A stretch of 64,000 bases of DNA from Chiloscyllium plagiosum (GCF_004010195.1 NC_057718.1:100899637-100963636); one strand, 5' to 3'; positions 1 through 64,000 are shown, counted from the first letter of the stretch. The notes: generated by a model from the letters alone, not told the origin. A program made the numbers and translations.

Positions 1-3000
1 AGTGAAGGACTCTCCTCATCAACTTCTCCCCTTGCCTGAGACTTGGTGACACTCAGTTAAACCACCGCCACTCGTCTCTGTCCAAAGAGAAAGTGACACT
101 ATAGTGTGTTAAAACTATATCAACTTTGCCTTTAGCCTAGTTAGCTATTAGGTTGATCTTAGTTGATGAACAGGAGTAGGCTTCTGATGTTTCTGCATAT
201 GATTATTAACATTTGACTTTAGAATTAGCTTTAAGTAATGACTTGCAAAAATGTTTGACCTTTGCCATCTTCTTGGATTATTCACAAAGTTAGCTACTTA
301 AAATTCTAAGAATAGAAGATTGTTCAAAAAGCGAACACAACCGTAGAAACTTACTCAAAAACAAAAGATTGTATGTGTTTGGAAAATTTGAAATAACATG
401 TAAATACTGGGATTACTCAGCCTCTGGAGAGAGAGAAAATCAGAGTTAATATTTATGGGTGAAGAATTTTGATCAGAGCTGAAGTATCACTTGTTTTCCT
501 CTCTATAGATGCTGCTGAACTCCTCCAATGGGTTCTGTTTCTAATTGGCTGTCAGAGCTTATATTTGCCTTAGCTTTGGGCATTTGATAGAATCTATTCC
601 TCTTTAATTCATAATTAGTTTTAAAAACCATTGGTAAGAATCTGTTAGGGATTCATTCTGAGTGGCATAACATCAGGTATAAAGTTTCTCCTCTTAATCT
701 TGGAAAGGAACTAGAAAGGCTGTCCAACATTGAGACAATTGCTCTGTGTGATTTAAATAAAGTATATTAAAAGACAGATTTATTTTCCCCACAAGATGCA
801 AGCATAAGTCTATCCAGATTCTCATTCCCTCTAGCCTTGAGCACGGTTTAGATATTTAATTTTGGAAAGTGTAGACTCCATTGAGCTATGAGTTTAATTT
901 ATTGCCAGCTTTATTGCAGGTTTCGCAACTGCATTATGAATAAACTGAACGGTTAACTGTGCAGACAAATGCATTCGTTTATTTCTAGTGCTGTGTTCAT
1001 CCATCAGCACGATGACTGTCCCTTAAGGTTACAGTAGATATTGGCTTTTCGAAAGACTGAACTCCTACACCTCCCCCATGCCATGATACAATAATAACCA
1101 TTGGTACAAACAGCAATTGTATCCTTGGTTCTATTTCTATTGTCAGAAATCTAAAGGCCAGCATTTCCCATGTCCAACTTGAGGGCAGAAGGATTGGAGA
1201 GGGGGGGACTTTGGAGAATTTTTTGCACGCTCCCAGTGGATTTGGGAGTGGGGTAGGGGAGGAACACACTGTCTGGAAGAGAAGCAGAAAGCCTCTTTGC
1301 GTTTTATCAAAATGGAATAGGTATAATTTACAAAGACACGGATGGAGAGTGAGGAAGTGACATCAGACTGGATAGCTCTGTCCAGCCAAATATAGTGAGT
1401 TGAACAGCCTCCCTCTTCACTGAATGTTTTTGGACTATCTATAAGAAATAAGGGTAGATGACGAATCTTGTGCCTCCTCCAACATTTGGTTGGACTGTGG
1501 CTGAACTTCCACCTCAAAACCCATTTCCACCTGGATTCTGTGGATCTCACTCTTGGAAATGCTAAATATCCACTGCCCTCTTGGAACTGAACCCACGTTG
1601 TTGGCATCCCTTTGCATCACAAACCAGCCTTCCAGCCAACTGAGCTAACTGACCCACCACTCAGTCTGCGATGCACTGAACTGAAAGTGGTTGGTGAAAC
1701 AATACTCCTGTGAATTTTGTTTGTTGGTGTGCAGACCTCCGAGATCTGTACACGGTAGCGACCTCCAAAATTGGAAGTCAATGTGTTGGCAGGATGATTG
1801 GCGTGTGCAGAACATCCAAGTGTTTGTGCAGCTTAAAGGGAACAGTGCATGAGATGGAGGATGATCAGGGAGAAGATACAGAGGTCAAAGAAATGATCCC
1901 TGATCAGGAGCGGACCAGAAAATGTGCTCCTCTGTCAGCGGGACGGTCCTATGAAGTGAGATTAGGCAAAATGGGCCCGTGTCCTCTACAGAATGACAAA
2001 GTGCTGGAGAAACTCAGCAGGTTTGGCAGCATCTGCAGGGAGAGGAAAACCATATTAATTTCGAGTCCAGGCGGGGAGAATGCGGGTGGTTGTAATGATG
2101 GGCTAGAGTTGCTTATTACACCTTGGCAAGCTCAGCACAACAAAATAGCAGGATTTATCTTCATACATCAGCTCTGCTGTGTTGGGAGCTTCTTTTTTTA
2201 ATAGCTGCATTATTGTTGGCCCTGTTCTGTAACCAAGCTCCCCGATTCTGAATTACTGCTGTGCATTTGCCTTACCTGACTGCAGTCTAGCTTGTGTTTG
2301 AGGGGAGGGAATCAAAATGAATAATTAATGGTGCTAGAAAGATCCCTCATCTCCACGGCCTCCCCCCTGCTGTTCATTCTGTTTAAAAAGTTTGATGGTG
2401 GAAGGCTTTACTTTCAATGTACACTCCCATTCTGCATGGTGGATGCAGACGAGTGGATCAAAGACAGTTCAGGCTTGCAGTGCTGTCTTGACACTCCTGG
2501 ATTTTATAAGAACCCTGCTTGGGATTTTGATTTCTCAAGGGAAGGGTGCAGTAGACGAAGAGTGTCCTACAAGTGTTGAGGTTGTCTCTGAAGCATCAGT
2601 TTGGCGATCTAATTACCAGCCCATTTCACAAGAAGCAATCAATGTTAACGTGCACTTAAGTATAAATTGTGCAGTTTATTTATTCCTGAGTCTGCATTAC
2701 TGAATTCCGGAAGGGTCATCAATAGATAAAATGCTGTTAGAAAATGGAAGCGTTTTACTCCAAGGTCAGGGGAGTATTTGCTTTGAAGCAATACTGTGTG
2801 GTAGGTGTTGCTGTTTTGATGCATTAGCCTGATACCCCACTCTAAATATTAAGCTTGCAGTTCCCTTGGTTCCTCGTCTCTGAGGAGCGTGCAGATCATA
2901 AGGCATTTCACCCTGAGAGGTTGTTACAATTGAACATCACTGAATCAAACTCGAGAACAGGCAATGTGCCAATGATTTCCATTAGGGATGCCAAAAAAAA

Positions 3001-4547
3001 TGATAAATTCCAATTCATGAGGATTTCTGAATTTAAATAGCGATGTTTGGGTTTTTTTATTACAATATTTACAATTAACTATTTTCTAAAAAGGTCATTA
3101 AATAAATTATTTACATGTCAACGATCTAAAACGCGCTGTTCGGAAAGGCATTTTGGAGAAGCTTCAACAAAGCTTTTTGAAACGGACTTGAAAAGGATGT
3201 CTTCAATTAATTCAATTCAATTAACAAATCTGGAAATGAAAGCTAGTTTCAGTAATGATGACCATTAAACTACCATCAATCGTAGTAAAAATCTACCAAG
3301 TTCACTAATGTCCCTTAGGGAAGGTCATCCACTATCCTTACCTCCGTGTGACTCCAGATCTACAGCAATTGTTCAATTCTCAATTGCCCTCTGAACTAGC
3401 TCAGCAAACCTCTCAGTTCAAGGGAAATTAGGGGTGGGGAAGAAATGATGGCATCACCAGCAATATCCACATCCCATGAAACAAAGAAAAAGTAAACTTG
3501 TGAAAGTCTATGAGAGGAAAGAGCTGGGGGATTTGTTGGCTCCCAGTCAATCAATGACTCGACTTTAAAGTTCCCTCTTTGGTTTTCAAACTTTTCAATG
3601 TCCTCAACCCTCCCCATCTCTGTAGTCTCCTCCAGCCTCTCAAATCTTTTGAGATGTCTGCATCTAATGTGTCCTGGCACCTCCAGCATCCATTGTTCAC
3701 GCTTGATGCCCATATATTAGCTGCCTGGGCCTTAAAGTCCAGAATTCCCTTGCTGAACTGACCCAACTATTTGCCTCTTTTTATTTAAAGATGCCCCTGA
3801 AAATTTACCTCTAACTGAGCTTTTTGGCCAATTGAAACAGAAAATACTGGAAAAACTCAGCAGGTCCGACAGCATTCATAGAGAGAGAGAGAGAGAGAGT
3901 TAACATTAGTATATGTATCCAATATGATTTTCCCTTTGAACTAAGCTTTTGGCCAGTGCTCCAATACCAATGTCTGTGATTCAGTGCCTAACTTTATTAA
4001 GTGTATTGAGATATTTTATTGATGATAACTGTAGAAATATCTAAAAAGACAAAGGACAGTGTAGCCTCCATGTGTCCTGTATCACTCTGTTTCTGATTTC
4101 GGGAAATTTAATCTTTCAGGTTGATGAAATTGCTTGGTTGAAATTTTGGTTCGGAGTATAATTCAGCTGCTTTCTAAAAAATAATTTTTGATACCTGGCA
4201 TGTAGATTTGATTCAGTTGATGCTGATTTCAGTCTTTTCTTTCATGCTTTTGTTTGTTGTTTCTAGACTGTCCCATCAACTTCAAATACCTAGTATTTTC
4301 TTTCCTGCCATTTGATTAAATTCAATCTGTTTCACTTTGGTTAAATTTGACCATGCTCAGCCTTGGTCAAATATTAGCACACTGTACGATCAAAGTGAAT
4401 TCTCACTTAGCATATTGACGTGTTATAAATCAATATGTTTCTGTGTGGCGTTTCTTTATTCAGTGTTTTCAAGTTGTTTAACAGCTCCATTTTAGTCAGT
4501 ATGTTGTAGACATTGCTGGTTTTGGTGGTTAATTACTCAACTTTGTG

Positions 4548-4862
4548 GGAGGTGATGGGCTGGTGATATTATTGCTGGACTGTTAATTTAGAGACCCAGG
4601 TAATGTCCTGGAGACACTAGTTCAATTCCCGCCACAGTGGATGTTGGAATTTGAATTAGAAGTCTAATGATGACCATGAATCCATTGCCAATTGTCAGAA
4701 AAACCCATCTGGGTCACTAATGCCCTTTAGGGAAGGAAACTGCCCTCCTGTGACTCCACACCCACAGTAATGTGGTTGACTCTTAACTCTGGGCACTTAG
4801 GGATGAGGCAATAAATACTGGCCCAGCCAGTGACACCCATGTCCCCTGAATAAATTTTAAAA
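4548..4862 (+). mobile_element. tRNA-headed SINE of a further family (not named)
   Basis: A/B-box-like head (...GTTCAATTCC), body CACTAATGCCCTTTAGGGAAGGAAAC, tail GGCAATAAATACTGGCC. Related copies near 3220-3490, 33000-33320 (-), 49670-50025 (-) and 56570-56879 plus 57471-57517 (-). Confidence 0.6.
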
Positions 4863-6074
4863 ATAGCCTACTTTGCTTACCCCTAAACCTTCTGGTACTG
4901 CTATTAATGTCAAAATCAAAATTTTAATAATAGCATTTTGTCTGTCATATCAGTTCTGAGGAAGGTTATCTGAACCCAAAAGTAACTCTGATTTCTCTCC
5001 ACAGATACTGCCAGACGTGCTGAGCTTTTCTGGCAATTTTTGTTTTTGTTTCCATCATACCAGTGCTGATTTTACTTGTTCACATGAGTCTTTGGCTGGA
5101 TTTCCCCAACTCAATCTCCTCTGCTGTAAGGAAAACAATCCCAGTCTGTCCAATCTCACTTGGCAATATACATTTGATGGCACCATGGAGAAGGGAGGCA
5201 TGGACTGCGGCCTGATGAGCACCCAGGGGTGTGGAGGACCTAGATGTAAGGTGTGATTTATGGAGGGGTGGAGTGTGGAAGAAAGCGGAGCTGGTTTTTG
5301 CGGCTGAAGGTAAGGGAGTGCGGGGAGAGTGCAGAAAGAAGGATCAAAAGGAAGGACGAGGGGAGTGGCTCAAAGTGGACAATCGTACAACACACAGTCT
5401 GCCAATCAGGCACTACTTGCCTTCAATTGAGAGAATTTACTCACCCTGTGCCAGCGGAAAAGTGCCTCCAGATTGACCTGTCCAGCATGATGACAGGTCC
5501 ACCCTCAGCAGTTAATTCCAAATCTGGCAGCTTTGAGGTCCTTACATGGCCGAGGCTTGGCCAATTGGTAGCAGAGTGGAAGTAGGCCACAGGCCTAGTC
5601 AAGTGACCTTCCCAACTCTACGTTTACCACCCCTGGGAGCACAAGATTCTGATCATAGTCTCATTTTTTTGTGGCAAACAGGTCTGTATAATCCAATATC
5701 ACAGGAAGGAAATTATCCAATTTCTAGTTGAAACTTTCCAATTGTGTCCCTATGTTCTCCAACTAAGTCATCTGTTTACATTCATGTTAGTGAAGCTGAA
5801 TGCACCTTTCCATCATCGTGAACTTCTCTCCTTTAATCTTATCTCCAATACAAGTTATTTGATATGCGTAACTCTTCTGTTCTACTATCATGAATGGAAA
5901 CACCTCAGAAGTGCCATGTACATAAGTTTTTCCCCTCTACCACCACCCCAATCATCTATTTTGATGATTTCGTCCATTTTGAACTTTTGTACGTGGAATA
6001 TGACTTCATTTGAACTCTCCTGCTGTACCACAAACAGTATCATCTATTTTATCAGTCATGTTTAAGCTATGGCT

Positions 6075-6430
6075 TAGCAGGTAGCTTTCTCGCCTTTTAA
6101 GTCATGAGGTTGTGGGTTTGAGTCCACTCGAAAACATACGTGCAGCAGTCTAAGTTGACCTTCCAGTGCAGTACAGAGGGAGTGCTGTCCTGTCAGCGGT
6201 ACCATTTTCAGGTGAGACACTAAACCTAGTCCCTGTTTGCGCCTTCTGGTGGACACAAAGTAAATTGTGGCACAATTTTGAAGGAAAGCTGGGCAGTTCT
6301 TGAAGATGCCCTGGCCAAAATTTGTCCATGTCACAAAAATAGATTATCTCACCATCACCATGTTGCCATGTGTGGGAATTTGCAAATTGGCTGTTTGCGA
6401 TATCTTTCTTGTGACGAGCTCTACAGTTCA
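6075..6430 (+). mobile_element. Deu-domain SINE (SacSINE1/AmnSINE1-like), old
   Basis: GAGGGAGTGCTG...TTTCAGGTGAGACACTAAACC...GGTGGAC...TTTTGAAG...CCTGGCCAA resembles the Deu domain. Related fragments near 1915-1990, 28270-28420, 33400-33600 (-), 36478-36730 and 45045-45290. Confidence 0.65.
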
Positions 6431-6966
6431 AAGGTGACTTCTCTGATTGTATACCATCACCTGTGGGTCAGGGAAAAAAAAACTGTAGTTTGTGGATAAA
6501 GTTTATTGAGTGAGTGGTTTATAAAATTCAGAAGGAGGACCCGAAATGTTAACTCTGCTTTCTCTTTGCAGATGCTGCCAGACCTGCTGAGTTTCTCCAG
6601 CAATTTCTACTTTTGTTTTTGATTTCCAGCATCCACAGGTCTTTGGGTTTTTGGTTTTTAAAGTGCTGCCTGTTATACCTCTCTGCTTAAAAAAAACTGT
6701 AAACTAAGGCCCGTTACTCCCAAAGAATGGTGAAAATGCACAACAGGCTTAAGACCAGCCATAACGGAGGTGTTCTGCTATTCTTTTCAATCTTGTGTTG
6801 CTGGAGATTGTGTGACGTGGATTTAATTGAATTTACCGAGAGTGCTGTTTGATGACGGATGGAAGGGATAATTGGACAGTTGCCTCTTTCTTTCAAATAT
6901 GCTCAGGGTGCACTTTGGAGCTGAAACAGTGGCAATCACAGCAGGTATGTTTCATCAACGACCAAT

Positions 6967-7297
6967 CATAGAATCCCTACAGTGTTGAAGGGGGCCACTC
7001 GGCCTATCGAGTTCACACTGACCCTCCGAATAGCATCCCATCCAGACCCACTTCCCTACCCTATCCCTGTAACCCTGCATTTCCCATGACTAGTCCACCT
7101 AGCCTACACATCCCTGGACACTGAGCAACTTAGCATGGCCGATTCACCTAACCTGCACACCTTTGGACTGTGGGAGGAAACCAGAGCTCCCAGAGGAAAC
7201 CCACGCAGACACGGGGACAACGTGCCCAAGGCTGGAATCGAACCTGGGTCCCTGGTGCTGTGAGGCTGCAGTGCTGACCATTGAGCCACCGTGCCCC
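6967..7297 (-). mobile_element. HE1-type SINE (V-SINE)
   Basis: tRNA-like head (GGCACGGTGGCTCAATGG...GGTTCGATTCC), V-domain (GGTTTCCTCCCACAGTCCAAAG..GTGCAGGTTAGG) and CR1-like tail. Confidence 0.85.
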
Positions 7298-8939
7298 CAA
7301 ACTGTTGGTTTTTATGACATCATTAATAGTTTTCATGCACATCATTACAAAGGGTGGTTTTCAATTTCAAATTTATTAAACTGAATTCAAACTCCATTAA
7401 CTACTGCGCTTCCCAGAACATTGGCCTGGGTCTCAGCTTTACTAGTCCAATAGCATTCCCTTTTAATTGCTGTCTCTCCAGGCTTAAATTACGAATATGG
7501 TACCATTAAACGTAAAGTTGCCATATTCCTACCAGACCACGAGCTCCTCTCTCATTAGAAAGGGAGATGACTGGTGGTGGTTTAACCTGAGGGTCACCAT
7601 GTTCCAAGTGAAGGGAATAGTTTGAGAAGGAGAGTCTTCACGGTAGCCCTCAGCCGGGTATGGGAATTGAACCCACGCTGTTGGCATTACCCTGCTCTGA
7701 AAAACAGTTGTCCAATACCTGGTTGTCACAGAGCAAGCAGAGCAACAGGTTCGAGTCAGAGAGGTCGACAGCATGAAACCAGGCCCTTCGGCCCAACATG
7801 CCTATGCCGTCAATTTTTCAAAAGTTAGACTGCTGTATTAAATGTGGAGGACTCTGTCCTTACAGATAGCTTCACTCATATTTTTAATCCTCATTTAAAA
7901 GTCTCCAGCAAATTGCTGGAAAATAACAGAATCCATCTTTCACAGTAAAACTACTTCATTCCCATACAATCTCCAGATTGTGCAATGACAGAATAAAACT
8001 CCATGAAAGGAGGATATCGGAGAAGCTCTGTGTTAGGTCATGCTGTGACAAGCTAAAGGGCATTGACTAAGCCAAGACGACCACGTTTTATCCAACGCTT
8101 ATTAGTTTCTCGGTTTAGTTTGTGAAACATGTGAAATTACACTCACCAAATTATGTAGATTTGTGTCGAAACAACAGTAGTGTTTGGGATTGAAGGAATT
8201 CAGTTGTGTGGAGAGACCAGAGAAGCTGCGATTGGTCTTTGTGACAGGATAGTGAAGGAGGGAGTTACAGAGATGTTGAAATGGGTGAGCAGGGCACCAT
8301 TCAGATCAGGTAGAAGTTTACTCACATTTTCATTTGTTGGAAAATGGTTGAAAAAGAACCTTCACAAATTGATTTCGCTCCAGATAATCATGTGTAAGTC
8401 TAATTACTATTCGACGTGTTATAAAGCAATCCTATGCATCTCGAATTTTCCTGAAATGTTGGAAAAACTTTTTTTTAATGTTCTTTGAGAATACAGAAAT
8501 AGGACATGGCCTCAGGAAGAATGTGTACTAGTTAATATTGATTAAAAAAAACCTATTTGTGTTGACATTTCATTGATAATATCCTTCAAGTAGATGTTTC
8601 AGCAATTAGACATCACTATACTTCCCCTCATGATCCCATTTTGTGTGAAATTCAGTGATTCATGTTGATTGTAAAAATCTTGTTTCCTTATGGTCTCTTT
8701 GTTGGTCTGGGATCCATAAAGCTGCCTTTCCGACATCCAGGACTGGATGTATAGAGATTTACTTCAAAGACTGTTAACCAATATTTTCAGTGCCAGCTAC
8801 TGAATTTATTCCTCAGCAACTGTCTCTATCCCTCTCCCTTGTTTCAGACTGGACAACCTTCAAATCCAATATGATCATTTACCTGTAGCATCACTAAAAT
8901 TACCCACTTTACTTCCAGAACATTTGGGACCAAAATCCT

Positions 8940-9600
8940 CATATATCCATCTGTGACTGTTAGATTTAACTGTTCCAACTCACTCCTGACTGATCTCCCA
9001 CATTCAAGTCTCCCTAAATCTGAAGTCATTCAAAACTCTGTTGCCCATGTCTTCACATACATCAAGTTCCATTCCCCATCACCCCTGAGCTTCTTAACCT
9101 GTATTGGCTTCTGGTTAAACAGTGCTGCCATCTGTGCTCTCAAATCTCCCTGTGGCGTCTCCCCTCTCTATCCAGGTAACTATCCAGGTTTTTGAGGATC
9201 AAGGGTTATGAGGAGAAAGTGGGATGATGGGGTTGAGAAACTTATATGCCATGATTGAATGGCAGAGCAGACTCGATGGGCTGAATGGCCAAATTTCTGC
9301 TGCTATATTTATGGTCTCATGGTCACCTTTTTCAGCCCCTCATCTTCTGAGGTATGTGCACTCCTCTAATTCTGGCTTCTTGAGCATCTCCAACATTGGT
9401 CGCTCTGCTATTGGAGACCATGCCTTCAGCTCCAGATCTCCTCCTCTCGGACTCTATTATCTCCCTCTCCTTCCTTAAGACAGTCTTACACCCTCCATCC
9501 TTGGTCAGGCTTTGGGCCTGAAATCAACTTCGATAGCTTGGTGTCAAATATTACTTTATATAGCTCCTGAAGGGAACTTCAAGCTGTTTTATTACACGAC
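8940..9600 (+). mobile_element. Old L2-like LINE 3' remnant interrupted by a CR1 tail (about 9190-9325)
   Basis: VRFNCSNSLLTDLPHSSLPKSEVIQNSVAHV resembles L2 SRLDY.NSLL.GLP...L..IQN.AAR; GRSAIGDHAFS resembles the L2 G.RAFS motif. Confidence 0.6.
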
Positions 9601-9929
9601 TTGTGGAATTATCTGCCACAGAAAGTGGTTGAGGTTAAAATATTGAATTTTTCAAGAAGGGGTTCGATTTAGTTCTTAGGGCTAAAGGGTATGGGGCAAA
9701 AGCAAGAACAGGAGCCTGAGTTGGATGATCAGCCATGATCATATTGAATGGTGGAGTAGGCTTGAAGGGCTGATTGGCATATTGTTGTTCTTGTTTTCTA
9801 TGTTTCTCATGACGCTATATTAATGCGTTCTTGTAATGGATCTCCAAGAGAATTCTGCTTTATATTGATCGGTTGCAACCCAATTTAGGTCTTACAGCAC
9901 CCCACCTTTACACCAGAGATGACAAATGT

Positions 9930-10305
9930 GTTATTTTACAGTTGGAATTCTAGGGATTGTTGAGGAATTGCAGCAGTGCCGGACTGTTCAGGGGTTTCCA
10001 AGTTATCAAAGATTCCCCGAGGCAAGTCGGTTAAATTATTATTCAGTAAGTCCGGCCCCCACTGTACTAATTGTCCGAGATGAGAGAAAACACTGGCAGT
10101 GATCCAACTTATGTGATTGTCCTGGAGATGCAGCTTCTGCTGGTTTATAATGGGCAGAATATGTTGTGCACAAGTGGCCACCCTTGTCCTGTTCATAAAC
10201 ATCTGCATCGCAAAGCCCTTGCATGGTCAGTCCTCATGCCACTCCGAAGAGTTCAGGCCCACGAGAGGTCTGACAGCGTCCTCGGAAGTGGAGGCACTGA
10301 TTCCC
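9930..10305 (-). pseudogene. Degenerate partial FLRT copy (late LRRs to start of LRRCT)
   Basis: Across frameshifts it translates to ISASTSEDAVRPLVGL / LTMQGLCD / MFMN / QKLHLQDNHI / DLLNNNLTDLPRGIFDNL / LNNP*NSNCKI. This is collinear with FLRT3 [15 protein letters not shown] / LTNQGLRD / VFMN / [10 protein letters not shown] / [18 protein letters not shown] / [11 protein letters not shown]. Confidence 0.85.
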
Positions 10306-10374
10306 TGTGCTTGGAACACACCTTGATTACTCCCCCCCACAGTTGGCTTTGCAGAATTGTGGACTCGATAACAC

Positions 10375-11224
10375 AGTGGTTGATTTTGTTCTGTTTTATT
10401 CTGCAGAAAGACCACGTTTTTTTTTCTCATTGACAAGTATGGAGAGAAAAAAAAAGGAAAGTTCCCGAATTTTAAAATGCTGAATACAATTAACATTTGG
10501 TCAAGGCACGTACAAGACTGGCCAAAGGGCTGACAATGCACTTTGGTTTAATTTTTTTTTTTGAACAGTACCTTTTTGTTTTAAACTGTGCCAACAAAGG
10601 GTCTGTGGCTCAAAGTCTAAATTTAAATTGCAGGTAATGTAGACTGTAAGCAGGAATGATGTGTGACATCCACTTTCAGGTATTACAGTTACGTCTGTGC
10701 AACACAGTTAGGCATGAACAACAAACATAGTTTCCTCCTCAACTGGGAATTAAAATTGTCTTCACCAAGTGTACTATTTAACTGTAAAACACCAACCCTC
10801 AGTAACTAGGGGGTGGGGGGAAATAAAGACCTGTGCTTGAACTACAAGATTCTCAAATAGGCTAAAAAAAAAGTCTCTGAACGCTCAACACTTGTTAATA
10901 AAACCCACTTTCACAGTTGACAAGCAATCTTCCGTCAATAGAACATGGAAATTTAAACTCTCTTAAATCTTTTTAAGATTATCAAAGAAAAAAATACAAA
11001 TTACGAGAAGTTACTAAAATAGAGAATTGCAATTAGTGATCTGGCATCCATACTGCACAATCAGCAATATTCACCTGGATTCTGCAACTTTTGATACAAA
11101 GTTCATTAAATATAAATTATATGGCAAACGTACAGTCATCTTTCCTCCAGTATTCCTAAATCCAGTGTTTCCGAGGAGAGCAGAGCCTTCCGTAGTCCCT
11201 TTCAGTTAATAGTCCCTGCAATTA
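10375..11224 (-). other. Probable FLRT3 3' UTR ending near AATAAA at 10395-10400
   Basis: Repeat-free AT-rich sequence after the stop codon. Minus strand AATAAA is followed about 18 nt later by CA and TGTGTT. An alternative ATTAAA lies at 10547-10552. Confidence 0.55.
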
Positions 11225-13192
11225 TCAGGAGTGTGAATGATCTGAATCTGGAATTCCACTGTCTCTGTAACTTCTGTTGCTACTGCTGCTTTCACTGTGG
11301 CTGTTTTTGTACAAACTCATCCCGTTTGGTGGGAATATAGTGTGTATTACAAACTCTTCCTTGGCTGCTTGGTCGCTGTTCATCGGGATCATCTGAAAAG
11401 CAGTCTCCCGAATTTCTAAGATAGAGTTGTCCTTTTTAGTGCCAGCCTCTGCGTAATCATCGTCCTTCCTTCTCCGGCCTCTGCTGTATGCACAGCTCTT
11501 GGAGAAAGGGGTTCCAGTCCTGTGCATGTAACAGCACACCAGCGCAAGCAGCGCCACCACAATCACGGCCCCTATGCCGCCTATGATCCCCGCCAGGGGT
11601 AGACTGGCACTCCTGTAGAGTTCCTTCTCCTGCTCCCTGTTGAGCGTCGTCGTGGGGTTGTGCATCCTCAGGGATGCGGTCTGTGTCTCCGTGCAGACTG
11701 GGGTCTCGTCCAACAGATAAACATTGCTGGTTTCCATGGGAACCATACATATCCGGTACAATGACTCTGGCTCCAGGGCTGTGAGTAAGTACTCGCTTCT
11801 TCCACCATGCACGATGGTCTCGGTGATTGACCCCACCGCTGGGTTATGCCCCAGCTTGAGCCAGCTGAGTCTCAGGGCGGTCATGGGCAGGGAGATCTTC
11901 CAGGTGATTCGGATGGTGTCCACACTGACAGATTTCACGTCGATGTGGATAGCCACCCGCCCAGGGGCTGCCGTAGGCTGGCGGTCCGCTTTCCTGTCAC
12001 CACCCTTGGGCACAAAGGAGGGCCAGGGACCCTGACTGGGGGAGGCCCTAACCAAACCCACAGTGGTGGGTGGCATGTCCAGGAGGGAGCCTTCCGAATC
12101 CTTGCAGTCAAACATGGTGACCGCCAGGTCCTTGATGGCCATGCCCCTGACCTTCTCAGGTGACTGGCACATCAGACCGCGCACGTTGACCCCTACTGTC
12201 AGTGAGCGCAGCCAATCCCGAACCCACTTCATCTTGCAGCCGCAGTGCCATGGGTTGTTGCGCAGTAGCAGCTGGGACAGGTTGTTCAGACGATCAAAGA
12301 TTCCCTGAGGCAAGTGGGTTAGGTTGTTATTCGACAGGTCCAGGCGTTGTAATCGCCCAAGGTGGTAAAAGGCGTTGGGGGGGATCCGGTTGATATGGTT
12401 CTCCTGGAGGTGCAGCTTCTGCAAGTTGGCAATGGGTAGAGACGGGGGCGAGGTAAGGATGTTCCGCACCAGCGACAGTTCTGTCAGGTTCATGAGATTC
12501 ATGAAGACCTTATCTCGAAGTCCTTGATTGGTCAGCAGGTTCCCATCGAGCACCAGACGCTTCAATCCCGTGAGATGACTCAGGGCGTTCTCCGAAATGG
12601 TGGCAATGCGGTTGTCATCCAACCTCAGTTCCTCAACGGTGCTAGGGAGTCCTACGGGAATACTGCTGAGGTGATTCCGAGACAAGAAGATCAATTTGAG
12701 ATCCTTGTTCTCTCGAAAAGCACCTTCTTCGATGCTAACAGCAGAGACTGAGTTATCATCCAAGTGCAGTCTTTCCAGATAAGGTATTTTTGAAAGAGAG
12801 TCCAAGGAAATCGCCCGTATATTGTTCTCCTGCAGATGGAGTTCTTTGATGTACCTGGGGACGTTGGTGGGAAACTCGTCCAGACTGTTGCTATACAGAT
12901 AAATGATTTCCACCTTCACGAGGTTCAGGAGCTCTCTGGGAATCCCAGCATTATTGATCTGATTGTTCTGCAGGAAGAGTGTGGTGGAGTCCTGTGGAAT
13001 TCCTTTTGGGATGGATGTCAAACCTCGGTCATTGCAGTACACAAAGCCAGCGTCACACCGACAGACTGAGGGACACGTTTCCACAGTAATCGACTGTGCC
13101 AGCAATCCCAGAAACAATCCCACGTGAGTCCACACGGAGAATCTCCAAATCCTGCTGATCACGTTTAAGACCATTTTTGATTGTCTGGCCAT
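11225..13192 (-). CDS. FLRT3: Leucine-rich repeat transmembrane protein FLRT3 (655 aa, whole CDS in one exon)
   Basis: Uninterrupted ORF with signal peptide, LRRNT ([19 protein letters not shown]), LRR array, LRRCT (NNPWHCGC...RGLMC), FN3 domain, TM helix ([23 protein letters not shown]) and FLRT cytoplasmic tail. FLRT3-type motifs as recalled: [46 protein letters not shown] and C-terminal [11 protein letters not shown]. Confidence 0.96.
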
Positions 13193-13207
13193 TGAGTTCT
13201 TTAAATC

Positions 13208-13235
13208 CTAGAAGGCAGAAGAAAGATAATTAATG
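13208..13235 (-). other. 3' splice acceptor of the FLRT3 coding exon (exon starts at 13207)
   Basis: Minus strand reads ATTAATTATCTTTCTTCTGCCTTCTAG|GATTTAAAGAACTCAATGG: polypyrimidine tract and TAG, 15 nt before the first ATG. FLRT genes have non-coding upstream exons and one coding exon. Confidence 0.8.
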
Positions 13236-13264
13236 TATAAACTGGGCTAGAGGTGAATAATAGA

Positions 13265-13466
13265 CAACAGCAATTGCTGGAAGAGCTCAGCAGGTCTGAC
13301 AGCATCTGTGGAGAGAAATCAGAGTTAATGTTTCCGGTCGAGTGACTCTTCCTCAGAATGTTAACTCTGATCTCTCACCACAGGCGCTGCCAGACCTGCT
13401 GAGCTCCTCCAGCAAATTTTGCTTTTCGTTTCTGATTTACAGCATCCGCAGTTCTTTCGGTTTTCT
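13265..13466. mobile_element. Palindromic Penelope-like element, older GTTAAC family
   Basis: Inverted arms (GCTGGAAGAGCTCAGCAGGTCTG...CAGACCTGCTGAGCTCCTCCAGC). Related diverged copies near 365-545, 1990-2070, 3835-3945, 4952-5052, 6525-6660, 13530-13675, 29655-29780, 31255-31358, 43340-43530, 50050-50150 and 57718-57857. Confidence 0.75.
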
Positions 13467-16400
13467 GTCAGAAAATAATATTGACAATCTTGAGAGGGAA
13501 AAAAAAACTTGAACTAAACATCCTTAAAAATAAAAACAGCAGATGTGGCAGCATCTCCAGTGTTAACATTTTGGGGCTCCTGTGATTTTTCTACAGATGC
13601 TTCCACACCTCCTGCGATTTTCAGAAATTTCCATTTTTGTTTGTGACTTCCAGTTTCTGCAGTTCTTTGTTATTTTTACTAACCTTAAAAATAGTCATTT
13701 TCAATCAACAGTGAATTTTCTAACATCTGTGCTCTATCCATTTTTTTGAAATTCTGGTGCTCAGACTCCTACCTTGTCTCAGTTTCCCTGGAATGGGTTT
13801 TCCACCAGCGACAGGATTCTTGCTTATCTCTATGGTGTGGATTGTCTTGTGGTTTGTACTGATTTCCTAAAGCGAAAGGAAACAGACTGGAGTTGTTTTT
13901 ACTTTGAGTCCAGTGTTGCTTGTGTCCTGGCTCTTTGTATTCCTGAAGGGGAGACCAACAGCATCAAGATGTAAGTTACTAAGCGTTCACTTCAAGTCAA
14001 GCCTCAGCTGAAGAAACTTAATGCTTTGTACAAAGTGGCACTTGGCAGTATTTAAGTGAAACAGCACCTGTCAGCATTTGTCACTTCTACCTTGGAACAG
14101 AATCCAGCTTGAGTCAATATAAAGCCCTTTTCGAACACCATTGTGTGTCACATCAGTGATTCTTTTTTTCTGCCGTTTGCTCAAAATATTTGTACAAGTC
14201 AGAAGAATCAAATGAGCATTTTTTTTTCTCTTGTCTGGTACCGATTCACACCAATATTCCACAGGAAGTAACTGGTAATATTTGTGTTAACTCAAATGAA
14301 ACTGTCATCTCTTCCTGAAAGTGCAACAAACATAACTGGCAGCTTCCAGCCAGATCTAATAGTTAAAATAGCACAGAAAGAAGATATCTTACCACGTTTA
14401 GTGCATTCCAGAAAATCTTGTGCCTGCAGCAGGAAGATCTTGGAATGTAAGTTCAACATGTCCAGATGGTACACCATCTATCCCGGAATAATGTTCCAGT
14501 TGGGTCCCTCCAGCCTGCTGGCTATTTCCCGTCTCCTTGATGTTTACACAACTGATCCCGGTTCACGTTCCAGACCACCTGAACGGTCCCCAACCTTCCA
14601 GGGAACATGCCCTCAGGAGGTTTACAATGGCCAGGTCAGCTCATTAAAAACCACCTCCGCTTGTAGAAATCCTTTAACTTGTGGGGGAAGTTATATTTTA
14701 CTTCCTTTCAGTTTTCACTTCAGAGCCAAAGAGGAAAAGAAAAGGTTGACACATGATAGGACCTAAGGGAAAGGTTGTTTTCCCCAAGAGCTGGGGCCTG
14801 GTTTGGCTCTTCCGTGTATCCTATATCAAGAGTAACGTCAAACTACACGTCGAAGGAACCGTTCATCCATCTGGAGCTTAACCAGTGGTGATCTGCAGTG
14901 GTTCAGTTAAAAGGGGAAAGGACCTGCTTATCCCTCATTCCCAATCATACGCTGTAAGTTGTTCTTTGGAGGCTCTAAGAATTTTTGTTTTGGTTCAGAC
15001 CCATCGCTTTTTTAATCGGAGAAAATCTTCCATCCTCCTTTAATTGAAAACTGTATTCCTGATCATCGAAAAGAGCACAGGATGAAATTACTTTGGATCA
15101 AAATTCTGCAGTAGATCCTCCTCCTCTTTGGATGCTGGATTCTTCAGAGAATATTCCTTCTCCCGAATTTTGACCTGTTAATACAGTTAAGAAAGGCAGT
15201 GGGTGGCAGACTGAAAGCACAATTTCAATAGAATTGCATCTGACGTAATTAAAGCTGAAAGCTGTACCTCAGGCATCAATTACTCTTGGCATTCAATTCT
15301 GATAGTGTCAGTGGCTGGATGAAACAACCTGATTACTGCATAATGAATATATCTATCGTATCAATATGCCCATAGTTGGGAGTGCACCACTCACATCAAG
15401 AAATCACCTTTGGCAATTCCTCAGTAGGTTTCTGGCCTTTCAACATCCTGCGTTGGTGGTTTAAGAAAATACTAATTACAGTCAGTCTAAATCAGCAGTT
15501 TGCATGGAAAATTGTTTTAGTAAATGCTTTGTTTGTAGATTATAAATATCAATAGAGGCCCACAGCAGCTTTGTATGCTTCTATTTCTCTATGCCAACTA
15601 TCACTGACAATGCTTATATATTTGTTAGCTGTTCCTTTACAAAATATGTTGGAGCTTTTAACACGTTGAGTAGGTTAATGATGGTTATATGTATGAGAAT
15701 TAAAATTAACAATGGTTTGAAATGCAAGCAGACGCCTTCTGCTGCATATCTTGAGTTCTAGCCCTTTCACTGCTGTATGTGATAAGCCAGATCTGTGAGA
15801 ATTGACACTGTTCTGTTTCTTTGCTTCAGTTCAACCTCTCGCAAGCTGCAGCAATGTTGGATAACACTGGCATAATGTTGAACCTTCCCAGCGTAGAATT
15901 GGCAGAAACAGAGTGGTCTGAAAATAGGGGGCACGATGCATTTTGCAAGGCTTGCCGGGAGTGTGGAATACTGGCATTTGGTGCCAGGGTAAGGAGGTAG
16001 GGTGATGAGAACACTTACAGAAGCTGCTCAGTGACTGAAGGCCGGCTTGCCCTTTGCCTTCGAGAAAAATAATAAGCGTTTTCTACTCTATAAGTTCACC
16101 AATGCCCTAAAGCCTCAGTTTACATCTTCCTAATCTTAAAATGGCACCGAAGAAAGTGAGCTATTGACAAGACCACATTAGATTTTGTTGTAGATTTTGT
16201 GTATATATAGTTTTTTAAAACAAGATACACCAGAGCATTATGAGGAATTTTGAAGGAGAGGGTGATGGATTATTTTTTTTTCGTTTCCCTGAAGGGGTTA
16301 CAAGAGAGCAGCTATTCTGGTAGTGGAGTTGAAGGTTATTAGATGATCAGATCAGCCACGATTTCATTGGCATCGAGCAAACTCGATGGGCTGAATGGCT

Positions 16401-16758
16401 TACTTCAGCTCCTTTGAGGTATGGTCTTACTTACTGTCACCTCACTCCCAGGAGGAATTATTGCTATGAGGTTGGGTGTAGCAATCTACATGAGCAACAT
16501 CCCTTGGGGATTGTGACAGTAATCATTACACAGCAGTAGTGAAGACCCAAGGACGGGCTTCCCCAGGAATCGCGAGCAGAGATTTCGGAATTGTGAGCTC
16601 CAAAACAGAAAAAGGAGGTGTGGGGAAAAATAAAAGGGCAACGGGGTCACAGTGGAGTGAAAGTTTGGGAGGCAGTGCTTTAGAATGTCAAACATTGTCC
16701 AGACCAAATGATGCATCAATACACTAGCAGAATGCTGCATTGCGAAATATAAAAATGC

Positions 16759-16940
16759 CTCGCTGAGCTGCAAGGTTCACTTCCAGATGTTTCGTTACCT
16801 TACTAGGTAACATCTTCGCATGAGGTCCACTGAAGATGTTACCTAGTAAGGTAACGAAATGTCTGGAAATGAACCTTGCAGCTCAGCGAGCAAACCTACA
16901 TCCAAAACCTCAACCTGAGCTACAAATCATCTCAAAGCTC
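16759..16940. mobile_element. Palindromic Penelope-like element, second family
   Basis: 59-bp inverted arms at 16759-16817 and 16832-16890; hammerhead motif at 16826-16867. Confidence 0.75.
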
Positions 16941-17377
16941 ACAATGAAAATGCCTATTTATTTGTACGTTATAATTTGTGCTTTCTAACATAACATCATG
17001 CATGAACCAACCAACATTTCTTCTGTCCAGTTTTCAGTATGGGATTGCAAGCTCTATAACCAAATTCACTTTATTTGAAGTTCATCTTGCATTCCTATTT
17101 CACTGCATTTGCCCAGCAAAGATCTCAAAGGTGTATGTGATTATTTTGGTAATGCACTGGGTGATTCTAGTGTACTGGACCATGGGTACTAGGATACTCT
17201 GCATATGTGGCAATGCTTGGAATGAAAGCTTTTCCAGGTGGGAATGACACATATTTGATCTGCAAATAACTGTTTTTAAAAAAATGACTTGGCATTTCTC
17301 TACTGCTTTTCATGACCTTAGGAAGTGGCAAAGTATTTTCCAGTCAAATAATACTTTTGATAGGTAAGCACTGTTGT

Positions 17378-17890
17378 AGAAACACAGAAAATAGATGCCG
17401 GAGTAGGCCATTCAGCCCGTCGAGCTTGCACCCGCCATTCAATATGATTATGGCTGCTCATGCAATTTCAGTATCCCGCTCTCACTTCCTCTCCATACCT
17501 CATGGTCACTTCAGCTGCAAGGGTCACATCCAGCTCCCTTTTGAATCTATCTAATGAACTGGCCCCAACAGCTTCCTGTGGGAGAGAATTCCACAGCTTC
17601 ACAACTCTTGAGAAAAAAAAATGCTTCCCCTCCTCAGTCTTGAATGGCTTACCCCTTAGTGTTAGACTGTGACTCCTAGTTCTGGACTTTCTCCAAAGTA
17701 CAGGTGGTAGAGGCAGAAACCGTTCCAACAGTTAAGGGGTATTTAGATGTGCATTTGCAATGCAAGGCATACAAAGCTGTGGGGCAGATGTTAGAAAATG
17801 GGATTTGAATAGTTAGGCCATTAGTTTTGACTGGTTCAGGCTTGATGGACCGAAGGGCCTTTCTTGTGCTGTCAATCTCTATGATTCTTA
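17378..17890. mobile_element. Two adjoining CR1 3' fragments in opposite orientation (junction about 17700)
   Basis: Minus ORF TRSHSLTLRGKPFKTE...RVVKLWNSLPQEAV is a CR1 ORF2 end; a plus-strand CR1 tail follows. Confidence 0.75.
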
Positions 17891-18404
17891 ATGCGTTGGT
17901 ACATTTTATAATCGTGATGAAAAGAAAAACACTGCAGATGCTGTAAATTGAAAACAGTGTGTTGCAAAGCTCATCATTTGTACAGAAAATGTATTGGTTA
18001 ATCTTTTGTTTGGAGTTACCAGTATTATCATTCTCTGGGTTTTTTTTTTAAACAGATGCTGGAGGGCTGTATATTCTCCAGCTTTGATTATATTTTCCAT
18101 CGGCTCTTGAGGTTTAGCAATTTTTTATTCCAAATGAATAATGATTTAAGTCGCGGTGGCAGAGCAGAGAAGGAGGCCATTCAGCCCAATGTGTTTCTAT
18201 GCAAATCTCACACCCTGTGCTCTTCGCCATAGCTATCTGCAAGGATTAAGAGAAACAGAAATGGAGCATGTATCCAATTCCTCCATTGACTGGAGTGACT
18301 TCTTTAGGTCACACCAGATACTTTAGCTGTAAATGAGAGGCACTATCTCATTTCCACAACCCTTCTCACAGCCAGGCACAAAGAATCATGTCATTACTAA
18401 TTTT

Positions 18405-18536
18405 ACCACAACCACCTGATGAAGGAGCAGTGCTCAGAAAACTAGTGCTTCCAAATAAGCCTGTTGGACTATAACCTGGTGTTGTGTGATTTTTAACTTT
18501 GTCCACCCCAGTCCAACACTGGCACCTCCAAATCAC
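18405..18536 (+). mobile_element. Penelope-like terminal repeat, third family
   Basis: CAC-CTGATGA-AGGAGCAGTGCTCAGAAAACTA-GTG at 18413-18447; homologous to 35120-35282. Confidence 0.7.
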
Positions 18537-19521
18537 GGCATTGCTAATGGTTGAGTTATAACAGACACCAGAAAGCTGATGATGGGTCAAGCTGTTGACT
18601 CTCAAAACAAACAGCCATGAAGGTAAAACTTGGACACTGCCCTTTACAAATTCCAACTCAGAAGTGGCTAGCATTTAAAACTGTAATAAATAGAACAATC
18701 TCACATTTCCTCCCAGGAGTATCTAACACCAGCAGATTGATTAGTTTAGGTGTTTGCGCCCCCTTTGCATTAGTTCCCCAGCATAATCAAACAATCGAAA
18801 GATGCAGATAGAAGGAAAACCATCTTTTTCAGCTGCTTTCATGTTGTTCCTCTGCAGCTGTGATTTCAGAGGGTCATCCCACCACTTCCTCCTGACGAAG
18901 AAGTCTCCTACGGTAGTACGGCAAAGCCAAGTTGGCAGAATTGCCGAGGCTGGATGCAAGTTTCTTGCATCCCCACCTCAGTGAATCCGATAGTTGTGCA
19001 CTTTTAGCAGCCAACAGTAATCCCTTTGGGAGCCAGACCTCTTGCATTTCTCTAAACCTCATACACCAGAAGCTTCCAATGGTCTAAGAGGTTTTGTCAA
19101 CACAATCCCAACTCGAGGATCAGTGCCTCTGGTGATTTCATTTCATATGAAACACTCTTAATTGCCATGAGTCCTAAAATCCACTTCTGCCTAGGTAATG
19201 TTCTCCCTCCAGCTCCCTGTTTAATTAAAAATGCTCCCAATGCATTTGTGTTCTATATAGTTTTATATCTTGCTTGCATCTGAGGTTACCTCCCTTTGCA
19301 AATGTGAGGGGGTTGTCTGCACCCACTGGGCTAGAAATGCCTAGTGAGTCCTCCTGGTATTATCCCAAATTATCTGCAGACAAGCTAATATAGAATTAAT
19401 ATTTGAATGAGAATTGCAGAATTCCGACAGAGGCATGGGAAGTATTTAATTTTGAATGATATTTGATATTTCTGAGCTCATAGACTCCCTACAGTGTGGA
19501 AGCAGACCATTCAGCCCATCA

Positions 19522-20104
19522 TCAGAAAAGATTTACAAGGATGTTGCCAGGGTTGGAGGATTTGAGCTATAGGGAGAAGCTGAAGAAGGGCCTGTGCCCG
19601 AAACGTCGAATCTCCTGTTCCCTGGATGCTGCCTGACCTGCTGTGCTGTTCCAGCAATAAAGTTTCAACAATAGGGAGAAGCTGAACAGGTTGGGGCTGC
19701 TTTCCCTGGAGCATCGGAGGCTGAGGGGTGACCTTATAGAGATTTACAAAATTGAGGGGCATGGATAGGATAAATAGGCAAAGTCTTTTCCCTGGGGTTG
19801 GGGAGTCCAGAATGAGAGACCATAGGTTTAGGGTGAGAGGGGAAAGATATAAAAGAGACCTAATAGGCAACGTTTTCACGCAGAAGGTGGTACGTGTATG
19901 GAATGAGCTGCCGGAGGAAGTGGTGGAGGCTGGTACAATTGCAACATTTAAGAGGCATTTGGATGGGTATATGAATAGAAAGGGTTTGGAGGGATATGGG
20001 CCGGGTGCTGGCAGGTGAGACTAGATTGGGTTGGGATATCTGGTCGGCATGGACGGGTTGGACCGAAGGGTCTGTTTCCAGCTGTACATCTCTATGATTC
20101 TATG
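19522..20104 (+). mobile_element. CR1 (HER1-like) LINE 3' fragment
   Basis: ORF2 C-terminus (...RVWNELPEEVVEAGTIATFKRHLDGYM), 3' UTR and CTCTATGATTCTATG tail. Confidence 0.9.
19580..19670 (+). mobile_element. Short Penelope terminal-repeat fragment inserted in a CR1 LINE
   Basis: Begins at CTGAAGAAGGGCCTGTGCCCGAAACGTC; 16-bp TSD ATAGGGAGAAGCTGAA at 19569-19584 and 19671-19686. Confidence 0.8.
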
Positions 20105-23100
20105 TCCATACTGCCGAAGAGCATCCCACCCAGACACACAGCCCCTACCCTATTCCCCTGCATTTCCTGTGGCCAACCCACCTGACCTGCACATCTTTGG
20201 ACTGTGGGAGGAAACCGGAGCACCCGGAGGAAACCCACGCACATACAGAGAGAAGGTGCAAACTCCACACAGGCAGTCTCTCAAGGGTGGAATCGAGCCC
20301 GGATCCCTGATGCTGAGAGGCAGCAGTGCTAACCACTGAGCCGCCGTGCTGCCCCTGTCTGTTAATGGTCATTTTGGAAAGCTGGACAAGGCAAAATAAA
20401 TGAATTTATAAATTAAAAATAGAATGGACTTGGTTTAATTTTGAGAGCCTAGTCGTAAGGACCAACGTGCCCAATTTCAAGTGGGACAATTTCTGATGTC
20501 AACCTTTTATCTTATTTTGATGTCTGGACTTCTATGTCTGTACTAATATTTCTTTCAATAAATGAGCAAATATGTTGTACTACATGGAGACAAAAAGAAA
20601 TGTAATATCATAGGTTATTCAGTGACAGTTTCAGACTGCTGAAGCTTTGCAGGCAACCGAGACAGTGGTTCTGCATCCTATGGCTGTATAGTTGCAATTT
20701 TCTTTGGCGAGAGAAACAAAACAGTAGATTAAGCTTGTGGAAGAATCAATCTTTTGATATATCATCAAAGGCTCTAAGCAGCAATTAATGCACTCTTGGG
20801 ATGAGTTGACAGGGTTTCAACATCCATTTACGCAGCACTTGCTCGAGTTGTTTGGTGAAGACAACCTTTTTAAGATTATGCCAGAAGCATTTGAGTCAAA
20901 GGGAGAGAGGAGAACGAGAGTGAGCATGTCTTATTACTGCGATACCTAATTCTAGCCAAAATTCTGCAAGCACCCGAACCTCTGATGGAGTTCAGTCCCC
21001 CTTTCATGTTTTTAAACAAGCTTGTTTTTAAATGCATTTGTTGTGCAAACCCACACTGGTAGAAGTATTGTTCCAGTTGTTAAAAGAGTCAGTTTTGGTG
21101 AAAGCACTGAGGCTCATTAAGTTCTTGTGTACTAAAGGTCTCATTTCCTTTTATTTTCCTCCCTCTCCTGTCCAAGCTGCAGTAGGATAAAAGGCGTGAC
21201 AACTCTTTGAAAGCGGACACCGTTTCTGACTTGAGGATTAGTTGGAATGTCTCTGGTTTTCCTCCAGCGCCTCTTAGCGTGGCTTCTCTTAATTGTACAT
21301 GCTTACCTGCCATTCATTTCTCTTGGTGACAGCAATGAGTGCCTTTGCACATCAAAAGCTACAATGACCCAAACCGTGTAGAAGTGGGGAAACCCAGCTG
21401 GTAGGCTCACTCTGACCTTTCCCAAACCCGTCACTTAAGATTCACTGCCATCAAGTGTTGTTAACTTAGCCCATGGTACAGAATTAGCTGAACCTACTTT
21501 GCACTGACAGTACTTTCCAGGCCTCTTAAGCTCCTTGCCATTCAGGTGGATTTTTGAATAAAGCTCTGTTATTATCAATGTCTGATGGAAAATGACAATA
21601 CAACTATGTTTTTGTTAAATAGAAGTAATAACAATTGAGCCTTTTCTTCAGAAACCAAGACAAAACAAAAGGAATCTTGAATGCTACGTCAGTGTAGATC
21701 ACTGAAATTGATCAAAAGCGATACTAGACTGTCCTGTGTCAGCAAGCAGACATGTCCCCTTTTAAAACAAAACAGGGCCATGACTAATAATCTCCATCCC
21801 TCCGAGTTTCTCTGCTTTTCAGGTTTTACAATCCTCACACTTTGTTTTTCCAGGTGGCTGTCCTAGCCTGCATGTTACCACTGTGTAAAGATTGGTGGAA
21901 ACAGCTTCATGCTGTACATTTAATGTTCCACAGTCACCACACAGCCTTACAACTTCAAAGAGAGATGGAACTGCATTATGTAATGACTGCATGAGGGAAA
22001 TGATTAGAGATGCTAATTAGGAATGAGTTGTCTTGACTTGTGTAATTTTTTTTAATTGTCCGAGACACACACTGTTGTATGTAAGCAACTCTTGGGTAGG
22101 TCTCATTATAAAGCTTTTAACTTTGCTGAAGAGATGCTTTGTAAACACTTGATAACTAAATTGCAAAGGAGACCACTCACAAAATACAAGTAGTTCATGT
22201 GATGTAGAGTGGTACAATCCAATAGCTATGGACCCAAACTAATAATCGTGTGATCTATTAGCCCTGTCAGGATGCTTGACACCAATATGTTTAGAAAACT
22301 GGCAATCATCGCACAGTGGTGTGATTAATTTTCACTTGGAAACAGCTCAGATTTTTTAATGTACTGTACGGAGTGAAGTATAGTGTTTTTGAGGTGGCAG
22401 CAGATTAATGTAGCCTTGTACTCTGAGGGAGGCAAGGATAAAAAGAGAGCCTCAGCACATCCATTTTGTTGTGATGACACAGTCCAAACAGAAACTGGAA
22501 CAGATCCAACAATTACACAAAGGACAGGAGGGAGAATTTCTTTTGGATGTTTTTGCTAAATGTTTTTTTTGTGAGCCCATTGATGGGGATCTGTCTGCTT
22601 GTATTTAACCAACAAATTATACTGTTGGCAGAGAATGATCTTTTCAGCTTCACGAGTTCTGGGTTTAAGTTGCTCTGCTTGTCAGTACCAGTCTCCATAT
22701 CAACATACAGTGTGTGTCATTACCTAGAATATACATCATAGAAACAGACCATTTTAATGATTAACTTTAACAAACAGGCCATTCGGCCCAACCCATCTAT
22801 GTTGGTTGCTTGTGCTCCAGTCAAGTCTAGTTTAATCCTTCCTCATTTATCACTATCAGCAACGCCCTCTCTGCCTCATGTGCTTTACTCAATTCACCTG
22901 AAGCACTTGCTGTGGTGGTGAGCTCTAGAAATGGTCCCACTTTTAATTTAGAAAACCTTTCCGGACAGATTCTCTTTCTCCATGGATCACACATTGGATT
23001 TCTGTTGTAATTATTAAAAGGGTTGGACGGCAACGTCTACTATCCTATCTGAACTCCCACATTCCGAGCTTGCTGGAGAGCTGTGTGCATGGGAGTACCC

Positions 23101-26100
23101 TTTCAAAGAGTCGTGTTATCTGATACCTTGCTTAATTCTTCACTTGACTAACCCTGATCGCAAAACCTCACATGGAACTGGCCTGTCTGATTACCTATGC
23201 TGAATCTTGTTCACATTTACTCAAGGTTTCTACCCTCTTGCTTAGAACTGAAGGAGGGTTTTTCAAGTATTTATGACTTGAGGCTGTGTATGCAGATTTT
23301 CGGGACCTCTTAATTTGAAGAACACCACCATGAATGCAATAGTTTTTGTTTGTAAAATTAATTGCAATGCGCCTTTGTGAGGTTGATTCTGTGCAGAGGT
23401 TAATGATGGACAGACCCAATGATGCTTCATTAAATTTACAAGTCAGTGTTAAATTGAGCATTTCTAAATCAAAATGTACACCATCATTTCAGATGCTATC
23501 GCAGTGCACTGGTCGAACAAAGGACTGACTATGTCAATGTATGTTTCTTGAATGGTGAGCAGTTGTCTGGAGCATAGTGTGTCAATGCACAAGCCAGTTC
23601 CTCAGATTGTATCAGAATATAAAACTTCAGTTTTCATTGGGAATACAATCACCTGACTAAATATATTCAACATTATCAATGAGATGTTTGATTGCTGAAT
23701 AATACAGCTTTCGGTCACATAGCTGGAAGGTTTAACATGTTGTTGTTTGCTCTGTAGTGAATTCTAAGGGGTGCAGTGGTGACTAAGTTAGGAGGAGAAA
23801 TACACAAGTCTTTCTTCCACAGTCAGATGCTGTACATAACTAATTCCGGAAAAAGGTGTATTAGAACATTGCTTTGATCAATGGAACAATTACACGGTGG
23901 AAATTTTAATTAAGCTGGCTCAGACAGAAGCTGTGTGTAAAAGGTGCACACTGATTTTAGAATACACACTACCAAACTTTGTGTATTCTCCATTGTTACC
24001 AGTTTTCCGACGCTGGCTCTGTGCCAGTTATGGCCTTCAGAGCTATTTGTATGGCTCCTAAGGAGTCTTGTACCTATAAACGTCAGAATTATGAACAAAG
24101 GCTGGGTTTGTTTCCTCCAGTACAGGGGAGCTTTTTGTTTCTCCTCGTAGACTCTAAATAGGACATTGCAAGTAGAGAACTTTGGCGAATCTGTGTCGGT
24201 TCCACAAAGGAAATGTACGTATGCTATCCATGCAGACAAAAAAAAGCTGGTTAGCTCGCAAAGAATGCTAATATCCTCTGTGGCTCCTCTTTCCTCAGTC
24301 CCCGCTACCCCATCCCCAAACTGGAGCTGCTAATCCTCCTTCACAGCTCATGTCTTTTTACCTTGTGTTCGCCACTAAAAGATTACACTAGTCTTGAAAC
24401 CCAAAGCCTGTTTATACAAAGAATTTAATTGATGGGTGAAGGAATGTGTGAGAGCTTTTCTTTCAGCTCACTATTCTACCCTAATTAACTTTTTTCCCCG
24501 AACCTGCATTTTTTTGTGTCATTCACGTTCTGTCATATATTGCGGTCGTGCATTAGTGAGCACGCTGCTTTCTAAGTGCAGACCTCGGCTGCTGAGCAAA
24601 GTATTAGTTAGGCTCTTTAAAGCAACTGTGTCGGTGTGAAAACAGAATTTTAATCCTGGGTGTAAACATTTCGGGCAACATTGGGCTCTTGAAACAAACA
24701 CTGATGAGGCAAGGTTAAACTCTAAATTTTGATGTAGAGACCGAGGGACATCCGTTTCATCTGAATGGCTAGCTTTAAGTTAATGCTGGTTGTCTTATGA
24801 AGCCCAAACACTCCCTTTGCAAGTACATTACAATGGAATGCAGCTCCACCACACAGAATCGGATACTACCCTTTTGTGTTCAAATTGGAATTTTGCAGGG
24901 CCTAAAATGTTACAAGATGTGAAAGCTGTTCCTCATTTAGCTAATCGAACCATTCTTAACTTGACAACATGTTCATAGAGAAGGTCAAAGACTCTCTGTT
25001 TTGATTCCCTTTCAGAGCTAATGTTTTTTTCTTTTCAGTTGATGATGACTGTAGTTGCTCTTGTACAGCTTTTGCCCACTTGGGGGTGGTAGGTACTGCA
25101 AAATGCCAGTTCCCCGGGACCCTCAGGTCAGATGTTTACTGCTGGCATTTACCTTCATTTGCTTTAATTATGACAAAGCTTGTAGTCAAGAGAAACCACA
25201 GCAGCCTCCAGACTTTTTCTCTTACACTGAAAACAAAAGAGAAAAGCTGCAAAATTGTTGGGAAGTTTAATTTTCTTTTAGCATAACTTCCTCTGCATTC
25301 TGATATTGATGACTTCAGTTGTTGATGCATGTTGGTCAAGCAAGGAAGTGTAATTTATAATGGGGTACCTGGAGTCATCACCTTTTTATTACAGACCTGG
25401 AGGGTGGAGTTGCTAAATGAATAGATTTGGGGTTTTCTTTGTGTGTGTTTTAACCTGGGCACCTAGTTTCTCTATTTTGAAAAGAACATTACTGCTGTTA
25501 CAGTCAGAGTGAGAAAGTTTACCATCGTATTATCATCTCACTGAACCACAGCAGTGATTGTGAAATAGGTGCAGGGAAGGTGATCCTTTTCAATATCTAA
25601 AATCAATCTGGATTGAGAGTTTCAATTCATCACAAGACAATACAACTGCATAACTTTGATAATGGCTGCTTTGTAATGCACAGCCACGCTTGAAAATACG
25701 CATTTAAGTAGCGATGACTTTTTAATTGCCACAATATCTGACCAGTCAGGCAAGGAAAAACTTTACGGCTGAAGTGTAATCTGGTTGGAATAGCCGAACT
25801 GAACGTTGATAACAGCGACTGAAATCCAATTAGCATTGCCCAGTATTTCTGCTAGCTTGCTTATTTCTGACGGAACCAATATTAACTTGAATGATTTGTA
25901 TGCTGCATTACACCATTGGATCATATTGTCTATTTGCATTCTTCGTTTTTATTTTAATTTGTTTTCTGTTAACGTGTGTTATGAATGCAGAAGGACTTTG
26001 ATTTAAATTGAGTCATCAGTGGTTTTATTTTAAAACCTACGTGCCTTGCAGCCTGGGTTAGGAATAGTGAGAGGTGCCCAATTTGTATTAAATGGGGATT

Positions 26101-26494
26101 GAAACACGGTGAGACGCCTTTTCTTATCTAGTATCGTCTGGTCATCTTAAACAGTACAATCTGTGCATGGCTACAAAACTGTACGGTTTATATTACTGTA
26201 TATTGTTTAAAACGGGGCAAAAATTGTGGGTGTATTAACCTGTTCACATCTAAGGCTGGTTTAATGGAAATGTACGGAGTTGCTCTGGCTCCAGCGATAG
26301 ATCACAAACCAAGCATAAATTCCAGATACCGTGTCCAGCCTTTACTGAGTGCTGAAATCTTACATGGCTTTCCTGTGACTATGATGGGAACATTTGCAGA
26401 GATAATTCTCCCCGCAGCATTTATTAACGGGGGCGTAGGGGGTGAAAAATGCCCCAATGTCTTGCTGTCTCTAAAAGTAACCGTAAGCACTTAC

Positions 26495-26815
26495 CAGGTT
26501 AAAATGAGGAAACTTCATACATCCTGTGACCACAGCAGTGAATTATTCCAGCTTGTTAACCAGGAATTGAGAGAGACAGAGGAAGCATTCGCTTGGTGTG
26601 TCCTGAAGTAGTCAGCAAAACAGAAACGAGAGCAGGGGAATAGCTATTAGTCTTGCGCTTTCACTGTGTTCAGCCCCTTGTGCGCTGTTCTAACGGGTGG
26701 CAGGAGTAAGTCGTCAGGCAGCGAGAGAGCTCCAGAAATTCTGAAGTTAAAAGCTTTGTCTGCCAGAAGTTGAATTGAATGATGAGGTCACGGGTAGGCA
26801 GGACTTGCCTTGGCT
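26495..26815 (-). other. Candidate non-coding first exon of FLRT3
   Basis: Consensus donor CTG|GTAAGTG (GT at 26494-26493), about 320 nt downstream of a TATA-like/CCAAT cluster, in a repeat-poor region about 13.3 kb upstream of the coding exon. The 5' end is inferred only. Confidence 0.5.
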
Positions 26816-26834
26816 GAGACACTGAGACCCACTC

Positions 26835-26995
26835 AGTGCATTATAGACACTAGAGGGAGCGAAAGCTGGATTGGGTTTAGGAGGAGAGGAGAGAGGGAGG
26901 GGGGCTGGGAAATTACACTGTGGATGGGGTTTAGGAGGAGAGGGGGAAACTACACTGGGGTTTTGGGGGGTGGGGGGAGGAGGAAATTACACTGC
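26835..26995 (-). promoter_or_regulatory. Candidate FLRT3 core promoter
   Basis: Minus strand: TATAAT at 26845-26840, CCAAT at 26874-26870, upstream C/T-rich tracts. A CTCF-like motif ACACTAGAGGGAGC (+, 26847-26860) lies between them. Confidence 0.45.
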
Positions 26996-27134
26996 AACAG
27001 TGGATGACACCCAAGAAAAGTCTGATAAGGTTCTGCTGTGAGACATTGGTTATGTACCATCGCAGTCTAACTTTTAAAATAAAAGCAACTGAATTGAGAG
27101 AATGCTGCAGAATATTTAGATTCAGATTATAAAA

Positions 27135-27655
27135 CAGGAATAGGCTGTTTGGCCCATCCAACCTGCTCTCCCATCCAATAGGATCCAGCTGTCCTCCCAG
27201 CCACTTTCCTGCCCTTTCCCAGTAACCCTTTGTTCCCCAACAGATCAAGAATCAATCTCCCTCAGCCTTAAATAAACACAAGGACCCTGCCCCCACCCCT
27301 CCGACACACAGCTCTCTGCGCAAGGAGTTCCAAAGACTCTCAACCCTCTGAGAGAAGGAATTCCTCCCCATCTCAGTCTGAAATTGGTGCCCTTTATTCT
27401 GAGACTATGCCCTCTGGTCCTAGCCTCTCCCATGAGGGGAAACATCCCCTTAGCATTGACCCTGTCAAGCCCCTTCAGAATCCTGTATGTCTCGATGAGA
27501 TCACCTCCCATTCTGCTCAACTCCAGTGAGTAGAGTCCCAACCTGTTTAGCCTTTACTCATAAGACAATCCCTCTGTCCTAGTGAACCTTCTCTGGATTG
27601 CTTCCAATTAATAATATCTTTCCTTAAATAAGGGGACCAAAACTGCTCCAGGTGT
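27135..27655 (-). mobile_element. CR1 LINE 3' fragment
   Basis: LGLYSLELSRMGGDLIETYRILKGLDRV...TRGHSLRI. Confidence 0.85.
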
Positions 27656-27679
27656 AGGCGCGCCTGCAGTGCTGTGTGT

Positions 27680-27770
27680 CGAGAGTGTGTGCGATGCTGG
27701 AAAAGCACAGCAGGTCATGCAGCATCCGAGGAACAGGAGAATCGATGTTTCAGGCAGGAGCCCTTCATCA
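27680..27770 (-). mobile_element. Penelope terminal-repeat fragment
   Basis: Minus strand CTGATGAAGGGCTCCTGCCTGAAACATC; flanking duplication GCTGTGTGT at 27671-27679 and 27771-27779. Confidence 0.75.
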
Positions 27771-29949
27771 GCTGTGTGTGTAAACCATATCAGCATTTAA
27801 ATAAAAATGAATATCCAGTTATTATGCAGTTAACCCGATTATTATGGAGGAAGACTCTGCTGTGAATGCTGCATTCGTTCTGACCCCCACCAAACAAAAT
27901 TGCGGAAATCAAGCTATTTCTTATCTCTCCCATTCTTTATGTGAGTTGTTGGAATTTTAAAAAATGTGATCCTCTATATATATAATCTCCCAGAGCTCTT
28001 TCCCCGTTGACTCTTCATTATCTTTATTTGATTTACCTTTTCATTATCTGCAGTTTGTTTGTTGGGACATTGAAGTGTTGGATCATCACACAGTGCTATC
28101 AGAGAGGAAGGTCAATGGATGATTTTAAAAAAAGGGATGGTTTCAATTGCTTTGTGATTCCAAGACAACCAAGGCCGTTTTGTGTCCGAACACAAATTAC
28201 CTTTTGCACTGGCCTCCAGGTGACAGATGAGCCAGGTGTCTAGAATAATAGCAAAGATTCTGATTCTTGCTGACAATTAACACAGATAATTTGGTCATTT
28301 ATAACGTTGCTGTTTTGGTTCCAACGTTAGACCTCAGAGAACACGTCAAAGGGCACTTCATTGGCTGTAAAACCCTTTGAGAGATCTGGCGATTGTTAAA
28401 GGTGCTATAAAAGAATGCAAGTCTGTCTTCTTTTAGGTGGAAGCAGATTGGCTTCCATATTTCTCTTCATTGCACTTTGCTAGAAGACCCTGTTTGAAAA
28501 GTGTGTCGGGTGTCCTCGGGGTCATGAAAGGAGCAAAATATAAATGCAAGATTGTCTTGCATTTAATCTCCAAATTTATCCCTCTCACTGCTGAGGATGG
28601 AATTCAGAGTGTGTGCAAACCCTTGGCTGTAATTGTTCACATTGCCTTAGGAGTATGATCACACAGATACTTAGGCAAATAGCAAAGTGGTTTCTTGCAT
28701 CCTGCAGTGACCTACCCCAGACTGGGGGGCATGTAGCATTGTGCAGTGTTTATTTCCAATTGAAAGTCCCCAGACATGTTGAGATTATCTGATTTCCATC
28801 CGATTGGCATCGGGAATCGTGTGCTGTGCTGCAAAGGCACTCTAACTCAGTTAATAATTTCTGTTCAAATGTTCTGCAGTGATAGCAGTATTTACTGCTG
28901 GGTAGCTGATACTGTCTTTCAATAGTTAACAATGGGAAGGTGATGGTATTTGCAGATTTCACCCCCTCAGGACTGCTGGTATCTCCACGAGACTGCATCA
29001 GGCTTTGAAAGTGGCACTGCATAGAAAAAGTTGGAAAAGCACAGTTTTGAAGGCACCCTTGAAATGTAAACAGAGGCCACTAACAGGACTCAGCGTCTGT
29101 GAACTCTGAAGCAGGGGACTCCGTACAATTGAAAGTATTTAATTCATTCTGAAATGACAGCAGCGGTGTTAGCAAAACCTTTCTTTTCTTATTGTTTCCA
29201 CTTCAAAACCTTGCATTGTCTCTGCCACACGTGACGACGTGATGATAAAATGTGGTGCACTGCCCCCCTCGTTCATTCTGTTTCCCTCAACAGCCCAAGA
29301 TTAGCCAGCATTTCTGCACCAAGATATTGTTTCTTTTTAAGGGCGAGTCCCCTCCTAATTGGCCCTGAAGGAACTGCGCTTGGCTTGGCTTGGCTTAGTT
29401 GTGAGGGGTCAACAGCAATTACATCACTGTACATCACAAACCCTTTATACAAAGGCTACCAGTGCCTTTCCCGTTGCCCCGGAGACAGACATCAAAAGCT
29501 GAATCCCACGTTACAAAAGTGGCCACTTGGGTTGAGTTCCATGCTCGTTTGCGCATCAATGGGAGGGATTTACATTTCTGCTGCAAACCAAAACTAAAAA
29601 AAATGCTGTAGTGAAAACAGCAATTTAAACGAGTTTTTTTTTAAAGGAAATTCGACCAAGAGTCACATTGGGCATGAAACGTTAACACTGTTTCTCTCTC
29701 TGCAGATGCTGCCAGACCTGCTGAGTTTCTTCCCTGTGTTTGTTTAACATTTCCAGCATCCGCAGTATTTTACTTCCATTTCAGGAGCAGACGGCCAGCA
29801 TCCTGGAGTCTCCTGTACAGGTCATGGAGGCAATGATCATGAACATGGAAAATTTCCTAGATTCCAAAATCCTCCTGCAAAGTAGAAAATAACTAATGTC
29901 ACACTATTATTCAAGAAAGGTAGAAGCCAGAAGGCAGGATGCTGTAGGT

Positions 29950-30200
29950 CATAGAATCATATAATCCTTACAGTGTGGGAAGCAGGCTTTTCAACCCATC
30001 GAGCCTGACTTTCCCAAGAGCATCAACCCCCACCCCCGCCATATCTCTTTAACCCTACATTCCCCATGGCTAACCCTCTTAGCCTGCACATCCCTGAACA
30101 CTATGGGCAATTTAGCATGGCCAATCCACCCTAACGTGCACATCTCTGGAGTGTGGGAGGAAACCCACGCTGACACAGGGAGAATGTGCAAAATCCGCAA
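29950..30200 (-). mobile_element. HE1 SINE, head missing
   Basis: V-domain and tail match the other copies. Confidence 0.75.
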
Positions 30201-30282
30201 TTACCCTAATATCAGTTGTGGGAAATCTTTAGGAAATGACAATGGGATCCTTCAGAGGTGGTATGACTTTGTGAAAGAGGGA

Positions 30283-31040
30283 TACAGCATGGAAACAGAC
30301 CTTTAAATCCAACTAGTGCATGCCAATCATAATCCCAAACTAAACTAGTCCAGCCTGCCTGCTCCCATATCTCTCCAAACATTTCCTGTTCATGTACTTA
30401 TCCAAATGTCTTTTAAATATTGTAACTGTACCTGTATCCACCACTTCCTTTGCAAGTTCATGCCACACATGAACCATTCTCTGTGTAAAAACGTTGCCCC
30501 TCATGTCTTTTTAAAATCTTTCTCCTCTCTCCTTAAAAATATGCCTCCTAGTGTTGAAATCCCCCACCCTAGGGAAAAGACTTTAATGACATTTATAAAA
30601 TCATGAGGTCAATAACATTGCCATTTACCTTGTGATTTTATAAACCTCATTAAAGTCACCCCTCAACCTCCTACGCTCCAGTGAAAAAGGTCCCAGCATA
30701 TCCAGCCTTCCTGTAATTCAAATCCTCCTTTCCCAGCAACATAGACTCATAGAGTCATGGAGATGTACAGCATGGAAACAGACCCTTCGATCCAACCCGT
30801 CCACACCGACCAGATATTCCAAACCAATCTAGTCCCACCTGCCAGCACCTGGCCCATATCCCTCCAAACCCTTCCTATTCATATACCCATCTAAATGCCT
30901 CTTAAATGTTGCAATTGTACCAGCCTCCACCACATCCTCTGGCACCCCATTCCATACACGTACCACCCTCTGCATGAAAAAGGTGCCCCTTAGGTCTCTT
31001 TTATATCTTTCCCCTCTCATCCTAAACTCTCTAGTTCCTG
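30283..31040 (-). mobile_element. Two consecutive CR1 3' fragments (junction about 30741)
   Basis: Each shows the CR1 tail (CAGCATGGAAACAGACC on plus) and the ORF2 C-terminus. Confidence 0.85.
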
Positions 31041-31617
31041 AACACTCTCCAGCTTTATAATATCCTAATATATTCAAGTTTTATAAAATAAGTAAACAGG
31101 ATGTGGATAAAGGGGAACCTGTAGATGTAACGTTATTGGTTTTCCAAAAGATTTTTGATAAGGTGCTGCATCAAAGGTTACTACACACTATGCGCATACA
31201 TGATGTAGCTATTAGATATGAGCACAGATAAAGGGATGCCAAGGGAGAGTCATTGAAATCTATTTCTCTCTCCATGGATACTGCTGGACCTACTGAGTGT
31301 CTCCAGCAATTTCTGTTTTTATTTCAGATCTCCAGCCTCTGCAGTATTTTGTTTTTATATTAACATAGTAAAGAATTGCTTAGCTAATAAGAAGCAGAAT
31401 GTGGGGACAGATGAGTCTTTTTCAGCATGGAAAGGTGTAGAGTAAGTCAGGAATTAGTGGTGGGGCCTCAATGAATAGCAATCTGTATCAAAGAATTAAA
31501 AGGACCGGATGAGTGGTAACTATGGTGACAAATATAGGCTGTGAAGTCAGTTGTCAAAAGGAGGTAGAGAGTCTGTAAAAGGAATATAGATAAGTGAGCA
31601 AGTGTTTGATAGCTGGA

Positions 31618-31863
31618 GGAGAAAGTGAGGACTGCAGATGTTGGAGATCAGAGCTTAAAAATGTGTTGCTGGAAAAGCGCAGCAGGTCAGGCAGCATCAA
31701 AGGAGCAGGAGAATCGACGTTTTGGGCATCCATGGCCATGCTAAATTGCCTGTAGTGTTAGGTGTATTAGTCCTGAAGAAGGGCTTATGCCCGAAACATC
31801 GATTCTCCTGCTCCTTTGATGCTGCCTGACCTGCTGCGCTTTTCCAGCTACACATTTTTAGGC
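31618..31863. mobile_element. Palindromic Penelope-derived element with an HE1 fragment in the loop
   Basis: Same family as 38007-38228; 13-bp TSD TTTGATAGCTGGA at 31605-31617 and 31864-31876. Confidence 0.8.
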
Positions 31864-32026
31864 TTTGATAGCTGGACAGCAACTTGAGAAGATGTCAACT
31901 AGTCGATTTTGGCTGGGAAGAGTGAAAAACAATAAATTAAATGGAGAGAGATTGCATAACTCATGGTATGAAGAAATTTGGTCTATGAATCAGTTATAGT
32001 TAGTATGTTGGTACAGCAAGTGATGA

Positions 32027-32285
32027 GGGCAACTGTCTGTGTGGAGTTTGCACATTCTCCCTGTGTCTGTATGGGTATCCTCTGGGTGCCCTTGTTTCCC
32101 CCCACAGTCCAAAGATGTGCAGGTTAGGTGAATTGGCCAAGCTAAATTGCCCGTAGTTTTAGGTGCATTAGTCAGGGGTAAATGTAGGGGAATGGGTCTG
32201 GGTGGGTTGCTCTTCGGAGGGTCGGTGTGGACTTGTTGGGCCGAAGGGCCTGTTTCCACACTGTAGGGAATCTAAACTAATCTAA
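32027..32285 (+). mobile_element. HE1 SINE, 5'-truncated
   Basis: GTGTGGAGTTTGCACATTCTCCC...GGGCCGAAGGGCCTGTTTCCACACTGT plus AATCT-type tail. Confidence 0.85.
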
Positions 32286-35119
32286 CAATTGTTGTCATTT
32301 ATTGTAAGTGAAAAGGGATATAGAATTCCAACAGTTTTACCTTAGCTATACAGAGCATTGGTGAGGCCATACCTGCTTTAGCCTTCTTATATGGAAAGGG
32401 ATATAACTGCAATGGAAGCAGTTCAGAGAAGATTCACTCGGCTCAATTCTGGGATGAAGGGCTTTGCCCACGAAGGTAGGTTGAACAGGCTGGGCCTATA
32501 CTCACTGTGGTTCAGAAGGATGAGAGCTGATCTTGTTGAAACATACTTGATCCAAGAGTACTCGGTAGAATGAATACTTATATTTCCTCTTGTGAGGGAG
32601 ATTTGAACAAAGGGAAATAGTTTAAGAATAAGAGGTCTCCCTTTTAAGACGGAAACGAAGAAATTTGTTTTCTCTCAGTGGTTTAATTTCTGTGGGTAGT
32701 CTGTTTATGGGCCTCTTCTGCTGAAAGTCATTGAATAGATAGATTTTTGATAGACAAGGCATTTGAGGGTCATTGTAGGGGGTGTTGAGGAGAACAGAGA
32801 GGAAAATGAGATCACAACCAGACCACTCATGACCTTATTGAGTGGCAGCGCAGGCTTTAAGGGTCAAATGACCTACTCCTGCTGCTAAATGCCTATATTC
32901 CTAATAATTTGTAAATGCAAAACAAGTAAAGAGTTCAGTGCAATTAGACTCTTACTTTAGCATCTACTTGTGATTTTTGCTATTTAATCTTTGATGGATG
33001 TGCCTCCTGGCAGATCAACATTTATTGTCAATTTCTGTGCAATCTTGGCCATTTCAGTCAATCCCATTGCTGTCTGTCCGGAGTCACCTATTAGCTCAGA
33101 GCAGGGAAAGGTGGAAGATTTCCATTTCTAAAGGCTGTAGGTGAAATCCAGATGTTTTTCAATCTGGTAACTGCGTGGTTACCATCACTGATATCCAAAT
33201 CATGACCACTGATACTGGCTTTTTTATTCTGGATTTACAAAATTAACACAATTGAACACCCTAGTTTGCCGTAGCTGGATTTGAAGTCATGTCTTTGGTT
33301 ATAATATAACCACTGTGCTCACAGGAATGTCATTAATATTGTGTTGAAAAATCCAGCAACTAATAATGCTCAGCAAGGTCGGTAGATATGAATGACTAAT
33401 TAAGGTGTTGTTAAGGGCGCTGACCAAGGCCAGGACAGTGAGACGACTCCTCTGCTCATCTTTGATATTTTATGGTCTCCTGAACAGGCGAGTGGAATTT
33501 TGGTTTCACATCTTATTTGAAAGACAGTACCACTAACAATATGACACACTATCAGTGCTCCACTAACCATTAGCCAAACACGTGCTCAATGCCAGGAATG
33601 GTTCATCTTTAATGGAAGAAATTAGCCCAAATAAATCTGCTCGAAAGTAAGCTTGCATTATGAATCCAATAGTCGTACATTTCACATTTTATGTTGAATT
33701 AACATGCAAGATTTTTCCTACCTATGCAAATGTAACCTTCTATTGCACTTTGCTGTGATCCTTGACAGTCTTTGTCTTCATGGATGCCACTTCTAGAAGC
33801 AGTCTGCCTGTTTTCTTTAATATCTTGGTGATTCCGTATTTCACTGGCGTTGTTATTTTGACGTATGTACTCTCGAAAGGTGACGATATATTTTCTAAGA
33901 GGTGCGAAGTTGTGAAACTAAACCTGCATTGATTTGTGGTTACATTGTTAATGAGTATCTCAGCTGTGTCAGTGACCAACACAGGCAAATTTGCAAAGGG
34001 TCATAAAAGATTTACTAGCCCAACTGAGACTACCAGAAGGATATATTGGTTTTGCCGGTCAGAGCTGATAGAGGCATCAGCTCAAAACTGAAGCAAATCA
34101 GTGTGAAGTTGAGCATAATCGACCTCTCTTGCAGGGCGAGTGAGGATGATGTGATTTTCCCCAATAAATGGAAGAAAACAATATTCTAACATTGGTGAGC
34201 TTTGTTTTGTTATCGAGTCACATAATACTGAAGAGGTCCATCGAGTCTGCATCAACAGAGATAAAACCATCATCCATCTGCACTAATCCCACTTCCCAGC
34301 TTTTGACCCATAGCCTTTAACGATATGACATTTCGAGCATTAATCCAAGTGCTTTTGAACGGATATGAGGTTTCCCACTTCTACTGCCTATCGAGGTGCT
34401 GCATCCCAGATTCCCACCACCCTCTGGGTGAAGAAAGGTTTGCTCAAATCCTCTGTAAACTTTCTGCCCTTCACTGTAAAATTATGTCCCTTCCTTATTG
34501 AAACGGTGTTAATGTGCTGAAAACATGTTCATGATAAAGTACAGCTTTAAGAAGAAGCAAAGTTATGGTTAAATCCCAGATCTTGGATGGCAGTGGTCTC
34601 TGGAATACAGCAATTTTGAAATTTGTGCATTAGGGTTTTGTTTACTTTAGTGCACCAAGCCACACAAATAGCTACCTCAGCTGTGTTGCTATCTCTCTAG
34701 TGACAGTGGGAAAGCCTATAATGTGTGGAGAGCACCCCCCCCCCCCCAATGTAATCACAGCCTGGCTCTATCTGTTTCTTCCCTGGGGCCAGCTGAAGAT
34801 AAACACTGGATGCTTATCTAATCACATATTAGTCAAGAAGTAGACTTCAATGTTGACTGGCGAAACTGTGTAATTAGAGAGAGGTGCTCGCTTTCACATT
34901 TCCCCTCAAATCTTTTAAGTGTTTTTTGATTATTTTTCAGCACTTACTTCCTACTAAACAGAAGAAAGAACACTAATACATTCATTAGATGAAGTAATTT
35001 TACTCCCTGTCTTTTAACGGAATGCTAAGTGTTTTTGTTGTAGCTGCAGCTGGTCAAAAATAGATTTTTAGTATTTTCAGTTTTTCCCTTTAGCTTTGTA
35101 GGAGGTAGAGTTTCAGTAC

Positions 35120-35282
35120 AACACCAAAATAAAAAATCACACAAGGTTATAGTCCAACAGGTTTAATTGGAAGCACTAGCTTTCAGAGCGCTGCTCCTTC
35201 GTCAGGTGGTTGTGGAGTATAACCTGGTGTTGTGTGATTTTAAACTTTGTATACCTCAGTCCAACACCGGCATCTCCAATTC
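35120..35282. mobile_element. Partially palindromic Penelope-like element, third family
   Basis: Minus strand CAC-CTGACGA-A-GGAGC-AGC-GCTCT-GAAA-GC-TA-GTG at 35174-35208, followed by an inverted partial arm. Confidence 0.75.
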
Positions 35283-35770
35283 AACACCAAAGTAGAAATG
35301 GGTCTCTGGCATCTTTCAAAGTTACTGGAGTTCTCTCTTCCTCAAAAGGCAGCAGAAGCAGAACCTTTGAATATTTTCAAGGTGGAAGAAGATAAATTCT
35401 TATTAAGCAAGGGAATGTTATCGGAGGTCGGTGGGAATACACAGGAATCAGATCAGCCAAGATCTTACTAAATAGCAGGGCAAGCTCAATGGGCTGAATG
35501 GCCTACTTCTGTTCCAAATTTGTATGTTCATGTGTACCTGCTGTATAACTATTCTTCTTACCAGGCCCACAACGGGAGGGTTTCTACTCCAGTTCCTTGG
35601 GTTCTGAGACTATTGATATATAAACCTGCAATCTGCAGATTCTGCCACTGATGGGGCATCTGCTGTTTGGGCAGATGGGTATTAGGAGGTTTCTTCACTC
35701 CCTCTGATGTTTGGGACTTTGCCTCTTTGAAAGATGTTGGATGTACCTTCCTGGACTAGCCTTCTTGTCA

Positions 35771-36123
35771 GGGTGGTATGATGGCTCAGTGGTTAGCACT
35801 GCTTTTTCAGTGCCAGGGACCCAGGTTCAATTCTATCCTCAGGCGACTGTGTGGAGTTTGCACATTCTCCCCTTGTCTGTATGGGTTTTCTTCTGGGTGC
35901 TCCAGTTTCCTCTGACAGACCAAACATGTGTAGGTTAGATGGACTGGCCATGCAAATTTGCCCATAGTGTCCAGGAATGTGCAGGCGAGGTGAATTAGAC
36001 ATGGGAATTGCAGAGTTACAGAGAATGGGTAGGGTTTGGATCTGGGTGGGATGCTCTTTGGAGAGTCAGTGTGGACTTGATGGGTTGAATGGCCGGCTTC
36101 CACACTGAAGGGATTTTATGATT
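35771..36123 (+). mobile_element. HE1 SINE
   Basis: tRNA-like A/B boxes, V-domain and tail. Confidence 0.85.
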
Positions 36124-37384
36124 CTCCATTTTGGTTGTCACAATCCAGAGACACCTATGACTTGCCAAGAATGGTTGACATCTTTATGGAAATCTTGAGG
36201 ACATGGTTTTGAGTAGAACTCCTGCTTCAAGAGTCTGGTCTTGGGCAGCCGAGCAACTGGTCCTGCCCAGTGAAATGGGTTTTCTCATGAGCAGCACCTG
36301 AAAGTAGCACATGCTGGCAAACACCAGAGTGCTACTGTTGGATTGCCTTTTTCACTGCTGTGTTTGGAGGATCTTGTTTTGGGGAGCTTTATCACCACTG
36401 CCTGGTAAATCTTGAACTTGTTCTATAATTAGCCTGAACATTGAACTGCGGTAAAAAGCAAGAACACTATCTTGTTTGGACGTTAAATCAAGGTGCCGTT
36501 TGCCCTCTCAGATGAGAACTATAGAATGAGGAACGTGGGAAATTCCCCTTGACATTTTCTGCCAATATTGATTCCTCAACCATTAGCCCAAAGCAGATTA
36601 CACAGTCTTATCACATTCCTTTTGTGAGAGCTTACTGTTTGTAGATTAGCTGCATACTTGCCAGATTACATAAATTGGCTATAGAACCCTTTGAGACACT
36701 TTGAGGTCATGAAAGGGAATGTATAAATATATATATGTACATTAAAAAAAGTGGAGAAACTCAGGCACGTGACACAATTTGTGGGGAGAGAATCCATTAA
36801 TGTTTTGAGTTCAGTATGACTTCTTCTGAAGAGGAAAATTGGAGATTGCAATTTTGTAGAAAAAGTGGAGAGGGAAAAGATGGATGCAGCTAACTATTGG
36901 AGGCCTCTCCTCTCTGTTTCAATCTCCTCACAGAGTCTGTCAAATTGCATCCTGACCAATCAGAATGTTGTTGCTATGCTAAGCTTAAAAGCCAATCAAA
37001 AAGGTGTCTCTGGGCAGAATTGACCTGAACATCCATGGGCACTTCTACTTTGCCTGGGCACTATATCCCCAGAAGTAATCTTAGTGAAATATTTAAGATC
37101 CTAAGGGAACTTGATGGGTTGGAAGTTGAATGGAAGATTCCCCCTTGTGGGGGAGTCTAGTACTGGGAGAAAGTTTAAAACTTACGAGTCTGCCATTGAA
37201 GACTGAGATAAGGAATTTTGTTTGCCTCAGAGTTAGTGGAATTATCTTCCCAGAAAGCAATGTAGACAATACTACTGGATTTATTCAAGACTGTGTTATG
37301 CATGGTTGACCAGGGAATCAGAGATTATGGTTTTCAGACAGGAAAGTAGAGTTGAGACCACAATAAGACTATGTTGAGACCACA

Positions 37385-37915
37385 ATAAGACCATAAGACA
37401 TAGGAGTGGAAGTAAGGCCATTCAATCATGGTTCATGGGCATTTAAACTCCACTTACCCGCACTCTCCCCGTAGCCCTAATTCCTTGCGAGATCAAGAAT
37501 TTATCAATCTCTGCCTTGAAGACATTTTATGACCCGACATCCACTGCGCTTCGTGGCAATGAATTCCACAGACCCGCCACTCTGGCTGAAGAAATGTCTC
37601 CTCATTTCCGTTCTAAACTGGCCCCCTTTAATTCTGAGATTGTGCCCATGGGTTCTAGTCTCCTCGCCTAATGGAAACAAATTCCCAGCATCCACCCTTT
37701 CTAAGTCATGCATTATCTTGTAAGTTTCTATTAGATCTCCCCTCAACCTTCTAAACTCCAATGAATACCATCCCAGGATCCTCAGCCATTCATCGCATGT
37801 TAGGCCTACCATTCCAGGGATCATCCATGTGAATCTCCGCTGGACACGCTCCAGTGCCAGTAGGTCCTTCCTGAGGTGTTGGACCCAAAATTGGACACAG
37901 TATTCTAAATGGGGC
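37385..37915 (-). mobile_element. CR1 LINE 3' fragment inserted in an older plus-strand CR1 tail (about 37080-37980)
   Basis: PHLEYCVQFW...LERVQRRFTWMIPGM...RRLRGDLIETYKI; tail of CATAAGAC-type repeats. Confidence 0.88.
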
Positions 37916-38006
37916 AATGAAATCAGCCATGATTTTATCAAATAAAAGGGTAGGCTGGAAAGGCCAAAAGGCTTTTGATGATTGTGTTTTGTTTTTGTTT
38001 CATATG

Positions 38007-38228
38007 CTGAAAATGTGTTGCTGGAAAAGCGCAGCAGGTCAGGCAGCATCCAAGGAACAGGAGAATCGACGTTTCGGGCATAAACCCTTCTTCAGGAATG
38101 AGGCTGAAGAAGGGCTTATGCCCGAAACGTCGATTCTCCTGTTCCTTGGATGCTGCCTGACCTGCTGCGCTTTTCCAGCAACACATTTTCAGCTCTGATC
38201 TCCAGCATCTGCAGCCCTCACTTTCTCC
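38007..38228. mobile_element. Palindromic Penelope-derived element with a hammerhead motif on each strand
   Basis: Near-perfect inverted arms; CTGAAGA-A-GGG(C/T)-TTAT-GCCC-GAAACGTC on both strands; 14-bp TSD TTTTGTTTCATATG at 37993-38006 and 38229-38242. Confidence 0.85.
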
Positions 38229-38384
38229 TTTTGTTTCATATGGTTTGGGTCCACAGAAATGTGCAACTTAAGGTCTTGCACCTGAGTGATATAGACACCA
38301 TTCCTACCTCCTATCATTTACCTGCACATTGACACTTCCAATCTCTTATCCATAAGTTCTTGTTCCCTACCTGGGTGATAACCC

Positions 38385-39313
38385 AAGCATCTCTACTCGA
38401 AAGGACAGAAGTAATTTTACCATAACCTCTGATTGCAATAGTAATGTAATTCTGGTCCCTGACTTTGTAGATAATTGTTGGATATAGGTGTGGGTATGCC
38501 CATCAAATCGGAAGAACAATTATCATTTATTTATTTGACCCCAAAGCAAGGAATGAAGGAAAAGGTGAGGGAGACCCGTGACAAGAAGTAACATCAGCCG
38601 AGAGAACGTCACCAGTTGTAAAAGAGTCAAACAAGGCAAAGGTCAGGTGAAAACACAAAAGTCAGCAGCAGTGGGAAATGGTAACAAGGTAAATGAGAAA
38701 ACCAGGGCTGAGACATTCTCCAAGAAGCCAGTCTCTGATAATGGCTACTCACTCACCATCACTTCTGCAAGGCATGCTCTCCTCCTGTTAAAGAAAACAT
38801 TTTTTTCATCACCTCAGGATGTTCCCCAGCATTTCATAGCCAATAAAACACTTCTGAGGTGTATTCCTTGGGAATATAGAGAAACACCCTTTTTTCCCAC
38901 AAATTTAAAAGTGCAAAGATGCTGAATTAAAACACTGCAAATGAGACGAGATGACTCTCACAACTTTTTAATAGCCAAGTTGAGTCTTTTTTGTTGAAGA
39001 ATTTGAAAGTTACTTTTTTTTAAAATGTGTTCATAGGCTAAGGCTTTCCCTTCAGTGATTTTAACACTTTCATCACTGGATTCCTGCAGTAAATGGTTTA
39101 ATATTTCCCACTCGTTTTATTCCGCACCAGAATTACACACAGAACAAATCTTCAGGTTCTTTACTCCATGAAGCATCTCTACTCGAAAGGACAGAAGTAA
39201 TTTTACCATAACCTCTGATTACAATAGTAATGTAATTCTGGTCCCTGACTTTGTAGATAATTGTTGGATATAGGTGTGGGCATGCCCATCAAATCGGAAG
39301 AACTATTATCATT
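38385..39313 (+). repeat. Spaced direct duplication, 143 bp (38385-38527 and 39171-39313)
   Basis: Ungapped alignment by eye with 3 mismatches. Confidence 0.92.
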
Positions 39314-40338
39314 AATGTTCTTGTATCTATTTCTTTGATCTATAGATTTACTTTATTGCTTATATTAATCTTCATGACAGTGCAAGCTCTGAGTTAACAT
39401 CCGTAGAGATGGTCATTAACCTTGAATAATTCAGCCTGTGCATATTATTTAGTTCTTTCTCACTATCAGTCGAGGCAACTCCTCCAAACATATCCCCCAG
39501 ATGGTGTCACCAGTATTCAATGCCAATTTATTTTGGTGCTGGTATTTTTATTGAATTAGCTATCTTTTACTGGGTTAAAATTAGAAATGCGAAGTTGTCA
39601 TCTGGTCTTTAATCTCTTCTCGAACTCAGTCTCTGCTTCACAAAGCTCCATGTCGCTAATCCTCAGAACCCACAAAAATAAACATTCCTAAATCGCCTAT
39701 TGTTTTTCCTTGTGCAAGTGGAAAGGTACTTAATTATAGTTTGTTGATAAACAAATGAGAGTGTTTATTCGGCAGAAAGCTCTGGATGATGGAGAGTATT
39801 GCAGATGAGAATCTTTGCAAAATGCAGGCGGATCTCTGTCAACGCTTTTTAACTGGATTGTCACTAGAGCAGAAATAAAAACTTGCAAGTTGCTTGGTCC
39901 AAACTCTGTCTCTACTGAGAAAATGGATTGCTGCAGCTCGGATTTCAGTCCCAGCTGTTGATGCGGGAAGCATGGATGAAGCTTCAATGTGCTGCTTCTC
40001 CCGGTGGGAATTCTTTGTTCCCAAAAATAACACTATTGCCAGAAACTCAGCCCTGGGTACACATTCCTCATATGCAAAGCTGAAATGTGTGCTTTGGCAC
40101 CATTACCTTTAGTAAACTTGCTAAAGTGGCCACTCTGTGTTGTGTTCCATCTGCACCATAATTTCCCCAAAGAAACTTTTTTATTGCTTCTGGGAGAGTG
40201 TCACACTTTTTTTTTCCATGTTGCGTGGTCTACCAGACTTTCTGGGAAACTCAGATCCCAGATCTCGTTTGTTTTAGTAGTTGCTTCTTGACCATGAGCA
40301 CGTGTTTCTGGACTGAAGGGTATTGCTGCTGGATGTAT

Positions 40339-41102
40339 ATAGAGTCATGGAGATATACAACATGGAAACAGACCCTTTGGTCCAACCTGTTCATGCTGAC
40401 CAGACATCCCAACCCAATCTAGTCCCATCTGCCAGCACCTGGCCGTTATCCCTCCAAACCCTTCCTATTCATATACCCATCCAGATGACTTTTAAATGTT
40501 GCAATTGTACCAGCCTCCACCACTTCCTCTGGCAGCTCATTCCATACACATACCACCTTCTGCCTGAAAATGTTGCCCCTTAGGCCTCTTTTATACCTTT
40601 CCCCCCTCACCCTAAACCTATGCCCTCAAGTTCTGGACTCACCCACCTCAGGGAAAAGACCTTGTCTATTTATCCTAGCCACACCCTCATGATTTTATAA
40701 ACCTCTATAAGGTCACCCCTCAGCCTCCGACGCTGCAGAGAAAACAGCCCCAGCCTGTTCAGCCTCTCCCTGTAGCTCAAACCCTCCAACCTTGGCAACA
40801 TCCTTATAAATCTCTTCTGAACCCTTTCAAGTTTCACAACATCTTTCCGATAGGAAGGAAGCCAGAATTGCGCGCAATATTTCAACACTGGCCTAACCAA
40901 TGTCCTCCCAGCAGCAACATGACCTCCTGTACTCAGTACTCTGACCAATAAAGGAAAGTGTGCCAAACGCCTTCTTCATTTTCCTATCTACCTGCAAAAC
41001 TACTTTGAAGGAACTATGAACCTGCACTCCAAGGTCTGTTTGTTCAGCAACACTCCTTAGGTCCTTACCATTAAGTGTATAAGTCCTGCTAACATTTGCT
41101 CT
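40339..41102 (-). mobile_element. CR1 LINE 3' fragment
   Basis: DLGVQVHSSFKV...LVRPVLKYCAQFW...LERVQKRFIRML...RGDLIEVYKI. Confidence 0.9.
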
Positions 41103-41699
41103 ATTTGGAAAGGTCTTCTCTGCCTCCAATCCATGAGATGCCAGTCCTAGCAATGTCTCCATCCCATCTAATATAATGCTGGAAAGCTTATACACACAGA
41201 TTTCCCTAGATATTGGAGTGTGTGTATTAATGCTAATTGGTGCATTAGTCTAGATGAATGAGAATTACTTCAGCTTCAGGCAGTAGTGGGATGATAAATG
41301 GAAACTGTTAAGCCTGTGGACAAAGCAACTCACAGGTGTACATTTACAATATGTGCTTATAAAGCTCAGATAGTCCAGAATATTAGCTTGCTGGAGAGTC
41401 GAGGCTGATTGGGGATGCAATGCTTGAATAGAATATTGGTTATTATCTGAGAGCCAGTTACACAAATGACCTAAGAAGTAGAAGACAAATTATAACTTGG
41501 ATTATAAATCCAAGATGTTTTCTTTCAATGTTTTTGTTGACAAAGGCAGGAGGGGTTGAGAAGGGCCCTAACCTCCTGGAATAATCTGGCTACTGTCCAA
41601 ACTTTTAACTGGGGAAATGGATAGAGGGTGTCCATTTGGAGGGCTCCAGATTATGCATAGGGGCAAATATCACAGACACTGCACGGATCAATGTCTGAC

Positions 41700-42024
41700 C
41701 GGGTGGCTCAGTGGTTAGCATTGCTGCCTCACAGCACCAGGACCCAGGTTCGATTCCACCCTGGGGTGACTGTGTGGAATTTGTATGTTCTCCCCATGTC
41801 TGTGCGGGTTTCCTCCGGGTGCTTCGGTTTCCTCCTACAGTGCAGAGATGTGCAGGTTAGATGAATTTGTCATGCTTATTGGTCATGCTTAATTGTCTGC
41901 AGAGTCCAGGGATGTGTAGGCTGGCTGAATTAGCCATGGGAAATGCAGGTGGGATGCTCTTGAAGGGTCGGTGTGGACACGATGGACCAAATGACCTGCT
42001 TCCACAGTGTAGGGATTCTATGAC
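41700..42024 (+). mobile_element. HE1 SINE
   Basis: GGTGGCTCAGTGGTTAGC...GGTTCGATTCC head, V-domain and GATTCTATGA tail. Confidence 0.85.
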
Positions 42025-42849
42025 TGTAACCACGTCCCAAACAAAAAGATTATAGAGGTATTAGATGAGTTCAGGGGAGAATGACCAAGTAAGACAGACC
42101 CTGGCCTTAGGTGACCACTTTGAGGAAAGACTTGAGCAGTAAGTTTATTTTCTCAAGGGAATGAAGACTGAGGGGAAATGCAATACCGCTGTTCAAAGTA
42201 ATGAAAGACTGAGGGTAACTAAAGCAGTTATCCATCTTGAAACAAAACACAGGACCAGAGGCCATTAGTGCAAAGTTCACAACCCTTGACTGAGTCTCAT
42301 TAGAAAATGGCAAAACAAAAATACCTCTCCCCTTCAAAATCTTGGACATTTGGGCAAATATTTAGGCAAGTTAAAACAGGAATGTTGGACAAGAACAGGC
42401 CATTCAGCTCCTCAATCCTGTTCACCATTAAATTGTTGCTAATCTCTAATGTGGTTCCATCACCCTCATAGGCCTTACCTCGTAAAAATTGGTCTGCTTC
42501 GGTTTTTGGATTTTCCAATTGATTTCCAATTGGGGGAGAGAGTTCCAGATTTGATTTACTTTAGTCACATGTACCTAAGTACAGTGAAAAGCTTTGTTTT
42601 GCAAATAGTACAGGCATATCATAGCAAACACAGAGCATGGGTGATCATGGGAGTCCTAGATTTCTACCCCGTTTGTATGGGCTAGTGTTTTCTGACATCC
42701 TGTCTGAATGGCCTGCCTCTAATTTAAACATCATGTCTTTTTGTTGTGGACATGTCTGATGGAAGAAATAGTCTCTCTCTCTCTCTTTCCCTCAGTCCCA
42801 ACACTTCCAGTTGTTAATCAGTTAAACACTTCGATTAAATTATCCCTTG

Positions 42850-43113
42850 AGAGCACTCCTGTGGCACAGTGGTAGTGTTCCTATCCCTGGACTGAGAGAC
42901 CCAAGCTCAAGTCTCACCTGTTCCAGAGGTGTGTAATAACATCTCTGAACAGGTTGATTTGAAAAATAAGTTTTTAAAAAAAAGTCATCCTTTGAAGGGG
43001 CTGTTGTGATGCAGGGTAGTGTCACTGCCTCTAAACCAGGAAGCCTGGCTTCCAGATTGATCTGTTCCAGAAATGTGTAATCATATCCCTGAAAAGGTTG
43101 ATTAGAAAAATAT
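42850..43113 (+). repeat. Two tandem diverged copies of a short (about 115 bp) tRNA-like SINE
   Basis: Both units contain CTGTTCCAGA..TGTGTAAT...CTGAA.AGGTTGATT.GAAAA; reverse copies near 47025-47137 and 55845-55937. Confidence 0.6.
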
Positions 43114-43548
43114 CAAAATCATCCTTTAACCTCCACATTGAAAGGAAAACAAACCAATTACTTTTTAATGGTGAAACGTTGTTGGATATCATAGTGATTT
43201 CCCATTATCTGACAGACAGCTCATCCGCTCCACAATAACGTGTACTTTGACCATCTGATACAGTACTGTGTTTGGGTTTTGGTGAGATAATTGGTAGTTA
43301 GTCATGCAGTCAGCTCCAGGTATGTTATATTTCTATAAAGTAAAACAAAGAACTGTGGATGCTGGAGATCTGAAACAAAAATGAACATTGCTGGAGAAAC
43401 TCAGTTGGTCTGGCAGCACCTATGGCGAGAGAGGAACAGAGTCAGTGTTTTGAGTCCAATGAGTCTTCCGATTAACTCTGCTTTCTTCCCACGGATGCTG
43501 CCAGGCCTGCTGAGTTTCTCCAGCAATGTATGCTATACTGTGGTTTAG

Positions 43549-43730
43549 GCGAATGTGAGGACTGCAGATGCTGGAGAGTCAGAGTTGAGATTGTGGTGCT
43601 GGAAAAGCACAACAGGTCAGACAGCATCCGAGGAGCAGGAGACTTCCTGATGAAGGGCTTTTGCCTGAAATGTCAATTCTCCTGCTCCTTGGAATCTGCC
43701 TGATCTGCAGTGCTTTTCCAACACCACACT
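43549..43730. mobile_element. Palindromic Penelope-derived element
   Basis: Inverted arms, CTGATGAAGGGCTTTTGCCTGAAATGTC core, 16-bp TSD with one mismatch at 43533-43548 and 43731-43746. Confidence 0.8.
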
Positions 43731-43966
43731 CTATACTTTGGTTTAGCTGGGTCAGACCCAAATTGTTGTCGATAATGTGTATCTTGTGTTAGGATGAATG
43801 TTTGAAAAGTTGTTAAGCCATCCTATAGTCACAAAAGACCCCACATCAGTCAGCAGATGTTGACGTGCCATGTCTGATTTTAAACCATACAGAATAATTC
43901 CAATGTTTTATGTATTTGCAATGCAGTTTTATATATGCTACCACCTGACTAACTTTTCTTGCAAGT

Positions 43967-44449
43967 GTTCAGAAAGATTTACAAGAATGTTGCCAGGGTT
44001 GGAGGGTTTGAGCTCCAGGAAGAGGCTGAATAGGCTGGAGCTGTTTTCCCTGGAGCGTTGGAGGCTGAGGGGTGACCTTTTAGAGGTTGATAAAATCATG
44101 AAGGGAATGGATAGGGTAAATAGACTAGGTCTTTTCACCAGGGTAAGGGAATCCAAAACTAGAGGCAGAGATTTAAGGTGAGAGGGGAAAAATTTAAAAG
44201 GGACCTGAGGGTCGACCTTTTCACACAGAGGGTGATGTGTGTACGGAATGAACTGCCAGAGGAAGTGGTGGAGGCTGGTTCAATTACAACATTTAAAAGG
44301 CATCTGGATGGATACATGAATAGAAAGGGTTTAGAGGGATATGGGGAAAATGCTGGCAAATGAGACTAGATTAATTTAGGATATCTAGTCAGCATGGACA
44401 ATTTGGACCTAAGGATCTGTTTCCATGCTATACATCTCGATGACTCTAT
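43967..44449 (+). mobile_element. CR1 LINE 3' fragment
   Basis: Same young subfamily as 19522-20104; ends GATGACTCTAT. Confidence 0.9.
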
Positions 44450-46839
44450 CACTTCCCTCCTACATTCATGTGTATATTTCACAATTTATTGTCTTCAGAG
44501 GAGCTGAAGTTGAGATATAATAATTAGTAAGCAACAATTTATTGCCTTCTGAAGAATTTGGGCTTCAAGTCATCATACGCAGAAATAGGCTATTTGGCCA
44601 ATCAATTCTGTGCTGTACTCTTGTAATGTGTCAAGCCAGAAGATGAAGGATAACACAACACATGATATTAGCTTAGTCATAAATGCCAAGAAGCCCAAAG
44701 AAATAGACTTCACCCTAGATCTCACTGAGTAAAGTGCTTTTTCATTCTGTGAAGCTTGAAATGTAAAATTGACATTGTTGACTTTAAATCAGCATTGTAA
44801 AGTCCTTCTCTTGTCTCGCCCTTTCCTTTTTATAAACTTGCTTGGAGCAGGGCTTATATTTTTGGGGTTTAGGTGGGAATATGGTGTTGAGACCATGATT
44901 AGATAGGCCAAGATCCTACTGGAGAGTGGACCAGACTCAAGGGGTTGGATGGCCAAGGGCTGATCCGAGTTCGTAAGACACACCTTACAACAACTTTTCA
45001 TGACTGGGAATGATGACTGATAATGTACAAATTTCAATGACATATTGAGTGAGGACTGTCTATCAGAGGTGCCTGTCTTTCAGCTGAAGTATTAAACCTG
45101 TCAGATGGACAAAAAAATAACAATTCCCTGATATTTTACTTGAAGTCAAAGAATTGCCAGTTTCAATCAAAATCACTGAAACAGATTTTTCAATCACTTA
45201 TCTCACGGCAGTCTGTGGAACAATGCTGGTCTCAAATTGGCTCCTGAATTTCCCTACGTTACAACAGTGATCAGATTTCAAAAGACTTTATATTTCCTTC
45301 TTTCTTTTCTTGTTTCCTTCCATCTTTCTTTCTTTATTTATTACCTTTTTGTATAGGTCATCCCGTAGTACTGTTTGGTAGAAAGTCTTTGGCTTTGACC
45401 CAGTGACAGTGGAGGAAGGTGATATATTTCCAAGTCAGGAATGGGGAGTGACTTGGAGGGGAACTTGCATGAAGTGATGTTCCCATGTACCTTCTGCCCT
45501 TGTCCTTCTAAATGGTGGAGACCACAAGTTTGGAAAATGCTGTCAAGGAACCTTGAACCTTGGGATTAAATGGTAAACAAGAGACATAGTCCGAGAATTA
45601 GGGCCAGGCTATTCAGGAAAGATGTTAGGAAGCATGTCTACACACCAAGGGTGGTGGATGTTTGGAACTCTCTTTGACCAAGGGCAAATGGATGCCTCAT
45701 TTTTGATAAGCAAAGGTATGAAGGGAAATGGGCAAAAGGTAGGTTTATGGTGTAAGGCCACAGATCAGCCACGATCTCATTGAATGGGCTGAATGGCCTC
45801 TTCCTGTTCCTGTGTTCCTATGTACATACTTGAGCTGCAATGTACCACTGGTGGAGAGGGCAGATGTTTAAGTTGGTGGATGCAATGCCAATAAAAAGGA
45901 AGACGTTTGTTTGCAGTTTTACAAACCTCACAGGAACATCCACTCAGTTGAATAAGTCCATATGGGTGTTTATGGCCCATGTGAGATTCCACCAACTCTC
46001 TTGATCTCACCCATATCAATACTTAATTCTCTTTTACTCACTCTCAAGCTTGTCCACCTTGCCTTTAACTTTTTTTCATCTATTCCCAATTGTCATGAGT
46101 TTCATATTCTCACCATGCTCTTGGTAAAGAAGATTCTCTTGAATTCCCTGTTGGACTTATTAGTAACTGGCTTGTATTTATGGCCCTAAGCTCCGGTCTC
46201 AGCTGCACTTTAAGTGTTATCAGAAGACATCTTTCAAAGCTATGGAGTATTGTATAGTTAGCAAATGTCATTTGCAGGCACATTTATATCATGTCTAGCC
46301 ATGAGTTCCTAAGCTGATCTAACATGGGCGATCTAATTGTGGTCAAGAAGAATCCTTCAATCACTCTGTCAGCCTGATTTGAATGTCAGTCACAGAGGTG
46401 AAAAAATGTCTCACAATTCCTTTTGTAGTTGGTTCTCACTGCTCTCCTTGTTTCAGAGACAGATGTTGATTCCTGTGGTGTATGACTTAGTGCAATGTTG
46501 TGTCTAAGTAAAATTAATGTGTCGTGGATTTTTGAAGCTGACTTGGAGCAAGATGAATTTAAACAAAAAGACAAGGTTGCTACTTTCCTGAACTGCACAC
46601 ACCTACTGCAAGCATGTGCCAACAAAAAAACCTCAAAGTGGTCGAACCGTTTTTTAAATGTAAGTTTGTTTTCTGACTTCTTCCTGAAGGGTTACAGCAA
46701 AGCTGTCTGCCATTGTGAAAGTATAATGTCGCAACCCTCAAAGTAACAGGCTCTTTGGTTTACTCCTGTTTCTTTCTCTTGAGAAATTATTTTTGTAGAT
46801 TTAGTCAATGCTTTTTCTTTGACCTACCAAGTACACAGT

Positions 46840-46967
46840 CATTCTTGATGAAGGGCTTTTGCCTGAAACATCAATTTTCCTGCTCCCCGGATGCTGCCTG
46901 ACCTGCTGTGCTTTTCCAGCACCACTCTAATCTTGACTCAAATCTCCAGCATCTGCAGTACCCACTT
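46840..46967 (+). mobile_element. Penelope terminal-repeat fragment
   Basis: Same family; 17-bp TSD CCTACCAAGTACACAGT at 46823-46839 and 46968-46984. Confidence 0.8.
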
Positions 46968-47257
46968 CCTACCAAGTACACAGTTGTAGTACACTAGAGA
47001 ATAAAATTCTTCACAACCATCAGGAGATATTTTGTAATCAACCCATTCAGAGATGTAATTAACACACCTCTGGAGCAGGTTGGACTTGAACTTGAGCCTC
47101 CTAACTCATAGGGAGAGACACTATCACTGTGCCACACAACCAGCAGCAGATGCTTGGATTTCAACCATACTGCCAGCCTTAAGTCAAGCAGCGATACTAT
47201 GAAACAGAACCAAATAGAGTCCGACATAACAGCAGACAAAAAAAAGGCTGAAAAAGC

Positions 47258-47910
47258 TCAGAAACAAAAACAAAAACTACTGCAGAAATTCAACAGCATC
47301 TGTGGAGGGAAAAAAGAGATAACATTTTGGGTCCAGTGACCCTTCTTCAAACCCATTGAGTTTTCCAACAATCTCTTTTTCTGTATCTGATTTCCAGTAT
47401 CCACAGTGCTCATTTTTACTGGAGAAAAACTCAGCAGCTCCGGCAATATTCATGGAGAGAGAAACTGTATTAATGACCTTTCATCAGAGCTGAAGAGAAA
47501 TGGAGTTTTAAGAGTATTTAAGCCATTGGGAGAGGGGAGAGCGCTGGAAGAGGAACGGAGAAGTTTGATGATAGGGTGGTGGCTGAGGGAGAGTGTACAA
47601 TAAATTGTAATAACAGAACTGCGACAGGGTTTCCTGTCCTCACTTACCACTCTAACAGTCTCCACACTCCTGAGTCCCGATGAAGAGCTCCGGCCCGAAA
47701 CATCGATTTTCCTGCTCCTCGGATGCTGCCTGACCTGCTGTGCTTTTACAGCAACACACTCTCAACTCTGATCTCCAGCATCTGCAGATCTCACTGTCTC
47801 CACACTCAACAGGTCATCCTTTGTCATTTCAACAAGTTCTAACATAATGCAAGCACCGAAGGTGTTTTCATTGCCCTCCCCTTGTAGCATTCTGCAGGGA
47901 TTGTTCCTGT
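47258..47910. mobile_element. Cluster of Penelope-like remnants, with a younger terminal-repeat insert at 47670-47795
   Basis: Older GTTAAC-type arms plus decayed ORF-like sequence (about 47623-47910), interrupted by an insert with TSD GTCTCCACACTC at 47658-47669 and 47796-47807. Confidence 0.65.
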
Positions 47911-47964
47911 TGTATGATGGATCCTCCCCATAGCTCTGTTTGGTGAAGGATACATCAGTTGGTT

Positions 47965-48290
47965 GGACGTCTGGTCTGCAGTGCAGAGTGACACCAACAG
48001 CTTGGATTGAATTCCTGCACTAGCTGAGGTTACCATGGAGGTCCCACCTTGACGTTCACTTGAGGCATGGTGACCCCCAGATTAAACCTGGAGGACATCT
48101 TGCAGGCGATGGTGTTCCTATGCACCTGCTGTCCTTGTCCTTCTAGGTGGTAGTGGTCCCAGGTTTGGACATTGCTGTCAAAGGAGCTTGTAGATGGTGT
48201 ACACTGTTAAAACACCACCAGTTGTCTCTCTCTAATGAGAGAGCAGTCCTTTGATCCTCTGGGAATATGGCAACTTTACCTTGACTTTTA
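47965..48290 (+). repeat. SINE-like repeat family, also at 1-135 (+) and about 7515-7700 (-)
   Basis: Shared core TTAAA(A)C(C)ACC.CCA..GTCTCT...AATGAGAGAG and an ACTTT-type tail. This copy is interrupted by a LINE fragment near 48095-48200. Confidence 0.5.
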
Positions 48291-48365
48291 TAGGCAGATA
48301 TAGCAAGGTCTGGACCAAATTGTAACACGTGCCTTCCCTCTGCATAAACCCACTTCAAGTGAATG

Positions 48366-48695
48366 ATTAGATTAGATTCCCTACAGTATGGAAACAGGCC
48401 CTTCGGCCCAACAAGTCCCCACCAATCCTCCAAAGAGTAACCCACCCAGACCCATTCCCCTAACCCTATATTTACCCCTGACTAATGCACCTAACATTAT
48501 GGGCAATTTAAGCAAGGCCAATCCACCTGACCTGCAATTTTTGGATTGTTGGGGGAAACCAGAGCACCTGGAGGAAACCCCCACGCAGACACGGGGAGAA
48601 TGTGCAAACTCCACACAGACAGTCGCCTGAGGTGGAATCAAATTCTGATCCCTGGCGCTGTGAGGCAACAGTGCTAACCACTGAGCCACCCTGTC
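48366..48695 (-). mobile_element. HE1 SINE
   Basis: Full-length reverse copy with (ATTAG)n tail on the plus strand. Confidence 0.85.
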
Positions 48696-51600
48696 ACCTT
48701 GTAATGCATGTTTCATTACAAAAGTGGTTGGCTGGTTGGTTACGTCGTGAGATCCTGCTGCATTGAGCTACTTGATGGCTGTGATTTCATGCAGAAAAGC
48801 TTCCTTTAAAATAGAAGCTATAACAGGAGAATGTTGGTGTATAGTATATTGATTTATTTAGGTTGCTGCACTCAATATCTGTCTCATGTTCGACTCTTGT
48901 TAACTAATCTTGGTGATTTCGCAGCAAGAATTTCAAATTTGTCCACTTTGCAACGGCATTCGAATTTCTTTCAGAAATGCAAACCAGAATGATCTCAGAG
49001 GAGATTGACTCTGAAAGAGTGTGGATGCTGTGGAAGGAACAAAATCTTTAAATGCATTAGGTTCAGCAGACTGGGCTCTTTCAAAGCGGCGATGCCTACT
49101 GCAGACAATTCTGGTTTTGAAGGACGTCCGCGTTATTACAAAGGGGCAGCACCTCGACACCTGTTCAGCTTTACTTCGGCAAAATGAGGAGCGCAGTAAT
49201 CCAGCCACTCAGCAGCAGATTGCTGTGGGCTGCTGAGGCTGGGCAGCAGGAGGAAATTAAGCAGCGAGGATTTTCCTAGTGAGAATTGGAAATTTCTGCC
49301 TGAGAGTTACAGCAGTATTGTATTTACATCAACAACGCATGCAGCCCTGCCACTGGGTTGCTTCATCAACTTGCCAGGACATGAATTTAATTACTAAACG
49401 TAGCATCTGGATAGGCTCCCTACATCTTCAGTTATGAGCTGTGGGAGTTTGATTTTGTGAACCACACACATTTGAGCAAAAGGAAATTTTAATTAATAAA
49501 TGAAGACTTGAAGCAAGATGGAAAGTTAAGTTGGATTGATTTTGTTTTGTTCTTGTTAATGCTCATCTTTGTTTCAAGAGCTTGGTTATGTTTGCTGTTA
49601 ATATAAAGTAAGGTGCGAGGCCATATTGCTAATTAAGCCAGCATTAACCTACTTAGTAATTTGTTTTTGTTTAATCATTCTCAGGATGTAGGCAAAAAAT
49701 CTCTTTTTATTATAACCCATCCCTATTTGCCCAGAGAGACGGTAAGACTCAACAACATTGCTGTGGGTCTGGAGCCACATGTAGGCCACACCAAAATAGT
49801 AGTTTCCTTCCCTCAAGGACATTGGTGAACCAGATGGTTTTTTTTTCCTGATAATGAACAATGGATTCATGGTCTTCGTTAGACTATTAATTCTAGATTT
49901 TTAAAAATTGAATTCAAATTCCACCATCTGCCACTGCAGGATTCGAACCCAGGTGCCCAGGACATTACACGGGTCTCTGGATTAACAGTCTCGTGACAAT
50001 CTATCATTAGGCCTTTGCCTCCTGTCATACATAATTATTTTCAAATTCCAAACAAAAACATGAACAAAAAATGTTGGAAATGCTCAGCAGATCCGACAGC
50101 ACCTGCAGAGAGAAATGGAGCTAATGTCTGGAGCCAGTGACCATTCATGACGACTAAGAATTTTAGTAACTTATACTATATTTAAGGCCTAGTTGTAAAT
50201 CCACAAATCTCTGAGGGTCTTGGAATGGCAGTGCTTGGGGAGGGGGCCTTGCAACATGTTCGTGATATGTTTCTGATTTTCCTCATTACCCCTAATTTGT
50301 CTGCCGTCGGAATGGGGAAAGTGTTCCAGGGAAGCAGTGGCTTAATTTTAAAAGGCAAAATCACATCCTAAGACCAGTTGTGTTATGGCACTGATGGCAA
50401 TCAGTAGAATTGTGCTTATTTTTAATTTTCTCCTGGGATATGGGTGTCGTTGGCTGGGCCAACATTTATTGCCCATCCCCAGTTGCCCCTTGAGAAGGTT
50501 GGGATGAGCTGCTTCTTGAACCGCTGTAGACCACAATGCCCTTAGGGAGGCATTTCCAGGATCCAGAAACACTGAAGGAACGGCGAAATATTTCCAAGTC
50601 AGGATGGTGGGTGGCTTGGAGGGGAACATACAGGAGGTGGTGTTCCCATTGTTGTATGTTGCAGGGTATGTCGGTGGCTGAATTGGTTCTGAATTTGAAA
50701 GACTTCTGTTAGATCAGAGGCACTCTACCTGCTCAGCATTACCCTCCCCACTCATTACTCCCTGTACTCTACCCCATTCCTTTCCCTATTCCTGATTAAC
50801 CACAGATTAATTGTTATTGTGGACTTATTATACATATGACTACTCAATGTTAAAAGTTTAGGGGAAACCATTATCCATCGGCTCAGTCAGTACATGTAGA
50901 AAAGAAAAGTTAATTTGATGCTGTCCAGTTCTCATCTGTTTGAAAAAAATCCAGCATTTCTTGTTTTAATTCCACATTTCCAGCATTTGCAATTTAAAAT
51001 AAAATACATTCTTCTCCTCTGGAGCATTTTGATTGTTAAGGTAATTTGGGTTTGCATTCCAATCTGCTTTGAAAACTGCTAGTAAAGGATTCGTTTTGGT
51101 TTATAAAGAGAAAACACCATTTGCTCTTGGACTTGACTTAATCCTGTGGATTTGAAAATACTTCCAAAAGAATTTTAGTTTATTTTTATATAGTGGATGG
51201 TAGGAGGTGGGGGCAGAGAGTTGACTTTGTTGTTTGTTTAGGAGCTGATGAATCATTTGAAGTTCTGTTGTGGTGCTCAGAATTCTTTTGTATTTTTCTT
51301 GACCTATACTTGCTTGGGCCATGTCAGAGCTCGAATCTTCTTATAGACTTCAAAATAGAGCTCCAGTGCATTCCTATGCATTCAGTTCCAAGTATTATGG
51401 ATTATTCTTTCTATTGATTTCCGCCTCTAGGCACATGAACAAGTCTGTGAGTCCTCAAGAAGCTGGTGCTGCTTAAATGATGGAGACTGGCCAACGGACA
51501 TTTGTAGCCCCAACTGTCTTGAAAGGTTAGAGGCAGCTAGGAATGCAGCATGTCTGTTTGCTTTGCAGCTTTTGATCTTCAGCCGTCACGATTGTACTCT

Positions 51601-52844
51601 CTTCCCCTTATGCCTTCATGTTGCAGATGATCAGCATGACGTTCAAATAATGGCAGAGCTTAAAGATTTCTCAACATTGTCAGGTCAAGCTGCGGTTGCC
51701 TTAGCTGCAGCTTAGATCCCTGGGTCAGAGGGCAAATGGATTAATGATGTCAGACACATCTTTGAACCTTTTCAACACCATTTTATTGTGCATTGAGCAG
51801 CTGAGCACATTAGTCATGACAAAAGGTTTTTGATTGTTGCAAATAGGCAGACCTTTGGAGCCATTTTCTCTCCCCCTTGGATTGGAGTCTTGCACTGTCG
51901 CTGTGCCTCAATGCATAACCACGATGAAGGAAAGCGACTGTGGTTGCTGTTATCCACACCTTGCTGGATTCGCTGTGGCAGAAGCAAACTGTGCTCAAGC
52001 TGGTCTCCCGCGCTCTCTCGTCTCCTTCATTTTTCTGGTCACTTTTTATCATCCTTTCGTCCCTTGGGGATGCACTGTCCAAGCATTGATGGATAATAGA
52101 GTACAACAAGGGAAACCAATCGTTATATCAAACCCAGACAAAAAAAAACTATTATTGTGTTGCAAATGCACCATCTCTCTCAGGAAGTTAAAACTTTCCA
52201 AAATGGCATCTGCACGCAATTATACTTTTCCGGACATTGCACATTACTATTAACGTTTAGAAGTAATAGTCCAATATTTATCTTGCAAAGTCTTTGGTTT
52301 TGTGTTTGAAGCTGAAATGTATTTCCAACACTTGTTGTTTTTGTGTGGGAAAGTGTCTGGAAGTTGAACAGAATGATAAGTGTCTTACTGCTGCTTTAAT
52401 TAGTAGTAAGGCCAGGGACTTTCCTTATATTAACAGCAAATATAATCAAACACTTGAGGAAAAAAAAACAATTCAACTTATGTTTCCAGCTTACATCGAT
52501 TCCTTATTTATCACTCAAAGTCACTTAAATGCGTGTGGTTCACAAAATCAAAGTCATTATTTAACCTTGGATGTCTGCCTACAACTGCGTTTATACTGAA
52601 ATAGTTGAGAAATAAATATTTTGGGGTTTTCTGAAGTTCTGAAAGGACAAAGTACAGTCTAGGGCTGATAGGTTATGTAGATAATTTTATTCTTTTTACA
52701 GCAATATTTTTCTTTTTGTACTTCGCATTTACCACATTAAGTGTTTGAATAATACTTATTTCAATTCCAAGTAAAATCTCTTGTGACTTGAGTTTGAACA
52801 TGAAATCATTGCTATGGATGTGCAGGCATTTTTAAATTTGAGTA

Positions 52845-53340
52845 TTGTTGAAAAGAGAGACATATTGTGAAAGCTTTTCCTTCAACACTCATCAGGACAG
52901 ACGCAAGAAAACCAGACTTCAAAGGGAGCAACAATTCATATTGCATGAGAGAAGGTTAACAAGCCAACCCTGCTTCATCATGATGTTGCCATGGAGAAAG
53001 TAATGGGAAATTATTATCTCCAATCCATGCGTTTAATTAAAAAAAAATGGTGCTTGAATTTATACTTTTTCCTGCAAAGGGTCCCTGCTTATGACTAAAG
53101 GTAGCTTGTAGAAAGTGTAAGTGAGCCACTTATAATTTTAACAAAAGAAACTAAAACAGAGGGGACAAGAGTTTCCAGGTGCATTATCCATAATAATATC
53201 TCAACCGCTCAGAGTCCACCTGTCAACCATTTTCTTAAGCAGTAACTGTTGCTCCCTTCCAAATTTGGCATTCTTGGTACATGCATGCCCAAAGGCTTTT
53301 AGCAGTATGATCTACCTTCAGCAGTCCTCAGGTTTTGTAT
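52845..53340. repeat. Old diverged element with inverted ends, possibly another Penelope-like family
   Basis: The ends are loosely reverse-complementary (TTCAAAGGGAGCAACA versus TGTTGCTCCCTTCCAA). The minus strand near 52870-52900 has GTCCTGATGAGTG...GAAAAGCTT. Confidence 0.45.
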
Positions 53341-54014
53341 TACCAAGCAACACTCAGATTTCATTGAAGTACCATTGTTGCTCTTTCCATTTGTAAGAGG
53401 AGCCTCCAACAGTAGCTCATTTGTTGGTGATGTAAGTCTCTGAAGGTGCTGGAGATGAAATGGGGGGGGAATGCATTGAGCATGTCTCGGCTGTATGTGT
53501 TGTACCCTCTCCTAGCTCTTCCTCCCGTTCCAATTTACAATCAGTTTAGATAATCCCTGTCGGTAAATCCTTTGGCACCCAAGATGGAGTTGAAATTGGA
53601 TGAAATGCAAATGACAACTGGTACAAAGATTAATGCAATTACTGGTGGTTAAAAAAAAAAAGAAAAGAACGGTATTTAAATTATGTGAAATTCTTATTGT
53701 TGAAAGCTCTGGACGTTTTGAAGGCCAGTCATTTCTTCCTTCCGCAGTCTGGTCACTCTGTGTTTAGCTAGATTGAAGTTTGGAGTATCACACAAGAACT
53801 CTCTACCACCATACTGCTTCCAATTCATAGTATTCACATGTCCAGCTCAGGTCTATCTGAGAAATGCAAATGTCTCTGAAACCATTGATGTTCAGGCAGA
53901 AATTCCCTGGGTTGGATCGGGGCTTGTGCCCAAAGTTGAGACACGAAAGCCTATAATGGCCTCCTTTATCAAACAGCATAAAAAAAAGATTGTGTAAAGA
54001 GGTACAATAGAAAG

Positions 54015-54706
54015 AGACCTAAGAGTGCAGGTTCATAATTCCTTGAAATGGGAGTCTCAGATAGACAGGGAGATGAAAAAGGCATTTGGTGCGCTTGCCT
54101 TTATTGTTCAGCATATTGCGTATAAGAGTTGGGAGGTCATGTTGCAGCTTTACAGGACATTGGTTAAGCTGCTTTAGGAATACTGTTCAATTCTGGTCTC
54201 CTTGCTATAGGAAGGATGTTGTTAAACTTGAAACAGTTCCAAAAAGGTTTACAAGGATGTTACTACAGTTGGAGTGTTTGAGCTATAGGATGAGGCTGAA
54301 TAGGCTGGAGTATCGATGGATGAGGGGTGACCTGACTGAAATTTATAAAATCATGAGGGGCATGGATAGGCTGGATAGCCGAGATCTTTTCCCCAGGGTT
54401 GGGGAGTCCAAAACTAGAGGGTATAGGTTTTAAGGTGAGATGGGAAAGATTTAAAAGGGATTTAAGGGGCAACTTTTTCACGCAGAGGGTGGTGTGTGTA
54501 TGGAATGAGCTGCCAGAGAAAGTGGTAGAGGCTGGTACAATTATAACATTTAAAAGGCATCTGGATGGGTATATGGATAGGAAGGGTTTGGAGGGATATG
54601 GGTCAAATGCTGGCAAATGGAAATGGACTAATTTCAGTTATCTGGTCGGCATAGACACTTTAGACTGAAGGGTCTGTTTCCATGCTGTACGTCCCTATGA
54701 TTCTAT
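54015..54706 (+). mobile_element. CR1 LINE 3' fragment
   Basis: VQFWSPCYRKDVVKLETV.KRFTRML...; ends CTATGATTCTATG. Confidence 0.9.
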
Positions 54707-54862
54707 GTTAGTGTTAGTCTATTCTTTCACCAGAACCTTGTGTGGTTCATTTTTTTAAGTTGAGGAAAATCTCTCTTGTTATCCTTACCTTTCACCCAGC
54801 GCATGTTCATTCATTTTTCTTTCATATTTATATCAGACCTGAATCTAATATGTCCCCGAAAT

Positions 54863-55145
54863 GGGCGGCACGGTGGCACAGCGGTTAGCACTGCTGCCTC
54901 ACAGCGCCAGAGATCCGGGTTCAATTCCCACCTCAGGCAACTATCTGTGTGGAGTTTGCACATTCTCTGGGTGCTCTGGTTTCCTCCCACAGTCCAAAAA
55001 TGTGCAGGTTAGGTGAATTGGCCATGCTAAATTGCCCGTAGTTTTAGGTGAAGGGGTAAATGTAGGGTGGGTTGCTCTTTGGAGGGTCGGTGTGGACTTG
55101 TTGGGCTGAAGGGCCTGTTTCCACACTGTTAGTAATCTAATCTAA
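54863..55145 (+). mobile_element. HE1 SINE
   Basis: GGGCGGCACGGTGGCACAGCGGTTAGC head, B box GGTTCAATTCC, V-domain and (AATCT)n tail. Confidence 0.88.
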
Positions 55146-56879
55146 ATGATGTATTCTGCTTGCACGGATGACTTTCATGAATATTAAAGTTTATTTTCTC
55201 AAAAAAAGTAGCCTTTCTCCCACACACAGAAACTCAAGAATAAAACATCTTTAATTTGCTTTGTTTATTTAAATGGTTTCACAGCTCCTCTGCTTCATAA
55301 ACTGTTCAGAGTAATGTCAGTGCAACATAATAAAAATCACTTGTGGTTCTTAAAATAGTCCCTAAATAATTCAATGTTTAGTTGTTTTATAACTATGAAA
55401 TATGCAGGAAAATAAACTGTTTGGTTCCATACAAAGCTCTGAGCTGATCATATTTTTATGACCCTGAGGTCCTTTCTCCTGCAATAAATCCTGGAGTCTG
55501 AGATTGAGATTTCATTTTACCACTGACTGATCCAATCTCTTTCCACTTGAAAGAGGGTGAGGAAGAAATGGTTGTCCGTTTCTTATAACTGTATTTCATT
55601 GTCTCAATGAAATGTTCAACTGCGGAGTAATAACTTGGATTAGCATCTCGATTAGTTTGCAGTCAGCAATCTGAAACATGTGACAAGATGGGGTTTAAGT
55701 GTGAAAGTGGATTTGAGGTTGTGTTGGTTGAGCTCTTAAAGTGGCATAAGTCTTAGTTGCACAAGGCATTAACCTAATGTGTTGGGATTGGTTCTCAGAC
55801 TCTAGATTCCTTTATTGAGTATCAAGCATATAAGAATGCTCTTGTTATGAGATATTACTACATACCTCAGGAACAGGTAGGACTTGAGCCCTGGCATCTT
55901 GCCTCAAAGATAGGTTTACTACTAATGCACCACAAGAGAACACACGTCCAGCTTGGAGACACAAGCTGTTGCCAACTTTCAGCAAAGTGAAACTGAAAGT
56001 GGATTGCATGATACACTTGACTGTTTCCCTTCTAGTGGTCTATGCAGGTATGCACTCATACCCTTACTGGCATGATCTTATTGAATTGTGGGGCACCATT
56101 GAGGGGCTGAATAGCCTACTGTTGCTTATGTTAATTCTCTAACCATTCTTGATGTGTTTGTCCTGCTGAAAGTGTTATGTTTAAGTTTCAGTGCCTTGTA
56201 CATTACTCTTCACAACACCGTCAGTTGAGTCTCTGGAAAGAATCTAAAGAATCTAATGAGCAGCATGGGGACTCTTTGGAGGGTCGGTGTGGACTCGATG
56301 GGCTGAATGGCCTGCCTCCACATGTAAGGATTTTATGATTTGGTAGCTCCTACCTTGCAGCTTTGGGACACACTCCAGTTATTTGTTCAAGTTGCCATCT
56401 GTCATAGGGAATAATAAATTATTCACCAGTCTGATTCAGTGAACCTTTAATCACATTAATTTAAGCTGCTGTATTGAAAAATCTAAATTTTTTTAAAATA
56501 AAAACTCTGCACTTAAAATGGATGTAATCTTCAACTAGAAACCAGGTTACTCTAAATTAGACTTGATGTTTATTCCCTCAAGGGATGAGGGCACCTTTGG
56601 CTGGGCCAGCATTTATTGCCCATCCCCAATTGCCCAGAGAGCATTTAATAGTCAACCACATTGCAGTGGATCTGGCATCACATGCAGGTCTGACGAAGGT
56701 AGGAATGAAAGTTTCCTTTCCAAAAGGACATGAGTGAACCAGGTGGGTTTTTCTAACAATTGACACATCGCCATCATTAGACTCTTAATTCCAGATTTTT
56801 TACTGAGTTCAAATTCCACCAGCTGCCGTGGGGGGATTCGCACTCAGGTCTCCAGGACATTACCTGTGTCCGTCAATTA

Positions 56880-57470
56880 CACACATGTGTCCATTGTTCT
56901 CAATGTGGTCTCCTCTACATCGGGGAGACAGGACGCCAACTTGTAGAGCACTTCAGAGAGCATCTCTGGGACATGTGCTGACCACTTCAACTCCCCGTCA
57001 AGGGCATGCAGATGTTGGGCCTCCTCCATCGCCATACCCTAACCACCCAACGCCTGGAGGAAGAACGCTTCATCTTCCACCTTGGGACCTTCAACCACAT
57101 GGGATCAATGTTGATTTCACCAGTTTCCTCATTTCCCCTCCCCCCACCTTATCCCAGATCCAACTTTCCAACTCAGCACCACCGTCTTGAACTGTCCCAG
57201 CTGTCCATCTTCCTTCCCATCTATCCATTCCACCCTCCTCTCCGATTTATCAGCTTCACCCCCACCTCTATCTACATATTGCATTCCTGGCTACCATTCC
57301 CCCTGCATTTATCTCTTTGCCCCCATTCTCCCCCCCGATTCCTGATGAAGAGCTTATGCTCGAAACTTCAACTCTCCTTCTCCTCAGATGCTGCCTGACC
57401 TGCTGTGCTTTCCCAGCACCACACTTTTCAGCTCTGACTTCCAGCACCTGGTGTCCTCACTTTCCCCTCT
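56880..57470 (+). mobile_element. Penelope-like retroelement, 5'-truncated: GIY-YIG remnant plus terminal repeat with hammerhead motif
   Basis: From 56895 it encodes CSQCGLLYIGETGRQLVEHFREHL; ORF 57006 gives MQMLGLLH...RLEEERFIFHLGT. Hammerhead core CTGATGA-A-GAGC-TTAT-GCTC-GAAA near 57342-57365. Flanking duplication GTCAATTA at 56872-56879 and 57471-57478. Confidence 0.85.
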
Positions 57471-58715
57471 GTCAATTAATAGTCTGGCGATAATACCATG
57501 GGACCATTGCCTCCCCTAGAATTTGAAGAGCATTCCTGAATTCTTCACCCTAGTTCGCCTTGAATGTCTCACTCCACCATCTCAATTCAAGAGTGTCTTG
57601 AACATTTTTGTAAGTTATCTGCGTTCCCACTTGTGATTGGAAGTCGTCTTTTTCTAACCTGCTTCCCAAAGAAGAAAGGCGGAACAGGCTGCAACTCCTT
57701 TTTCTCTATAAGATACAACTGTTCCAGAGAAGTGTCATTCTGGACTCGAAATGTTTACTCTGCTTCTCTCTCTCTGCAGGTGCTACCAGACCTGTTGAGT
57801 TTCTCCAGCAGTCTCTGTTTCTATTTCAGATTTCCAGCATCCCCATTGTTTTGCTTTTAAGCTGAGGGAGGTGATCTGGTAGAGATTGTGGTAACACCTT
57901 GATTGCCAATACTGGCATCTCCTGGTACCTGCCATCCCTGGGCATGTATCAGAGTACAGATGTAAGGATTAGGTAATTTATTGCCAACTCCTTTGTCTGT
58001 ACTTTGTCTTGGGTCTGGCAAATTATCAGGGATCGACGATACCATAGAGACCTTACAGTAGAGGTTAACAAGTTGGTTTGTTATATTGCATCGCATATCA
58101 GGTATAATTACCAGGACTGTTCAGAGCTGTGCAGAATATATCTGCTCCTCCCCACTTCCCCATCATAGATCTCACTGTCTCTAACTTGGACACTACATCA
58201 TTGGAGCTCAACATGACATGAACACGAACTCTTACAAAAAGCATTAACTTATGCAACAGAGATATCTGAGATTGAGTTTGATCAGGTGGCTTCAGAAATG
58301 ATATTTTCACTTCAGAAAACTGCCCAAAGTCAGGGGTCAGAAATCGAAAGCAGTTCTTGATAAATGCAATTATAAATTCTGGAGAAGCTTTTTTTTCACC
58401 TAGAACACAGCTAGAATGCAGAATTGATGCCCCAAAGAGACAAACAGTGAAGATAATGTTGAAATATTATTTGGCAACAGGAGTTGAAATGCCCATCAGC
58501 CATGATTAAATGGCAGAATGGACTTGATGGGCCAAATGGCCTTACTTCCACTCCTATGTCTTATGGTTTTATGGTCTTAATTTAAGGGGAAGCGAGATAG
58601 GCACATGAAGGGAGTACAAGGCTATACTGATAGGTGTCTTATCATTGGGCTCTGAAAGTCTTTGCAATAAAACTGTTGGCTCCATGTTCTGTTTTTTGAC
58701 ATTAGCCTCACAAGC

Positions 58716-59826
58716 ATTAAATTAACTAATGAAATATATTTATGGTTTCAGATAAAGTTATGAAATACAGAGAATCAGAATAATCACAATATTTTTGATT
58801 TGATTTATTATTGTCATGTACCTAAGTCAGTGAAAAGTTTTGTTTTTCATGTAGCGTAGTCAGATCATATCATACAAGCATCATAGGGTGATTGAACAGA
58901 GCAAGGAATACAAAGAGGGTTCACAAAAAGCAAGGTCAATATTAGATTTAAAATTTGAGAGGTCCATTCAGAAGTCTAATAACAGCAGGGAAGAAGCTGT
59001 TCTAGAGCCTGTTGGTACGTGTTTCAGCTTTTGTATCTTCTGCCCGATAGAAGAGGATGGAAGAGATTGTAACCGGGGTGGCAGGGGTCTTTGATGATGC
59101 CGACTGCCTTTCTGAGGCAGTGGGAAATGTAGATAGAGTCAATGGATGGAAGGTTAGCTTGTGTGATGGACTGGGCTGTGTTCACAAGTCTTGTGGTTAC
59201 TGACTCACTGGTGGCTTGTGGCTAATTAGCTTTGCTGCCATCAATCCTCTTTTAGACTTTGAGTCTGAAGGCTTTTGTCAATTAATGGTGGTGGAGGGTA
59301 GACCACTGTAGAGTCTTGACAAGAAAAGGCACAAAGAATAGTTTGCAAATGATAGTAATAGGTGCATTATGCCTTACAATTGGTTACATCTATCAGGAAC
59401 TAGATAGGTCACAATTGTCAACATCAGGACCTTGTGCAAGACTATCTGTTTCTCCAGCTGAAGCCGTACGACATCATCAGATTGGGTGGAGCAAATGCAA
59501 CTTCAGTATTGACTCTTTCTCATTAACCTCCATAGCAGTAGGATGAAATAAGGAAGATAATGTGGGCCCTTAATATTGGAAAGAATTACTTGGGCTAAAT
59601 GGCTTGTTTCTTAGCTATAAATACTTTGAAACAGAATACAAAGGTCTGGGGATTAACAATCCTCCTACGTGTAGCACTGCTAACACAGAAGTGCAGTCAC
59701 ATGCTCTTAACTCAATTCAGATGTACAGAAATATGCATGTAGATAGAATACTCAGCAGATTAAATTAACTAATGAAATATATTTATGGTTTCAGGTAAAG
59801 TTATGAAATGCAGAGAACTAGAATAA
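58716..59826 (+). repeat. Spaced direct duplication, 68 bp (58716-58783 and 59759-59826)
   Basis: ATTAAATTAACTAATGAAATATATTTATGGTTTCAG...AGAATAA, 4 mismatches, no gaps. Confidence 0.88.
58795..59187 (-). mobile_element. Rex1/Babar-like LINE 3' fragment
   Basis: Clearly homologous to 62705-63525; a shorter piece lies near 42548-42650. Confidence 0.68.
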
Positions 59827-60442
59827 CCATAGCCAGAGTACAAAGCAGTGATGATATGGATCAGATAGCTCACTCAAGGTCTTGTCAGCCCTTGTTTAGT
59901 AGTTAAAATAATTTCCTGGACTCAGACCAAGCCCTCAGTGCCAGCATGGTGAATGTAAAAAGTCTAGTCTTCACATGCCCCTGAGGAAGAGAATGCTGCT
60001 TTGAGCCGTATCCCTCTGATTAGGAGTTTCACATTCAATTACAAAGACAAATGCTCACGGAGCTCTTTTGTCTGAAAAGCCTCAGCATTCCACAAAGCTA
60101 AAGAACAATTGTAAGACTGTCGCCTTTTTTAAATATCAACTTAATTTCTTTGATGTGCTAAATTATTTTATATGAAAGAATTTTAATCAAATTGCTTCAG
60201 AAAGTACAATTACCTAACTATTAAATTTATGCAAGATTATGGAAAATTCATTCCCATCGTTATCTTAAAGGAAAATGCTTCCTTGATTTCAGTAATTTTT
60301 CATTTAAAAGAAAAGTGGAAATTTTCCTAAACTTTGCCTCTTTTACTTGCTGCTATTAGCCAGCTCTTCTCTAATCCTAACCTCCAACATTTGTGAATTG
60401 TAGAATCCCTACAGTGTGGAATCAGGCCATTCGACCTATCAA

Positions 60443-61413
60443 GGGGTATAGTTAGTAAGCTTGCTGATGACACCAAAATTGGAGGTGTAGTGGACAGTGA
60501 AGAAGGTTAGAGCTGAAAATGTGTTGCTGGAAAAGCGCAGCAGGTCAGGCAGCATCCAAGGAACAGGAGACTCGACGTTTCGGGCATAAGCCCTTCTTCC
60601 TGAATTCTCCTGTTCCTTGGATGCTGCCTGACCTGCTACACTTTTCCAGCAACACATTTTCAGCTCTGATCTCCAGCATCTGCAGCCCTCACTTTCTCTA
60701 GTGAAGAAGGTTACCTCACATTACAACGGGATCTTGACCAGATGGGCCAATGGGCTGAGGAGTGACAGATGGAGTTTAATTTAGATAAACATGAGGTGCT
60801 GCATTTTGGGAAAGCAAATCTTAGCAGGACTTATACACTTAATGGTAAGGTCATTGGTTAGGCCACTGTTGGAATATTGCATGCAGTTCTGATCTTCCTA
60901 TCGGAAAGATGTAATGAAACTTGAAAGGGTTCAGAAAAGATTTACAAGGATGTTGCCAGGGTTGGAGGATTAGAGCTTTAGGGAGAGGCTGAACAGGCTG
61001 GGGCTGTTTTCCCTGGAGCGTCGGAGGCTGAGGGGTGACCTTATAGAGGTTTATAAAATCACGAGTAGCATGGATAGGGTAAACAGACAAAGTCTTTTCC
61101 CTGGGGTCAGGAAGGCCAGAACAAGAGGACATAGGTTTATGGTGAGAAAGGAAAGATATAAAAGAGATCTAAGAGGCAACTTTTTCACTCAGAGGGTGGT
61201 ATGTGTATGGAATGAGCTGTCAAAGGAAGTGGTGGAGGCTAGTATAATTGCAACATTTAAAAGGCATCTGGATGGGTATATGAATAGGAAGGGTTTGGAG
61301 GGATATGGGCCAGGTGCTGGCAGGTGGGACTAAGTGGTTTGGGATATCTGGTTGGCATGGATGGGTTGGACTAAAAGGTCTGTTTCTGTGCTATACATCT
61401 CTCTAACTCTATT
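60443..61413 (+). mobile_element. CR1 LINE 3' fragment with an internal deletion near 60852
   Basis: Starts at the RT motif SKLADDTKIGG, continues through the ORF2 C-terminus and 3' UTR. Confidence 0.9.
60510..60699. mobile_element. Palindromic Penelope-derived element inserted in a CR1 LINE
   Basis: Inverted arms; 14-bp TSD AGTGAAGAAGGTTA at 60496-60509 and 60700-60713. Confidence 0.8.
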
Positions 61414-61780
61414 TGTCACACCAACCCTCTGAAGACCATCCCACAGAGACTCAGTCCCCTATCCTATTCCACGGCCAAAGTTTGGACTGTGGGAGGAAAC
61501 TGGAGCACGAAGAGGAAACCCACACAGGCAGGGGGTGAATGTGCAAACTCTACATAGACAATTGCTCGGGGGTGATATGAGAAGTTCTTAGATTCCTTTC
61601 TCACTCAAATAAAGTCCAAGCAGTTTTGGTTGCTTCCCTAAACTGCTTACTCACTGAATCAAGCCTTCCTCATAAAAACTGTCTCCTTCAACCTTTGCAA
61701 CATTGATGGACTCAGCCTATCATACTTGCAACCCTCTTTCATTCCCTTCAAGATTTGATGCTTCTATATTGATTTGAGAC

Positions 61781-62385
61781 AAAAAAAAACTGCAGATGTT
61801 GATATCCAAAGTAGACAGGCAGGGGGCTGGAAGAACACAGCAAGCCAGGCAGCATCAGGAAGTGGAGAAGTCAACGTTTCGAGTATAACCCTTCTTCAGG
61901 ACTGGGAGTGAGTGGGGGGTGGGGGAGGGGGGTGCAGGTAAAGATGGTGGGGTGGTGAAGTTAAGATAGGTGAAGACAGGTAGAGGGTACAACCTGTTTG
62001 GTCAAGGTTAGGAATGACTCCGGTTGGTGGCAAGGAGCAGTGGAAAGGAAGGGGAGGGGCTGGGAAGGGAGTAGGGAGATGGGAATTTCAAATAACTACC
62101 CTTCCCAGTCGCTCCCCCTCCCTTCCACTCCTCCCAGCGACCAACTAGGTCCATTCCTCCCATTGACCAACAAGGTCGAACCCTCTCTACCTGTCTTCAC
62201 CTATCCTCACTTCACCACCCTGTCCCTCCTCCCCCCCCTCCCCTCCACCCCACTNAACCCACTCTGTTTATCTGCAACTCACCCTACACCCACCCCAGTC
62301 CCAAAGAAAGGTTACAACTGAAACATCTCCACCTCCTGATGCTGCCTGGCTCACTGGGTTCTTCCAGCCTCCTGCTTGTCTATTG
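61781..62385. mobile_element. Long (about 600 bp) fold-back Penelope-derived element
   Basis: A G-rich left arm and C-rich right arm are imperfect reverse complements; intact hammerhead motif on the minus strand at 61869-61903; contains the single N at 62255. Confidence 0.75.
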
Positions 62386-62704
62386 TAGATTGATGTACCA
62401 TCCTTCACCCTCAATTCATCCACATGCAAAATTCTAAGAGTCCTCACCTTGTTGGCACTAACTTTCATTGACGTTTGATAGCACTGACCAGCACTAGGTT
62501 CTGATCCCTCAGTCCATCGCATTTAACGTCCTCATGCTTGTATTTTAGATTTTCTGTGGTCTCACCCCTTTCTGTCTTTATAATCGGTCCCACCAATACT
62601 AACCTTTTCTTCCATCTTTTTCACTCAGCACTCCCTCTTCTCTGCTTTTCTGATCCAAATCATCTTTGTATCCTGCACTTCATCCCTTGATCAGAGTTTT
62701 TAAA

Positions 62705-63525
62705 ATTTATTTGATTTATTATCATGTGTGCCTAAGTATGTTGAAAAGCTTTGTTTGTGAGCAGTATAGGCAGATCATAGAAAGCAAGGACATACAGATC
62801 ATAGGGTGGAAAAAAAAGCTTGGACAGAGGCATACAGGCTACACTGTGCAGGGTGTGCAGTGGACAAGAGCAACATTCCTGAAGAAGGGCTTATGCCCGA
62901 AACGTTGATTTTCCTGTTCCTTTGATGCTGCCTGACCTGCTGTGCTTTTCCAGCAACACATTTTTAAGCTCTGATCTGCAGTCCTCACTTTCTCCTACAA
63001 GATCAGCATTGGCAAGATCAACATTATTTGAAGTTAGAGAGTCCATTCACCTGTCTGATAACGGCTGGGAAGAAGCTGTTCCTGAAACTGCTGGTGCTTG
63101 GTGATGGAAAAGCACAGCAGGTCAGGCAGCATCTGAGGAGCAGGAGAATCAAAGTTTTGGGCCATAGCCCTTCATCAGGAAACAGCTTATGCCTGAAACG
63201 TCGATACTCTTGCTCCTCGGATGCTGCCTGACCTGCTGTGCTTTTCCAGTAACACACTCTTGAGCCTGCATCTGTAATCCTCACTTTCTCCGGATGGAAG
63301 AGGTTGTAGGAGAGCATTGCCGGGGTTTGATGGGACTTTGATGATGTTGGTGGCATTTCTGTGGCAAGAAGCTGTGTAAATAGAGTCTGTGGGTGGAAGT
63401 TTGGCTTCCATGATAGATGGGCTGTGCGCATCACCTTCTCTCGGTTCTTATGGTCCTGGGCAGAGCAGTTGCTGCACCAGGCCGTTATACCACCCAGACA
63501 GTATGCTTTCTGTTATGCGTCTGTT
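62705..63525 (-). mobile_element. Rex1/Babar-like LINE 3' fragment with two Penelope-derived inserts (about 62875-62996 and 63100-63292)
   Basis: LPPTDSIYTASCHRNATNIIKVPSNPGNALLQPLPSG and SFRNSFFPAVIR match the recalled Rex1/Babar ORF C-terminus. Confidence 0.7.
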
Positions 63526-64000
63526 GTAGTTTCAGGTGCTTTGAAAGGTATTGACCACAGCATGGTACCTTTTTGCATCTACTTTGAGCTTTTAACTTGC
63601 TTGCGATATGCTGTACATCTCTATGACTCTATTTGACTTGACATTCTGTCTCCTTGCATCTTCCTATTGAGTTGTCGTGTAGAGGAGGGAGCCAATGGCA
63701 GTAATCAAGCACTGTTGTGAAGTTTTAAAGAAGAAACCCTCTGTCGGTAATGATTGACTGAACAAGACATGGAAGCAGTTGCAGCATCCAGCCTGGATAA
63801 ATAGAAGAGGAGGTTAATGGCTTTCTATAGCGGGGGAGTAAAACTGACCCTGGAGTTCCAAACCCACTCATTATCAGCAGAATCTTGGCAGAGGTCAAAA
63901 CTCTCAGCGTGATTTGCCACAGGCTAGTCGAATCAGGCAAGTTCCCAAATTTCTAAAATGTTGGAACTCTCGTTTGGCTGCTTTTGTTTCTTTTGTGCAG

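What the first reader, a model, noticed from the sequence alone, without database searches (positions are those of the whole stretch)
16759..63292. Window-wide set of minimal hammerhead ribozymes in at least four unrelated Penelope-like repeat families
Seen: repeats with otherwise different sequence share one layout, stem I - CTGANGA - N - stem II hairpin - GAAA - NN - TH - stem I'. Examples: TCCA-CTGAAGA-T-GTTACCT(AGTA)AGGTAAC-GAAA-TG-TC-TGGA (16826-16867, +); CAC-CTGACGA-A-GGAGC(AGC)GCTCT-GAAA-GC-TA-GTG (35174-35208, -); AGTC-CTGAAGA-A-GGGT(TAT)ACTC-GAAA-CG-TT-GACT (61869-61903, -); CTGAAGA-A-GGGC(TTAT)GCCC-GAAA-CG-TC (about 38104-38131, +). Stems differ between families but keep pairing, and within one family GGGC/GCCC changes to GAGC/GCTC (about 57350-57361). 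Established: Penelope-like elements carry minimal type I hammerheads whose helix III is reduced to a short palindrome (here ACGT or AGCT) and which are thought to cleave as dimers. Inference: this intronic region holds more than a dozen intact or decayed self-cleaving motifs on both strands. The class is known; I cannot tell whether these shark families have been described.
Basis: partly seen in the sequence, partly recalled or inferred. Interest (0 to 1): 0.78.

Follow-up and report, generated by a model that had tools for sequence, protein, structure and literature searches.

The report
Penelope stubs carrying minimal hammerhead ribozymes
These are real minimal hammerhead-ribozyme motifs of a known kind, left in an intron as short, likely dead end-pieces of Penelope-like jumping genes, and about a third of the sampled pieces begin just in front of the ribozyme rather than at its cut site, which likely marks where the element's uncut RNA starts.

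Summary
The motifs are real: 12 intact cores in the window against 0.1 in shuffles, and about 96 per Mb genome-wide. They fall into three lineages, not four unrelated ones (A/D/E, B, C). Each is now tied to a Penelope-like GIY-YIG endonuclease, and A to a 770-aa RT+EN frame. The class is published. The window copies are short TSD-flanked solo or head-to-head insertions, many predicted to be masked by their antisense arm. The added result concerns 5' ends: 48 of 148 unselected family-A arms end in five bases at the hammerhead's front edge, and only 4 near the cut site. The hot spot carries an excess G (67 of 100, versus 46% at other junctions). It sits on an initiator-like A, and in family C 32 nt behind a TATAAA. 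The likely cause is reverse transcriptase running off capped, uncut RNA. No direct RNA evidence was obtained. The scan reported similar readings on other DNA, including this genome (unchecked notes). Verdict: new member of a known kind.

The parts
56814..57464 (+). Family A copy with a decayed GIY-YIG endonuclease remnant (56814-57211), 3' UTR, hammerhead (core from 57342, GAGC/GCTC stem II) and tail
   Evidence: tblastn E=7e-19 to a PLE frame from L059
38007..38228 (.). Family A head-to-head insertion: - arm starts at -36 and ends at +61, + arm starts at -28 and ends at +97 (tail); hammerhead cores at 38095(-) and 38104(+); 14-bp TSD
   Evidence: predicted 90-bp hairpin, -185.8 kcal/mol, z=-25.5
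60509..60696 (.). Family A head-to-head insertion: - arm from -32, + arm from +1, joined at stem-I microhomology; 14-bp TSD; lies inside another repeat
31618..31861 (.). Family A head-to-head insertion (arms from -14 and -30, 41 unrelated nt between); core at 31773(+); 13-bp TSD
43548..43730 (.). Older family A head-to-head insertion (arms from +3 and -31); core at 43647(+)
63099..63291 (.). Older family A head-to-head insertion (arms from -31 and -18); - arm core has one change
62874..62995 (+). Family A solo stub from -33 to +97; intact core at 62879 with ACGT palindrome
19580..19669 (+). Family A (subfamily A2) solo stub from -28 to +62; TSD with 5-nt microhomology; lies inside another repeat
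46839..46967 (+). Family A solo stub from -34 to +95; core with one change; 17-bp TSD
47663..47801 (+). Family A solo stub from -44 to +97; core with one change
27695..27771 (-). Family A solo stub from -28 to +49; intact core, palindrome lost
61804..62390 (.). Family D (relative of A) head-to-head insertion with about 200 bp of 3' UTR per arm; intact hammerhead at 61869-61903(-), decayed one on +
   Evidence: downstream of a GIY-YIG frame in L038
13266..13455 (.). Family E (relative of A) head-to-head insertion, 60 bp upstream of the FLRT3 coding exon's splice acceptor
4951..5050 (+). Family E solo stub starting at the front edge of a hammerhead with one core change
16759..16940 (.). Family B (Poseidon-type, inferred) head-to-head insertion: + arm from -50 with hammerhead 16826-16867, - arm starting inside the core; open frame starts at the ATG at the foot of stem II
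   Evidence: endonuclease next to 16 of 20 family-B loci
18406..18533 (+). Family C solo stub from -39 to +89; intact core at 18416, palindrome lost; about 10-bp TSD
35125..35279 (.). Family C head-to-head insertion; hammerhead 35174-35208(-) with AGCT palindrome; + arm from +20 to +87; 10-bp TSD
11225..13207 (-). Host context: FLRT3 single coding exon (660 codons); the window likely lies in a MACROD2 intron transcribed on +
   Evidence: best PDB match FLRT3, E=2e-174; Macro-domain exons on + about 115 kb and 425 kb downstream; FLRT3 is embedded in MACROD2 in human (PMC2947401, passage)

Best explanation
The motifs are the minimal type I hammerheads of the terminal repeats (pLTRs) of three lineages of Penelope-like retrotransposons, present in this intron as short, likely dead insertions that were likely made when the element's reverse transcriptase started at its internal priming sites 60-100 nt behind the ribozyme and ran off the capped 5' end of an uncut transcript that is predicted to begin just in front of it. 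Numbering: 0 = first base after the predicted cut. SHOWN: hammerheads lie downstream of RT/GIY-YIG frames, and in a tandem junction the tail runs on into the next unit's frame. Family-A arms end at about +62 or +97; half have an inverted partner; many carry TSDs; 5' ends pile up at -33..-29 and not at 0. INFERRED: (1) the pLTR promoter fires at the A at -32 (A/D/E) or -37 (C), so the hammerhead is the first 36-41 nt of the RNA, whether a full-length message or a short transcript from a solo pLTR; (2) the protein nicks both target strands and primes at one or both tail sites, so one cDNA gives a solo stub and two cDNAs joined at their 3' ends give a head-to-head palindrome with the tail on one side; (3) the extra G is partly the copied cap; (4) in active elements the ribozyme works only as a protein-assisted dimer through its ACGU/AGCU palindrome, and cut RNA is not the main template; (5) the intronic copies do not cut host pre-mRNA to any meaningful degree.
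For: PLE link: family-A hammerhead downstream on the same strand in 24 of 30 RT loci; 770-aa frame with RVT_1 (E=5e-8) and GIY-YIG (E=3e-4); endonuclease remnant in the window; B endonuclease in 16 of 20 loci; C endonuclease 0.8-0.9 kb upstream in 3 loci. L312 joins 3' UTR, hammerhead, tail and N-terminal frame, with an ATG 167 nt after A(-32); L352 shows the same continuation. Geometry of 148 unselected A arms: 5' ends 48 at -33..-29, 32 over -27..-3, 4 at -2..+2, 25 beyond -60; 3' ends 69 at +48..+73 and 79 at +88..+98; 74 with an inverted partner; 21 of 53 short solos with TSD of 6 bp or more against 0 of 53 in a swapped-flank control. Family C: 18 of 44 arms start at -39..-28. Genome-wide, 5,359 copies have a non-consensus base before A(-32) against 484 at -36. 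G before the hot spot: 67 of the first 100 in A, 63 of the first 100 in C, 13 of 16 true C boundaries. An extra G at full-length L1 5' junctions is attributed to the cap (PMC11702581, passage). TATAAA starts 32 nt before C's hot spot; TTATCT lies 30-32 nt before A(-32) in five A/D references. In vitro a Penelope protein nicks and extends both strands, primes internally at two tail sites and uses unprocessed RNA (PMC11167929, parts 1-2 read).
Against: The G signal is not specific: G is also 30 of 66 at other junction positions and 6 of 13 at true -36 boundaries. The contrast 67/100 vs 36/79 has p=0.006, and some Gs are templated by the G-rich partner arm or the TSD. Among solo copies alone the numbers are small (4 of 6 vs 11 of 36). 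Family B shows no pile-up at the hammerhead in 34 arms, most of them selected for a whole hammerhead. No transcript start was observed. Arkhipova and colleagues read head-to-head junctions as self-priming on an antisense template (PMC3846280, passage), a different route to the palindromes. Local-alignment ends are uncertain by 2-3 nt.
Confidence: 0.68

Rival explanations
1. The hot spot is a structural or protein roadblock, not an RNA end: reverse transcriptase copying the long 3' end of the message stalls or switches template on leaving the folded or protein-bound hammerhead, or microhomology at ATTC/TTC favours joining there.
For: The peak coincides with the 5' strand of stem I; many inverted junctions use TTC/GAA or AT microhomology; 32 of 148 arms end within the hammerhead body; G is raised at all junctions.
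Against: A fold would be expected to stop the enzyme on entry (3' side), not after it has passed (inference). In family C the peak is at -38/-37, 5 nt upstream of stem I and 32 nt behind a TATAAA. Solo copies, which have no partner arm, also start there. Isolated motifs fold weakly (z from -2.0 to +0.55).
Confidence: 0.15
2. The stubs are their own non-autonomous family (SINE- or retrozyme-like): a few short master copies, processed by their ribozyme, were amplified in trans and passed on their 5' boundary.
For: Very high copy number of short pieces (28,555 exact 36-mers) against few long copies; animal retrozymes are described as PLE derivatives (10.64898/2026.07.22.740005, part 1 and passages); same-strand short tandems occur at some loci (L052).
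Against: Sequence upstream of the boundary and the inverted junctions differ from copy to copy; 5' ends are not at the cut site (4 of 68 arms at -1..+1 among those ending -27..+20, p=0.62); the same peak recurs in several subfamilies and in unrelated family C; no head-to-tail hammerhead array is seen in the window.
Confidence: 0.08
3. Some copies are functional self-cleaving elements kept by the host to process or down-regulate MACROD2 or FLRT3 pre-mRNA.
For: 12 intact cores, 8 in the sense of the likely MACROD2 transcript; core positions differ slightly less than flanks among copies (1.5% vs 3.3% in young A1 copies, p=0.04; 3.6% vs 5.6%).
Against: Density is near the genome-wide background; 6 of 12 have lost the dimer palindrome; palindromic copies are predicted to be double-stranded; the core-versus-flank difference is confounded by alignment ascertainment and hidden subfamilies; published minimal motifs are inactive as monomers.
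Confidence: 0.04
4. The short and palindromic forms arose after insertion (deletion of hairpin centres) or are assembly artefacts at inverted repeats.
For: N gaps are frequent in and beside these elements; long palindromes are unstable (own knowledge).
Against: Solo stubs and palindromes are flanked by TSDs; arms are asymmetric in a fixed way (tail on one side); fold-back joints at -32 and -34 also appear in raw reads.
Confidence: 0.05

Closest known systems
Minimal type I hammerheads (min-HHR) in pLTRs of metazoan Penelope-like elements (Cervera and de la Pena 2014, PMC4209133; parts 1-2 of 4 read)
   Same: Core, unpaired base before stem II, G10.1-C11.1 pair, palindromic helix III, short stem I; thousands of dispersed single motifs ascribed to truncated PLEs; pairs close together on opposite strands already noted
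   Different: The parts read list teleosts, coelacanth (about 4,000), Xenopus (about 9,000) and reptiles, not cartilaginous fish; supplements not opened. Here roughly 3x10^5 intact cores are extrapolated from a 0.97-Mb sample, and the truncation point is mapped.
EN+ PLE insertion units of the Neptune/Nematis and Penelope/Poseidon clades (PMC8557442 and PMC3846280, passages seen)
   Same: Single RT + C-terminal GIY-YIG frame, partial tandems, inverted 5'-truncated copy, 30-40-bp one-sided tail, TSD, TATA/Inr-like elements in the pLTR
   Different: Those passages describe variable 5' truncation and suggest self-priming on antisense RNA; they do not report a pile-up of 5' ends with an extra G at the hammerhead's front edge.
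Poseidon element of Anolis carolinensis, PAc (Frangieh et al. 2024, PMC11167929; parts 1-2 of 4 read)
   Same: Two internal RT start sites bounding the tail; both strands nicked and extended; unprocessed RNA is the substrate; family B, like PAc, has its ATG at the foot of stem II
   Different: PAc data are in vitro; the families here are untested. In family A the ATG lies 135 nt behind the cut site.
Non-LTR retrozymes (10.64898/2026.07.22.740005, part 1 and passages)
   Same: PLE-derived, non-coding, type I hammerhead; reported in one chondrichthyan
   Different: Retrozymes are head-to-tail arrays; the window copies are solo or head-to-head and begin before the ribozyme, not at its cut.

Membership tests
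Minimal type I hammerhead of PLEs | Catalytic core CUGANGA / GAAA / UH in type I order | tested here: met
   12 window sites vs 0.1 in shuffles; in flank-anchored family-A copies the majority base is the core base at every core position
Minimal type I hammerhead of PLEs | One unpaired base before stem II and a G10.1-C11.1 pair | tested here: met
   Majority sequences of A, B and C groups; D (n=5) and E (n=4) majorities read G-T and G.G, too few to judge
Minimal type I hammerhead of PLEs | Helix III reduced to a palindrome | tested here: met
   ACGT in A, B, E and AGCT in C at family level; kept in only 6 of 12 window copies
Minimal type I hammerhead of PLEs | Compensatory changes in stems I and II | tested here: met
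   Stem I pair 1 is C-G (A, C, D), A-T (B), T-A (E); pair 2 is T-A, C-G or A-T; stem II differs wholesale yet pairs. No R-scape-type statistic was run; subfamily A1 has a U.U mismatch in stem I
Minimal type I hammerhead of PLEs | Core conserved beyond flanks among genomic copies | tested here: inconclusive
   1.5% vs 3.3%, 3.6% vs 5.6%, confounded; dead copies are not expected to show it
Minimal type I hammerhead of PLEs | Site-specific self-cleavage as a dimer or with the element's protein | not testable with these tools
   needs bench work
EN+ Penelope-like element | Single frame with RT followed by GIY-YIG endonuclease | tested here: met
   L287:1283-3592(-), 770 aa (GIY-YIG score 21.4 is just under Pfam's 22.6 cut-off). 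For B and C only the endonuclease end was examined
EN+ Penelope-like element | Partial tandem forming a pLTR ahead of the frame | tested here: met
   L312; L352
EN+ Penelope-like element | Inverted 5'-truncated copy, one-sided 30-40-bp tail, TSD | tested here: met
   74 of 148 arms with inverted partner; 3' ends near +62 or +97; TSDs
Neptune/Nematis clade (families A, C) | [quoted passage not shown] | tested here: met
   CxxxxCxxC ahead of the endonuclease in A and C; feature taken from PMC8557442
Neptune/Nematis or Penelope/Poseidon clade | Placement in an RT phylogeny with named references | not tested
   No named reference sequences were fetched; clade names are inferred from linker and ATG position
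Non-LTR retrozyme | Head-to-tail tandem units each with a hammerhead | tested here: not met
   Window copies are dispersed solos or inverted pairs
MITE (DNA transposon derivative) | Fixed-length element with symmetric terminal inverted repeats and fixed TSD | tested here: not met
   Arms asymmetric, centres variable, TSD length variable, parent encodes RT

The most novel reading that the evidence does not exclude
Tens of thousands of genomic stubs record, base by base, the capped start of Penelope-like transcripts: the hammerhead is the very first structure of the message, its stem-I strand doubles as the initiator element in the A/D/E lineage, and the templates that get inserted are uncut. 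The ribozyme would then act as a switch that removes a 32-nt capped leader (taking an RNA out of translation or out of stub production) rather than as the enzyme that releases the insertion template, and head-to-head palindromes would be two run-off cDNAs from one double nick.
Probability: 0.35. Interest if true: 0.7.

Novelty: new member of a known kind. Interest (0 to 1): 0.4.

Why it matters
The finding as given is ordinary for a PLE-rich genome. Its value is as a natural data set on an open question: what the PLE hammerhead does, and how PLE inverted ends form. If the stubs mark the capped start of uncut RNA, they support in vivo what was seen in vitro for one lizard element (uncut RNA as template), argue against the cleave-and-circularise model as the main route to insertion, and give exact promoter and start-site predictions that one 5' RACE can test. 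They also warn that hairpin and ribozyme scans in such genomes will return some 10^5 dead hits, and that many introns carry long perfect double-stranded RNA.

Tried and rejected
Rfam scan: no hammerhead family detects these motifs; microRNA hits only reflect the palindromes. DNA search of the own genome with the stub returned nothing because common words are skipped. Pfam on 12 window frames found only FLRT3. Cleavage-site footprint: looked for and not found (4 of 148; 4 of 68, p=0.62; the partner-arm part counts some palindromes twice and was not used for the -32 peak). An apparent common 5' end of four long copies inside the frame dissolved when the frame was traced further upstream. L059 and L070 are not full-length units. 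Sequencing runs: no RNA holder listed for FLRT3. Laying two single-cell runs on the tandem junction gave 1,770 reads in one run and none in the other, 94% running on into unrelated sequence, and no pile of molecule starts: no test of the start site. The MAFFT alignment across families misplaced family C by one column, so no pair-count tool was run. The pattern included the consensus base by mistake and served only as a denominator (27,431 matches, 93 of the first 100 with T). A downstream promoter element was looked for by eye and not found at the canonical spacing. Lunse et al. 2017 (PMC5785218) is not held and is known to me only from a reference list and recall. Not-in-print searches; none listed a paper on these families or on a start-site pile-up, but Repbase/Dfam, subscription journals and the supplements of the papers read were not seen.


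Full report
1. Observation. Every motif cited is present at its coordinates. A descriptor with an exact core and at least 3 of 4 outer stem-II pairs gives 12 sites in the window (8 +, 4 -) against a mean of 0.1 in 20 shuffles. Reference BLAST lists 40 segments, about 38 arms, of these families. The same descriptor gives 93 sites in 100 evenly spaced 10-kb stretches (969,587 non-N bases; shuffles 2-4). That is about 96 per Mb, which would extrapolate to some 3x10^5 in this 3.56-Gb genome. The window's 12 is twice the mean (p=0.023, chosen after the fact). Exact family words occur 28,555 (A), 3,452 (C) and 140 (B) times, with 0 for the reversed controls. Rfam does not see them.

2. Context. The only long gene-like frame is FLRT3 (11225-13207, -). 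Macro-domain exons lie on + about 115 and 425 kb downstream, and human FLRT3 is embedded in MACROD2 (PMC2947401, passage). The window is therefore likely MACROD2 intron. No tool named the organism.

3. Families. A lies downstream of an RT on the same strand in 24 of 30 loci. L287 holds a 770-aa RT + cysteine linker + GIY-YIG frame, and the window itself has an endonuclease remnant at 56814-57211 ahead of the 57342 hammerhead. B has an endonuclease in 16 of 20 loci, two of which overlap, and its ATG sits at the foot of stem II as in the Anolis Poseidon element. C has its own endonuclease 0.8-0.9 kb upstream in three loci; only 1 of the 30 loci picked by the C motif reaches it. Clade names are inferred; no tree was built.

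4. Ribozyme anatomy. Family-level majority sequences keep the core, the unpaired base before stem II and (A, B, C) G10.1-C11.1. Stem I pair 1 is C-G, A-T or T-A, pair 2 is T-A, C-G or A-T, and the helix-III palindrome is ACGT or AGCT. This matches the published minimal motif (PMC4209133, parts 1-2 read). The window copies are decayed: 6 of 12 keep the palindrome and 4 of 12 also keep 3 of 4 stem-I pairs. Isolated motifs fold no better than shuffles by much. Head-to-head copies fold into long duplexes that bury most or all of the ribozyme. Core positions differ a little less than flanks among copies, but ascertainment and hidden subfamilies confound this.

5. Insertion geometry (0 = first base after the predicted cut). 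I anchored family-A arms on +8..+62, not on the core. I kept those at least 87% alike over at least 40 nt and dropped pattern-selected locus centres and RT/EN-selected loci: 148 arms (the number of candidates before filtering was not printed; an earlier pass kept 158 of 260). 3' ends fall in two groups, +48..+73 (69) and +88..+98 (79; +98 is the reference limit), the known one-sided tail. 74 have an inverted partner. 21 of 53 short solos have a TSD of 6 bp or more, against 0 of 53 controls, and window palindromes have TSDs around the whole unit, so each is one event. 5' ends: 48 at -33..-29, 32 over -27..-3, 4 at -2..+2, 9 at +3..+10, 16 at -60..-35, 25 further up. There is no excess at the cut (4 of 68 at -1..+1, p=0.62). 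Family C: 18 of 44 arms start at -39..-28, 8 of them at -38/-37. Family B: no such peak in 34 mostly pre-selected arms. Genome-wide, 5,359 copies of one A subfamily have a non-consensus base directly before A(-32), about a fifth of the roughly 25,500 that reach -31, against 484 at -36.

6. Why there. Three lines point to a transcription start. (a) G precedes the boundary in 67 of the first 100 listed A copies (18 A, 15 T; hand count) and 63 of the first 100 C copies (19 A, 18 T). Among 20 C copies inspected, 4 ran on upstream and 13 of the other 16 had G. An extra G at full-length L1 junctions is ascribed to the cap (PMC11702581, passage). Against: G is also 30 of 66 at other positions and 6 of 13 at true -36 boundaries (7 of 20 dropped as running on). 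The contrast is p=0.006, and part of the G comes from partner arms or TSDs. (b) TATAAA begins 32 nt before C's hot spot. A(-32) sits in a YYANWYY context (consensus recalled), and TTATCT is kept 30-32 nt upstream in five A/D references whose other bases differ. TATA/Inr elements in pLTRs are reported (PMC3846280, PMC2377424, passages). (c) In the tandem junction L312 the tail runs straight into the N-terminal frame, with an ATG 167 nt after A(-32). A message starting at -32 would thus carry the hammerhead and both priming sites at its 5' end. In vitro, a PLE protein primes at just such internal sites, extends both strands and uses unprocessed RNA (PMC11167929). Priming at the 5' copy and running off the cap gives 95- or 130-nt cDNAs, the sizes seen. 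One cDNA gives a solo and two give a head-to-head pair (inferred). An RNA test failed for lack of resolution.

7. Rivals. A structural stop after the hammerhead, a non-autonomous master, host co-option and post-insertion deletion are weighed above; the first remains live.

8. Comparison and novelty. The finding meets the tested features of PLE minimal hammerheads and of EN+ PLE insertions; cleavage could not be tested. It is not a retrozyme array or a MITE. The class, the dispersed single motifs and the opposite-strand pairs were published in 2014. My searches listed no paper on these families or on a start-site pile-up, but repeat databases, subscription journals and supplements were not seen. 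My reading was fixed, which showed that the scan has reached similar readings on other windows of this and other genomes (unchecked notes, not independent support). Two of those notes report a second peak at the cut site, which I did not find in family A here.

9. Verdict. Real, well above chance, a new member of a known kind; the window copies are most likely inert. Interest 0.4, carried by the start-site hot spot rather than by the ribozymes themselves.

Noticed in passing
window 11225-13207 (-): Intact FLRT3 coding exon with a splice acceptor at 13207; Macro-domain exons lie downstream on the opposite strand, so the FLRT3-in-MACROD2 nesting known from human is likely kept here (upstream MACROD2 exons not located).
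   Followed up: partly
window 13266-13455: A family-E palindrome predicted to form a long hairpin only 60 nt upstream of the FLRT3 3' splice site; a possible editing substrate or splice modifier.
   Followed up: no
family B loci L201-L220, L090, L097: TATAAA sits about 50 nt before the core in both B subfamilies, followed at equal spacing by a conserved GCTTC; the window's B arm starts there. A candidate start site for Poseidon-type elements.
   Followed up: partly
L108, L070: Family C carries a (TG)n/(CA)n microsatellite in the roughly 0.8-kb stretch between endonuclease and hammerhead.
   Followed up: no
L314-L324 (G000:C1:136150325-136152488): An 11-fold, 213-bp head-to-tail array made from the N-terminal coding part of the family-A element, without a hammerhead.
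   Followed up: no
L052: Three same-strand family-A hammerheads 224 and 320 bp apart behind the frame: a retrozyme-like short tandem.
   Followed up: no
L287:1283-3592 (-): A 770-aa uninterrupted RT + GIY-YIG frame, 5'-truncated with local duplications; copies of this subfamily are 97-99% alike, so it was recently active.
   Followed up: partly
window 19478-20354, 40339-41100, 43958-44449, 54011-54707, 60400-61574: Other repeat families (likely a LINE 3' end and a SINE; labels from recall, not tested) host several of the Penelope stubs.
   Followed up: no
L327 flank: The flank reads by eye like an LTR-element or retroviral RNase H region; observed only.
   Followed up: no
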